From IMG/VR virus record IMGVR_UViG_3300022555_000015: a stretch of 41,362 nt of DNA; one strand, written 5' to 3'. Shown one piece after another: positions 1 to 41,362 of this stretch (within the stretch, counting starts at the first letter, position 1; each line of letters opens with the position of its first letter). The notes under the pieces were generated by a model, which made no database searches, was not told where the DNA came from, and worked only from the letters and a program-made list of their open reading frames with translations. Source of the DNA: a virus. Its lineage: Duplodnaviria > Heunggongvirae > Uroviricota > Caudoviricetes. A program made the position numbers and the translations under genes.

Positions 1-1
1 C

Positions 2-103
2 CACGGGACGCCCAAGCTGGACATCTGGCACTCCCTCTGCCTCCTGATCCTCTGGGTGTACTACTTCAAGGGCACGGTCACAGCCAAAGAGAAGACCGAG
101 TAG
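2..103 (+). CDS. 3' end of a hypothetical protein, truncated by the window edge
   Basis: Open frame HGTPKLDIWHSLCLLILWVYYFKGTVTAKEKTE ending TAG at 101-103, 2 nt before the next ATG. Confidence 0.55.
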   Translation, partial: HGTPKLDIWHSLCLLILWVYYFKGTVTAKEKTE

Positions 104-105
104 CC

Positions 106-465
106 ATGCTCTACCCTCCCCGTGTAAGGTTGGACGCCCAAGAGATTCTCAATTCGTTTGGGGTCCATGCCCGTAAGTGCCAACCAGATCGAGAATTCCG
201 GGACGTGCTCAATGCGTTCGCAGTCAAGATCGAGGGTTTCTTGCCTGACGTGAGCCCAGTCATTGCCGTGGCCGTGTGGAACACCGTCCTTCAGGATGCC
301 CTGAACGGTCCTGTCTCCTGGGACAGTGCAGAGCTCTGGAACGTGAAGTTCTACGCCGAAGTCATTCCCTTCTTCCCTGAGAACTTCCAGGTCCAGGTTC
401 AGCGGATCAACGATAGTCTCCCTGCTATGCTCCTGGAGAGGCTCTACGGGAAGAACAAGGACTAG
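106..465 (+). CDS. hypothetical protein
   Basis: 119-aa ORF coupled to neighbours by 2-3 nt stop-start gaps. Confidence 0.75.
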   Translation: MLYPPRVRLDAQEILNSFGVHARKCQPDREFRDVLNAFAVKIEGFLPDVSPVIAVAVWNTVLQDALNGPVSWDSAELWNVKFYAEVIPFFPENFQVQVQRINDSLPAMLLERLYGKNKD

Positions 466-468
466 CCC

Positions 469-924
469 ATGCTCACCGTGATTGACATTGAGGGCCTGTA
501 CCTCCACACCCCGAAGAACACCATCAACCTGGAAGGGGTCCAAGTAGCAGCCGATAACTCCCGAGCTTCGGACACGTTGGTGACGGTTCTCTACAAGGAA
601 GCCACCCTCACCTTTGCTGAGTCCTATCTCAAGGCAGAGATGCCTCAGAGTATGGTCTACTCTCTGTCCAAGGAATTCATCCTGGGTGTCTCGGTCGTTC
701 AGTTCTGGGGGAACAGTGCCAAGGTCTATGCAGTTGCCTTGGAGAATGTCAGGCACCAGACCCGGCTGATCCTCTTGGACCCCAGCGATAGCATGACCCA
801 CAGTGCCGCAATCAAGATGCTCCTGCAATGGGGTAGCAACGATTACAAGACCTTCTCTATTCACATTCGAGAACAGTTCAAGGCTCTTGAACCGGGCTAC
901 ACGGTTCTCTTCTGCGAGGACTAA
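469..924 (+). CDS. hypothetical protein, paralog family A
   Basis: N-terminus MLTVID and C-terminal LLDPS...LLQW pattern shared with 928, 1950, 8064, 8538. Confidence 0.8.
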   Translation: MLTVIDIEGLYLHTPKNTINLEGVQVAADNSRASDTLVTVLYKEATLTFAESYLKAEMPQSMVYSLSKEFILGVSVVQFWGNSAKVYAVALENVRHQTRLILLDPSDSMTHSAAIKMLLQWGSNDYKTFSIHIREQFKALEPGYTVLFCED

Positions 925-927
925 CCA

Positions 928-1401
928 ATGTTGCACGTCATTGACCCCCAGGGAACGTACACGGTTTCCGTCGAGAACCTTGTGAGTTCAGACGGTCTGA
1001 CCCTGAGTGTCCCTGACGGTACAAGCTGGAGAATCAAGGCAGGGGCCCTTCTCTTCAAGATGCCCCTGGACGCTATCACCAAGGAAGGTCTGGAATTCAA
1101 TCTCACTCACAAGCCCACCAAGGACAAGGGTGATATTAACCTTTACATCAGACTCAGGAAATGGACCCTTGCTAACGCTGAGAATCCCGACTGTCCCTTC
1201 AACCTTTACCTCATGTTCGTAAGGGACAATATCAACGAATACAGGGGTACTACTCGACTTGCCTTGTTCGACCCCAGTAACATCAAGAAGAACTGGAAAT
1301 TCGGGGCTCTGCATGAGTGGTTGATCGTAGAGAAAGGGGCCTTTGATTCCAGTGATAGGATTTTGTTCAGGGATGCCATTAACCTTGCAGAGGCATACTG
1401 A
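928..1401 (+). CDS. hypothetical protein, paralog family A
   Basis: MLHVID start; LFDPS...LHEWL. Confidence 0.8.
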   Translation: MLHVIDPQGTYTVSVENLVSSDGLTLSVPDGTSWRIKAGALLFKMPLDAITKEGLEFNLTHKPTKDKGDINLYIRLRKWTLANAENPDCPFNLYLMFVRDNINEYRGTTRLALFDPSNIKKNWKFGALHEWLIVEKGAFDSSDRILFRDAINLAEAY

Positions 1402-1404
1402 GCA

Positions 1405-1953
1405 ATGGGTATCGCAAGGGTCATCATTACCGAAGACTGTAACCGAGCTTGTAAGGGATGCTGTAACAGGTATCCCCGGATCATGTGTCAGGTACAGCAC
1501 ACCCCTGACCTTCGGCTCCTGGCAGGCTTTGATATGATCCTATTGACTGGGGGAGAGCCTCTCCTTGACCCTGACAGGACACTCAGGTTGATTGCCAAGC
1601 TGCGGAAGTTGACTTTGGCAACCATCTATCTCTACACAGCACAGTGGACTGAAAGAATGCCTGAGATTCTGGAAGCCACTGACGGAATTCAGTTCTCTCT
1701 TCACCGGGAAGCTACGTCCACTGACATTGACGACTTTGTGAAGGTCCAGGAAGTTGTCGAGAGATACCAGAAGAAGTCCAACCGGCTCTACGTGGACAAG
1801 GCTATCACGGGCACTGTTCCCATCCTCCCTCACGTCTGGAAGAGGGTAAAGGTGAGCAAGTGGTTGACCGAAGATGAACTCCTCAACCTTCAACCCCGTG
1901 GGCTTCCATGGTATGAGACCCTGTTCAAGCTCATTGGTGATTGGGATAAGTGA
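1405..1953 (+). CDS. short radical-SAM (4Fe-4S) protein
   Basis: CNRACKGC (CxxxCxxC) near N-terminus followed by LTGGEPLL. Confidence 0.85.
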   Translation: MGIARVIITEDCNRACKGCCNRYPRIMCQVQHTPDLRLLAGFDMILLTGGEPLLDPDRTLRLIAKLRKLTLATIYLYTAQWTERMPEILEATDGIQFSLHREATSTDIDDFVKVQEVVERYQKKSNRLYVDKAITGTVPILPHVWKRVKVSKWLTEDELLNLQPRGLPWYETLFKLIGDWDK

Positions 1954-2483
1954 TGATCTACTACCTCGACACGCACAAGACCTTGTTCCAGTCAGAAACT
2001 CCTCTGGTGATGTTCCAGGACACAATCCTGGAACATCAGGTTGACGGGGAAGGCAGGGACCGTTTCTCCGAGCTCTACATCAGTGTTGGGGATGCCCGTC
2101 TTTGCGTGGAAGAACACCGGATTCCCCTCAATGAACCCCTGCACTTGAAGCTCAGGATGCGAGAGGGTGGGTTGCCCTGGACTTCCCATGACACCATAAG
2201 TGACTCTGCTTCTGCTTTCTCCATTGTCATCGTCCTGACCAAGCTGCGGTCAAGGTCAACGTACTTCATCGCTGGGCGTATCCGGGAGATTCCCGGTCGG
2301 GACCTTCTATTCCTGTCCGATCCCGAAGGTATCTTCTCCGTCAAGGGTGCTTTAGAGATGCTGAACCAATGGCTTGAGACGGACACTGATACCTTCAAGG
2401 ACCCCATGCTCACCCAGTTCCGGGAAGCCATGAAGGCTTACCTGCCACAGTACAAGGGCCTTTCATCCTACGCTAAGGACTAG
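1950..2483 (+). CDS. hypothetical protein, paralog family A
   Basis: MIYYLD start; LSDPE...LNQWLE; GTGA overlap with upstream stop. Confidence 0.8.
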   Translation: MMIYYLDTHKTLFQSETPLVMFQDTILEHQVDGEGRDRFSELYISVGDARLCVEEHRIPLNEPLHLKLRMREGGLPWTSHDTISDSASAFSIVIVLTKLRSRSTYFIAGRIREIPGRDLLFLSDPEGIFSVKGALEMLNQWLETDTDTFKDPMLTQFREAMKAYLPQYKGLSSYAKD

Positions 2484-2485
2484 GG

Positions 2486-2638
2486 ATGACTTACAAGCAA
2501 CGAGTATTGTTGGTAGCAATTAGGGATGTACTGTTGGCTATTCTGTTTGTTGCTTTTGTAAGCGTTCTCTTTTATGGGGTTACCCAGGCTTCACCGGAGG
2601 ATAAAATCTTGTGGTTCATCATCTTTTCCACTTCCTAA
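2486..2638 (+). CDS. small membrane protein (50 aa, not in ORF track)
   Basis: MTYKQRVLLVAIRDVLLAILFVAFVSVLFYG...; hydrophobic; starts 2 nt after upstream TAG. Confidence 0.65.
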   Translation: MTYKQRVLLVAIRDVLLAILFVAFVSVLFYGVTQASPEDKILWFIIFSTS

Positions 2639-2658
2639 TGCAAGTCTTCGGAGGAACC

Positions 2659-3096
2659 ATGTACCTGATGGCATTCCTGGTACTGGCACTCACCCTTGCC
2701 ATCCTGTATATGGTCAAGCGGCCCACGAACCTCTTGACTCCACCAGCACCCCCCTGCGGTCACGGGTACTACACCTTGACCCCCGGATGGGAAGGCATCC
2801 TGGGTGAGCCCCTCACCAAGCCCGTGAAGATGATCCTACGGCTCTGCTATGAGAAGCATCGACTCATATTGATGACCGTCGAATTTGATCCCATGACCGG
2901 GGCTAGTGTAGGCAACATAACCCCCGAAGCCGAAGTGAGTCTAACCAAGGAAGCCCTGGGGGACCTCGCTCTGTTCGGAAAAACCATCGTCATATCCATG
3001 ACCGTCAACGGCCCTAGACTGAACAAGCCAAGGCTGGAAGCATGGCTGGAAGCTCTGAACACCTTGAGCCCCTACTATCGCATCGAGGTTCTGTGA
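2659..3096 (+). CDS. N-terminally membrane-anchored hypothetical protein
   Basis: GGAGGA SD before ATG 2659; hydrophobic MYLMAFLVLALTLAILYMV. Confidence 0.7.
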   Translation: MYLMAFLVLALTLAILYMVKRPTNLLTPPAPPCGHGYYTLTPGWEGILGEPLTKPVKMILRLCYEKHRLILMTVEFDPMTGASVGNITPEAEVSLTKEALGDLALFGKTIVISMTVNGPRLNKPRLEAWLEALNTLSPYYRIEVL

Positions 3097-3203
3097 GCAT
3101 TCTCAAAACCATCTGCATCCTTGTAATCGCAGTCATCCTCATCAACCGGGTGTGCAAGTTCCTGATAACGCAATTTTGGAGGAAGCCTCCGAATTCAGGT
3201 TAA
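3093..3203 (+). CDS. small hydrophobic protein (36 aa, not in ORF track)
   Basis: GTGA overlap; MSILKTICILVIAVILINRV...; its TAA lies inside the promoter motif. Confidence 0.55.
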   Translation: MSILKTICILVIAVILINRVCKFLITQFWRKPPNSG

Positions 3204-3225
3204 GATTTGAGCACAATGCAGTAAG
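3199..3225 (+). promoter_or_regulatory. bipartite motif (putative phage promoter); ATG 6 nt downstream
   Basis: GTTAAGATT-N12-AGTAAG-taagac-ATG(3232). Confidence 0.85.
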
Positions 3226-3231
3226 TAAGAC

Positions 3232-3669
3232 ATGGGCATCTTGTCATTCCTGCACCTTCGTAAGCCCGAGGCACCGAAGGAGTCCATTGCCTTCATCCCG
3301 TACCTGAACGACATGAGATTCTCTGCCATGTACCGGGAGTGCTTCAAGACCTGGACATGGACCCCAAGGGCGAACCGACTGAATGGCAAGGTTCGGCTCA
3401 TGCTGGGCTACCTGCCCCCCACGGGTGGCCCTATGGTGGACCTCCTGGTCATCACTGGGCTCTCCAGCGGAGACTGGTACTTCCAGTGCTTGGAGGGGTT
3501 GAACGAGAAGTTCTACGATGTGGAACTTCAAGCCCTTCGGCTCCATGCCGGTGAGCTTACTGCCAAGTTCCTGGGGTCGGTCTGTATGCTCACTGAACCC
3601 AGGCTCAAGGACTTCATCGACACCTACAATCGTCTAGGGTCTTCCCTGTACATGGAAGAAATGACGTAA
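3232..3669 (+). CDS. hypothetical protein
   Basis: 145-aa ORF directly after motif; C-terminal LTEPRLKDFIDTYNRL resembles LNKPRLEAWLEALNTL of 2659. Confidence 0.8.
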   Translation: MGILSFLHLRKPEAPKESIAFIPYLNDMRFSAMYRECFKTWTWTPRANRLNGKVRLMLGYLPPTGGPMVDLLVITGLSSGDWYFQCLEGLNEKFYDVELQALRLHAGELTAKFLGSVCMLTEPRLKDFIDTYNRLGSSLYMEEMT

Positions 3670-3671
3670 AC

Positions 3672-4175
3672 ATGACCTTCACACCGGAAGAAATTGATGC
3701 CCTGATCCTAGGCGTCAAGTGCGCCAAGATCGAGGGACAGGTCAAGGATGAAAACCTCATCTACGGGCTCCTGTACAAGCTCAAGAAGCTGCAAGAGCCC
3801 CCCAAGCCCAAGGATTCTATCTACACCACAAGTTTCTTGAAGAAGATCAAGGGCTATGCCTGTGAAGAAGCCCTGAAAGACAGCGTGCTTCACCCCTATG
3901 GCTGGCTCCAAATCCTCACCTTGTTCATCAATCGGATGGGGATGTGCCCCTACACTACCTTCGATGACTTCATCCTCACTTGGCATTGCTGCCTGTTGGA
4001 TGCCCGCATTGGAGAAAACAGGACACCTTGCTTCCCTCTCGACCATGTGTGCATCGAACACTCACCCGCTATCTACGCTGCGATGGATCTGAAGTTCGAA
4101 GCCGAAGTGATCCCGCTTCTACCCCAGCCCTTCCAGGATGTGGTCAAGGCAACTAAGGGTCATCTGTTCGCCTAG
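3672..4175 (+). CDS. hypothetical protein
   Basis: 167-aa ORF, 2-nt gap after upstream stop. Confidence 0.75.
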   Translation: MTFTPEEIDALILGVKCAKIEGQVKDENLIYGLLYKLKKLQEPPKPKDSIYTTSFLKKIKGYACEEALKDSVLHPYGWLQILTLFINRMGMCPYTTFDDFILTWHCCLLDARIGENRTPCFPLDHVCIEHSPAIYAAMDLKFEAEVIPLLPQPFQDVVKATKGHLFA

Positions 4176-4177
4176 CC

Positions 4178-4294
4178 ATGAAACCGCCCCCAGAAGTCCT
4201 CCTAGACGTGGTACTGACGGTGTTAGGGGTAATCATCGTAGGATTGCTAACCATCATCCTTACCCTCGGCATCCTCAACACGGTAAGACCATGA
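4178..4294 (+). CDS. small membrane protein (38 aa, not in ORF track)
   Basis: MKPPPEVLLDVVLTVLGVIIVGLLTIILTLGILNTVRP; 2-nt gap upstream, ATGA overlap downstream. Confidence 0.65.
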   Translation: MKPPPEVLLDVVLTVLGVIIVGLLTIILTLGILNTVRP

Positions 4295-4824
4295 CTGACA
4301 AGTTTGTCACCATCACTGAAGCTCTGGACAACTGGAACAAGGCAATCAAGGCCGAGAAGGAAGCCCAGTTTGCCTACGAACGGGCTTACAGCAAGCTTTC
4401 CCTGGAGGAGGGTCACGAGTGGATTACCGTCCATAACGGTCAGAAACCCCTATTTACCTCTCTGTTTGACCCTAAGCTGATCGTTTGGGATGTTGAGAGG
4501 TTTCAGAGGAACTGGACCACTGATACCGTTCTACACGGGATTTTCCATAGTCTGCTCACCCTCTTCTGTGAGGAATTGGGCAAGTCTTACGCTCTCCTCA
4601 CGGCTTTGGATGTACACCGAATCTGGGTGCATTGCCTTGACATGCTCCGTCACCACCGGGGCCCCTTCGATCTAGCTGCCCTGAATGCAATGCCCGACGA
4701 TGACACAATGGATAAGTGGTTTGACAGGTTTGTAATCCCGGCATTCATCAACGAGATCCTCAACTCAGAGTTGAGGCACATTCGGGAACGGGAAGCAGCT
4801 TGGGCAAAGGATAGCCATGAATAA
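4291..4824 (+). CDS. hypothetical protein with N-terminal helical module B (start revised from 4138)
   Basis: ATGA coupling at 4291; WNKAIKAEKEAQFAYERAYSKLSLEE. Confidence 0.75.
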   Translation: MTDKFVTITEALDNWNKAIKAEKEAQFAYERAYSKLSLEEGHEWITVHNGQKPLFTSLFDPKLIVWDVERFQRNWTTDTVLHGIFHSLLTLFCEELGKSYALLTALDVHRIWVHCLDMLRHHRGPFDLAALNAMPDDDTMDKWFDRFVIPAFINEILNSELRHIREREAAWAKDSHE

Positions 4825-5026
4825 CCCCCAGCACGACCCCAAGACCGATGAGTTCCTTCAGGAAGTCATGTGCCTCTGCCAACGGTACGGCTTGGAACTC
4901 TCTGGTCTGTTTGCCGTCCATGACCTAACAGAATACCCAAACACCTGCAAGGTGGACAACATCTCCACCATTGATTCAAGGGGTATCTTCCGGTACGGCA
5001 ACACACAGTACCTCACCAGGAAATAG
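4817..5026 (+). CDS. hypothetical protein
   Basis: 69-aa ORF filling the gap in a co-oriented run. Confidence 0.65.
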   Translation: MNNPQHDPKTDEFLQEVMCLCQRYGLELSGLFAVHDLTEYPNTCKVDNISTIDSRGIFRYGNTQYLTRK

Positions 5027-5029
5027 ACA

Positions 5030-5212
5030 ATGCCTACCCGAGACCAACTTCTGGAAGCATGGGAGCACGTCAGGTCAACCCGGAACATCTCCGAGGAAGC
5101 GGCAAAAGAGGTTGAGAAAGCCTATGCTGCCTACTATAACCTCCTGATCCAATTCCCCTACCTGGAACGTGGAGAATTCCATGACTACCTGAAGTCACTG
5201 GGGAAGGAGTAA
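5030..5212 (+). CDS. small protein, helical module B
   Basis: LLEAWEHVR...EKAYAAYYNLLIQFPYLERGEF. Confidence 0.75.
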   Translation: MPTRDQLLEAWEHVRSTRNISEEAAKEVEKAYAAYYNLLIQFPYLERGEFHDYLKSLGKE

Positions 5213-5215
5213 CCC

Positions 5216-5395
5216 ATGGACACGGTACAGAAGAATGAACTCGTTGCTGCTTGGAAGAAGAAGAGAGACGCACAGATGAAGCTCTTCGATGCTGAGAAAG
5301 CTTCGGAAGAAGCTTCTGAAGCCTACTGGAGGCTACTCCAGTGTTTGACTCCTGAAGAGCGAAACGAGTTCTTCAGGTACTTGGAGACAGCATGA
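5216..5395 (+). CDS. small protein, helical module B (59 aa, not in ORF track)
   Basis: MDTVQKNELVAAWKKKRDAQMKLFDAEKASEEASEAYWRLLQCLTPEERNEFFRYLETA; clear paralog of 5030; ATGA overlap with kinase. Confidence 0.75.
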   Translation: MDTVQKNELVAAWKKKRDAQMKLFDAEKASEEASEAYWRLLQCLTPEERNEFFRYLETA

Positions 5396-6078
5396 ATAAG
5401 GTCATCATTCTCCGGGGTATTCCCGGTTCAGGTAAGTCCTACAAGGCCGAGCTTCTGGCAAAGGCTCACAAGGCTATTGACAATTCCCTTGTCATCATTC
5501 TCTCCACCGATGACTTCAATACGGATGAGAACGGTGTCTATAAGTTCAATCCCGAGTCCCACAAGCTTTGCCTCCGAAAGTACGTGGACTTCCTGACCAC
5601 CTGTAGTACCAGCCCAGGGCTGGTCATCGTGGACAACACCAACACCCGGCTCCTGGAAGCGGCACCCTACTATGCCCTTGCCGAAACCTATGGATGCCTA
5701 CGTTCTATCCTCACTATCCACTGTCCTGTGGATTTGGCCCTTGCCAGGAACAAGCACAATGTACCAGAGGATGTAATCAAGAGGATGTACGTCACCCTAG
5801 AGGAAGAGACTGCCAGAATCCCCCCATGGTGGGTGCATACCGAAGAGTATGCCCAAAGGGACAACCCAATAACATCGGCACTGCCAATGGTTGACATGAA
5901 GAAGGTTCAAGGGTTCCTTGCTGTCAGGGCACAGAAGCAGAACCTCCAGACCATCCTTGAGGGTGCCTCTAAGAGACTGGGTGAGGCCAACCAAGCCTAC
6001 GATGATCTAGTCATGGGCCTGACACCCGAAGAAGTAGAAGTGATCCGTAGTTTCCTGAATACGGGAGTCCTCAAGTGA
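5392..6078 (+). CDS. P-loop polynucleotide-kinase-like protein (AAA_33 type) with C-terminal module B
   Basis: VIILRGIPGSGKS Walker A, STDDF, VIVDNTN, lid ALARN. Confidence 0.8.
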   Translation: MNKVIILRGIPGSGKSYKAELLAKAHKAIDNSLVIILSTDDFNTDENGVYKFNPESHKLCLRKYVDFLTTCSTSPGLVIVDNTNTRLLEAAPYYALAETYGCLRSILTIHCPVDLALARNKHNVPEDVIKRMYVTLEEETARIPPWWVHTEEYAQRDNPITSALPMVDMKKVQGFLAVRAQKQNLQTILEGASKRLGEANQAYDDLVMGLTPEEVEVIRSFLNTGVLK

Positions 6079-7328
6079 TCGAAGCCATCATTCAATCCAT
6101 CATTTCTGCCCACGATGCCTACCGGGACCTTTACCACAAGGCAGAAGAAGCACGGGACAAGTACTTCGAACTACTCCATGGGTCTCCCTTCGATGAGGCC
6201 AAGGAAGCTCACCGCAGGCTCACTACAGGGAACCTTATGGCTCCCTCGACTACAGCCCCTAGCCTTGTGCAAGTCCCCCAGATACACATGGCCTGCTGGC
6301 TGAAGCGTGACCCTTCCCTCCAGCCCAAGCTGAATGCACCCCTCTATTTCTATGAAGCACCGGACGGCACGGTTTATTCCTACAATGACTACAATGACTA
6401 CAATGCTATGGGGTTTCCAAGCTACTACAAGACCCGTGAAGACTTCGCTAAGTCCTGCGGCCTGGACGTGCGATCTGTGCCCGTCATCTGGACCTTGGAT
6501 GCCCGAGACGAGGTAGAGGGCCTGTGTAACCTACGTTGCACACCAGTCAAAGATGCAGAGGCCCCAGGGCCCTCTGAGCTTCCCCTACATGTATGGCTTG
6601 AGCGTGTGCCTACTCTGGGCCTGCCCCACATCCCCCTCTTCATCCAGGTCATCAAGAGAGCAAACCACACCCGTCAAGTGCTCACCTACCTGAATGAAGA
6701 CAAGGCCAAGACAGACACAAAGGTCGTTTTCGGCTTGGACAAGTTCTGCAAGATGTTCAAGATGACCCGTCAGGAGATCCCGAGTCTCTACCGGGTTAGC
6801 AAGCGACTGGATAAAATCCAGTCAACACCGGAACTACTACTACCGACGGTCCAAAGGGGTGCATGGTTCACGATTGGAAGCTCACCCCACCATCACTACC
6901 CCGAGTTCATCATGCTTGCCGGGAACGATGTAGTCTACTATTCATCCCGAATTGACGTGTTGCTGGGTAATGCCAAAACCAAAGCTATTGCAGAATTCTG
7001 CCGTGACGAAGGCTTTGACATCAAGAACCTCCCGAAGCTCTGGACATTCTCGGCTGATAACCACCTGAGTACCCTGGAGTTCCCTCACCTGACGTGGCGA
7101 GCCCGAGACCCCTCCAAGCACTACAGCCTCCCCATCTATATCAAGGTCTTCAAGAACGGAAACATACACTCTTACCTGAACCTACAGGTAATTCCAACCT
7201 GTGCTGCCCGAACTCAAACCATCGAAGAATTCCTGAAAGAGTACAAGCTGAAGGTAGAAGACCTAGCCCTCATCTGGGACCGACCCGGTACTGATGTCCA
7301 AAGTACCCTGAAAGCTCTTGGGAAGTAA
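6075..7328 (+). CDS. protein with module B plus four ~70-aa repeats (family C)
   Basis: Repeat W...P[LI][YF]I..V..Y.N...F...[IL]P.[IL]W seen four times. Confidence 0.8.
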   Translation: MIEAIIQSIISAHDAYRDLYHKAEEARDKYFELLHGSPFDEAKEAHRRLTTGNLMAPSTTAPSLVQVPQIHMACWLKRDPSLQPKLNAPLYFYEAPDGTVYSYNDYNDYNAMGFPSYYKTREDFAKSCGLDVRSVPVIWTLDARDEVEGLCNLRCTPVKDAEAPGPSELPLHVWLERVPTLGLPHIPLFIQVIKRANHTRQVLTYLNEDKAKTDTKVVFGLDKFCKMFKMTRQEIPSLYRVSKRLDKIQSTPELLLPTVQRGAWFTIGSSPHHHYPEFIMLAGNDVVYYSSRIDVLLGNAKTKAIAEFCRDEGFDIKNLPKLWTFSADNHLSTLEFPHLTWRARDPSKHYSLPIYIKVFKNGNIHSYLNLQVIPTCAARTQTIEEFLKEYKLKVEDLALIWDRPGTDVQSTLKALGK

Positions 7329-7331
7329 GCC

Positions 7332-8060
7332 ATGACCCCCATCGAAACCATCCTCCAGGCATACACCCGCTTCCTGGAAGCCCAAGCTACGGCCGATCAA
7401 GCTCATGCCGAATACTTCCGGTTGCTCCGAGAAACACCTGTCAGTGATGCCCAGGAAGCTCACCGTCAGATCATGGTTTCTCTTTTCAACCCAGCAAACC
7501 CTAATCCGTTAAGCCCTAAGTCTGTAGACCTACTTCCTGACTATCCACGGGACCAATGGTTTACCCTTAGTACCAATGACCCCCAAGACCTACCCTTGTT
7601 TATCATGGTCGTAGGGTCCAACGTCTTCTTCTACAAGAACAAGTCAGATGCCGTCCTCAAGCCCGGTAACCCCACGTTCTTCAGCCTTCAGGCTTTTGTT
7701 GACACGTTTAACATCAGTGTGAACGGTATCCCCAATGTTTATCGGTTCCATGCTGACTCCGACGTGAAGATTCTCCAGGATATTCTCAAGGGCTACAACC
7801 TCGATACCTGGATGACACGCACCCCGGATGAAGACGGAACTCCAGACCCCAGTAAGCCCTACTTCATCAAAATCCTCCCTATGGGAACGGTTCTCACCTA
7901 TGCCAACCTGCATAGCATCGAGGAAGACAAGATGGGACAGTACGGGACTATTGAAGTCTTTACCGAAAGGTTCCAGATATCCCTACAGGACATCCCTGCT
8001 ATCTGGCACACCAAGACCCCCAAAGTCCAGAACATGCTTGAAGCCATTGACCGGAGATAA
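7332..8060 (+). CDS. paralog of 6075: module B plus two family-C repeats
   Basis: IETILQAY...EYFRLL...DAQEAHRQI matches IEAIIQS...KYFELL...DEAKEAHRRL. Confidence 0.8.
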   Translation: MTPIETILQAYTRFLEAQATADQAHAEYFRLLRETPVSDAQEAHRQIMVSLFNPANPNPLSPKSVDLLPDYPRDQWFTLSTNDPQDLPLFIMVVGSNVFFYKNKSDAVLKPGNPTFFSLQAFVDTFNISVNGIPNVYRFHADSDVKILQDILKGYNLDTWMTRTPDEDGTPDPSKPYFIKILPMGTVLTYANLHSIEEDKMGQYGTIEVFTERFQISLQDIPAIWHTKTPKVQNMLEAIDRR

Positions 8061-8063
8061 TCA

Positions 8064-8531
8064 ATGCTGCATCACTTTGATATCCTCACCGGGAACTACA
8101 CCGAGTCTAAGAAAAACTGCATCAAGGGGATACCTACGGTGACCGTAGACACCCTCACCCTCAGTGGTCAGGGCCCCCAGAAGTTCATCATCACGGTCCC
8201 AGATCCCCAAGTAGGGCATGACAACACCGTAGCCCTGCCTTTGATGAACATGCCCGTAGGTGAGACTCTAACCCTGAACCTGATCACTCACACACCCTAT
8301 GAGCTTACCTTCAGGGTTATGCCACATTCCAAGAACTACAAGGTCTACTGCCTGTTCGTTTGGGACAAAGACTCTAATAAGCAATCTTTCTATGCCTTCG
8401 ATTACAAGCTCCTCGCAAGAACCCGGATCGAATGGCTCCTCAAGGAATGGGTAGAACTGGACGGTATCACCTTCAGGAATAGTGCTACCCGAATCCTGAA
8501 GGCTCTAGGGTTCAGCCCAGATAAAGGATAA
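8064..8531 (+). CDS. hypothetical protein, paralog family A
   Basis: MLHHFD start; AFDYK...LLKEWVE. Confidence 0.75.
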   Translation: MLHHFDILTGNYTESKKNCIKGIPTVTVDTLTLSGQGPQKFIITVPDPQVGHDNTVALPLMNMPVGETLTLNLITHTPYELTFRVMPHSKNYKVYCLFVWDKDSNKQSFYAFDYKLLARTRIEWLLKEWVELDGITFRNSATRILKALGFSPDKG

Positions 8532-8537
8532 CCCCCA

Positions 8538-8990
8538 ATGCTTCACTACCTGGACACCAACCTGAACTACTTCCATGCCTTCAATGACACCCTGGAGTTC
8601 CAAGACCTTCAGGTCCAAAACCTACAACCACATCCCCAGGGTATCTCCATCCGGTTGGGCTCAGTAGCCCTGACAATCCCCCTGTCAGCCCTGCCTACAG
8701 ACCCCACACCCCTGCAACTCAGTCTCACAGAGCGATACCCCAGAGGTCACCTACGCATCCTGGCTGCTACAATCCACCATGGTAACTACAACTTCTACAC
8801 CCTTTACATCGAGAGCTATGACACAGGACCCATCAGTAGGTTGATCACTTTCACAGACCCCTCTACCCCCCGAAGATGCACCCAGGCTGTGCTGAAGAAG
8901 TGGCTGGAAGGCCCCACCATGAACCATCTCCTACAGGCACACACCCGAGAGAAGCTCCTGGAAGCTTTAACCTTCAAGCCCTGTTTTTAG
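8538..8990 (+). CDS. hypothetical protein, paralog family A
   Basis: MLHYLD start; FTDPS...VLKKWLE. Confidence 0.8.
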   Translation: MLHYLDTNLNYFHAFNDTLEFQDLQVQNLQPHPQGISIRLGSVALTIPLSALPTDPTPLQLSLTERYPRGHLRILAATIHHGNYNFYTLYIESYDTGPISRLITFTDPSTPRRCTQAVLKKWLEGPTMNHLLQAHTREKLLEALTFKPCF

Positions 8991-9017
8991 GTTAAGAATT
9001 ACCTACCCTTGGGTAAG
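8991..9017 (+). promoter_or_regulatory. bipartite motif; ATG 6 nt downstream
   Basis: GTTAAGAAT-N12-GGTAAG-caaggc-ATG(9024). Confidence 0.85.
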
Positions 9018-9023
9018 CAAGGC

Positions 9024-9197
9024 ATGAACCTGCACGAACGCATTGCTGCCACCCTGGACTGGACCGTGGCCGAAACCCAAGGATTCTCCCTCCCGACCCT
9101 CCGAGAAATGGTCCGTAGCAAGTCCCCGAAACTCGCCCGGGAAATCTCCCTCGTCATCCAGGGCCCCCTCCTGATCCTCCCAAACCGACGATTCTAG
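9024..9197 (+). CDS. hypothetical protein (start revised from 9009)
   Basis: ATG 6 nt after motif; 57 aa. Confidence 0.7.
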   Translation: MNLHERIAATLDWTVAETQGFSLPTLREMVRSKSPKLAREISLVIQGPLLILPNRRF

Positions 9198-9224
9198 GGT
9201 AAGAAAACCCCCAACCAGAGTAAG
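9198..9224 (+). promoter_or_regulatory. degenerate bipartite motif; ATG 3 nt downstream
   Basis: cgattcta-GGTAAGAAA-N12-AGTAAG-cac-ATG(9228). Confidence 0.6.
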
Positions 9225-9227
9225 CAC

Positions 9228-9473
9228 ATGAACCGGAAGGTCCGATGGAAGGCTAAAGACTTGGCTAACCCCGAGTCCATCTGCATCCATTACCGAGAAG
9301 GCTACTACGATGTCATCCACGGCTGTGAATTGGACCGTCCGTACCAACGCTCTGTGGAGACACAACGGAACAGCCTGGACACACTAGCCTGCCAACCTAC
9401 AGGTAAGCTAGGTGCCGTCACAAGTGAAGCTCGGATGTTCTGCGAGTCACTCATCAAGAGTAAGAAGCCCTGA
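9228..9473 (+). CDS. hypothetical protein
   Basis: 81-aa ORF after motif. Confidence 0.65.
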   Translation: MNRKVRWKAKDLANPESICIHYREGYYDVIHGCELDRPYQRSVETQRNSLDTLACQPTGKLGAVTSEARMFCESLIKSKKP

Positions 9474-9474
9474 C

Positions 9475-10008
9475 ATGTACGGCACCTTCCCCCCAGCCTT
9501 CAAGAAGGTAATCAAACCCTACATCCTCAACCAACGGGTGGTTGACCTAGGGTGTGGTGACTGTGAACGTAGTACGATTCTCTTGGGAATGCACCCTGAG
9601 AGCATCATCGGTATAGACCAAGACCCAACTGCAAGGAGTGACATCCTCACCCATGCCATGTACTTCGGTAAGGCATTGGAGACTGTCAGGGAGTTCAAGC
9701 CTACAGTCACACATCTAGCTTGGCCTAGTAACAGAGAACTACCAGGGTTGATAGACCTACTTGTAACACACATAGTCATCTACGTGGGCTGTAATACCAA
9801 CGGAACCGTCTGTGGTGACCCCAGGTTATTCAGGTACCTAATCACTAGGGATGTTCTGGTCTACAAGCCCTTAATAACAAACACCCTGATCGTTTACGGG
9901 TGTGTGCTACCACACTCCAGACAGCCCTATTACGAAGAGCTAGCTGGACTGAACAACACTGACCGAGAAATGCCTTACAGTAATTGCTTAGATCAAGTTG
10001 ACTACTAA
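9475..10008 (+). CDS. class I SAM-dependent methyltransferase-like protein (start revised from 9412)
   Basis: VVDLGCGD motif I and IIGID motif II; ATG 1 nt after upstream TGA. Confidence 0.7.
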   Translation: MYGTFPPAFKKVIKPYILNQRVVDLGCGDCERSTILLGMHPESIIGIDQDPTARSDILTHAMYFGKALETVREFKPTVTHLAWPSNRELPGLIDLLVTHIVIYVGCNTNGTVCGDPRLFRYLITRDVLVYKPLITNTLIVYGCVLPHSRQPYYEELAGLNNTDREMPYSNCLDQVDY

Positions 10009-10219
10009 AACTGAGAGTGTAGTCATAGAGTAAGACCTAAAGGGTCGAGTCTGTAGGTTGAAGAATCTCAAAGCCGAAAGTGACCTTCGGCCTGTCGGAA
10101 TTCTTTACAGTTAGGTGTTTATAGGTTAAGATGAAGCTTCACACGGAGATGTATGAGCACAAATCCTGGTGACCTATGTAAGACCATACATATAGTGTAG
10201 TCAAATTGACACACCGAAA

Positions 10220-11005
10220 GTGAGGTTGGGTTTGGAACGTAAGATGTTTGGGGTGTCAAATGTATTGGTTGAACCCTGTGAAGCATTCATCACAGCGTTC
10301 TTAGGAGGGTCCGAGTTTTTCAATGCAAGGATAATCACTAGAAAGTCTCTTCGGCTTTACCAGCGTCATCCTGTTCGGCCCTTGGGTGAGCCTAGCCTGG
10401 ACCTGATCACGACGCTCAATTCACTTCATTCACGGGTGAGAGATATCTCACCGTTGACGGTGAATGGGAGGGTGTACGGGATTGACTTGGTGCATCGGGG
10501 GCATGAAGTGAAGAAGCTACTTCATGCTGGTTTTGGGGCCTACATGGCTAAGAGGGGGTATGAGCCTGAAGATGTACTCCAGGAAGTCTACAAGGGGATC
10601 ATAGCTAGGAACTATGGCAAGTGCCCATGGGATGCCAGCAAGAGTTCCTTCGGTCACTATGTCCACATGATCTGTCACTGTGTACTTTCGAACTATGCTC
10701 GGAAGATGAGACGCAGGGATCAGTTTGAGCATCTGGGGATGAGGGACAAGGATGGGGTGGAGACGGATGCAGGGGATCTAGCGGTAGAGGTAGCTGGGGG
10801 AGAACTGATGGATGAGTCAGTACTCCATGACATGTCTCTCTGGGTCCAGGGGGACTTGAGGCATCCTGAAGTCCCACTAGCGATCCTGCCTCTAGCTGCA
10901 CAGGGGTACGGTCGATCCGAGATTGCCGGTCTTACAGGGATGGAGGAAGCCACGGTGATCCAAGGGCTTCGGGAGTTACGGCAGTCTCTACGCAGGAGAG
11001 TGTGA
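10220..11005 (+). CDS. sigma-70 family (ECF-like) RNA polymerase sigma factor; start uncertain
   Basis: Region 2-like EDVLQEVYKG...WDASKSSFGHYVHMICHCVLSNYARK; region 4 HTH GYGRSEIAGLTGMEEATVIQGLRELRQSL. Confidence 0.8.
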   Translation: MRLGLERKMFGVSNVLVEPCEAFITAFLGGSEFFNARIITRKSLRLYQRHPVRPLGEPSLDLITTLNSLHSRVRDISPLTVNGRVYGIDLVHRGHEVKKLLHAGFGAYMAKRGYEPEDVLQEVYKGIIARNYGKCPWDASKSSFGHYVHMICHCVLSNYARKMRRRDQFEHLGMRDKDGVETDAGDLAVEVAGGELMDESVLHDMSLWVQGDLRHPEVPLAILPLAAQGYGRSEIAGLTGMEEATVIQGLRELRQSLRRRV

Positions 11006-11265
11006 TGTGGATACCGATAGCAGACTGGCTGGACTTAGTAGGGCCTGAAGGGTGTAGTGGTAAGCTAACAGCTTACGTTGACTCCCTGGACCTCAAGGGC
11101 TACCCCAACACGGTGCAGCTTCATGCTCATCTGGAGGTAGCTGTGACTCACTGGGTCAAGGACAGGATCATGGCTGGGGACATCCGAGTGCCCCTGCCCA
11201 GGATCGAAGTCCGTCTAGGAGATGACCCTAGGGTAGTCCTCATCGGTGTTGTAGCTATGGATTGA
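11002..11265 (+). CDS. hypothetical protein, family D
   Basis: GTGA overlap with sigma stop; MWIPIADWLDLVG...VTHWVKDRIMAG. Confidence 0.75.
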   Translation: MMWIPIADWLDLVGPEGCSGKLTAYVDSLDLKGYPNTVQLHAHLEVAVTHWVKDRIMAGDIRVPLPRIEVRLGDDPRVVLIGVVAMD

Positions 11266-11273
11266 GGGGGCTG

Positions 11274-11543
11274 ATGTGGACAGCTATCGGACCCTGGTTG
11301 GATCGTATCGGAGCCCCTGACCTGAAGGATGCCATCTATGAGGCTACTGAAGACATGTATCCAGGGGATCTCCTGGACGCTGGAGTCCAGGAGATTGTCC
11401 GCTACCGGGTGGCCCAATGGCTCGGTGAGCAAGTCATAGCTGGTAAGCTACCGGGCATAACCCGTCTCCTGGACCTACCTGAAGTAGTCGTCCGTCCAAG
11501 CTCCACTCCCTTCGAAGCCGTAGTCGGCATCGAAGAACCGTAG
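11274..11543 (+). CDS. hypothetical protein, family D
   Basis: MWTAIGPWLDRIG...VAQWLGEQVIAG; GAGGGG upstream. Confidence 0.75.
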   Translation: MWTAIGPWLDRIGAPDLKDAIYEATEDMYPGDLLDAGVQEIVRYRVAQWLGEQVIAGKLPGITRLLDLPEVVVRPSSTPFEAVVGIEEP

Positions 11544-11734
11544 CATGGGGCAGTCCAGACTTTCCCGACATACGGCATCCATTATCGAAAGGTCGATTGG
11601 ACCCCTGGTGCCAAAGGATACCTTCGGGGTCTAGGGTGGGTCCAGGGTGGGGGTCTATGCTACGGACTTCTGATTCGTTGGCAGGCAGCCTTGGAGGCAG
11701 AGCCAGCCGATGTGGGAGAGGGTGGTTTGGAGGA

Positions 11735-12007
11735 CTAGTCTCTCCTGACGAGATAGGCTTTTACCCCCAGGAAGTCGAAAGCGTAGAGGGTCTGTTCGGA
11801 CGGTTCATCACCTACTGGCCGATGTGTGATGTCCCTAGCTTCGTAGGTCTCTCCTTCCTTGGCCTGGACGTAGAGGGTGTAGTCACCCTGACCTCCGTGG
11901 TAGGAGAAGCGGTCTTGGATGGCCTTGAGGAAGGTTTCCCGTTCCTTGACACTATCTGGGTAGGGGACTTCGATGTACTCGGTTCCCTTGAGGGTGAGTG
12001 TAGTCAT
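11735..12007 (-). CDS. hypothetical protein
   Basis: 90-aa ORF, ATGA-coupled. Confidence 0.7.
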   Translation of the reverse strand: MTTLTLKGTEYIEVPYPDSVKERETFLKAIQDRFSYHGGQGDYTLYVQAKEGETYEARDITHRPVGDEPSEQTLYAFDFLGVKAYLVRRD

Positions 12008-12513
12008 GGGCCCTTCTTGTAGACGTAGATGGTCTTGAGTAGGCTGAAAGCCATCAGGTAGGCTTGGTTGTGGATTTCTTGCTCAGGGCTACAGCAAGCC
12101 GGGTTGTAGGGGAGGATAGCCGGGTCAGTGTCATCTGCACAAGAGATGTCCAGGGTGCTTGTGGTATCCACCTTGAGTTCGGCAACGAGAGCACTGTACT
12201 TTCCTGTGGCTACCTCTACTCCGTAGAGCACCCAAGACCCGCTGATGAACGTGAGTCGGTACTTGTTGCCAACTGAGAAGTAACGGTCATTGGTTGTTCG
12301 CTCCCAGTATGCCTTCCAAGGCTTCAGAACCTTGGGGGGCAACTCAGGCTTGGGTGGGGGAAGGATTGCTTCATCTTCCTCGGGCTTGCTATCCCCTTCG
12401 GTTTCCCACCAAGGACGTTCAATAAGTCCCTGGTTATTCACGAACTTGGTAGGCGGTGGGTCAGGGACATTCACCCGGTTCTTCCGACCCCGGTCATTGG
12501 ACCAGATCGCCAT
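12004..12513 (-). CDS. hypothetical protein (start revised to ATG 12513)
   Basis: TAATG overlap with upstream stop. Confidence 0.7.
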   Translation of the reverse strand: MAIWSNDRGRKNRVNVPDPPPTKFVNNQGLIERPWWETEGDSKPEEDEAILPPPKPELPPKVLKPWKAYWERTTNDRYFSVGNKYRLTFISGSWVLYGVEVATGKYSALVAELKVDTTSTLDISCADDTDPAILPYNPACCSPEQEIHNQAYLMAFSLLKTIYVYKKGP

Positions 12514-12860
12514 TAGCAAATTCTCTCGGGGATGATGAGGATGAGGGGAGTGTGCTTCAGGATTGCCTGAAGCACAACCGTGAGTTCTTCCAGGCTCCCG
12601 TGATGGTTACCCCAGCCGTTGACTCCCCAGAGTTCCTTCGGTACGGGCTTGGTACCTGTGTAGTTCCAAGGCGACCAACTCAGGTGGCTGTGACCCCCGG
12701 GGGTAAGATCGGACCACAACTCCAGGTTCACTTCCCCTGCCTCCCACTGAAGCCGAAGGGACTCACTACAGATGAACTCTCCAGCCTTGCTCGGCAGGGG
12801 CAATCCAGGCACTAGCCGCCGAAGGATGTTCAGGTGGTTTGTGGCTACGGGGATGCTCAT
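12513..12860 (-). CDS. hypothetical protein (start revised from 13061)
   Basis: First ATG after motif at 12880-12906; 115 aa. Confidence 0.7.
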   Translation of the reverse strand: MSIPVATNHLNILRRLVPGLPLPSKAGEFICSESLRLQWEAGEVNLELWSDLTPGGHSHLSWSPWNYTGTKPVPKELWGVNGWGNHHGSLEELTVVLQAILKHTPLILIIPERIC

Positions 12861-12879
12861 AGTAGGTCTCTCAACTCTA

Positions 12880-12906
12880 CTTACCGTGACCGGAGGGAAT
12901 CTTAAC
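12880..12906 (-). promoter_or_regulatory. bipartite motif; ATG 19 nt downstream
   Basis: GTTAAGATT-N12-GGTAAG-N19-ATG(12860). Confidence 0.85.
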
Positions 12907-12913
12907 TTGGAAT

Positions 12914-13228
12914 CTAGGGAGGGGGTTCGGGGAGACCGTAGGCGGTACGGATGACCTCGGGGCTCTTCAGGTAGGCTTCGTTGTCCTGGATCTGGGAGAG
13001 CACCAGGGGCTCCTTCATGTAGGGGACTGTGCCCTTTGGATGGCTCATGTTCTCCAGCCACATGTACTGCTTGTTGGAGAGGGCCAGCCAGAAGCCCACC
13101 CGTCGGCTGTGACTCGTATGGCCGGTGGTGAGGTACCAGTTGTCCTCCCCGTCTTTCTGGGTGCTAGCCGCCAGGGTGTAGATGACACCCTGGACCGCAA
13201 AACTGAGGGTGCGTGCCTTGAGCTTCAT
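12914..13228 (-). CDS. hypothetical protein (start revised from 13357)
   Basis: ATG 6 nt after motif; MKLKARTLSFAVQG. Confidence 0.75.
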   Translation of the reverse strand: MKLKARTLSFAVQGVIYTLAASTQKDGEDNWYLTTGHTSHSRRVGFWLALSNKQYMWLENMSHPKGTVPYMKEPLVLSQIQDNEAYLKSPEVIRTAYGLPEPPP

Positions 13229-13234
13229 GTTTTC

Positions 13235-13261
13235 CTTACCATTAGGTAGCAGAATCTTAAC
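13235..13261 (-). promoter_or_regulatory. bipartite motif; ATG 6 nt downstream
   Basis: GTTAAGATT-N12-GGTAAG-gaaaac-ATG(13228); contains the stop codon of the upstream gene. Confidence 0.85.
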
Positions 13262-13535
13262 TCCTGATCTTCGGCCGACACCGCATTTGGCCTGAGGGTC
13301 CCTCGGGGGCATCGGAGTTCTCCTGGCAGTCAGTGATAGGTAGGCACCCCATGTCAAAGAAGAACAGGATGACTTCCTCCAGGGTCGGGAACTGGGCTAG
13401 GGGGAACTCCTGGTAGCCTTCCCCTGCTTGCCTCTCACCACACAGGCACCAATGCTTACGGTTCCAGTTCAGGCAGTAACGGTAGGGCCGATCACGGTCG
13501 ATCTGCCGAGCGGCGAATGTGTACCGGGGGTTCAA
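13257..13535 (-). CDS. hypothetical protein
   Basis: 92-aa ORF, ATGA-coupled. Confidence 0.7.
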   Translation of the reverse strand: MNPRYTFAARQIDRDRPYRYCLNWNRKHWCLCGERQAGEGYQEFPLAQFPTLEEVILFFFDMGCLPITDCQENSDAPEGPSGQMRCRPKIRS

Positions 13536-13987
13536 TGGTACAGGATCTCAGAAGAGGCACCTACCCGGAAGGCATGGACCTCTACGCCTTCCAAGCTGTT
13601 GAAGTAGCCAGTCCAGGGCAGGTACCTGCCCTCCTTTTCGGCACGCTTCTCCATGGCACCACTCTCGATGTCAGTTTTGATGGAGAGTGCCTCTCTCTCG
13701 ATTTCAGTAGCCCTGAAGACTTCCCAATTGCCATGGGACGTGCCGAAGGTATCCCCGTCCCGGTAGCGAACGATCACTAGGTAGACCATGCTGGCCTTGC
13801 CTGTGTCTTCGGAGACTTCGATCTCTTTCACGCTAGGGTCAGGGAAGAAGGTCTTGGACTTCGGGGGCTCCCGGAACAGGCCCAGGAACGTGACCTTGGT
13901 GTATGCAGGCTCACGGTCGGAGAACTGTTCTTCGGTGAGTCTCTCCCCACCTGTGACATTCTCCTTGTAGGTCAGGTACAGCTTCAT
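13532..13987 (-). CDS. hypothetical phage protein (start revised from 14014)
   Basis: MKLYLTYKE...VIVRYRDGDTFG...WTGYFNSL. Confidence 0.75.
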   Translation of the reverse strand: MKLYLTYKENVTGGERLTEEQFSDREPAYTKVTFLGLFREPPKSKTFFPDPSVKEIEVSEDTGKASMVYLVIVRYRDGDTFGTSHGNWEVFRATEIEREALSIKTDIESGAMEKRAEKEGRYLPWTGYFNSLEGVEVHAFRVGASSEILYH

Positions 13988-13995
13988 GCTTGGTA

Positions 13996-14301
13996 TTACC
14001 CCTCTTCGATGCAATACATCTTGGGAAGCATCTCCAGGAGCAACTGGAATGCCCAGTTGTCCAGTTTCTTGCCCTCGGTGTTTGCCGTCTCATGGGGCAG
14101 ACGGGCAGGGTGCCAGTAGTCGTCCAGGACTACGATCTTGTCTTCAACGAGGGTCACCACATAGTTGCCGACGGTGTGGTCCAGATGAGGGACCCTGCCA
14201 CGGACACCCAGAGTCCAGAGGCCCGACTCCCACCACAGGCTGTAGTCCAAGCCTTGGTTACGCTGAAAGAAGTAGTAGTCCCTTGTTCGTCGGAGCTTCA
14301 T
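13996..14301 (-). CDS. hypothetical protein
   Basis: 101-aa ORF in co-oriented run. Confidence 0.7.
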   Translation of the reverse strand: MKLRRTRDYYFFQRNQGLDYSLWWESGLWTLGVRGRVPHLDHTVGNYVVTLVEDKIVVLDDYWHPARLPHETANTEGKKLDNWAFQLLLEMLPKMYCIEEG

Positions 14302-14305
14302 CTCA

Positions 14306-14563
14306 TCACCTGTGAACGCTGTACCTGGAATTCATCCCGTTCCGCATGAAGTCCTGGTTGCACTTCCGTGCCGTGACCCCGATTTCAAAGCTGTACCGGG
14401 CTTCCTCCTTGGCCCAGACTTTCAGTGAACTGCGGGTAGGCTTGATCAAGCCTGTCTTGACCTGTTTCTTCCCGCAGAGGCCACATAGCTTGCACTGATA
14501 GCCCCGTGACTCCATCGGAACAGGCACCCAATCATGGGGGCATTCAAGCTTGTCCATGGTCAT
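14306..14563 (-). CDS. putative zinc-ribbon protein, family J
   Basis: CPHDWVPVPME...YQCKLCGLCGKK; paralog at 30271. Confidence 0.75.
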   Translation of the reverse strand: MTMDKLECPHDWVPVPMESRGYQCKLCGLCGKKQVKTGLIKPTRSSLKVWAKEEARYSFEIGVTARKCNQDFMRNGMNSRYSVHR

Positions 14564-14757
14564 GCCCTCAAGTACGTCGTACAGACGGAAGGGGCACTGA
14601 GCACCTGCTTGGTGACCCCATCGTGACCGAAAAGAGCGATCACGTTCTTGGCCTGAAGGATCGTGGCATCCATCTCCGGGTCTTCCGGCATGGATGAAGG
14701 GTCCAAGTAGCAGAGGATGTTGTTGAGCAACAATGCCAGGGTGTGCGTGGTATCCAT
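14560..14757 (-). CDS. hypothetical protein
   Basis: ATG 6 nt after motif. Confidence 0.7.
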   Translation of the reverse strand: MDTTHTLALLLNNILCYLDPSSMPEDPEMDATILQAKNVIALFGHDGVTKQVLSAPSVCTTYLRA

Positions 14758-14763
14758 GGCAGT

Positions 14764-14790
14764 CTTACCTGAAGGTAACTGAATCTTAAC
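14764..14790 (-). promoter_or_regulatory. bipartite motif; ATG 6 nt downstream
   Basis: GTTAAGATT-N12-GGTAAG-actgcc-ATG(14757). Confidence 0.85.
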
Positions 14791-14800
14791 CTGGATTCGG

Positions 14801-14998
14801 CTACATCTTCGTTCTTTCCTGCTTACGGTCCAGAGCCCGCAGTTCAGCCAGATTGAGGGTGCTGAACAGTCGGGTATACTCGCTCATGGCTGCTTCGCAG
14901 TCATTGGTGTTACGTTCATAGGCCCGGATGTACTTCAACCAAGCCTTCAGTGTGGCCCGTACCTTGTCCTCATTGACCTCCAGGGCCATGTTACTCAT
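14801..14998 (-). CDS. small protein, helical module B-like
   Basis: LKAWLKYIRAYE...EAAMSEYTRLFSTLNLAE. Confidence 0.7.
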   Translation of the reverse strand: MSNMALEVNEDKVRATLKAWLKYIRAYERNTNDCEAAMSEYTRLFSTLNLAELRALDRKQERTKM

Positions 14999-15010
14999 GT
15001 CGGTACACCC

Positions 15011-15247
15011 CTACAGCTTGTCGGGGTCGAACGTGGACCGGGACCGTGCCACAACATCAGCTTCCTTGCCGAGCCCGGCAATGCGAAGAGCATCTTCCAG
15101 GCTTCCGTAGCGATCCGTCCAGCCCTTGGAGGTATACACCCTCCATTCGGTACGCTGGGCTGCATAGTCAATGCTGTACTCGATCAAACGGTCAAGCAGC
15201 ATCCGTAGGATCTTGCGGTGAAGGCCGATCTCAATGGTGGGGTCCAT
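15011..15247 (-). CDS. hypothetical protein (start revised from 15265)
   Basis: ATG 6 nt after motif; MDPTIEIGLHRK. Confidence 0.75.
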   Translation of the reverse strand: MDPTIEIGLHRKILRMLLDRLIEYSIDYAAQRTEWRVYTSKGWTDRYGSLEDALRIAGLGKEADVVARSRSTFDPDKL

Positions 15248-15253
15248 ACCTCC

Positions 15254-15280
15254 CTTACTACCCAAGGCACCGATCTTAAC
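15254..15280 (-). promoter_or_regulatory. bipartite motif; leftward member of a back-to-back pair
   Basis: GTTAAGATC-N12-AGTAAG-ggaggt-ATG(15247). Confidence 0.85.
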
Positions 15281-15303
15281 CTAAATTCGGTCACCGATTT
15301 CAA

Positions 15304-15330
15304 GTTAAGTTTCAGCCCTGCCACGGTTAG
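15304..15330 (+). promoter_or_regulatory. bipartite motif; rightward member of a back-to-back pair
   Basis: GTTAAGTTT-N12-GGTTAG-agaggc-ATG(15337). Confidence 0.8.
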
Positions 15331-15336
15331 AGAGGC

Positions 15337-15528
15337 ATGAGCCAGATGAAAGACCATTGGATCGTGGTGCTGAAGAACAAGCAGTACATCAAGTACACAG
15401 GCACCCCCTGTACCCTCACCATGTACCGGGAACTCGCCCACGGCTGGCACTACAAGAAGGAAGCCCAGGCCGAAGCAATCAAGTGGGGTGGTGCAACAGT
15501 GGAGCGACGGTTGACCCCCATCGTGTAA
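15337..15528 (+). CDS. hypothetical protein
   Basis: 63 aa, directly after motif. Confidence 0.75.
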   Translation: MSQMKDHWIVVLKNKQYIKYTGTPCTLTMYRELAHGWHYKKEAQAEAIKWGGATVERRLTPIV

Positions 15529-15532
15529 CAAC

Positions 15533-15664
15533 ATGGAACACGGACCCACCTGCAACTGCGAGGACTGCCACTGGGCACACGGAGAAGAAGTGTGCCCCTG
15601 CTGTGGTGTCCCCGTCAGTCAACTGACCCCTGCCTGTCAGGAAACGTCGGAAGAACAAGAGTAA
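15533..15664 (+). CDS. small Cys-rich protein (43 aa, not in ORF track)
   Basis: MEHGPTCNCEDCHWAHGEEVCPCCGVPVSQLTPACQETSEEQE; 4 nt after upstream TAA. Confidence 0.6.
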   Translation: MEHGPTCNCEDCHWAHGEEVCPCCGVPVSQLTPACQETSEEQE

Positions 15665-15666
15665 GC

Positions 15667-15945
15667 ATAGACTTCCATCTCTCAGGCTACGCAGGACCCT
15701 TCTTCAACTCCACCCTCCCAGGTCTGGTCAAAGCTATCAACCGGCTGGCAAAGGCCCTGGAGACCTCTAACCCCCAGGAGCCCAAGGAGCCCAAGGACGG
15801 TGATCCCCCCACCAATGACCGGGAGAAGCGGGTGATTGATACCCTCTGGACTACCCGGAACATCCTGTTCAACTCAGGCAACCCTGAGAATGAGGGCACA
15901 GTGAGGACCCTCAACCACATCTTGAAGCTCTACGGCCTAACGTAG
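15667..15945 (+). CDS. hypothetical protein, apparent ATA start
   Basis: taa-gc-ATA-GAC-TTC...; amphipathic FFNSTLPGLVKAINRLAKALE. Confidence 0.55.
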   Translation: MDFHLSGYAGPFFNSTLPGLVKAINRLAKALETSNPQEPKEPKDGDPPTNDREKRVIDTLWTTRNILFNSGNPENEGTVRTLNHILKLYGLT

Positions 15946-16042
15946 GTTCGTAGCACGGGTGGGGGCTGAAGTGGGGTTTGGACCCAGGCGGGATAGAGCA
16001 TTTGAAGCCCTGGAAGGGCTATGTGTGCTCCAATACTTCGGA

Positions 16043-16408
16043 TCAGTTGGGAAGGCAGACTTGATCCTGGACTTGCTGATGTAAAGGTAGGTAGTCTGCT
16101 ACAGTGATGAGCTCTGCTTTCCACCCAAGAGCACTGACCATGTGGTCCAGTACCTCTTGTGTAGGTTCACCATCCAAACGAAGACCCCTAGCTGCAAGAT
16201 TCAAGTAAAGAGCCTCACGAAGAACCACCCTAGGGCTCTCACCGATACGCAGCCCACCCAGAGCATGACCTTTCACACGGTAGAGTTTACCTTGCTGTGC
16301 AGCCTTCATTGCTATTTGTAAGGGTGGGGAAAACTTGGGGCCGAAGCGTGCAAGCACACCCTCAATGATTTGCCGCACCTGTGTCTCGGACAGCATGAGA
16401 TTTGTCAT
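16043..16408 (-). CDS. hypothetical protein
   Basis: 121-aa ORF, GGTAAG-ac-ATG upstream. Confidence 0.65.
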   Translation of the reverse strand: MTNLMLSETQVRQIIEGVLARFGPKFSPPLQIAMKAAQQGKLYRVKGHALGGLRIGESPRVVLREALYLNLAARGLRLDGEPTQEVLDHMVSALGWKAELITVADYLPLHQQVQDQVCLPN

Positions 16409-16706
16409 GTCTTACCTTTGTGAATAAAATCAAGTTAATCAAAGCCCCTCTCTACTACACAAATCAAGCCTCTTCAGGCATGTGTATAAATGACATCTGT
16501 GTACTCAGTGTGTGTGCTCAGTGTGGAATTTTGTTACCATAATATCTCGTCTCCTGTGAGGATTCAGGACATCCTGTAGAACCGTATAGAAAAGTAACCC
16601 AAGGAGTCCCATGGGCCGAAATAGTGACATTGAACCCGTGTTAAAATCGAGGTCCAATTTAGGTAATCAGGGGGCCTAAACCTACCTATGTAGGGTTGCA
16701 AGCACC

Positions 16707-16800
16707 GGACAAGGGGCTGGGACAAGGGACTGGGACAAGGCCCTAGGGACTAGGGACAAGGGACTGGGACAGGGGGCTGGGACAGGGGCTTAGGCCCTAG
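16707..16800 (+). repeat. G-rich imperfect tandem repeat (unit ~GGGACAAGGG(A/G)CT)
   Basis: GGGAC recurs 8 times; 11 tracts of 3 or more G in ~85 nt of non-coding DNA. Confidence 0.85.
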
Positions 16801-16935
16801 GTGTCAGTAAGCACCTGTAGTTGCAGGCAGATGGCTGGGGTCAGGCACCTAGAACCGCTGTATAAACTTTTGGGTTTCGAACTACAGATCAGTTTTCGGC
16901 TGTAGTCTGGGGCTGGAATTTTCCCAGCATATTCT

Positions 16936-17214
16936 TTAATGGGTATCGAAGCTGATGACTCTGCCTTGGGAGTCTACCCAGACGTGTTTGACTCTCTTGG
17001 TTTGGAAGAGAGCTTGGACTACCTAGGGTTCTGCGGTTAGGTGATCTTGTCCGAAGTACATTCTGAACTCACCTACTGAAGTGATACAGATGTAGGTGGT
17101 ATTCTTCTCTAAAGTGGTAGCCAGCATATCCAGGATGTGCTGTCCCTTTTCCCTGTCATCTGGGGAAAGGGTCCAGTGTTGGCAGTACCAGTCTTGGAGT
17201 CTTATACGTACAAG
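16936..17214 (-). pseudogene. possible decayed ORF in frame with the 17215 gene, one internal TAG
   Basis: LVRIRLQDWYCQHW...MYFGQDHLTAEP*VVQALFQTKRVKHVWVDSQGRVISFDTH*; 93 codons, TAG at 17023-17025. Confidence 0.3.
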
Positions 17215-17856
17215 TCAGGAGTTGAGGAGTGAGGGGGAGTTCCATACGGGAACTTTACCCATTTCTTCTGCATCCCAGGCAGGCTTGAACCTTTCTACCA
17301 GGGTTGGGAGACTGTTGGTACCCACAGAGATTCTCCTGACCTTCTGGTTATCGAGACAAAGACTGATACCTTTGAGGATCAGAATGACCTGATAGGTTCT
17401 ATTGGGTCTACCCTCTGGCACCTGAAAGTGCATCCCTTCAGGGTTTGTAAAGGCGAACTGTTTACGGATCAGGAACATGGGGTCATCCGGGTCCAGGTTA
17501 GCACCAGTGATGAACTTCTCGGCAATCCCATCAACCCGAATAGGATCGGTGGGGTATGTCCAGAGGAAAGCAGCCTTGACACTAGTTGGGCACTTGCTAG
17601 GGAAACGCTTGAGTGCCCAGTTGATGGAGTCCATGTGTGTCATATACATCGTATGGACCATCATGGGGGTCATGGGGGTCTTACCCTGCTTCAGGATGAC
17701 TTCGGAGATGAGTCGAATCCAGGCACAGATGTCCTTGGCACCCTCGATTCCGAAAACATGGGTGATATTATCTAGCGTACTTCTAGGGTGATTCATGTCA
17801 ATAGTCATAGGGTCCTTGGGTTCAGTCAGGGTCAACGGGGTCTTTGGGGTTTTCAT
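17215..17856 (-). CDS. N-terminally truncated paralog of the ParB/DGQHR-like protein (lacks the DGQHR domain)
   Basis: CAWIRLISEVILKQGK, KAAFLW, DGIAEKFITGANL shared; 50 identical nt at 17680-17729 and 18678-18727. Confidence 0.8.
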   Translation of the reverse strand: MKTPKTPLTLTEPKDPMTIDMNHPRSTLDNITHVFGIEGAKDICAWIRLISEVILKQGKTPMTPMMVHTMYMTHMDSINWALKRFPSKCPTSVKAAFLWTYPTDPIRVDGIAEKFITGANLDPDDPMFLIRKQFAFTNPEGMHFQVPEGRPNRTYQVILILKGISLCLDNQKVRRISVGTNSLPTLVERFKPAWDAEEMGKVPVWNSPSLLNS

Positions 17857-17954
17857 GGTCAGGAATCCTTGTCCAGTGTTGGTTTCAAGTTATGTGTAAA
17901 ATTGCAAGACTAAGCATATTATTGCAGGTTTGTTCTGTGAACGGATGTTAGGGT

Positions 17955-18026
17955 GTTCCCTGTTCCCTACATGTCCATGTAGGGAACGGGAACGGGGAAC
18001 GGGGAACAGTTAGGGAACGGGGAACG
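17955..18026. repeat. 12-bp inverted repeat plus (GGGAAC)n tandem repeat
   Basis: GTTCCCTACATG-tc-CATGTAGGGAAC at 17962-17987, followed by five more G(G)GGAAC units. Confidence 0.85.
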
Positions 18027-18032
18027 TGTAGC

Positions 18033-19319
18033 CTATGCTACCTTCTTGGTAGTGACTTCAGTAGTGACGGTAATGGTCTCTTCCTGCTTGCCCTGCTTGC
18101 CCTTCCTGTTCTTCTTCGACTTGGTAACCTTCTGTGTCACGGTGAGTCCCATGGGGTCCATACCTTCAGGGTAGTTCAAGCCGAGGGCGAAGACGGAATC
18201 TGCATAGTCCTTGAACCTCTTGGACACGGGCAGTTCTGTCAAAGGCTCCCTCAGAGATTCCTGATCCCATGCAGCCTTGAACCGTTCGGTCAGGAGTGGG
18301 AGGGCAGAGTTATCCGCAGAAATTTCCTGCGTTACCCCCTGATTATCCAGGGAAAGTCCGATACCATTGAGGATCAGAGCGATCATATCCACCCGTGCTG
18401 ATCCATGCTTGGGGTCAAGCTTCCCTTTCTTGTCTCCTCCTGCGAAGATGAACTGCTTACGGACCCAGAGGATGGGGTCAGTGAGGCTCAGGTTAGCCCC
18501 CGTGATGAACTTCTCGGCGATTCCATCAACCCTTTGGGGATCAGTAGCATGTGCCCAAAGGAAAGCAGCCTTAATGCTTGCGGGGCACTTGAAGTTCTTG
18601 GGGAAACGCTTCATTACCCAATTGACGGAATCCAGATGGGTCTTCACCATTGTGTAGACCGTCATGGGGGTCACGATCTTACCCTGCTTCAGGATGACTT
18701 CGGAGATGAGTCGAATCCAGGCACAGAGTTCCCGTGCCCTCTCAAACCCGAAGGCATGGATGAGGCTATCTGCCGTGCTCCTGACCCGACCGATGTCAAT
18801 GAACATACGGTGTTCGGGGCTCAGATAGTAGACGATATTGAGCCACATGGCGATTTGTGCCTTACGCATGGCATCCAACCGATGTTGTCCATCAATGAGC
18901 TCCACTGAATAGGTACCATTCTGGTGGAGGGTGATGCACAGGCGAATGGGGTCCCCTACGAAGGGGAACTTGTCTTCTTCCATAGCACCCTTGAGAGACT
19001 CGATCCTGGGAGGGGAGATATCCCGGTTGTGCTGGTGAATCTCGGGGGACAGGAGCCAATCTGCCATGCTCGGGGTGACCCACGTCTTCATGGTGATCAC
19101 GTCATTGTCCGGGGGTGCCTCCTTGTCAGGAGTTTCACTTCCTGGGAACGTGAAGTAGGTGTTGTTCAGGAAACCAGCCGGGAGGTCACGGACACGGATG
19201 GCTCTACGGGAGCCGTGGGGCTTCACGTAGACATCCTTTCCAGTTTCCTTGGAGTAGATTTCCATAGGCGAGAGGACGGGGAGAGAGAGGATCAGGGGGA
19301 GCTTCTGGGTCTTCTGCAT
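18033..19319 (-). CDS. ParB/Srx-like DGQHR-domain protein with Lys-rich C-terminus
   Basis: WVTPSMADWLL...HNRDIS...GDPIRL...LIDGQHRLDA...IDIGRVRSTAD. Confidence 0.7.
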   Translation of the reverse strand: MQKTQKLPLILSLPVLSPMEIYSKETGKDVYVKPHGSRRAIRVRDLPAGFLNNTYFTFPGSETPDKEAPPDNDVITMKTWVTPSMADWLLSPEIHQHNRDISPPRIESLKGAMEEDKFPFVGDPIRLCITLHQNGTYSVELIDGQHRLDAMRKAQIAMWLNIVYYLSPEHRMFIDIGRVRSTADSLIHAFGFERARELCAWIRLISEVILKQGKIVTPMTVYTMVKTHLDSVNWVMKRFPKNFKCPASIKAAFLWAHATDPQRVDGIAEKFITGANLSLTDPILWVRKQFIFAGGDKKGKLDPKHGSARVDMIALILNGIGLSLDNQGVTQEISADNSALPLLTERFKAAWDQESLREPLTELPVSKRFKDYADSVFALGLNYPEGMDPMGLTVTQKVTKSKKNRKGKQGKQEETITVTTEVTTKKVA

Positions 19320-19470
19320 TTTCAGAGTCCTTGTGGAGGGCTTACTGGGCCCGGGTTCTAGGGGTAGTTACGCCCGACGAGGGCACGCTGGGATTTTTTC
19401 GTTGCCGAGTTCTAGCCCCGGACGATTTTCATGTGTAGGTCTAGGATTCGGTGGCTACGATGTCTTGGGG

Positions 19471-19506
19471 GTGTAGGGCATCCGTCAGGTGTAGGGCATC
19501 CGTCAG
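19471..19506. repeat. 18-bp perfect direct repeat x2 upstream of the ParB-like gene
   Basis: GTGTAGGGCATCCGTCAG twice in tandem. Confidence 0.85.
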
Positions 19507-19529
19507 GTCGGAGGGATTTGGTAGGGATG

Positions 19530-19766
19530 TCAGTGATAACCGTGGAACATGAAGGTTTGGAAGCCCCGAAGGTCATTTCCGCTGTAGCCCTGAGCCTCCA
19601 GGAGTCGGTCTACGGTGCGTTTGCACGTCCGGGAGTTACGGGTCTTACCTTGGCCGATGATGAGGAAGGAGATGGTTGAGCCGACGGCTACATTTGTGGG
19701 TAGGGCCCATCTTCGGCCAATGCCGAACATTTTGGGGACACGTCGGAGGGTCACGGGAGGGTTCAC
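19530..19766 (-). CDS. hypothetical protein, family E (start revised to GTG 19766)
   Basis: GTGA overlap; FGIGRRW motif. Confidence 0.65.
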   Translation of the reverse strand: MNPPVTLRRVPKMFGIGRRWALPTNVAVGSTISFLIIGQGKTRNSRTCKRTVDRLLEAQGYSGNDLRGFQTFMFHGYH

Positions 19767-20113
19767 AGTTCGATGTTTCCTGTGATGAGGCATTCTCCCA
19801 AGTAGGACGTGAGTGCCTGGATGATGGTGAAGGTGGGGATATTGATGCCCGTGGCAAGGTCCAGGAGTTCCACAGCTTCCTGGAGAGTAGTCCTGCCATT
19901 GATCTTGTGGGTCAGGTCCCACCGGAGGGAGCGGTAGATGGAGAGGATGAGGGCAGCGAGGACACCTGTCTCGACGCAGACGTTGAGGCAGGAGCGGTGT
20001 TGTTCCAGGGACCTGTTATGGTCGTTGATGAAGAGAACCCTGAGAACGGACTCGTCTTCCGTAGCCACGAGATAGTAGCCGGTTTTCTCGGGCATGTTTT
20101 TGACGGTGTTCAA
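19763..20113 (-). CDS. hypothetical protein
   Basis: TTGA-coupled 116-aa ORF. Confidence 0.65.
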   Translation of the reverse strand: MNTVKNMPEKTGYYLVATEDESVLRVLFINDHNRSLEQHRSCLNVCVETGVLAALILSIYRSLRWDLTHKINGRTTLQEAVELLDLATGINIPTFTIIQALTSYLGECLITGNIEL

Positions 20114-20421
20114 GGCAGGGTTCCTTTTGCGTAGAGTTCACCCATGTAGATGAGCAGAGCATTCTCGGCCTGGGTAGTTTTACGGGTGCCGAGGGGGATG
20201 TCCAGGAGGCCCCGGAGTTCCTTGAAGAGGGGGGCACCTACGATCCCGTTGCCTCTATACTGGAGGAAGACCTTGAAAGCGGCCAGGACTAGGTAGGCTT
20301 CGGTTCGATTCCGGGTCTGGTAGTTCCCCACAGGCAGGGCGGGTCCTGTGTCTTCCTGGTTGGAACCTACGAAGATGTCTAGTTGGTAATTGTGGTAGAT
20401 CCTGTAGATTGGCTTGATCAT
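20110..20421 (-). CDS. hypothetical protein
   Basis: ATGA-coupled 103-aa ORF. Confidence 0.7.
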   Translation of the reverse strand: MIKPIYRIYHNYQLDIFVGSNQEDTGPALPVGNYQTRNRTEAYLVLAAFKVFLQYRGNGIVGAPLFKELRGLLDIPLGTRKTTQAENALLIYMGELYAKGTLP

Positions 20422-20672
20422 AGGGTCACCAGAGTTAGGGCACGCAGGAATTTGTGTGAGACATAGCAGATGGCTTCATGGTTGTTGTTCTTGAGGAAGG
20501 TCACCAGGGCTTCACCCTTGATATTGTGCTGATCTGCCCAGTTGAGACTTACCTCGATGCGGCACTTCTTGTTTCTAGTGTGCATCCCGTTGTCGATCAC
20601 GTAATAGTAGATGGGTAGGCCGTTGGAAGCTACAAGGGCATAAACCTGACCTACTCTGATCCTGGTTTTCAT
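20418..20672 (-). CDS. hypothetical protein, family E (start revised from 20843)
   Basis: ATGA overlap; IRVGQVY...PIYYYVI. Confidence 0.7.
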   Translation of the reverse strand: MKTRIRVGQVYALVASNGLPIYYYVIDNGMHTRNKKCRIEVSLNWADQHNIKGEALVTFLKNNNHEAICYVSHKFLRALTLVTL

Positions 20673-21178
20673 CCGGGGGTCCAGTGCTGGTTGAGAGTTC
20701 TTTCCAACTGGCAGTAAGCAGCCTTGGAAGGAATCTGATCGGGATGTGTCTTGGGGCTGCATTCTCGGCAGAGGGGGATTTGATCTCCTGGCTTCCGGTC
20801 GGGAAGCAGGGTCCAGAAGGGGGTAGGCTTGTGGCACCGGCAACAGGACTCCTGGGGTCCCATGCCATCAGGCTCCCGTTCGGTAGGGATGTCACTGGCA
20901 ATGATCCTGCCCTTGGTTCGCAGGAATTCATGGGTCACGAATCGGGGGAGTTCGTCTCCGAGGAGCTTGAGCTTGGACTTCAGAGCATAGCCGGTGAAGC
21001 CATGGGACTCCAGCCAAGTCCGGTCCCAATGCTGGGTACAGAGCTTGGCGGTGTTGGTCCGGGTCTTGGAGATGTTGACCAGGGTACAGGGCGGGTCACT
21101 GGTATGACCCGTGAAGGTATCCATGGGGATGTAGTAGATCCTGCCGAGGGAGAAGGGGGTCTTGCGAGGTTTGCCCAT
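20669..21178 (-). CDS. family E protein with C-terminal Cys motif
   Basis: FSLGRIYY; CCRCHK...LCREC; ATG 6 nt after motif. Confidence 0.75.
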   Translation of the reverse strand: MGKPRKTPFSLGRIYYIPMDTFTGHTSDPPCTLVNISKTRTNTAKLCTQHWDRTWLESHGFTGYALKSKLKLLGDELPRFVTHEFLRTKGRIIASDIPTEREPDGMGPQESCCRCHKPTPFWTLLPDRKPGDQIPLCRECSPKTHPDQIPSKAAYCQLERTLNQHWTPG

Positions 21179-21184
21179 GTCTAT

Positions 21185-21211
21185 CTTACCGTAGGGTTGC
21201 TGAATCTTAAC
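21185..21211 (-). promoter_or_regulatory. bipartite motif; ATG 6 nt downstream
   Basis: GTTAAGATT-N12-GGTAAG-atagac-ATG(21178). Confidence 0.85.
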
Positions 21212-21220
21212 CTGAAAAAC

Positions 21221-21595
21221 TCAAGCTGCTTTGTAGATGGGGGTAGTGATATAGGTGTGGAAACCTACCTGGAAGTCCTGGTCCCAGGTGTTGCTACTCC
21301 AGGGAAGTACCCTTGCAGTATTCTCGATGTGTGTACGTGTCAGGGATACACGGGTCTTGTGACCCTGTGCTTCCAGGATAGTTTCCAGGAGAGGGTGTGC
21401 AAGCTTCCAGGTCAAGTCGGGGCACAAGCTGTTCTTGGCCCACGTCTTGTCACACCGGAGTGTACAGAGGAAGGTGTCGGGTTCTGACCCTGGACCCCGG
21501 ATGATGAGGATGACCGGGAGTTTCCCGGTTTGTTCACGGTGAGTGTTGAAGAGGTACCAGCGTCGGCCGATTTGAAACCTGGGGTCCGTTTCCAT
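21221..21595 (-). CDS. hypothetical protein, family E (start revised from 21751)
   Basis: FQIGRRWY; AAGGAGAGG SD between motif and ATG. Confidence 0.75.
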   Translation of the reverse strand: METDPRFQIGRRWYLFNTHREQTGKLPVILIIRGPGSEPDTFLCTLRCDKTWAKNSLCPDLTWKLAHPLLETILEAQGHKTRVSLTRTHIENTARVLPWSSNTWDQDFQVGFHTYITTPIYKAA

Positions 21596-21611
21596 GATTG
21601 CCTCTCCTTTG

Positions 21612-21638
21612 CTTACCTGGGAGGGGCTGAATCTTAAC
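21612..21638 (-). promoter_or_regulatory. bipartite motif; ATG 16 nt downstream with SD
   Basis: GTTAAGATT-N12-GGTAAG-caaaggagaggcaatc-ATG(21595). Confidence 0.85.
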
Positions 21639-22035
21639 CTGAAAACGGCAGGAGGGTCTCTTCGGGGTGAAAGAGGGGATGTAGGATGAAGTGGTAGAAG
21701 TACCCACCTAAGAAATTCCCATGGCAGGGGAGTCTCTTCATCTGTTCCCACGGGATGGGGATGGGGGTAGCCACTCTCAGAAGGTGGTCATGGGTGTAGA
21801 CACCCTTGGACTTGTGACCCAAGAGTTGCAGCCGGTACTTCAGTCTGAAGCTATCCAAGCCTTGGTCTCGCAGGCAGTCTACCTCGAATTTGAGGCTACA
21901 GAGCTTGGAGTCTGGGGTGGGGCCGTAGTCGAGAATGATGAAGTAGAAGGGAATCAGACCGAAGGCATCTCTGTAGGTATTGGAGCAATACCAACGTCTA
22001 CCGATGGCAAACTTGTCATTGGGGTATGTGATCAC
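21634..22035 (-). CDS. hypothetical protein, family E
   Basis: FAIGRRWY; GTGA-coupled. Confidence 0.75.
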   Translation of the reverse strand: MITYPNDKFAIGRRWYCSNTYRDAFGLIPFYFIILDYGPTPDSKLCSLKFEVDCLRDQGLDSFRLKYRLQLLGHKSKGVYTHDHLLRVATPIPIPWEQMKRLPCHGNFLGGYFYHFILHPLFHPEETLLPFSG

Positions 22036-22439
22036 TGGTCAAAGAGATGGGACCGTACCTTGTTCCTCAGTTCTTCATACCCATTGCAGTTTTTATGACT
22101 TTCAATGTTCCGGTAGAAGGTCTCCAGTTCTTCATGGAGACCTACCAGACGGTCGATCTCACACATGGAGTGTTCAACGATCTTTGCCGTAAGAACCGAG
22201 AGATCAGTATTGATGCGGTCTCCATCAGGTCTGTTCAACCAGTAAGTGGCTCCGTGAACCATACTCATACACTCATGGTAGAGCCTTTCCCCTTCCTTCA
22301 GGTACTTGTACTCTGCCAACAGGGCTTTGGTGTGTGTGGCTTCCATTGTTTTACCTGTAGTGGTGCTGCCAGTCTTTCTTAGCTCGGTAGGGGTATACCT
22401 CTCGGGTAAACCGTCCCTATCAAAGTACTGGACACCCAT
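22032..22439 (-). CDS. hypothetical protein
   Basis: 135-aa ORF in run. Confidence 0.7.
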   Translation of the reverse strand: MGVQYFDRDGLPERYTPTELRKTGSTTTGKTMEATHTKALLAEYKYLKEGERLYHECMSMVHGATYWLNRPDGDRINTDLSVLTAKIVEHSMCEIDRLVGLHEELETFYRNIESHKNCNGYEELRNKVRSHLFDQ

Positions 22440-22443
22440 GGTT

Positions 22444-22857
22444 TCAGGACTTCTCAGGGGAAATCATGGTCGAAAGCCATTCAAGCTTGTCAGTGACTAC
22501 CAGAACCGGAACCATCCCTGGCATATCGTTATACATGGTCTCAGGTAGTTCCATGACTGCCTGACCCAGGATGTCAGTGAGGGGGTAGGGAAGTACAGCT
22601 AGGGCACAGCCATACAACGGGGAGCTTTTCTCATCCACAACGGGAAGGAAGTACTTCTTCTCTCTGGCATGAGCAATATACCCATAGTTGTAGCCCCCAG
22701 GGATTGTGTGTAGCTCATCACTCCTAGATTGTCTAGGCATGACTACAACAGCACAGAACTGAATAGGGTCTTGCATTAGTGCTTGCTGGGCAAAGCAACA
22801 CATCTCTACCAGTCTGTCCATTTGGGCGATACTTAGCACTTCATCTGCTCGTTTCAT
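22444..22857 (-). CDS. hypothetical protein
   Basis: 137-aa ORF, ATGA-coupled. Confidence 0.7.
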   Translation of the reverse strand: MKRADEVLSIAQMDRLVEMCCFAQQALMQDPIQFCAVVVMPRQSRSDELHTIPGGYNYGYIAHAREKKYFLPVVDEKSSPLYGCALAVLPYPLTDILGQAVMELPETMYNDMPGMVPVLVVTDKLEWLSTMISPEKS

Positions 22858-23372
22858 GTCTTATCCTCGGTCTTGGGTGGCATCATCGCAGTAGTACAAT
22901 ACCAACCACCATTCCAGGAGCTTTGGGGTATAGGCTCATGGGGGAGGGTTCGGTTCTGGCCCCTCCAGTTCTTCATCCAGAAATCAAACTCAGTCCGGGA
23001 TATGTCATTCAACCCATCTCGGGCCTTCAGCCACTTGTGGTAACAGATTGTAGCGTTCTGATCTGCCCAATGGACCTTACGGTTGTAGGCATAGAAAGCC
23101 ATGTCAGAGCGTTTCCTATTGGCTCTTGTGGGTTGATGCTCCCAAGGCAGGGCTGGGTCCATCCGGGTAAATGAATCCACCCTATCGAAGAAGGTCTGGG
23201 TCTGACTCAGGTAGGCATGAAATAGACGGATGACGTGCTTGACCCTCTTGGAAGATGCAGAGTAGTTATTGATTTCGAAGCCTAGCTGCCTTCCATGGGA
23301 GGTAATGGCAACGAACCTATCCGTAATGTCTTTCCGAGACTGTTCTAGTGTATTGACTGTGTGTGTCATCAC
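22854..23372 (-). CDS. hypothetical protein, family F
   Basis: RLFHAYLSQTQTFFDRV...KWLKARDGL. Confidence 0.75.
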   Translation of the reverse strand: MMTHTVNTLEQSRKDITDRFVAITSHGRQLGFEINNYSASSKRVKHVIRLFHAYLSQTQTFFDRVDSFTRMDPALPWEHQPTRANRKRSDMAFYAYNRKVHWADQNATICYHKWLKARDGLNDISRTEFDFWMKNWRGQNRTLPHEPIPQSSWNGGWYCTTAMMPPKTEDKT

Positions 23373-23680
23373 TTACCCTCGGGCCAATCCTCGGGCCAAT
23401 CCTTGATGCAATCCCATTGGAAGATGATCCTGTCATGCGTTTGGATCAGTTGGGTGGTTTCCCTGTTCTTGATAACCTTGAGTTCTACCAGCTTACTCTC
23501 AGTCTCGGGTTGGGGGGCTACCACCCTACTGTATCTCTCACTGTAGGGGGGCTCCATACCCTGACAGTACTTTTCAACAGGTACAGGTATTAGCCTAAGA
23601 TTCACCAGGATGTTACGGAACCTAGGGTTGGAGGCTACAAGGGCTTTGATTTCCTCATAGGCTTCTTTCACAGTCTTCAT
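23369..23680 (-). CDS. hypothetical protein (start revised from 23731)
   Basis: ATG 7 nt after upstream TAA; MKTVKEAYEEIK. Confidence 0.7.
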   Translation of the reverse strand: MKTVKEAYEEIKALVASNPRFRNILVNLRLIPVPVEKYCQGMEPPYSERYSRVVAPQPETESKLVELKVIKNRETTQLIQTHDRIIFQWDCIKDWPEDWPEGK

Positions 23681-23687
23681 GTCTACC

Positions 23688-23969
23688 TTAATGGGTATTT
23701 CTGAACATGGTGACCTTGGTCCCGTTCTCACCGGAGAAGGTCAAGATGGAGGTAGGGGAATCACAGATAAGTTCGGCACCCCAGAGATAATGTTCACCAT
23801 CCTCAATGCTATGGTAATTCACGAAATCTGGGGACTTCAACATCTCCTTCAGGTCTTCCCCGTGAAGATGAATCTCTGTGACCCTCTCACAAAGAGCTTC
23901 AATGCGTGCAAACGCATCAGAGATATCGTGCAGGGTTGGGGGCCAGTGGTTGATGTAGAGATGTTCCAT
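23688..23969 (-). CDS. hypothetical protein
   Basis: 93-aa ORF in run. Confidence 0.7.
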   Translation of the reverse strand: MEHLYINHWPPTLHDISDAFARIEALCERVTEIHLHGEDLKEMLKSPDFVNYHSIEDGEHYLWGAELICDSPTSILTFSGENGTKVTMFRNTH

Positions 23970-23982
23970 GGGTAGTACCTTA

Positions 23983-24495
23983 CTATGATTGACTAGCCCT
24001 GTACATCTTCAGACGGTCATTCTTACGGACCCACCAAGCCTTCATCCTTCGGTCCCACATGTCTCTCCGACCTGGGTCCAGCCGGTCTCTTGCCTTCTTC
24101 CACTTCTTGAGGGCAATTTCGGCATTCCTCTCGGTCCACTTCAGTTCCTTGTCAGTCCAGCCCGCAATAACCCGGTCGCAATAGAAGTGGGTTTGTTGCA
24201 AGTAGGCATGGAAGAGCTTGTTGACGTGAGGAATCTCCTTATCAAAATGGTATGGGTTTCCTGCCAGGAGTGATGGCATTGGGTTAGATTGGAAGTTGGC
24301 ATCATCAAGCATAGCCATGATCTTGGTATGTCCCCTGAGAATGCGCTTCTCTTCAAGCCCATGGATGCCCAAGTTAGCATACATCTTCAGGTCAAAGAAG
24401 TCCTTCCAGGACTGGAAGATGATTCGTTCAGCCTTGAGAGATATGGAATCGAGAGCCTTGAAGGCTTCGATGGTTTCCTGACTTACTTGTCCCAT
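23983..24495 (-). CDS. hypothetical protein, family F
   Basis: KLFHAYLQQTHFYCDRV...KWKKARDRL. Confidence 0.75.
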   Translation of the reverse strand: MGQVSQETIEAFKALDSISLKAERIIFQSWKDFFDLKMYANLGIHGLEEKRILRGHTKIMAMLDDANFQSNPMPSLLAGNPYHFDKEIPHVNKLFHAYLQQTHFYCDRVIAGWTDKELKWTERNAEIALKKWKKARDRLDPGRRDMWDRRMKAWWVRKNDRLKMYRASQS

Positions 24496-25082
24496 GCTGC
24501 CTTGACATCCTTCATGGCTTCATGCCAGTGAGGATTGGAGCCATCGGCATTAGTGATCACAAGATCAATAGGGGTGTGCTTGATTTCCAGGTCATAGACA
24601 ACCTGGAAGGTCAGGGTCTTGTGGGGGTACTCAACATGGACGCCTGCACTGTGGCAAGCGAGGGCCTTCCTGAGACTGACGGTTTCCTTCCAGGAGAGTC
24701 CAGGGACCGTGACCCTATCGGCCTTGAGGGCTCGGTAGGCAAGCTCCCTGCCCGTGGGGGAATTCAGGTTCACGGTGAACTGGTCCAGGGGGACTACATC
24801 CTGGTAGGAAACGATGACCTTGCCAGGGATGTCAATGATGATACAGCCGAAGGAGTCAAGGGAATTCTCCCCCATAAGTTTATGGGCATCAAAGGTGATG
24901 TCCTTGTCCATGTCACGGGAAACAGGCTCCCGCTGGATGTTGCTCATGAAGCGGATCACACCATCATCGAACGGGAGAGGGGTGAGGATCAGACGTTCGA
25001 AGAGGTCACAGGGCTGGAGGTTCCCTGCAAACTTACTCCTGTTCATGTTGAGCCTGATGCCGAGACTGAGTAGAGACTTCAT
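24483..25082 (-). CDS. hypothetical protein
   Basis: 199-aa ORF in run. Confidence 0.7.
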   Translation of the reverse strand: MKSLLSLGIRLNMNRSKFAGNLQPCDLFERLILTPLPFDDGVIRFMSNIQREPVSRDMDKDITFDAHKLMGENSLDSFGCIIIDIPGKVIVSYQDVVPLDQFTVNLNSPTGRELAYRALKADRVTVPGLSWKETVSLRKALACHSAGVHVEYPHKTLTFQVVYDLEIKHTPIDLVITNADGSNPHWHEAMKDVKAAWDK

Positions 25083-25095
25083 GGTTTAGTTACTC

Positions 25096-25386
25096 CTACC
25101 TACCATTACCTTGAACAGGGAACACTATCCGCAAGTAAATTTCAACAGCCTTGACCTGTACACACAGGTTCTTCAGGGCTTCGATCTCAGACGGGCCCTG
25201 TCCGGTCTTGTAGGCACCGGCATTGTCCCCCTCGGAACAGTACACCTGAGCACTGTAGTCACTTGTACCTCCAAGTGTCTGAGGGTGATGGTAGTACCTG
25301 CCTACTTCAATGTAATAGGTAGACCCCAATAGACTCAGGATCTCCTGAGCAACTGCATCCCTTTGTTCTTGGGGTGTGAGAATCAC
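25096..25386 (-). CDS. family G single-domain protein (dsRBD-topology/HicB-like); start revised to GTG 25386
   Basis: YSAQV...TGQGPSEIEALKNL; GTGA overlap. Confidence 0.75.
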   Translation of the reverse strand: MILTPQEQRDAVAQEILSLLGSTYYIEVGRYYHHPQTLGGTSDYSAQVYCSEGDNAGAYKTGQGPSEIEALKNLCVQVKAVEIYLRIVFPVQGNGR

Positions 25387-25706
25387 GAGTTCTCCCACGG
25401 ATTGTTCTTCAGAAGCTCTTCGGCAGATGTGATATCTTTGACTCTGACAAGAAGAAACTTGAGGGCTTCAATCTCAGTCTTTCCTCGGGCCTGGATGGTT
25501 CTCCTGGTGTTGTAGAGGTCCGTCACTTCGGCCATGTAGATACCGAGACTGGTGTAGTCCTTGAGGGCACGGTAGCCGTGGAACCTGTGAGTCTGGACAC
25601 CCAGGTCTGAGGTCAAGGAGTCCTTGTCGGGCTGTAGAACCTTGATGATCTGGTCCACGATGTCAGCCTTACGGGTTTCGGCTTCGTACTGTGAGAGCTT
25701 CTTCAT
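25383..25706 (-). CDS. family G single-domain protein
   Basis: YMAEV...QARGKTEIEALKFLL. Confidence 0.8.
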   Translation of the reverse strand: MKKLSQYEAETRKADIVDQIIKVLQPDKDSLTSDLGVQTHRFHGYRALKDYTSLGIYMAEVTDLYNTRRTIQARGKTEIEALKFLLVRVKDITSAEELLKNNPWENS

Positions 25707-25963
25707 GGTAGTTTCTTACCCCATGCCTCCCAAGCCACCTTGATAGCCGACTGGAGGAGATTCTCCAGGGCTTGAATCTCGGTGGTACCATCTTGGGACC
25801 ATGCACTCTCATCAATACCAGGACACTCGACGGTAGCCAGATGGGTTCCATTGTAGCGGCTACCTGGAGTCGGTACATAGTCTCTCACCGTGACCACGGC
25901 ATTGTTACCCCAGAGATAGGTGAGCTTGTCAATGATGGATTGTCGATGCTGTGCTTCAGTCAT
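25703..25963 (-). CDS. family G single-domain protein
   Basis: HLATV...SQDGTTEIQALENLL. Confidence 0.8.
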   Translation of the reverse strand: MTEAQHRQSIIDKLTYLWGNNAVVTVRDYVPTPGSRYNGTHLATVECPGIDESAWSQDGTTEIQALENLLQSAIKVAWEAWGKKLP

Positions 25964-26318
25964 CGTAGTCTTCGACCTTGGTAAGCACCATGAGATGCCA
26001 ACCGATTGGGGATTGTGTCTTCAACCCTAGTCGAGTCAGGGCTCCGGTGATTCTCCGGTGACAACCACCTGTAGCCTGAACCTTGATGGGGTCAAATGTG
26101 TTCGTTTTCTGAAGAGACTTTGTAATGGCAAGACCCCAGTAACGTGTAAGGATTGTCCCTAGACTCGTTGCAGGGTAACCACCTTCTACAAGACATACCC
26201 CCAGAGGTTTCAGGATTGCCCGTACTTCGGGTATACCCAATCGGAAGAGTTCTTCCGATGACTCCAGGACAGTCCCCCAGAACAGATAGGCGGTACTCTC
26301 TGACCAGACGGGTTTCAT
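25956..26318 (-). CDS. hypothetical protein (start revised from 26390)
   Basis: ATGA overlap at 26315-26318. Confidence 0.7.
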   Translation of the reverse strand: MKPVWSESTAYLFWGTVLESSEELFRLGIPEVRAILKPLGVCLVEGGYPATSLGTILTRYWGLAITKSLQKTNTFDPIKVQATGGCHRRITGALTRLGLKTQSPIGWHLMVLTKVEDYDD

Positions 26319-26803
26319 GACCTGAGCTTCATGTTCTTGAGAAGGCTCTTGAGTGCCTTGAGCTCGGTGAGTCCAGAACCCGTTCGGCACGGGCCTTCCA
26401 CGGTTTCCACCTTGGCTACATAGCCACCCTCACACTTGGGACCAAGACCGTACTTTGGATCAGCCCCGTAGTCCCTGGAGACGATGACTTCCGCCATGGG
26501 GTCCTTGTAATGACTACGGATGACTTCTGCCAGAGCGTGCTTCCTACTCTCAATCTGTTGACGGTTGAGGATGACCTTCTTCTTGGGGAGAGGCTCATCC
26601 TCAACAACGTCATACTTTAACAGCCAGATAGACTCACCGTTGAGTTGAGCAAGGAGCATCTTGTAATGCTCAGTGTAGTACTCGTAGGTCTTAGTCACTG
26701 AGTTCTTGCACTTCTCAATCTGTGCTTCAGTGGCAAGGGTGATGGTGTCACCCTTCCGAATGGTGCCGAGAGGTCCGAAGTTCAGGTCTTTTGCGGCTCG
26801 CAT
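26315..26803 (-). CDS. protein with C-terminal family G domain
   Basis: YVAKV...TGSGLTELKALKSLL. Confidence 0.8.
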   Translation of the reverse strand: MRAAKDLNFGPLGTIRKGDTITLATEAQIEKCKNSVTKTYEYYTEHYKMLLAQLNGESIWLLKYDVVEDEPLPKKKVILNRQQIESRKHALAEVIRSHYKDPMAEVIVSRDYGADPKYGLGPKCEGGYVAKVETVEGPCRTGSGLTELKALKSLLKNMKLRS

Positions 26804-26804
26804 A

Positions 26805-27263
26805 CTACTTCCAGTACTTCTCCGTCACCACCCGACGAAGGTCCCGAAGGGCCATGATCTCGTTCTTACCCCGGCCACACAGGGGAAGGATGAAATGGTT
26901 GTTTGAGAAAGCTGAAGCGAAATAGGGACCGGAGGTATCCGCTCCCGATAGCTTTCCAGCCCAGCCCATGGGACCACGGAGGGGCTCATCTTCCTTGCCG
27001 AAGGGGAGCCGCTGGGTGTCCACGAAGTTGATCTTACCCCTGGAAATGTCCAGGATTTCCTGTGCGAGCTTGGCCTTGCGGGCTTGGGCCTGAGCCGGGG
27101 ACAGGACACGGACGGCCTTGGTATGGGTACCTTCGGTAGTCATGTCCGCTCTGATGAGCTTATCCAGAGCGGGGTCACCCGTACTTCCGGTCTTGAGACC
27201 CTCCTGGAAGCCCTTGCTGAACTTCTCACACTCGGGATTGGTGTCATTCATGGGATTACTCAC
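26805..27263 (-). CDS. protein with C-terminal family G domain
   Basis: LSPAQAQARKAKLAQEIL...CGRGKNEIMALRDL; matches C-terminus of 27260. Confidence 0.8.
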   Translation of the reverse strand: MSNPMNDTNPECEKFSKGFQEGLKTGSTGDPALDKLIRADMTTEGTHTKAVRVLSPAQAQARKAKLAQEILDISRGKINFVDTQRLPFGKEDEPLRGPMGWAGKLSGADTSGPYFASAFSNNHFILPLCGRGKNEIMALRDLRRVVTEKYWK

Positions 27264-29059
27264 TTGTACTTATCCTTGACAGTAGCCAGGAGGTTCTTGA
27301 GTGCCTTGAGTTCCGTGGTTCCCCCAACCACCATGTTCGGGTCGTTATGGTGATTCCTTGCCACGATGAAGTACGGGCCAGGATCACCCACATACCTCAT
27401 GTGGTGAGCGATGGAGAGAACCATGCTCTGTAGGGAGACTGAAACATCCATGTTGTAGGGGATACGGAACATCTCAGTGTACTTGATGGTACTCTTAGAG
27501 GCAGAGATGATTTCCCGGACAAGCTCCATCTTCCGAGCTTCGGCCTTGGCAGGACTGAGCTTCTTGGGCTCCGGGTTGTGCTCCGGGTTGTGCTGGAAGA
27601 ATCCAAGGGCACATCCCTGGGCTTCAGTGTACTCCTGCATGGTCAGACATCCAGGATGGACATAACCCTTGTGAAGCTCAAGGAAGATGTAGTCTCCCTT
27701 ACAGAAGTCCTTGTTGCACCGGATACAGGTTCCAGGGACTCCTGCAATGATCTTCCTGGAGAACTTCTTGATGGGGATTTCAGCCTTCTGGCTTGCCAGG
27801 GTATCCTTGAGGGTTTCAGCCTTCATACTTGCCAGGGCATCCTTGGACATGAACTTCATGGCTTCCATGGCATTTGTCAGAGCAAGATCCTCGGTTTCAC
27901 CCTTGTAAATGAACTTCCGGGGAGCATTCTGGTCTTCCTTCCAAGCATCAATGAAGCAGTAGGCAGGGTCACTGAGCTTGGCAGGTACGGTGTTGACCTT
28001 GACATTATTGAACCCCTTGGAATAGAGGAAGTCAGTGATTTCCTTGCAGAGACCCTCGGTCTTGGCCTGGGCAGCAAGATTCATCCCCTGCTTCCGAAGA
28101 TCCTGGAGAGCATCCAAGTAAGTATCCCCAGTACCCTGGTACTTCTTGTAGAAACTCTTGGGATCATTCACACCGAGAAAGACCATTACACCCGTGAGGG
28201 GTGAGGGGGCCTTCCCCGGTGAAGAGATTGAAACCGTGATATCGTTCCGGGTTCGGAAGAGCTTGGCAACCACGTCCAGAAGGTTTCTGGTCTGGGCCTG
28301 GACATCCTTCTCCACCCTCTCGACTTCCTCCAGGAGAGCCATCATGGCATAGGCATCCTTACTTCCATTGCCAGTGTAGGTCTTCACAGTGCCCTTCTTG
28401 TTTACTACGGCAACTGCTTCCCTGAAGAGATTCTTGCCGGGGCTCTTGGCAGCTTGCAACCACACGTTCACTTCGGTTCCGGGATGCAGCCGGTGAAGAA
28501 CCTGAGCAATCTGTTCCCGGACCTTCGAATTCTCATCCATAGGATGAAACACCCTTTCCTTGATATTTCGGATCAGGTCTTCCAGTGCCTCGATTTCAGA
28601 GTTACCCTTACTATGAAGGGTAGCCACTGTGCCACACTTGTTGCTCAGGTTGACGGTGTAGAAGAACATACCGTCAACCTGCTTGCACTCAGGCCCCTCC
28701 ACCGTATTGAAGGAGTAGGCTTCGGAGAGAAGCCTGATGGCTTCGTTCCTGAGACGTTGGGCTGCGATGGACATGTTAAGTCCAGGGGTGCTGGCTTCCT
28801 TGGGCTCCATTCCCCGGTCCAGGTTGATGATGCCCAGGAGCATCTGGAGGGCCTCTTCCTCGGTCTTCCCGTAGCCAGTGTAGGCTCCCCTCACGTTGTC
28901 CTTGTCCATCGTCTTGATGTCCAGCAACTTCGCATGGACGAGCACCCCCATGACCGTACTTCCCCTGGGGGGACTGATTTCACCCTTGTAAATCTGGGCG
29001 TTCTGGTTCCTGAGAAGGGCACCTAGAACTGCGGAACGGAGGCTTTCAATGGTTTCCAT
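27260..29059 (-). CDS. 599-aa protein with six family G domains and a Zn-finger-like insert
   Basis: GKTEEEAL, GNSEIEAL, GSKDAYAM, GDTYLDAL, GETEDLAL, GTTELKAL; CIRC...HPGC. Confidence 0.85.
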   Translation of the reverse strand: METIESLRSAVLGALLRNQNAQIYKGEISPPRGSTVMGVLVHAKLLDIKTMDKDNVRGAYTGYGKTEEEALQMLLGIINLDRGMEPKEASTPGLNMSIAAQRLRNEAIRLLSEAYSFNTVEGPECKQVDGMFFYTVNLSNKCGTVATLHSKGNSEIEALEDLIRNIKERVFHPMDENSKVREQIAQVLHRLHPGTEVNVWLQAAKSPGKNLFREAVAVVNKKGTVKTYTGNGSKDAYAMMALLEEVERVEKDVQAQTRNLLDVVAKLFRTRNDITVSISSPGKAPSPLTGVMVFLGVNDPKSFYKKYQGTGDTYLDALQDLRKQGMNLAAQAKTEGLCKEITDFLYSKGFNNVKVNTVPAKLSDPAYCFIDAWKEDQNAPRKFIYKGETEDLALTNAMEAMKFMSKDALASMKAETLKDTLASQKAEIPIKKFSRKIIAGVPGTCIRCNKDFCKGDYIFLELHKGYVHPGCLTMQEYTEAQGCALGFFQHNPEHNPEPKKLSPAKAEARKMELVREIISASKSTIKYTEMFRIPYNMDVSVSLQSMVLSIAHHMRYVGDPGPYFIVARNHHNDPNMVVGGTTELKALKNLLATVKDKYK

Positions 29060-29065
29060 GGTTCT

Positions 29066-29092
29066 CTTACCGTAGCCTTTGAGATTCTTAAC
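29066..29092 (-). promoter_or_regulatory. bipartite motif; ATG 6 nt downstream
   Basis: GTTAAGAAT-N12-GGTAAG-agaacc-ATG(29059). Confidence 0.85.
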
Positions 29093-29098
29093 TCGAAA

Positions 29099-29431
29099 TC
29101 AGATGGACAGGACCAGAAGATGCCAACCGGGCTCCTGGGGAGCAATACCCCTGGAAGCCATGAAATTCAGTATGCGTTCCCGCCACACCAGCCGAAACAC
29201 AGGGGGCAGGAGGGGTTCATGGTCATAGTCACTACGTTCCTGGAGGGAATCCAGGGCAGCGATCCCGAAGATGTCTACCTCTCCGGTGCCTCCCGTTGTG
29301 AAGGCAACCCCCTCGGAAGCCAAGGACCGCTTGAGCTCTTCCCAATCCTGGTTGGTGCCAATAGCATCATGGAACTCCGACTCATCCAGGAGAACCCCCC
29401 AGAATAGGGCTGCGGAGACGGTGGAACTCAC
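29099..29431 (-). CDS. hypothetical protein
   Basis: GTGA-coupled 110-aa ORF. Confidence 0.7.
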   Translation of the reverse strand: MSSTVSAALFWGVLLDESEFHDAIGTNQDWEELKRSLASEGVAFTTGGTGEVDIFGIAALDSLQERSDYDHEPLLPPVFRLVWRERILNFMASRGIAPQEPGWHLLVLSI

Positions 29432-29799
29432 AGGCTGGTTCCTTTCAGGGTGCCGTCCTTGACCATGGCTTCCACCAGGGACCGAAGGGCTGAGAGACGG
29501 GTGTTCCCGGTGCCTTCCCAGGTCTTGTGGCAGTCATAGGCAACCGCCTTGAACTCACCCTCGGTCATGTCCTCCGGGAGTAGCTGAATCTCGGAGGGGT
29601 ACCAGTTGTGGTCTGCCACCACTTCCCAAACCGTCCCCTTCACCTGGACCACCCTCACTCGACCAATGTCCGGGTTCCGAAGGTTCCCCAGGATTTCGTC
29701 CAGGTACATCTCCATCTGGGCTTCCGCATTGAACCTTACGGCAAGGCTGGACTGCCTCTGGATGTGTGTATGAACTTTTGTGGCCCATGCGAGGTTCAT
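29428..29799 (-). CDS. protein with family G domain
   Basis: FKAVAY...EGTGNTRLSALRSLV. Confidence 0.75.
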   Translation of the reverse strand: MNLAWATKVHTHIQRQSSLAVRFNAEAQMEMYLDEILGNLRNPDIGRVRVVQVKGTVWEVVADHNWYPSEIQLLPEDMTEGEFKAVAYDCHKTWEGTGNTRLSALRSLVEAMVKDGTLKGTSL

Positions 29800-29815
29800 G
29801 TTGTTCCTCCCCCTA

Positions 29816-29842
29816 GTTACTGTAATCAGCCCGAATCTTAAC
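29816..29842 (-). promoter_or_regulatory. bipartite motif; ATG 16 nt downstream with SD
   Basis: GTTAAGATT-N12-AGTAAC-tagggggaggaacaac-ATG(29799). Confidence 0.8.
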
Positions 29843-30270
29843 TCAAAATCGTCAACCTACCCCAACCTACATTACCTCACCAAAGTGAAGGTAGGGTTGT
29901 AATGTTCTTCCGGGTCAAGGTAGTAATTTCTATTGATGTGCAACCCCAAGGGCTCCTGGGGCACCCTAATAAGTAGAGATGCCATGTCACTTTTGGGCTT
30001 CGGGAACTGTCTTTAGGTAAATCGACTGGAGGGTGTCACAAACTCCCGTCTACAGGGGTGGGTAGGTAAAACGCAACAAGACGACTCAAGGATGCCCTTG
30101 AGTTGGTAGGAAATCCCCATGTCACGGATTTGAGAAATAGTTGGAGTCCTGAACCGTGAAACAAACTGCAACGGTTCGGGGCCGAGATTCGTGAGACAGC
30201 CATCAGAGAAATCGACATCCCCGTGTCCAGGAACGGGTGGCAACGGAGCATTAGTAACAAGGAGTCCAAG

Positions 30271-30564
30271 ATGGGTGTAGTTCTTCCGTTCACCGGCAAG
30301 TTGGTTCGTCCGATCACTGATTGTCAGCACAACTGGCAACCTGTACCTATGGAGATGGCCTGCTATGAATGTTCCAAGTGTAAAATCATTGGTAGGAAAT
30401 CTCACGGTTTGATTGCCCCCAGTGAGAGTGCCAAAGTAGGAGTCAAGAACTCCCACAAGAGGGCAAAGGAAATGGAGTTCCTCTTCGGGGAGATTGCTAA
30501 GGCCAAGATGCAGAGGTCAGAGGAACGCAGGCATGAGATTATGAACTTCTACCCTGATGTGTAG
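30271..30564 (+). CDS. putative zinc-ribbon protein, family J (start revised from 30223)
   Basis: AAGGAG SD; CQHNWQPVPME...YECSKCKIIGRK; paralog of 14306. Confidence 0.7.
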   Translation: MGVVLPFTGKLVRPITDCQHNWQPVPMEMACYECSKCKIIGRKSHGLIAPSESAKVGVKNSHKRAKEMEFLFGEIAKAKMQRSEERRHEIMNFYPDV

Positions 30565-30566
30565 GT

Positions 30567-31607
30567 TCAAAGGTCTTCCAACCCATTGGGTACAACCCTT
30601 TGTCTCATGTGTCCACCATGAGTTTGAACATGGTCGGGTCGGACAAACTTCCCGACACAATCTCGGAACTCTCGGTAGGAGAACTCACGGGTGACTCTCA
30701 CCACATAACCTTCCATGGGATTGTTCTGAAAGGCAGGTTTGAAGAGAGACTTGATGTGTGCTTCATCCCAGGGTCCACGATAGAGCTCCAGGACCATCTT
30801 CAACCCCATGAGTTCAGCCCATTCCTTTGTCTCATCCCAGGAGAGGCACAAGTTCCGGTCTGTCCAGAGGGAGAACATCAGGAAGTAGTGTGGTAGGTTC
30901 TCATAGTGGATGGAGTGTGTAGCATAGAGATTTTCACCACACACCCTCCAATCCTTGGGGATGTCAAACCCTACCTGGGCTTGTAGTGCCCGTACCCGGT
31001 TCCTGGACTCATGGGCATGGTAGTCCAGGGACCGGGCATGGAGCCCGTCCTGGTAGAAGGTGGTGTTCTCCCCGTCCATCTTGACCGTGACCACAACCTC
31101 AGAACCCTTCAATACCTTGAGAGACTCCTGGGTATGAACCCGGTCATCCTTGGTGAACCCGGGGGACCAAGGGAGATGGTATGTCCGTGGGTACTTCACC
31201 CGATTGGTGAATAGATGAAGTACGGGTTGGAGAATTCTTTGAACGCTCTCATCAAAGAAGAGTTCCCCGATCATCCTCATCCCGTTTGGGAGAATCAGGT
31301 TTCCCCACTTATCCCATTCTTCATCTGGGTAAAGATGTTCTGGGAGAATTATGTTCTTGATCCCACAGAGTCTACGGAGTTCTTCGCAGGATAGGACAGT
31401 GGACTCAGCCTCTCGGTGATGGACTTCACAGAGGGTAGCACCGTTATCAATGTAGTAGCCTTCTGAGACTCCCCACAACCGACGCTCAATGATGTGGTGA
31501 CTGTCCAGGTGACAGTCACCCCTCTCACAGACCACACACTTATGACCATCCCGTTGGAAGACACCTTCCCGAAACTCGGTTCTTGTTAGAAACGTCTTGG
31601 TCTGCAT
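30567..31607 (-). CDS. HNH-domain / RNA ligase fusion protein
   Basis: N-terminal CVVC...SHHI...N..TLCEVHH; ligase motifs KYPRTYHLPWSPG, KMDGEN, CGEN, EGYVVR, KFVR. Confidence 0.8.
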   Translation of the reverse strand: MQTKTFLTRTEFREGVFQRDGHKCVVCERGDCHLDSHHIIERRLWGVSEGYYIDNGATLCEVHHREAESTVLSCEELRRLCGIKNIILPEHLYPDEEWDKWGNLILPNGMRMIGELFFDESVQRILQPVLHLFTNRVKYPRTYHLPWSPGFTKDDRVHTQESLKVLKGSEVVVTVKMDGENTTFYQDGLHARSLDYHAHESRNRVRALQAQVGFDIPKDWRVCGENLYATHSIHYENLPHYFLMFSLWTDRNLCLSWDETKEWAELMGLKMVLELYRGPWDEAHIKSLFKPAFQNNPMEGYVVRVTREFSYREFRDCVGKFVRPDHVQTHGGHMRQRVVPNGLEDL

Positions 31608-31783
31608 GGTCTCTGGAACAGGGCCTTTCTTCGTTCGGCTCTGTTCTTTGGGATCTTATCGAGGAAAGCTTCACTCTCACCGGCCACCGTAGTTGGTGCA
31701 TGGATTACAAACTCTGTATTTGTTGCAGTTACAGAGTCAAAGGTAACCTCTGTCAACCTACCGTTGGTTAGTAGCTCTCCCAT
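31586..31783 (-). CDS. hypothetical protein
   Basis: 65 aa, basic NRAERRK tail. Confidence 0.55.
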   Translation of the reverse strand: MGELLTNGRLTEVTFDSVTATNTEFVIHAPTTVAGESEAFLDKIPKNRAERRKALFQRPCRPRRF

Positions 31784-32028
31784 TGTACACCTTTCAGGTC
31801 TAACCAGATACCTTCAGGAACTCTGTTCCCTGTATCACCCCAGCCAAAGACACAACCTTCGGGATAGCCCCTCTTGGCTAGGTCATCGTGAATCTCTGGA
31901 AGGTGCCCAGGTTCGCAGAGACAGAGAACCAGGGTCTTAGTCCCTTGATACGGACAAACCCTTACCGCCTTGACCCAGCGAGGCAGAGGGGAGAGTACAG
32001 CTAGAAGTGTCTTAGTGCTGAAGGACAT
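31768..32028 (-). CDS. hypothetical protein
   Basis: First ATG after motif at 32043-32069. Confidence 0.7.
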   Translation of the reverse strand: MSFSTKTLLAVLSPLPRWVKAVRVCPYQGTKTLVLCLCEPGHLPEIHDDLAKRGYPEGCVFGWGDTGNRVPEGIWLDLKGVQWESY

Positions 32029-32042
32029 GGCAATCTATGTGG

Positions 32043-32069
32043 ATTACCACACTTGGTCCAAAACTTAAC
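32043..32069 (-). promoter_or_regulatory. bipartite motif; ATG 14 nt downstream
   Basis: GTTAAGTTT-N12-GGTAAT-N14-ATG(32028). Confidence 0.75.
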
Positions 32070-32079
32070 TTGGAAATAA

Positions 32080-32397
32080 CTAAGGAGTTGGTTGAGCCTG
32101 AACTTGGGTCTTGTGTCTCACCCAGAGGACATCTTCCTGATCCTCGATGCCTTCCATCAGGGATTCCAGTTGAACCTCAGTGAAGGGGTACATCAAGGGA
32201 GTGCCCTTGATTTCTTCCTCACAACCCTCCAGGGTTGCGCCGAACTCCACCCTGTCCTGGAGGAGTCTCACTGTGGGCTCCCAATCGTACTTGGAGTTGA
32301 GATGCTCTCCAAGCCGAATGGCATTGTTGCTCACGGGCCTGTCAGAGTTGTAGGTAAGTCCAAAGTACTTGAACAGGTCCAAAACACTAGTGATCAT
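32080..32397 (-). CDS. hypothetical protein
   Basis: 105-aa ORF in run. Confidence 0.7.
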   Translation of the reverse strand: MITSVLDLFKYFGLTYNSDRPVSNNAIRLGEHLNSKYDWEPTVRLLQDRVEFGATLEGCEEEIKGTPLMYPFTEVQLESLMEGIEDQEDVLWVRHKTQVQAQPTP

Positions 32398-32418
32398 TGA
32401 TGATTTCCCTTGTAGGGG

Positions 32419-32601
32419 TTATCGACCGTAGTAGGTTCTCAGGTCTTGGGGGTCAATGCGAATGAGTCTGCCGATTGAATAGGCCGGGATCTTCCCCTCG
32501 GCTACCTTGCTTCTGATGGATTTTTCGGATACCCCGTACTTCTTGGCAGCTTCGTTCGGACTGAGGAAGTCGGTCATTACTGGGTCTTCATTACTGGTCA
32601 C
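32419..32601 (-). CDS. excisionase/MerR-like HTH DNA-binding protein
   Basis: FLSPNEAAKKYGVSEKSIRSKVAEGKIPAYSIGRLIRIDPQDL. Confidence 0.85.
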   Translation of the reverse strand: MTSNEDPVMTDFLSPNEAAKKYGVSEKSIRSKVAEGKIPAYSIGRLIRIDPQDLRTYYGR

Positions 32602-32615
32602 AGTTGTACTTACTC

Positions 32616-33062
32616 CTAGTTGGCCTGGAAAGGAACCTGGAAAACAGCAACGGTTCCATAATCCATTACTATTACCGTTGCCATCGAAGGGTCAACGGCA
32701 GAATTCAGGTCATCTCCCATTTTCAGGTGGTTCAGAGATCCCTGGATACCGTCCCGCAAGGCAAGGCCCCGTGCATAGGGAACCTCACCCCGGTCCCGAA
32801 TCTCCTGCCAGTTGTACCCAGGCACAGTGATGTCTGCGAAGATGGAGCCCAGTTCGGTGTTCACGTTCAGCAGGAGGATGACAACAGCATTGGGGTCCAA
32901 TCCCCGTTCCTTGATGCGTCGGGTGAAGTGCTGAACACGGTCCCACTGGAGTTCCAGCGTTCCACGGCAGTTGATCTTTTCGACTGCCTCAATGACCTCA
33001 CAGGCATCCGGGTCAATGAGAACCAGCTTGCCATCCACCACTTCAACACGGGCCAGTGTCAC
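32616..33062 (-). CDS. hypothetical protein
   Basis: GTGA-coupled to RNA ligase. Confidence 0.75.
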   Translation of the reverse strand: MTLARVEVVDGKLVLIDPDACEVIEAVEKINCRGTLELQWDRVQHFTRRIKERGLDPNAVVILLLNVNTELGSIFADITVPGYNWQEIRDRGEVPYARGLALRDGIQGSLNHLKMGDDLNSAVDPSMATVIVMDYGTVAVFQVPFQAN

Positions 33063-34345
33063 AAAGCACCCCTATTCTGTCGGGCCATGATACGTTCGGC
33101 ATTGTCAATCACGGTGTCCAGGAAGGAGTCATTCCAGGTACCTTCCTTCTTGTTGGATTCCAGGAAGCTCTGGAAAGAGTCCACCTTGCCAGAGAATCTC
33201 ATCATCAAAGGGGGGAGCCACAACCCCTCTTCCTGAATCTTCAGGGCAAGGGACTTTCGGGGGTTCTCGGAACCCAGCGTGACCGGGATCAAGCGGTCAT
33301 AGGCACCCTCATAGAAGACCGAGAGAACCTTGAATCCCTCCAGGTACCTCTGCCCTGTGTCCTGGACACTCTGGGGCAGCATGGGGAACACATCATCGTG
33401 CTTGCCGAGCATGATGACCTCCATGAGTGCCCTCGGAGAGTTCGCAACGGAGTCCCGGATACGGTTGAAGGCAAGGTAAGCCGGGTTCTTCACCTTGAGT
33501 CGGTCATACCCGTACAGGTTCCTGGCCCTGACAACCACCCCTTCGAACTGGCTGGGTTCCTTGGATGCCACGAACTCCAGGAGCTCTGCTACCACCCCGA
33601 AGCTGTAGGTCTTTGGGGTAGGGAGCCCCGCAGGGACAACATACTTGGGGTCCTTTTCCTCTCCAGTATCCGGGTATCTGACAGCCAGGAGAGTGATCCC
33701 ATAGTCCTTGTAGTCCACCACCACCCGGTTGAGGGGGCTAGTGATCTCCCAACAGAGTGTAGCCCTGGAGTCCCCAAAGAAGGTCTGGGTGAAGTACTTG
33801 AAGAATTCCCGTGGAGTTGTGTCAGTACCCGTCACCTGGAGTTCCTGGAACCAGAGGGGGTTGGACCGTCTGAGGGTTTCCCACAGGCAGACTTCGAAGA
33901 GAGTCCTGAAGGTGTGCGTGCCGAACCCATCAATGAGATGGTCTGCCTCTGGGACAGAGCGAGTCCCTACACACCATTCTCCGGTGAAGATGTCCCGGTA
34001 GAGGATGCCCAGCGTCCCGTCCAGCTTCTCCAGGTAGACCGTCTCCGGGTCCGAGAAGTCGATTTCCTTGGCCGAACCTTGCCCGTAGTTGAAGAACCTG
34101 TCCATCGGACGGGCCAGAACCACTGTTTCTCCTAGCGGGAGACTGGTGTCAATGACAGACCCGTCTACCTTGGCGATGATCAACCCACGGCACTGACAGG
34201 CCAGTGGGTCCGATTCCTTGGACTCGATCTGATCGTAGTTCAGGGACATCTTGTGCTTCGAAGCCGAAAGGGTGTTCTTAATCCCGTGGGCTTCCTTGAG
34301 TTCTGCCAGGGTGTGAGTCTTGAGGTATTCTTGGACGTGGAGCAT
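33059..34345 (-). CDS. T4 Rnl1 (RnlA)-like RNA ligase
   Basis: LNYDQI, CQCRGLI, MDRFFNYGQ, EKLDGTL (motif I), WEITSP, EGVVV, LKVKNPAY. Confidence 0.85.
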   Translation of the reverse strand: MLHVQEYLKTHTLAELKEAHGIKNTLSASKHKMSLNYDQIESKESDPLACQCRGLIIAKVDGSVIDTSLPLGETVVLARPMDRFFNYGQGSAKEIDFSDPETVYLEKLDGTLGILYRDIFTGEWCVGTRSVPEADHLIDGFGTHTFRTLFEVCLWETLRRSNPLWFQELQVTGTDTTPREFFKYFTQTFFGDSRATLCWEITSPLNRVVVDYKDYGITLLAVRYPDTGEEKDPKYVVPAGLPTPKTYSFGVVAELLEFVASKEPSQFEGVVVRARNLYGYDRLKVKNPAYLAFNRIRDSVANSPRALMEVIMLGKHDDVFPMLPQSVQDTGQRYLEGFKVLSVFYEGAYDRLIPVTLGSENPRKSLALKIQEEGLWLPPLMMRFSGKVDSFQSFLESNKKEGTWNDSFLDTVIDNAERIMARQNRGAL

Positions 34346-34357
34346 GGGGATGTTACC

Positions 34358-34612
34358 CTATTCCTCGGGACGGGGGTCGAAGAGCTTCTTGAACTTCGCC
34401 ATGTGGGCACTGTCCACACTGTAGATGTTCTCCCCAGTCAGGCAATCGAAGATGTGGCCCTCTTCGATGGCTTCCGTCAGGAACATCTGGAGATGGTCAT
34501 ACAGGGACAGGACTGCCTCCGGGAGGGAAGCAAACCCACCGTCCCAATGGCCGATGGTGTGGTTCCCTTCGGTGCCTTTGACCGTTGCTTCGGGCCAATA
34601 GCGGTTGTCCAT
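34358..34612 (-). CDS. hypothetical protein
   Basis: ATG 6 nt after motif. Confidence 0.75.
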   Translation of the reverse strand: MDNRYWPEATVKGTEGNHTIGHWDGGFASLPEAVLSLYDHLQMFLTEAIEEGHIFDCLTGENIYSVDSAHMAKFKKLFDPRPEE

Positions 34613-34618
34613 GCCTCT

Positions 34619-34645
34619 ATTACCATTGACTTCCTGAACCTTAAC
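34619..34645 (-). promoter_or_regulatory. bipartite motif; ATG 6 nt downstream
   Basis: GTTAAGGTT-N12-GGTAAT-agaggc-ATG(34612). Confidence 0.8.
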
Positions 34646-34694
34646 TAGAAATCGTAGATAAACCGTAGACAGCCTGAGTTCCCCCTAGTTTACG

Positions 34695-34768
34695 CTAGGT
34701 TGGAATTCTTCGGCCAGTTTCGGCAGTCTTCGGCGGCCGAAACTGGCTGCCGAAGGTTTTCAACCTAG
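34695..34768. other. 74-nt imperfect hairpin capped by C(TTCG)G
   Basis: CTAGGTTG/CAACCTAG, CTTCGGC/GCCGAAG and CAGTTTCGGC/GCCGAAACTG stack into one stem; loop c-TTCG-g at 34728-34733. Confidence 0.75.
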
Positions 34769-34794
34769 AATTTCAAGTATGCGGAATCTATTGA

Positions 34795-34851
34795 CTTTCT
34801 CTTAATCTCTCTGACTGTATCTTTGATACAGTCAGAGAGATTAAGAGAAAG
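34795..34851. repeat. perfect inverted repeat, 27-bp arms, 3-nt spacer
   Basis: CTTTCTCTTAATCTCTCTGACTGTATC-ttt-GATACAGTCAGAGAGATTAAGAGAAAG. Confidence 0.95.
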
Positions 34852-34912
34852 CTCGGGGAATACACATACACACCTTGCCCACACTGTACTTACTGTAGGT
34901 TCACGATTCCGA

Positions 34913-34939
34913 GTTAAGATTCGGTCGGGGTGTAGTAAG
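34913..34939 (+). promoter_or_regulatory. bipartite motif; ATG 6 nt downstream
   Basis: GTTAAGATT-N12-AGTAAG-tagggc-ATG(34946). Confidence 0.85.
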
Positions 34940-34945
34940 TAGGGC

Positions 34946-35329
34946 ATGACCACAACGGCAAACCTGAAGAAGTCCCAGGTCGTCAACATCAGGGTCCTTC
35001 TCCAGTCCATCGGGAGTGAGTTTCTTGCCCGGTTCAACGGGGGGGCCAAGGTGAAGTGTGCGACCATCACGGAGTTGGCTGTCATGGACGGCTTCTTCTT
35101 CGATGGTCGGCTCACGGCTGACACGGACCTGGGGATGGTCACGGTGGGTCTGATCCTGCGGAATCCCCTGACCCTGGAGTACAAGCTTTACGGTCGGATC
35201 GTGGCTTCCAGTGGGTCCAGCGATGGTTTCGTTCAGAGTTCCAGCAAGGGCACCCTGGACATCACGGGCAAGACGGTCCCGGCAATCGTGGCGGAACTGG
35301 GCAAGTGCATCAAGTACATGAAGGAGTAG
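34946..35329 (+). CDS. hypothetical protein, family H
   Basis: FFFDGRL...YKLYGRI; paralog of 36084. Confidence 0.8.
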   Translation: MTTTANLKKSQVVNIRVLLQSIGSEFLARFNGGAKVKCATITELAVMDGFFFDGRLTADTDLGMVTVGLILRNPLTLEYKLYGRIVASSGSSDGFVQSSSKGTLDITGKTVPAIVAELGKCIKYMKE

Positions 35330-35334
35330 GTACG

Positions 35335-35721
35335 ATGAATTACTACATGACACCCCAACAGGATTCCAAGCGAACCAAGCTCCTGCATGACCCGGAGTAC
35401 CGAACGTCCAAGGGCCTGGACGGGACTGTGGATGCCATCGTGAAGTGGCTGGAGGCTAACCCGGACAAGTTCATGGTAGTCTCCCTGAGCTATGAGAAGC
35501 CTGTCAGGGGACGAAGCAAGCTCGTCGCCAAGGTGCTCTTCAATGATCACAATTACGGGACGGAGACCCCTCACTCCTGTATCTGTGGAGAACTGTCCCA
35601 GTGGTTCGCAGAAGCCATGCACTTCTTCCGGGGGCTGAAGGGTGTGACCCTGACGGAGATGAACCCTGTGAGCTTCACTCAGAGATTCGGCTTCATCGTC
35701 CACTCCAAGGGTACGGGGTAA
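35335..35721 (+). CDS. hypothetical protein (start revised from 35305)
   Basis: AAGGAG upstream; MNYYMTPQQDSKR. Confidence 0.7.
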   Translation: MNYYMTPQQDSKRTKLLHDPEYRTSKGLDGTVDAIVKWLEANPDKFMVVSLSYEKPVRGRSKLVAKVLFNDHNYGTETPHSCICGELSQWFAEAMHFFRGLKGVTLTEMNPVSFTQRFGFIVHSKGTG

Positions 35722-35723
35722 AC

Positions 35724-36035
35724 ATGAGTGGCATCAGAGTAGTCTTCTCCCGTAGTGACAACCCTACAACCATCATCTTGACCGACAAGATCGAGTTCAA
35801 GGTTGAGGATGACATCCCCTACATCGAGTTCGGCCAGAAACTCACGATGGAGATTCTGGAAGCGATCTTCCAGCGATACCTGGGTATCTACGGGCTGGAG
35901 ATTCATTCCGTGGGGTACACAAACAAAACCACCAATGCCTACTACAAGAACACCTTGGACATCAGCACTGAGGTTCTGAAGGAAGGGATCATGCAGTTGT
36001 TCTCCTGGATGGGCCACGCACAGGCACCCTTCTGA
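35724..36035 (+). CDS. hypothetical protein, family I (start revised from 35601)
   Basis: taa-ac-ATG; YGLEIHSV...AYYKNTL. Confidence 0.7.
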   Translation: MSGIRVVFSRSDNPTTIILTDKIEFKVEDDIPYIEFGQKLTMEILEAIFQRYLGIYGLEIHSVGYTNKTTNAYYKNTLDISTEVLKEGIMQLFSWMGHAQAPF

Positions 36036-36041
36036 TTTCAA

Positions 36042-36068
36042 GTTAAGATTCAACCCAGCTACGGTAAG
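36042..36068 (+). promoter_or_regulatory. bipartite motif; ATG 15 nt downstream
   Basis: GTTAAGATT-N12-GGTAAG-tagagtgaggtaacc-ATG(36084). Confidence 0.85.
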
Positions 36069-36083
36069 TAGAGTGAGGTAACC

Positions 36084-36560
36084 ATGAAGATCCGTAAGAT
36101 CATCGGTCGGAAGATGTACGAAGTCGAGGTCCCTGACCCGAATCCCCACAATCTCCCTCCCGAGATTCTGAAGCCGGGTACCAGTGCCGAATGGCTAGAA
36201 TCCATTGGGAATGTCTTCCTCCGCAAGTACCACTTCGGAGCCAAGGTGCTCCGTCACGGGGTCCGACAGATTTACAATGCCCCAGGGTCCTACTTCTTTG
36301 AGGGCCGTCTCTCGGAGGATTCTGCCTCCCTCGTCACGGGCATCTGCCTCTCCTTCACCCCTGGTATCCGGTACCTGGGCTACAAGCTGTATGGTCAGTT
36401 CACGGCTGACCCAGAAGGATTGATGAACTTCTCACAGAAGGTTGTTGGTGGTGTGGTCAAGATCACAACCCTGAAAGAAGTAGCTTCCAGGACCGTGGAA
36501 GACATCGTGGAAGACATTGCCTTCAACATTCGAGACCTCAACCCCAACGTGTTTGCGTGA
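36084..36560 (+). CDS. hypothetical protein, family H
   Basis: YFFEGRL...YKLYGQF. Confidence 0.8.
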   Translation: MKIRKIIGRKMYEVEVPDPNPHNLPPEILKPGTSAEWLESIGNVFLRKYHFGAKVLRHGVRQIYNAPGSYFFEGRLSEDSASLVTGICLSFTPGIRYLGYKLYGQFTADPEGLMNFSQKVVGGVVKITTLKEVASRTVEDIVEDIAFNIRDLNPNVFA

Positions 36561-36868
36561 GCACCCTGAAGTTCCTGTTCCGGGATGCTCATTCACACAT
36601 TCCCGAGAAGATTATCTGGTCTGACCTCATCAATGTCTTCCAGAACTCCGTAGGGAATTACATCACCTTTGGTCAGGATCTAACTGATCTTGAGGTTCGT
36701 GCTCTCTGGGAAGGTCCCTGGGGAAAGATGACCAGAGAGCTTGGCATCTCCGTTACCAGGATCTTGCAGAGCAAAGATACAGGGAATACTAGAGTTTACT
36801 ACAAGCCTACGCTCAGTCCCTACAACTGGAAGGGCTTCCTGGGCTTCATCCGAAGGCAGTCAACATGA
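36557..36868 (+). CDS. hypothetical protein, family I
   Basis: LGISVTRI...VYYKPTLS. Confidence 0.75.
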   Translation: MSTLKFLFRDAHSHIPEKIIWSDLINVFQNSVGNYITFGQDLTDLEVRALWEGPWGKMTRELGISVTRILQSKDTGNTRVYYKPTLSPYNWKGFLGFIRRQST

Positions 36869-37203
36869 CCCGTAGATTCATCTTCTCGGTTGAAGATAGA
36901 CCGACAACCCTCATCAGAGCTTCTGCTATTCGTGCAAGGCAGTACACGGACTTCGGTCAGATTGTGATGCAGAGCGGGTTGAGCTACCAGGAAGTCAAGG
37001 ACTTCTTTGACCAGTACTTGTATCGGTACTTTGGTATCACCATCACCAAGGTTGATACTGACTCCGAGACAACTACGGTCTCCTATAGCCCAAAGCTTTC
37101 CGGGGAACGCTTCGATCTCCTCCGAAAGTTCTTCAATGAACTCCCCTACACCCCAGAGTCTCTCATGTGGAAGTGGGATCAGACCATCAGGGAGGCTCCA
37201 TGA
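36865..37203 (+). CDS. hypothetical protein, family I
   Basis: FGITITKV...VSYSPKLS. Confidence 0.75.
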   Translation: MTRRFIFSVEDRPTTLIRASAIRARQYTDFGQIVMQSGLSYQEVKDFFDQYLYRYFGITITKVDTDSETTTVSYSPKLSGERFDLLRKFFNELPYTPESLMWKWDQTIREAP

Positions 37204-37514
37204 ACTTCCTCTTCGTCAAGGGTCCTGTGGCAGTCCTCAACCTGGACGATGTTCATGTTGGGCAGGATAAACTGGGTAACCGAATCCGATTCCCAGAGGA
37301 GTTCCATGCGGAGTGTATCCTGCATCTCTTCCTCCAGGAACTAACCCCCAACTTCGGTATCAAGCTAACTCAAGTAACCTGCTACATGGGCACATACCCT
37401 GGAGAACACAAACACTACATTGCCTACTATAAGCCCAAGCTCTCGGATGAACAATTGACGGACCTCCGGTTGTCTTTCCTGGAACACCTAACCTCCAACC
37501 ACACCTTTAAGTGA
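37200..37514 (+). CDS. hypothetical protein, family I (start revised from 37167)
   Basis: ATGA overlap plus GGAGG; FGIKLTQV...AYYKPKLS. Confidence 0.8.
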   Translation: MNFLFVKGPVAVLNLDDVHVGQDKLGNRIRFPEEFHAECILHLFLQELTPNFGIKLTQVTCYMGTYPGEHKHYIAYYKPKLSDEQLTDLRLSFLEHLTSNHTFK

Positions 37515-37518
37515 AGCC

Positions 37519-37836
37519 ATGACCAAGAAGCTCCTTTTCGTTCAAGGCCCCGTCCTGGTGTTCAACACACAGAAGATCGACGTTGGGCAAGATGAACTGG
37601 GTAATCGAATCGTCTTCCATGATAACCAGCCTAGGGCTGCAATCCTGGAGTTCTTCACCCAACTCATGGCACCCCACTTCGGGATCAGTCCGGTTATGAT
37701 TGAGAACGATATCCCCAATCCATCAACCTTTGGTAAGTGCAGTATGGCTTACTACAGCCCGGCACTGTCACCTGAGAAGTTGATGGACCTTCGGGACTAC
37801 ATCCTCCATCTCACCATCCCAGCCAACAGGTTCTGA
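37519..37836 (+). CDS. hypothetical protein, family I
   Basis: VGQDELGNRI matches VGQDKLGNRI; FGIS...AYYSPALS. Confidence 0.8.
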   Translation: MTKKLLFVQGPVLVFNTQKIDVGQDELGNRIVFHDNQPRAAILEFFTQLMAPHFGISPVMIENDIPNPSTFGKCSMAYYSPALSPEKLMDLRDYILHLTIPANRF

Positions 37837-37839
37837 ACC

Positions 37840-38586
37840 ATGATCATTCGAATCACCAACCGTTGCCGTATGGGCTGTTCCCACTGTCTGATCCATGAGT
37901 CCGGGCCCGAGGGTGCCCACATGGAACGGGGAACCTTCCGTAAGGCACTCTATCTAGCAGCGGACATCGGAGCCCAGATCATCCTCATCTCTGGTGGCGA
38001 ACCCTTCGAACACCCGGACCTGGAAGACATGGTGACTTCGGTTCCGATCATGGGGAAGCTCCTAGGTGTGGAGTTCAGAGTTCTCATCGCTTCCAATGGG
38101 ATGTTCCTGGAGGATGAGGCCAAGTACAAGATGGCTCTGTCTTTGAAGGTTCCCATCCAGATCACCAGGGACCCGGAATTCTATCCTTTGCCCCTCAGTG
38201 ACCTTGCCCGGCAGAGGGTGGATGCAGCCGAGATGATGGTGGTGGAAGAAGTCATCTCAGGCAACATCACCCCCTGTGATCGTGTGAGGGACAATGGGAT
38301 TGAGGTTTCCAGGGTCTCTCCTATGTGTTTCAACTTCCGGTCTGCCGTCAGAGCCAAGGGCATCCATACCGGGATGGCCCTTCTCCAGCAAGCCGGGAAG
38401 TTCTGTTGCCCTGCCGTGAACGTGGATGGGACTCTGGTAGCTGGGGAAGCAGATACCTGTGCCCCCATCGGAGACGTGAACTCTGGGGCACTGGAGATTG
38501 AACGGGCTATCAAGAAGCTCGTTTGCCGAAGGTGTCACTTGACAGACAACCTGGACGAGCTTCATCTTCAGGCAATCGAAGGATAG
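37840..38586 (+). CDS. radical-SAM protein with C-terminal Cys cluster (SPASM/twitch-like)
   Basis: CRMGCSHC, ISGGEPF, SNG; C-terminal FCCPAVNVDG...CAPIG...CRRC. Confidence 0.85.
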   Translation: MIIRITNRCRMGCSHCLIHESGPEGAHMERGTFRKALYLAADIGAQIILISGGEPFEHPDLEDMVTSVPIMGKLLGVEFRVLIASNGMFLEDEAKYKMALSLKVPIQITRDPEFYPLPLSDLARQRVDAAEMMVVEEVISGNITPCDRVRDNGIEVSRVSPMCFNFRSAVRAKGIHTGMALLQQAGKFCCPAVNVDGTLVAGEADTCAPIGDVNSGALEIERAIKKLVCRRCHLTDNLDELHLQAIEG

Positions 38587-38596
38587 GAAGGTAGCC

Positions 38597-38848
38597 ATGC
38601 CGTACAGTTGGGATGACAAGACGGATGCTAGGCCCGAAGGTTTCTATGATGCCTTTGATAGTGGACAACGGTGTGGGAAGTCCATGCTGAGTTTCGAGGA
38701 ATTCAAGCAAGAGGTACTCAAACCTCTTCCAGTGCTCAGGGTGCTCCCAGGGGCTACCGAAGAGGTTCAGGAAGCAATGTTGGGAGAGTTCCTGACCCTT
38801 GTATTCACGGGCCCTCTTCTGTTCAATCCCTTGAAAGAGAACCTTTAG
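38597..38848 (+). CDS. hypothetical protein
   Basis: 83-aa ORF, GGAAGG upstream; converges with the GNAT-like gene. Confidence 0.6.
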   Translation: MPYSWDDKTDARPEGFYDAFDSGQRCGKSMLSFEEFKQEVLKPLPVLRVLPGATEEVQEAMLGEFLTLVFTGPLLFNPLKENL

Positions 38849-39297
38849 GGTCTCTCTCGGATCTTCCATACCACAACGAAACCTTCTCTATCCACTAATT
38901 CCCCAAATCGTTTACCCTGCCACACTCGACGGGCATCCCTACTGGTCCCTCCCTCTGCATACCAGCTTGGGATCAACACAGCCTTATGGGATTCCCATAC
39001 CATCTTTGCCGCAAGGGCATACATGGAAGTCCCTAGCCCTAGATTGTGGAACCTTTGCCCCATGGAAGACCCTTGAACATGAAACATGGGGGGAGTCCCT
39101 CCAATTTCTGGATGACGGACTAGGAGTTTGTCCAGGTCTTCGATGCACTCCTGGATTGGTCTTCCCATAAGGAGTGCAGCGTTCAGCATCCCATGAGGGT
39201 CATTCCCGAAGAATAGATCAATGTGGAGAGTGTCAGGGGTTGGCCTGCAACCATAGATCGTGATTGGAACAGGGTATATGCTAGAACCCGCTGCCAT
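38845..39297 (-). CDS. GNAT-like acetyltransferase; start uncertain
   Basis: RFHNLGLGTSMY (R/QxxGxG/A-like) and TSRDARRVW. Confidence 0.6.
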   Translation of the reverse strand: MAAGSSIYPVPITIYGCRPTPDTLHIDLFFGNDPHGMLNAALLMGRPIQECIEDLDKLLVRHPEIGGTPPMFHVQGSSMGQRFHNLGLGTSMYALAAKMVWESHKAVLIPSWYAEGGTSRDARRVWQGKRFGELVDREGFVVVWKIRERP

Positions 39298-39709
39298 CCC
39301 CGTATCTCTGCTCAAAGATAGCACTCATAGGAGTGCCAAATTTGGCACCTAGCTCCATCACCGTCAGGAACGGGAAGGGTAGAAGGATCTGGGCAGAGAC
39401 ACAGTCTTCTCCAGCCGTGATGTGCTTGCAGCCATCAATTCTATTGATACTGATGCACTCCAAAACCTCCTCTACCTTGTCCTTCCAGGCACCTGAAAGA
39501 ATATCCCCTTCGGTGGGTAAGGGTTGAACATCGGGGAATAGCTCACGATCCAATTGCCACACGTCAAGCCAACGAGTGATGTGTGCAATGAGTTGCTCTG
39601 GGGTCTCTACTGTCTTGAGCTCCCTGACGTAGGAATGAGTGATAGTGTCAGGGCAACTGTCACCCATCCCTACGATGTTCTTCACTGGAAGTCGGTATAG
39701 GGCTTTCAT
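39281..39709 (-). CDS. hypothetical protein
   Basis: 142-aa ORF, ATGA-coupled. Confidence 0.7.
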   Translation of the reverse strand: MKALYRLPVKNIVGMGDSCPDTITHSYVRELKTVETPEQLIAHITRWLDVWQLDRELFPDVQPLPTEGDILSGAWKDKVEEVLECISINRIDGCKHITAGEDCVSAQILLPFPFLTVMELGAKFGTPMSAIFEQRYGDGSGF

Positions 39710-39936
39710 GTTTCCTCTCGGACAATTCTGGTAGAGAGCCTTCGTCTAGCCCTACGAAGACCTTTCTTCATTCCCCAGAGCCACTTCTTGTGATTATTCT
39801 TTCCACGATGGCAGGGGACTCCTCCGATATGAGGCAATACCCCATTCATCCCAGATATCTCAGCCTTGGTATTGAGGCCCCTATGCTTCATCACCCACCC
39901 CTGACGGTTGCATTCCCACAGACAGGTTTTGCCCAT
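39706..39936 (-). CDS. small basic protein
   Basis: KKGLRRARRRLS. Confidence 0.6.
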   Translation of the reverse strand: MGKTCLWECNRQGWVMKHRGLNTKAEISGMNGVLPHIGGVPCHRGKNNHKKWLWGMKKGLRRARRRLSTRIVREET

Positions 39937-39939
39937 TTC

Positions 39940-40827
39940 CTACCTTGCACAGAAGACTTGTAGGAACCGTTCATGGTTGTAGTCTGTGATGATCCAAGTA
40001 TGGGAGCCCAAATAAAGATGGGACCCCCATTCCCCATTTTCACGGTAAATCTCTACTTCGGCCCAAGAGCCTATCCCCTCATCAATTGCACAACAAGCTG
40101 CAAGGGGGTCATGGAGTGCCTTTCCCTTGGGGTTCTTTGCAAGGTACACTTCCATCCCATGGTAGATCAAGTCTAGGGACCGACTTTCAATCCTCAGAGG
40201 CTCAACCCTCTTGTGGATCTCCTGGTCATAGATGACCCCATGACAGACATTCTTCGATACGAAGTGACGTTCATCAATCCCTGAGCAATCCAGGACATCA
40301 AAGGCAGACCTGGGATCACCATTGAGATTGAAAGTAGGGCAGGTAGTTCGGCCTTTGAACTTGGGAAGTTGCTTCTCTGGAGGCACAACCCCTTCACCCG
40401 CAAATCCTCCCTGGGCATACAACCGTCCCAACCGTAGAGGAGTGCCTTCCCTGATTCCAAGGGCAATTGCAGCCCCAAGGTTCTTCAAGGGTGCCCCTGT
40501 GACCATCGTTGTACTCTGGTCACAGATTCGCAAGATCAACTCAGGACCGTACTCTGCTTCTCCATCAGGTTTGCATTCCCCGTAGGCTCTGTAGTGCCAA
40601 GGGGAAACACAATCCTTGGGGTAGTTCCGATCATAGGCACCAACAGGGATATCCTTCCCCATCAGGTGCATTCCATGTTTCACTACCCCGATCTGTGCAG
40701 GAGTCCCAGGAGTAATCGTGACAGCTTTCAGGTCAACCCTGGGATGGCCCAACAGGAGCAAGAGAGTCAGGAAGTCATCAGGGTCTTGGGTTTCCATGTC
40801 CCAGACCATAGGGATTCGGTCGGTCAT
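39940..40827 (-). CDS. inosine-uridine-type nucleoside hydrolase family protein (start revised from 40854)
   Basis: DMETQDPDD Asp motif, TGAPLKNL, QGG, FNLNGDP, ALHDPLAA; ATGA overlap. Confidence 0.85.
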   Translation of the reverse strand: MTDRIPMVWDMETQDPDDFLTLLLLLGHPRVDLKAVTITPGTPAQIGVVKHGMHLMGKDIPVGAYDRNYPKDCVSPWHYRAYGECKPDGEAEYGPELILRICDQSTTMVTGAPLKNLGAAIALGIREGTPLRLGRLYAQGGFAGEGVVPPEKQLPKFKGRTTCPTFNLNGDPRSAFDVLDCSGIDERHFVSKNVCHGVIYDQEIHKRVEPLRIESRSLDLIYHGMEVYLAKNPKGKALHDPLAACCAIDEGIGSWAEVEIYRENGEWGSHLYLGSHTWIITDYNHERFLQVFCAR

Positions 40828-41362
40828 TTCACTTTCCCGATTGCAGTTCTGCATCTCTGACAGATCCAGACTTCGGAAACTTCACAAGGAGACCTTCCTT
40901 TGATGACTCCCTCCGTAGGGTGCTCAGGACACTGAGGGGCCAATTCAAAGTAGGGCATGGAAGGGTCCACACCATTGAATTCACGGACCATCTGGCAGCA
41001 TAGACGGTCTAGTTCCCGCCTATCAGGGCTCTTGGGCAATGCCTTGGTGGTCTTGTAGATTTCATCCAGTTCCTTGTCCTGTGTATGAGTCCACTCCACC
41101 AGTTGATCATAGGTGTAGGCACCGTTGCGGATTGCCAGTAGCTCTTCAAAGTCAGGTCGGTAAACGAATACCTCTCCCTGAGTGAGAATCTCTCGGCACA
41201 TACGCAAGAGCCTGACAAGGTGCATTGCATGTTTGGTATTACCCTGAATTGCTACATTTCCATTGCGGCGTGTAACTAGTACCTCATTTGGCACTGTGAA
41301 GCACACGATCCTAGCATTCTTCACATTTTCGACAGTGATGTGCTGTGACCCCTCACGACGAA
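40824..41362 (-). CDS. C-terminal part of a Pol-beta superfamily (RlaP/YcgL-like) nucleotidyltransferase with intein; 5' end outside window
   Basis: TKHAMHLVRLLRMCREIL...RPDFEELLAIRNG...LDRLC; frame open to window end. Confidence 0.8.
   Translation of the reverse strand, partial: RREGSQHITVENVKNARIVCFTVPNEVLVTRRNGNVAIQGNTKHAMHLVRLLRMCREILTQGEVFVYRPDFEELLAIRNGAYTYDQLVEWTHTQDKELDEIYKTTKALPKSPDRRELDRLCCQMVREFNGVDPSMPYFELAPQCPEHPTEGVIKGRSPCEVSEVWICQRCRTAIGKVK
41238..41362 (-). mobile_element. C-terminal end of an intein (blocks F/G)
   Basis: IVCFTVPNEVLVTRRNGNVAIQGN followed by Thr as the +1 extein residue. Confidence 0.85.

Follow-up and report, generated by a model that had tools for sequence, protein, structure and literature searches.

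Introduction

In the DNA of an uncultivated huge freshwater phage, a conserved two-box motif stands repeatedly at one fixed distance in front of an ATG. This raises the question of whether the transcripts from these sites begin on the start codon itself—that is, whether the genes behind them are translated from leaderless mRNAs, as an earlier note on this DNA had proposed. The analysis described herein covers a window of 41,362 nucleotides, meaning the whole stretch of DNA under study, together with some 50 kb of additional DNA from this phage. The promoter and leaderless readings are throughout drawn from the DNA sequence.

The two-box motif

The window contains 16 copies of the motif cGATTTCaa-GTTAAGA-N14-RGTAAG, whose fuller form reads cGATTTCaa GTTAAGA tTC, N11, RGTAAG and would span about −41 to −7. 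With the additional DNA, which brings the genome covered to about 92 kb, the set grows to 37 sites. In all 37, GTTAAGA and RGTAAG are separated by 14 nt, and the motif is oriented toward the downstream gene. Being commoner than chance, fixed in spacing, and gene-directed, the sites have the properties of promoters. The upstream conserved block comprises 18 nt, and the second box is conserved as strongly as the first. RGTAAG is also enriched overall (60 copies versus 32 expected), and sigma70-type hexamer pairs are rarer than expected in the window (7 versus 12.0, and 5 versus 12.6). A conserved T at the sixth position of the second box is absent from the window sites in either register.

Other copies of the motif stand before a tRNA-type array (L133:5630) or have no ORF start nearby. 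Since the motif precedes tRNA-type genes, it is a transcription signal and not a ribosome-binding site. Several of the promoters lie directly behind a co-directional gene without a terminator, and terminator-like sites near such abutting promoters are not above chance in the window. Hence, read-through transcripts that carry the ATGs of the following genes internally probably exist as well.

Sites with a 6-nt gap

The distance from the second box to the ATG is exactly 6 nt at ten of the 16 window sites, which agrees with the count in the earlier note, and at 17 of the 37 sites of the enlarged set. Four of the ten lie on the plus strand. The promoter and ATG at 3199–3234 consist of GTTAAGA (3199–3205), AGTAAG (3220–3225), and the called start 3232 of a 145-aa gene (3232–3669), with an in-frame stop one codon upstream. 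At 8991–9026, GTTAAGA and GGTAAG (9012–9017) precede a 57-aa gene (9024–9197), whose start 9024 is called in L126 and L002. The site at 15304–15339 has the variant boxes GTTAAGT and GGTTAG (15325–15330) and opens a 63-aa gene at 15337, with an in-frame stop two codons upstream; it stands back to back with the 15280 promoter of the minus strand. Stored gene calls place the start of this gene at 15337 (L001) or 15346 (L002), and gene callers sometimes miss or shift starts of this class. At 34913–34948, GTTAAGA and AGTAAG (34934–34939) lead to a 127-aa gene (34946–35329) with an in-frame stop one codon upstream and a start called in L125.

On the minus strand, the site at 34610–34645 (GTTAAGG; GGTAAT, 34624–34619) opens at 34612 an 84-aa gene, the first of an Rnl1-type RNA ligase block. 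GTTAAGA and GGTAAG (29071–29066) at 29057–29092 precede ATG 29059 of a 599-aa gene (27260–29059), and the same pair of boxes at 21176–21211 (GGTAAG, 21190–21185) precedes ATG 21178 of a 169-aa gene. The site at 15245–15280 (GTTAAGA; AGTAAG, 15259–15254) leads to a 78-aa gene starting at 15247. Its gap reads ggaggt, which was rejected as a Shine–Dalgarno (SD) sequence because it abuts the ATG directly and is too close to it. A 65-aa gene starts at 14757 behind GTTAAGA and GGTAAG (14769–14764) in the site at 14755–14790. The last site, at 13226–13261 (GTTAAGA; GGTAAG, 13240–13235), is ambiguous: ATG 13228 opens 104 codons in a frame that stays open farther upstream, and stored gene calls prefer the SD-led in-frame ATG 13312.

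The arrangement RGTAAG-N6-ATG occurs ten times in the window versus 0.58 expected from shuffles, and at least ten occurrences were reached in none of 100 shuffles. Eight of the matches fall on the sites at 3232, 9024, 13228, 14757, 15247, 21178, 29059, and 34946; the matches at 17673 and 37744 lie inside genes, lack the upstream box, and are attributed to chance. The sites at 15337 and 34612 join the set through their 6-nt gap and full first box, their second boxes being variants (GGTTAG and GGTAAT). The remaining gaps among the 37 sites measure 3 nt (one site), 14 to 21 nt (13 sites), 29 nt (one site, in front of the tRNA-type array), and 43 nt (one site), and four sites have no nearby ORF start; gaps of 0 to 2, 4 to 5, or 7 to 13 nt are not found among the 37. 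Against an even spread over 0 to 21 nt, ten of 16 sites at a single value correspond to a P of about 5e-9, and 17 of 31 in the enlarged set to about 5e-14.

All 17 start codons behind a 6-nt gap are ATG, and they open ORFs of 57 to 599 codons; the other genes start with 78 ATG, 8 GTG, and 1 TTG. Nine of the ten window ATGs are called starts in the stored gene calls of at least one independent assembly, the exception being 13228. Counted from the predicted start site, position +1 is A in 17 of 17 sites, and position −1 is a pyrimidine in all of them (C in 15, T in 2). C at −1 is common before other genes of the phage (49%), so this feature is only weakly specific for the 6-nt class. In six cases an in-frame stop lies one to two codons upstream of the ATG. 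An in-frame start with an SD exists downstream in three of the 17 genes, and in the radical SAM gene (289 aa), which has its Cys motif at residues 31 to 38, no other ATG is possible. The 6-nt stretch itself is purine-rich and alike in all gap classes. Start-region folding over the first 36 nt (−3.4 kcal/mol for the leaderless candidates versus −4.0 kcal/mol for other gene starts) does not differ significantly, and both groups fold more weakly than random sequence.

Sites with other gaps and the use of SD sequences

The other six window sites also turned out as the note had described them, one with a gap of 3 nt and five with gaps of 14 to 19 nt, three of which carry GAGG, GGAGG, or AGGAG. At 36042–36086 on the plus strand, a 15-nt gap leads to ATG 36084, with a GAGG that starts at position 7 past the box and lies 5 nt ahead of the ATG. 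The other four long gaps are on the minus strand. ATG 29799 (29797–29842) follows the second box AGTAAC by 16 nt, with GGAGG at positions 6 to 10; ATG 21595 (21593–21638) has a 16-nt gap with AGGAG/GAGG at positions 4 to 11; ATG 12860 (12858–12906) has a 19-nt gap with only a weak GAGAG. ATG 32028 (32026–32069; GTTAAGT, GGTAAT) lies 14 nt behind its box without an SD and opens an 86-codon ORF that is absent from stored gene calls. The site with the 3-nt gap (9198–9230, plus strand; first box GGTAAGA, second box AGTAAG at 9219–9224; ATG 9228) is weak, with a motif score of 21.7 versus 30 to 51 for the remaining window sites; it falls outside the model and may be non-functional.

Among the 13 sites with gaps of 14 to 21 nt, ten carry a GAGG/AGGA SD core beginning 7 to 9 nt after the box. 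Beyond position 6, the first bases are rich in purines whatever the class, ORF-less sites included, so GAGG at +1 may in part be a promoter feature. An SD core at working distance (3–11 nt) is present before none of the 11 genes of the 6-nt class in the gene table; it is found before 35 of 87 other genes (40%) versus 11% of random positions. About 60% of the other genes thus lack a strict SD core. The note's proposal that the leaderless genes are an adaptation to a low-SD host finds no support, because the phage uses SD cores elsewhere, both before its other genes and at most of the short-leader sites.

A candidate sigma factor

A candidate reader of the motif is encoded at 10244–11005 on the plus strand, by a divergent gene of 253 aa. 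The protein alone has no Pfam match. A profile of 32 homologues matches the sigma-H structure 3mzy over both domains (E 7.5e-6), and of these homologues eight match Sigma70_ECF and six match Sigma70_r2 in Pfam. The AlphaFold model of the product shows two helical domains, with ECF sigma factors as the top Foldseek matches (probability up to 0.98, E 0.009), and a disordered N-terminal extension of about 75 residues. By homologue profile and predicted structure, the gene is that of an ECF-like sigma factor with sigma2 and sigma4 domains. That its product reads the two-box motif is plausible, the link being that both are found in the same genome.

Relatives of the phage

The phage GenBank collection gave no match by DNA or protein. 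IMG/VR yielded chance single motif matches only and nothing related to the 599-aa protein; GTDB genomes yielded two chance motif matches that differ in GC content and show no similarity. Scanning metagenomes for the motif returned further pieces of the same phage and one chance match. The promoter-led proteins of 169 and 599 aa have essentially no homologues, and no relevant publication turned up for the box sequences. For the sigma factor and the ligase, the nearest homologues (61–65% identity) come from the runs SRR23086390 and SRR23086375. In a 357-kb phage (L127) whose sigma factor is 50% identical, another upstream word stands at two or three sites and the leaders are ordinary; these sites are too few to use. 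The contig with the RNA ligase homologue P0004 belongs to an unrelated high-GC phage without the motif and was set aside.

The leaderless reading and its alternatives

The sequence itself shows a motif of rigid geometry, a homologue of sigma factors, and starts without usable SDs; where transcription begins, which sigma factor reads the motif, and how translation is initiated are inferred. The motif would be read by a holoenzyme of the sigma70 family, most plausibly host core RNA polymerase with the phage's ECF-like sigma factor. RGTAAG would herein serve as the −10 element at −12 to −7, the position seen for an ECF −10 element in a solved open complex (PMC12019637), and transcription would start at the seventh base after the box. 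This base is the A of the ATG in the ten window units and in 17 of the 37 sites. The mRNA would then begin with AUG, and the ribosome would recognize this 5′-terminal AUG without SD pairing, by the leaderless pathway. In most other units, a minimal leader of 8 to 15 nt would open with the SD core; a few units would drive tRNA-type genes. The known preference for a pyrimidine at −1 and a purine at +1, and the enrichment of A at +1 in predicted leaderless ECF promoters (bioRxiv 10.1101/2020.06.23.168245), agree with the bases found. A −10-like element that ends about 6 to 7 nt before the start codon is the signal by which leaderless genes are predicted (PMC3160421). The 17 sites combine an AUG start with such a box ending exactly 6 nt before the ATG, and the 11 of their genes in the gene table have no SD core at working distance.

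A second box at −12 to −7 would put +1 on the A of the ATG, and all 17 sites have a pyrimidine at −1, which makes leaderless transcription the best reading. We assign a probability of about 0.65 to the view that the units with a 6-nt gap give leaderless mRNAs and that the motif is the phage's own promoter class. Since GGTAAG has neither the A at −11 nor the T at −7 expected of a sigma70 −10 element, the geometry is taken by analogy from alternative sigma factors. The site with the 3-nt gap (9228) is at odds with it, and 13228 has an SD-led alternative upstream in the same frame. The note's claim of leaderless first genes is strengthened by the fixed gap, the bases at −1 and +1, the exclusive use of ATG, the missing usable SD, the close in-frame stops, and the near absence of alternative SD-led starts; it is qualified by the chance of a leader of 1 to 5 nt. 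Such a leader would arise if the same promoter started transcription at a purine within tAGRGg, leaving very short SD-free leaders. The purine-rich 6-nt stretch, similar in all classes, would suit this, and the promoter's own requirements, instead of the position of the start, could explain why nothing overlaps positions 1 to 6. Against it stand the bases at positions 6 and 7, a pyrimidine and then A in every site, and the lack of even ±1 nt of variation, which fits the need for a 5′-terminal AUG better than the tolerance of a short leader; such near-leaderless transcripts are judged unlikely. Lower still is the probability that the 6 nt are merely the tightest packing of a real promoter against its gene, with translation mainly from read-through mRNAs by SD-independent internal initiation. 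The promoters that abut co-directional genes without terminators and the many other genes without a strict SD core are in its favor, but packing alone leaves unexplained why the starts are exclusively ATG, always at position 7, and why six frames are closed one to two codons upstream.

Two further alternatives give the boxes another role. The motif could be the site of a regulator or activator working with host sigma70, with the start set by a cryptic host −10 element. The upstream block is longer than a −35 hexamer and is centered near −32, like a MotA box, and the link between sigma gene and motif is circumstantial. Against this, the sites share no positionally fixed −10 element of the TAnnnT type, a reading in the shifted register TAAGnn would move +1 into the ATG, and the two boxes are equally conserved; we regard it as quite improbable. 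RGTAAG could alternatively act in translation, as an atypical ribosome-binding site or as a start-associated sequence. Its overall enrichment is compatible with such a role, as is the potential of its UAAG to pair with the 16S 3′ end of the E. coli type (CUUA-3′). However, RGTAAG at 6 nt occurs at no gene start without the first box 15 nt upstream, the motif is not confined to coding starts but also precedes the tRNA-type array and ORF-less sites, and an ordinary SD appears where the gap is long. The ribosome-binding role of GGTAAG, which the note had named as its own refutation, is thus largely refuted and is given very little probability. An archaeal TATA/BRE reading was dropped, as the phage has a bacterial-type sigma factor, SD sites, and tmRNA.

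The preferred leaderless reading can be extended to a two-track program in which one private, sigma-specific promoter would supply about half of the promoter-proximal genes as 5′-AUG mRNAs that 70S ribosomes could translate even with SD initiation shut off or damaged, the other units using the SD-first minimal leader. We consider this extension doubtful. The shut-off could be due to host defense or to the phage itself and could be tied to the unusually rich RNA-repair gene set of the phage.

Comparison with known systems

Leaderless programs are already known in Thermus phages, and the kind of system is not new. If confirmed, the present case would add an uncultivated huge freshwater phage to the Thermus and actinobacterial phages with leaderless programs, link such a program to a phage-encoded ECF-like sigma factor, and provide a compact promoter whose start is set to the exact base. 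The sharp alternative of AUG or SD at +1 would yield simple, testable rules for annotating start codons and transcription units when huge phages are studied in metagenomes. The case is also relevant to the proposed redirection of translation initiation by huge phages (PMC7162821).

The start-associated sequences (SAS) of Cluster K mycobacteriophages are likewise a repeated motif locked to the start codons of unrelated phage genes. An SD forms part of these sequences, and a role in translation is assumed for them; the motif described here differs in also preceding tRNA-type genes and in its two-class gap distribution. T4 middle promoters combine a MotA box near −30 with a sigma70 −10 element, and T4 middle transcripts have leaders. 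Common to both systems is a phage-specific box near −30 with a downstream −10-like box, but the second box here is RGTAAG and not TAnnnT, and it does not have the makeup of a sigma70 −10 element. The jumbo phages phiKZ and AR9, which have their own RNA polymerases, resemble the present phage in being huge and in having private promoter classes. Phages of this type carry no sigma factors (PMC7824862); phiKZ showed no leaderless transcript in dRNA-seq (PMC8244752), and AR9 leaders measure 26 to 491 nt (PMC5312081).

With ECF (group 4) promoters, the motif shares two short boxes at fixed spacing, a GT-containing −10 element at −12 to −7, and a pyrimidine/purine start, and a sigma factor of only sigma2 and sigma4 domains is encoded nearby. 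It differs in that GTTAAGA and RGTAAG match no ECF group found, in the 18-nt upstream block, and in the N-terminal extension of the sigma factor. In the Thermus phages phiYS40 and Lalka27a, middle and late transcripts are leaderless (PMC3594737; bioRxiv 10.64898/2026.04.20.719267). The late promoters of Lalka27a have a private −10 element, TAGGGT, which is interpreted as the mark of a phage factor altering the specificity of the polymerase (bioRxiv 10.64898/2026.04.20.719267), and Deinococcus-Thermus, the host phylum of these phages, is itself rich in leaderless genes (PMC3160421). Most transcripts of one promoter class begin at the initiator codon in these large lytic phages, an arrangement also predicted for the 6-nt class described here; 5′ ends were mapped there, whereas the start sites here are predicted from promoter geometry in the DNA. 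What distinguishes the present phage is the rigid, two-box ECF-like promoter, together with the SD-first minimal leader predicted for about one-third of its units.

Motif sites in the window and in the phage

The window is a portion of an uncultivated huge phage with a GC content of ~52-53%. Near-identical contigs, which reach the 0.2-1 Mb class, are found across many freshwater metagenomes (JGI 3300009502, several ENA BUCK21 samples, and Logan runs) and differ from the window at 0-9 positions per overlap of 13.5-21 kb. No close relative was found in the phage GenBank collection, IMG/VR, or the GTDB genomes. Among the products encoded by the window are two RNA ligases, a kinase, radical SAM proteins, and a nucleoside hydrolase, and the phage genome carries tRNAs and a tmRNA. 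The full-length tmRNA gene (contig L133:2800-3176, Rfam 91.6 bits, tag peptide ANDNASPSELRQAA) lacks a motif promoter upstream. Stored gene calls place a product with Anti-Pycsar Apyc1/metallo-beta-lactamase Pfam families at L126:12-812, ~5.5 kb left of the window.

The proposed promoter motif consists of a first box GTTAAGA and a second box RGTAAG, spaced by exactly 14 nt. With the upstream sequences laid out, the full signal reads cGATTTCaa-GTTAAGA-tTC, ~11 variable bases, and (ta)nRGTAAG. The window contains 15 strict sites and one weak site (at 9198, first box GGTAAGA). In ten of these 16, the gap between second box and ATG is 6 nt (ATG at 3232, 9024, 13228, 14757, 15247, 15337, 21178, 29059, 34612, and 34946), with variant second boxes at 15337 (GGTTAG) and 34612 (GGTAAT). 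The other gaps measure 3 nt (9228), 14 nt (32028), 15 nt (36084), 16 nt (29799 and 21595), and 19 nt (12860). The earlier note had counted ten of 16 sites at 6 nt and the remainder at 3 or 14-19 nt, which is exact on recount. Site 9228, with its 3-nt gap and weak first box, is at odds with the model. RGTAAG-N6-ATG is observed ten times in the window against 0.58 expected. Two further matches, at 17673 and 37744, are intragenic, lack the first box, and were set aside as chance. The former belongs to a duplication shared by two paralogous genes (17215-17856 and 18033-19319), whose near-identical stretch of ~55 nt (17630-17740 and 18630-18740, minus strand) accounts for this match.

The sample was enlarged to ~92 kb by joining the window to flanking sequence in other assemblies and by adding more fragments of this phage, the fragments being retrieved by a motif pattern that excludes the ATG. 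Sites were called by a weight matrix, and the gap was measured up to the first ATG that starts a frame of at least 40 codons. Of 37 sites, 17 have a gap of 6 nt, one of 3 nt, 13 of 14-21 nt (short-leader sites), one of 29 nt, and one of 43 nt, and four have no such ATG; gaps of 0-2, 4-5, and 7-13 nt do not occur among the 37. Finding 17 of 31 sites at one value has P ~5e-14 under an even spread over 0-21 nt. All 17 gap-6 ATGs open ORFs, of 57-599 codons. The 71-codon ORF at the 29-nt gap is probably spurious, since this site fronts an array of tRNA-type genes. Several strong sites lack an ORF start within ~40 nt (window plus flank 44567-45183 and 46576-47013 on L125; L129 near 4257, 4371, and 2885). 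The 400-600 nt that follow them are free of called genes, one stretch reaching tRNA-Ala and tRNA-Arg, and may represent long leaders or unannotated RNAs.

Start codons at the gap-6 sites

The start codon is ATG in 17 of 17 gap-6 sites. None of the 11 gap-6 genes in the gene table has a Shine-Dalgarno (SD) core at working distance; such a core is present before 40% of the 87 remaining genes and at 11% of random positions. Six of the ATGs have an in-frame stop one or two codons upstream, and a downstream in-frame, SD-led start within the first 40 codons is found in three of 17. The clearest case, immediately right of the window (L125:19528-20397), is a radical SAM gene of 289 aa whose frame is closed one codon upstream of the ATG; its radical SAM domain starts at residue 26 and has the Cys motif at 31-38, with no further Met until far downstream. 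In the promoter of this gene, strain variant L131 (overall identity 99.5%) has changes at two positions of the spacer and at the R of the second box, with both boxes, the 6 nt, and the ATG otherwise as before, which is a single anecdote. Nine of the ten window ATGs serve as starts in the gene calls stored with independent assemblies, the exception being 13228. Here, an in-frame upstream ATG at 13312 is preceded by AGGAG at 7 nt (12914-13312, minus strand); the motif promoter of 13228 may lie inside a longer frame, two protein forms may exist, or one start may be miscalled.

Predicted transcription start

The −10 element occupies −12 to −7 in open complexes of the sigma70 family, including a solved ECF complex (PMC12019637), and a −10-like signal ~10 nt before the start is a standard predictor of leaderless genes (PMC3160421). 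With RGTAAG at −12 to −7, +1 would be the seventh base past the box. All 17 gap-6 sites have A at position 7, preceded at position 6 by C in 15 cases and by T in two; A at +1 is likewise enriched in predicted leaderless ECF promoters (bioRxiv 10.1101/2020.06.23.168245). The 17 sites obey the pyrimidine(−1)/purine(+1) rule, a point that is weak on its own because C at −1 is common before other genes (49%). Ten of the 13 short-leader sites have GAGG or AGGA as an SD core beginning at position 7, 8, or 9, and its distance to the ATG varies from 4 to 9 nt. With SD cores at 7-9 and AUG at 7, the translation signal thus begins where the predicted transcript begins. Positions 7-12 are purine-rich at ORF-less sites too, and the purines may in part reflect a promoter preference. 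ATG at position 7 is missing from the long-gap sites, so that it is not a promoter element. Taken from sequence, 5′ ends are inferred to lie at the gap-6 ATGs.

A different register, with TAAGnn as the −10 element, fits less well, as +1 would then fall within the ATG and all 17 start codons would be lost. Transcripts starting a few bases upstream, within the purine-rich tAGRGg, would likewise lack an SD and be almost leaderless. Longer transcripts probably exist alongside, since several promoters directly follow a co-directional gene without a terminator. Another alternative, raised in the earlier note as its own refutation, is that GGTAAG acts as an atypical ribosome-binding site; several results point to a promoter instead and lead to its rejection. 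The motif is oriented toward the downstream gene at every site, and back-to-back divergent pairs, e.g., 15280(−)/15304(+), are frequent. At L133:5630 the motif stands in front of a tRNA-type array (5630-6722, right of the window) that begins 14 nt past the second box and includes two sub-threshold tRNA-like members (5671-5740, 26.6 bits; 6008-6114, tRNA-Sec-like, 24 bits), a tRNA-Phe with a 24-nt anticodon-loop insertion (6396-6484), and a tRNA-Glu; tRNA-Ala and tRNA-Arg lie downstream of the site near 47013. RGTAAG 6 nt before a gene start was never found without the first box 15 nt upstream, and long-gap sites carry an ordinary SD. In window 1-40000, sigma70-type hexamer pairs fall below shuffled sequence (7 versus 12.0 and 5 versus 12.6) and intrinsic-terminator-like hairpins are about as frequent as expected by chance. 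This leaves the two-box motif as the only promoter-like signal that is over-represented.

In the divergent pairs at 15245-15339, L130:9806-9926, and L129:4257-4371, the first boxes are 24-60 nt apart, and the upstream GATTTC elements overlap as a near-palindrome.

Candidate sigma factor

The product of gene 10244-11005 has no Pfam match and a weak PHROG match by itself. Its homologues number more than 300, and many of them lie on contigs of 100-500 kb. A profile of 32 homologues covers both domains of the solved sigma-H 3mzy (E 7.5e-6), and eight and six of the 32 match Sigma70_ECF and Sigma70_r2, respectively. The AlphaFold model shows two helical domains (pLDDT 76; confidence very low for residues 1-52 and low for 53-70), and ECF sigmas make up nearly all of its best Foldseek matches (probability up to 0.98, E 0.009). 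Therefore, the phage encodes a two-domain sigma70-family factor, which plausibly reads the motif. Jumbo phages that encode a sigma and rely on the core polymerase of the host form a known group (PMC7824862). A sigma 50% identical to this product is found in a separate huge phage (L127, 357-kb contig, 63% GC). There, the word GATT(T/C)(C/G)(C/A)AACCA precedes two or three genes with ordinary leaders (11200-11720 and 20500-20540), having the GATTTC part alone in common with the motif described here.

Comparison with known systems

The earlier note had suggested adaptation to a low-SD host, which is unsupported: SD cores are ~fourfold enriched before other genes and occur in the majority of short-leader units. 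An escape of leaderless messages from damage to canonical initiation, in connection with the phage RNA-repair genes, is speculative. New here are the gap distribution, which is strictly all-or-nothing, the start of the SD at the predicted +1 in leadered units, the motif before tRNA-type genes, the verified sigma homologue, and the rejection of the ribosome-binding-site reading. Leaderless phage programmes as such are already established. In Thermus phage phiYS40, most middle and late mRNAs are leaderless, with IF2 up and IF3 down (PMC3594737), and in Lalka27a most transcripts begin at the initiator codon, the late promoters having a private −10 element (bioRxiv 10.64898/2026.04.20.719267). In contrast to these two, the giant phages phiKZ (PMC8244752) and AR9 (PMC5312081) have long leaders.
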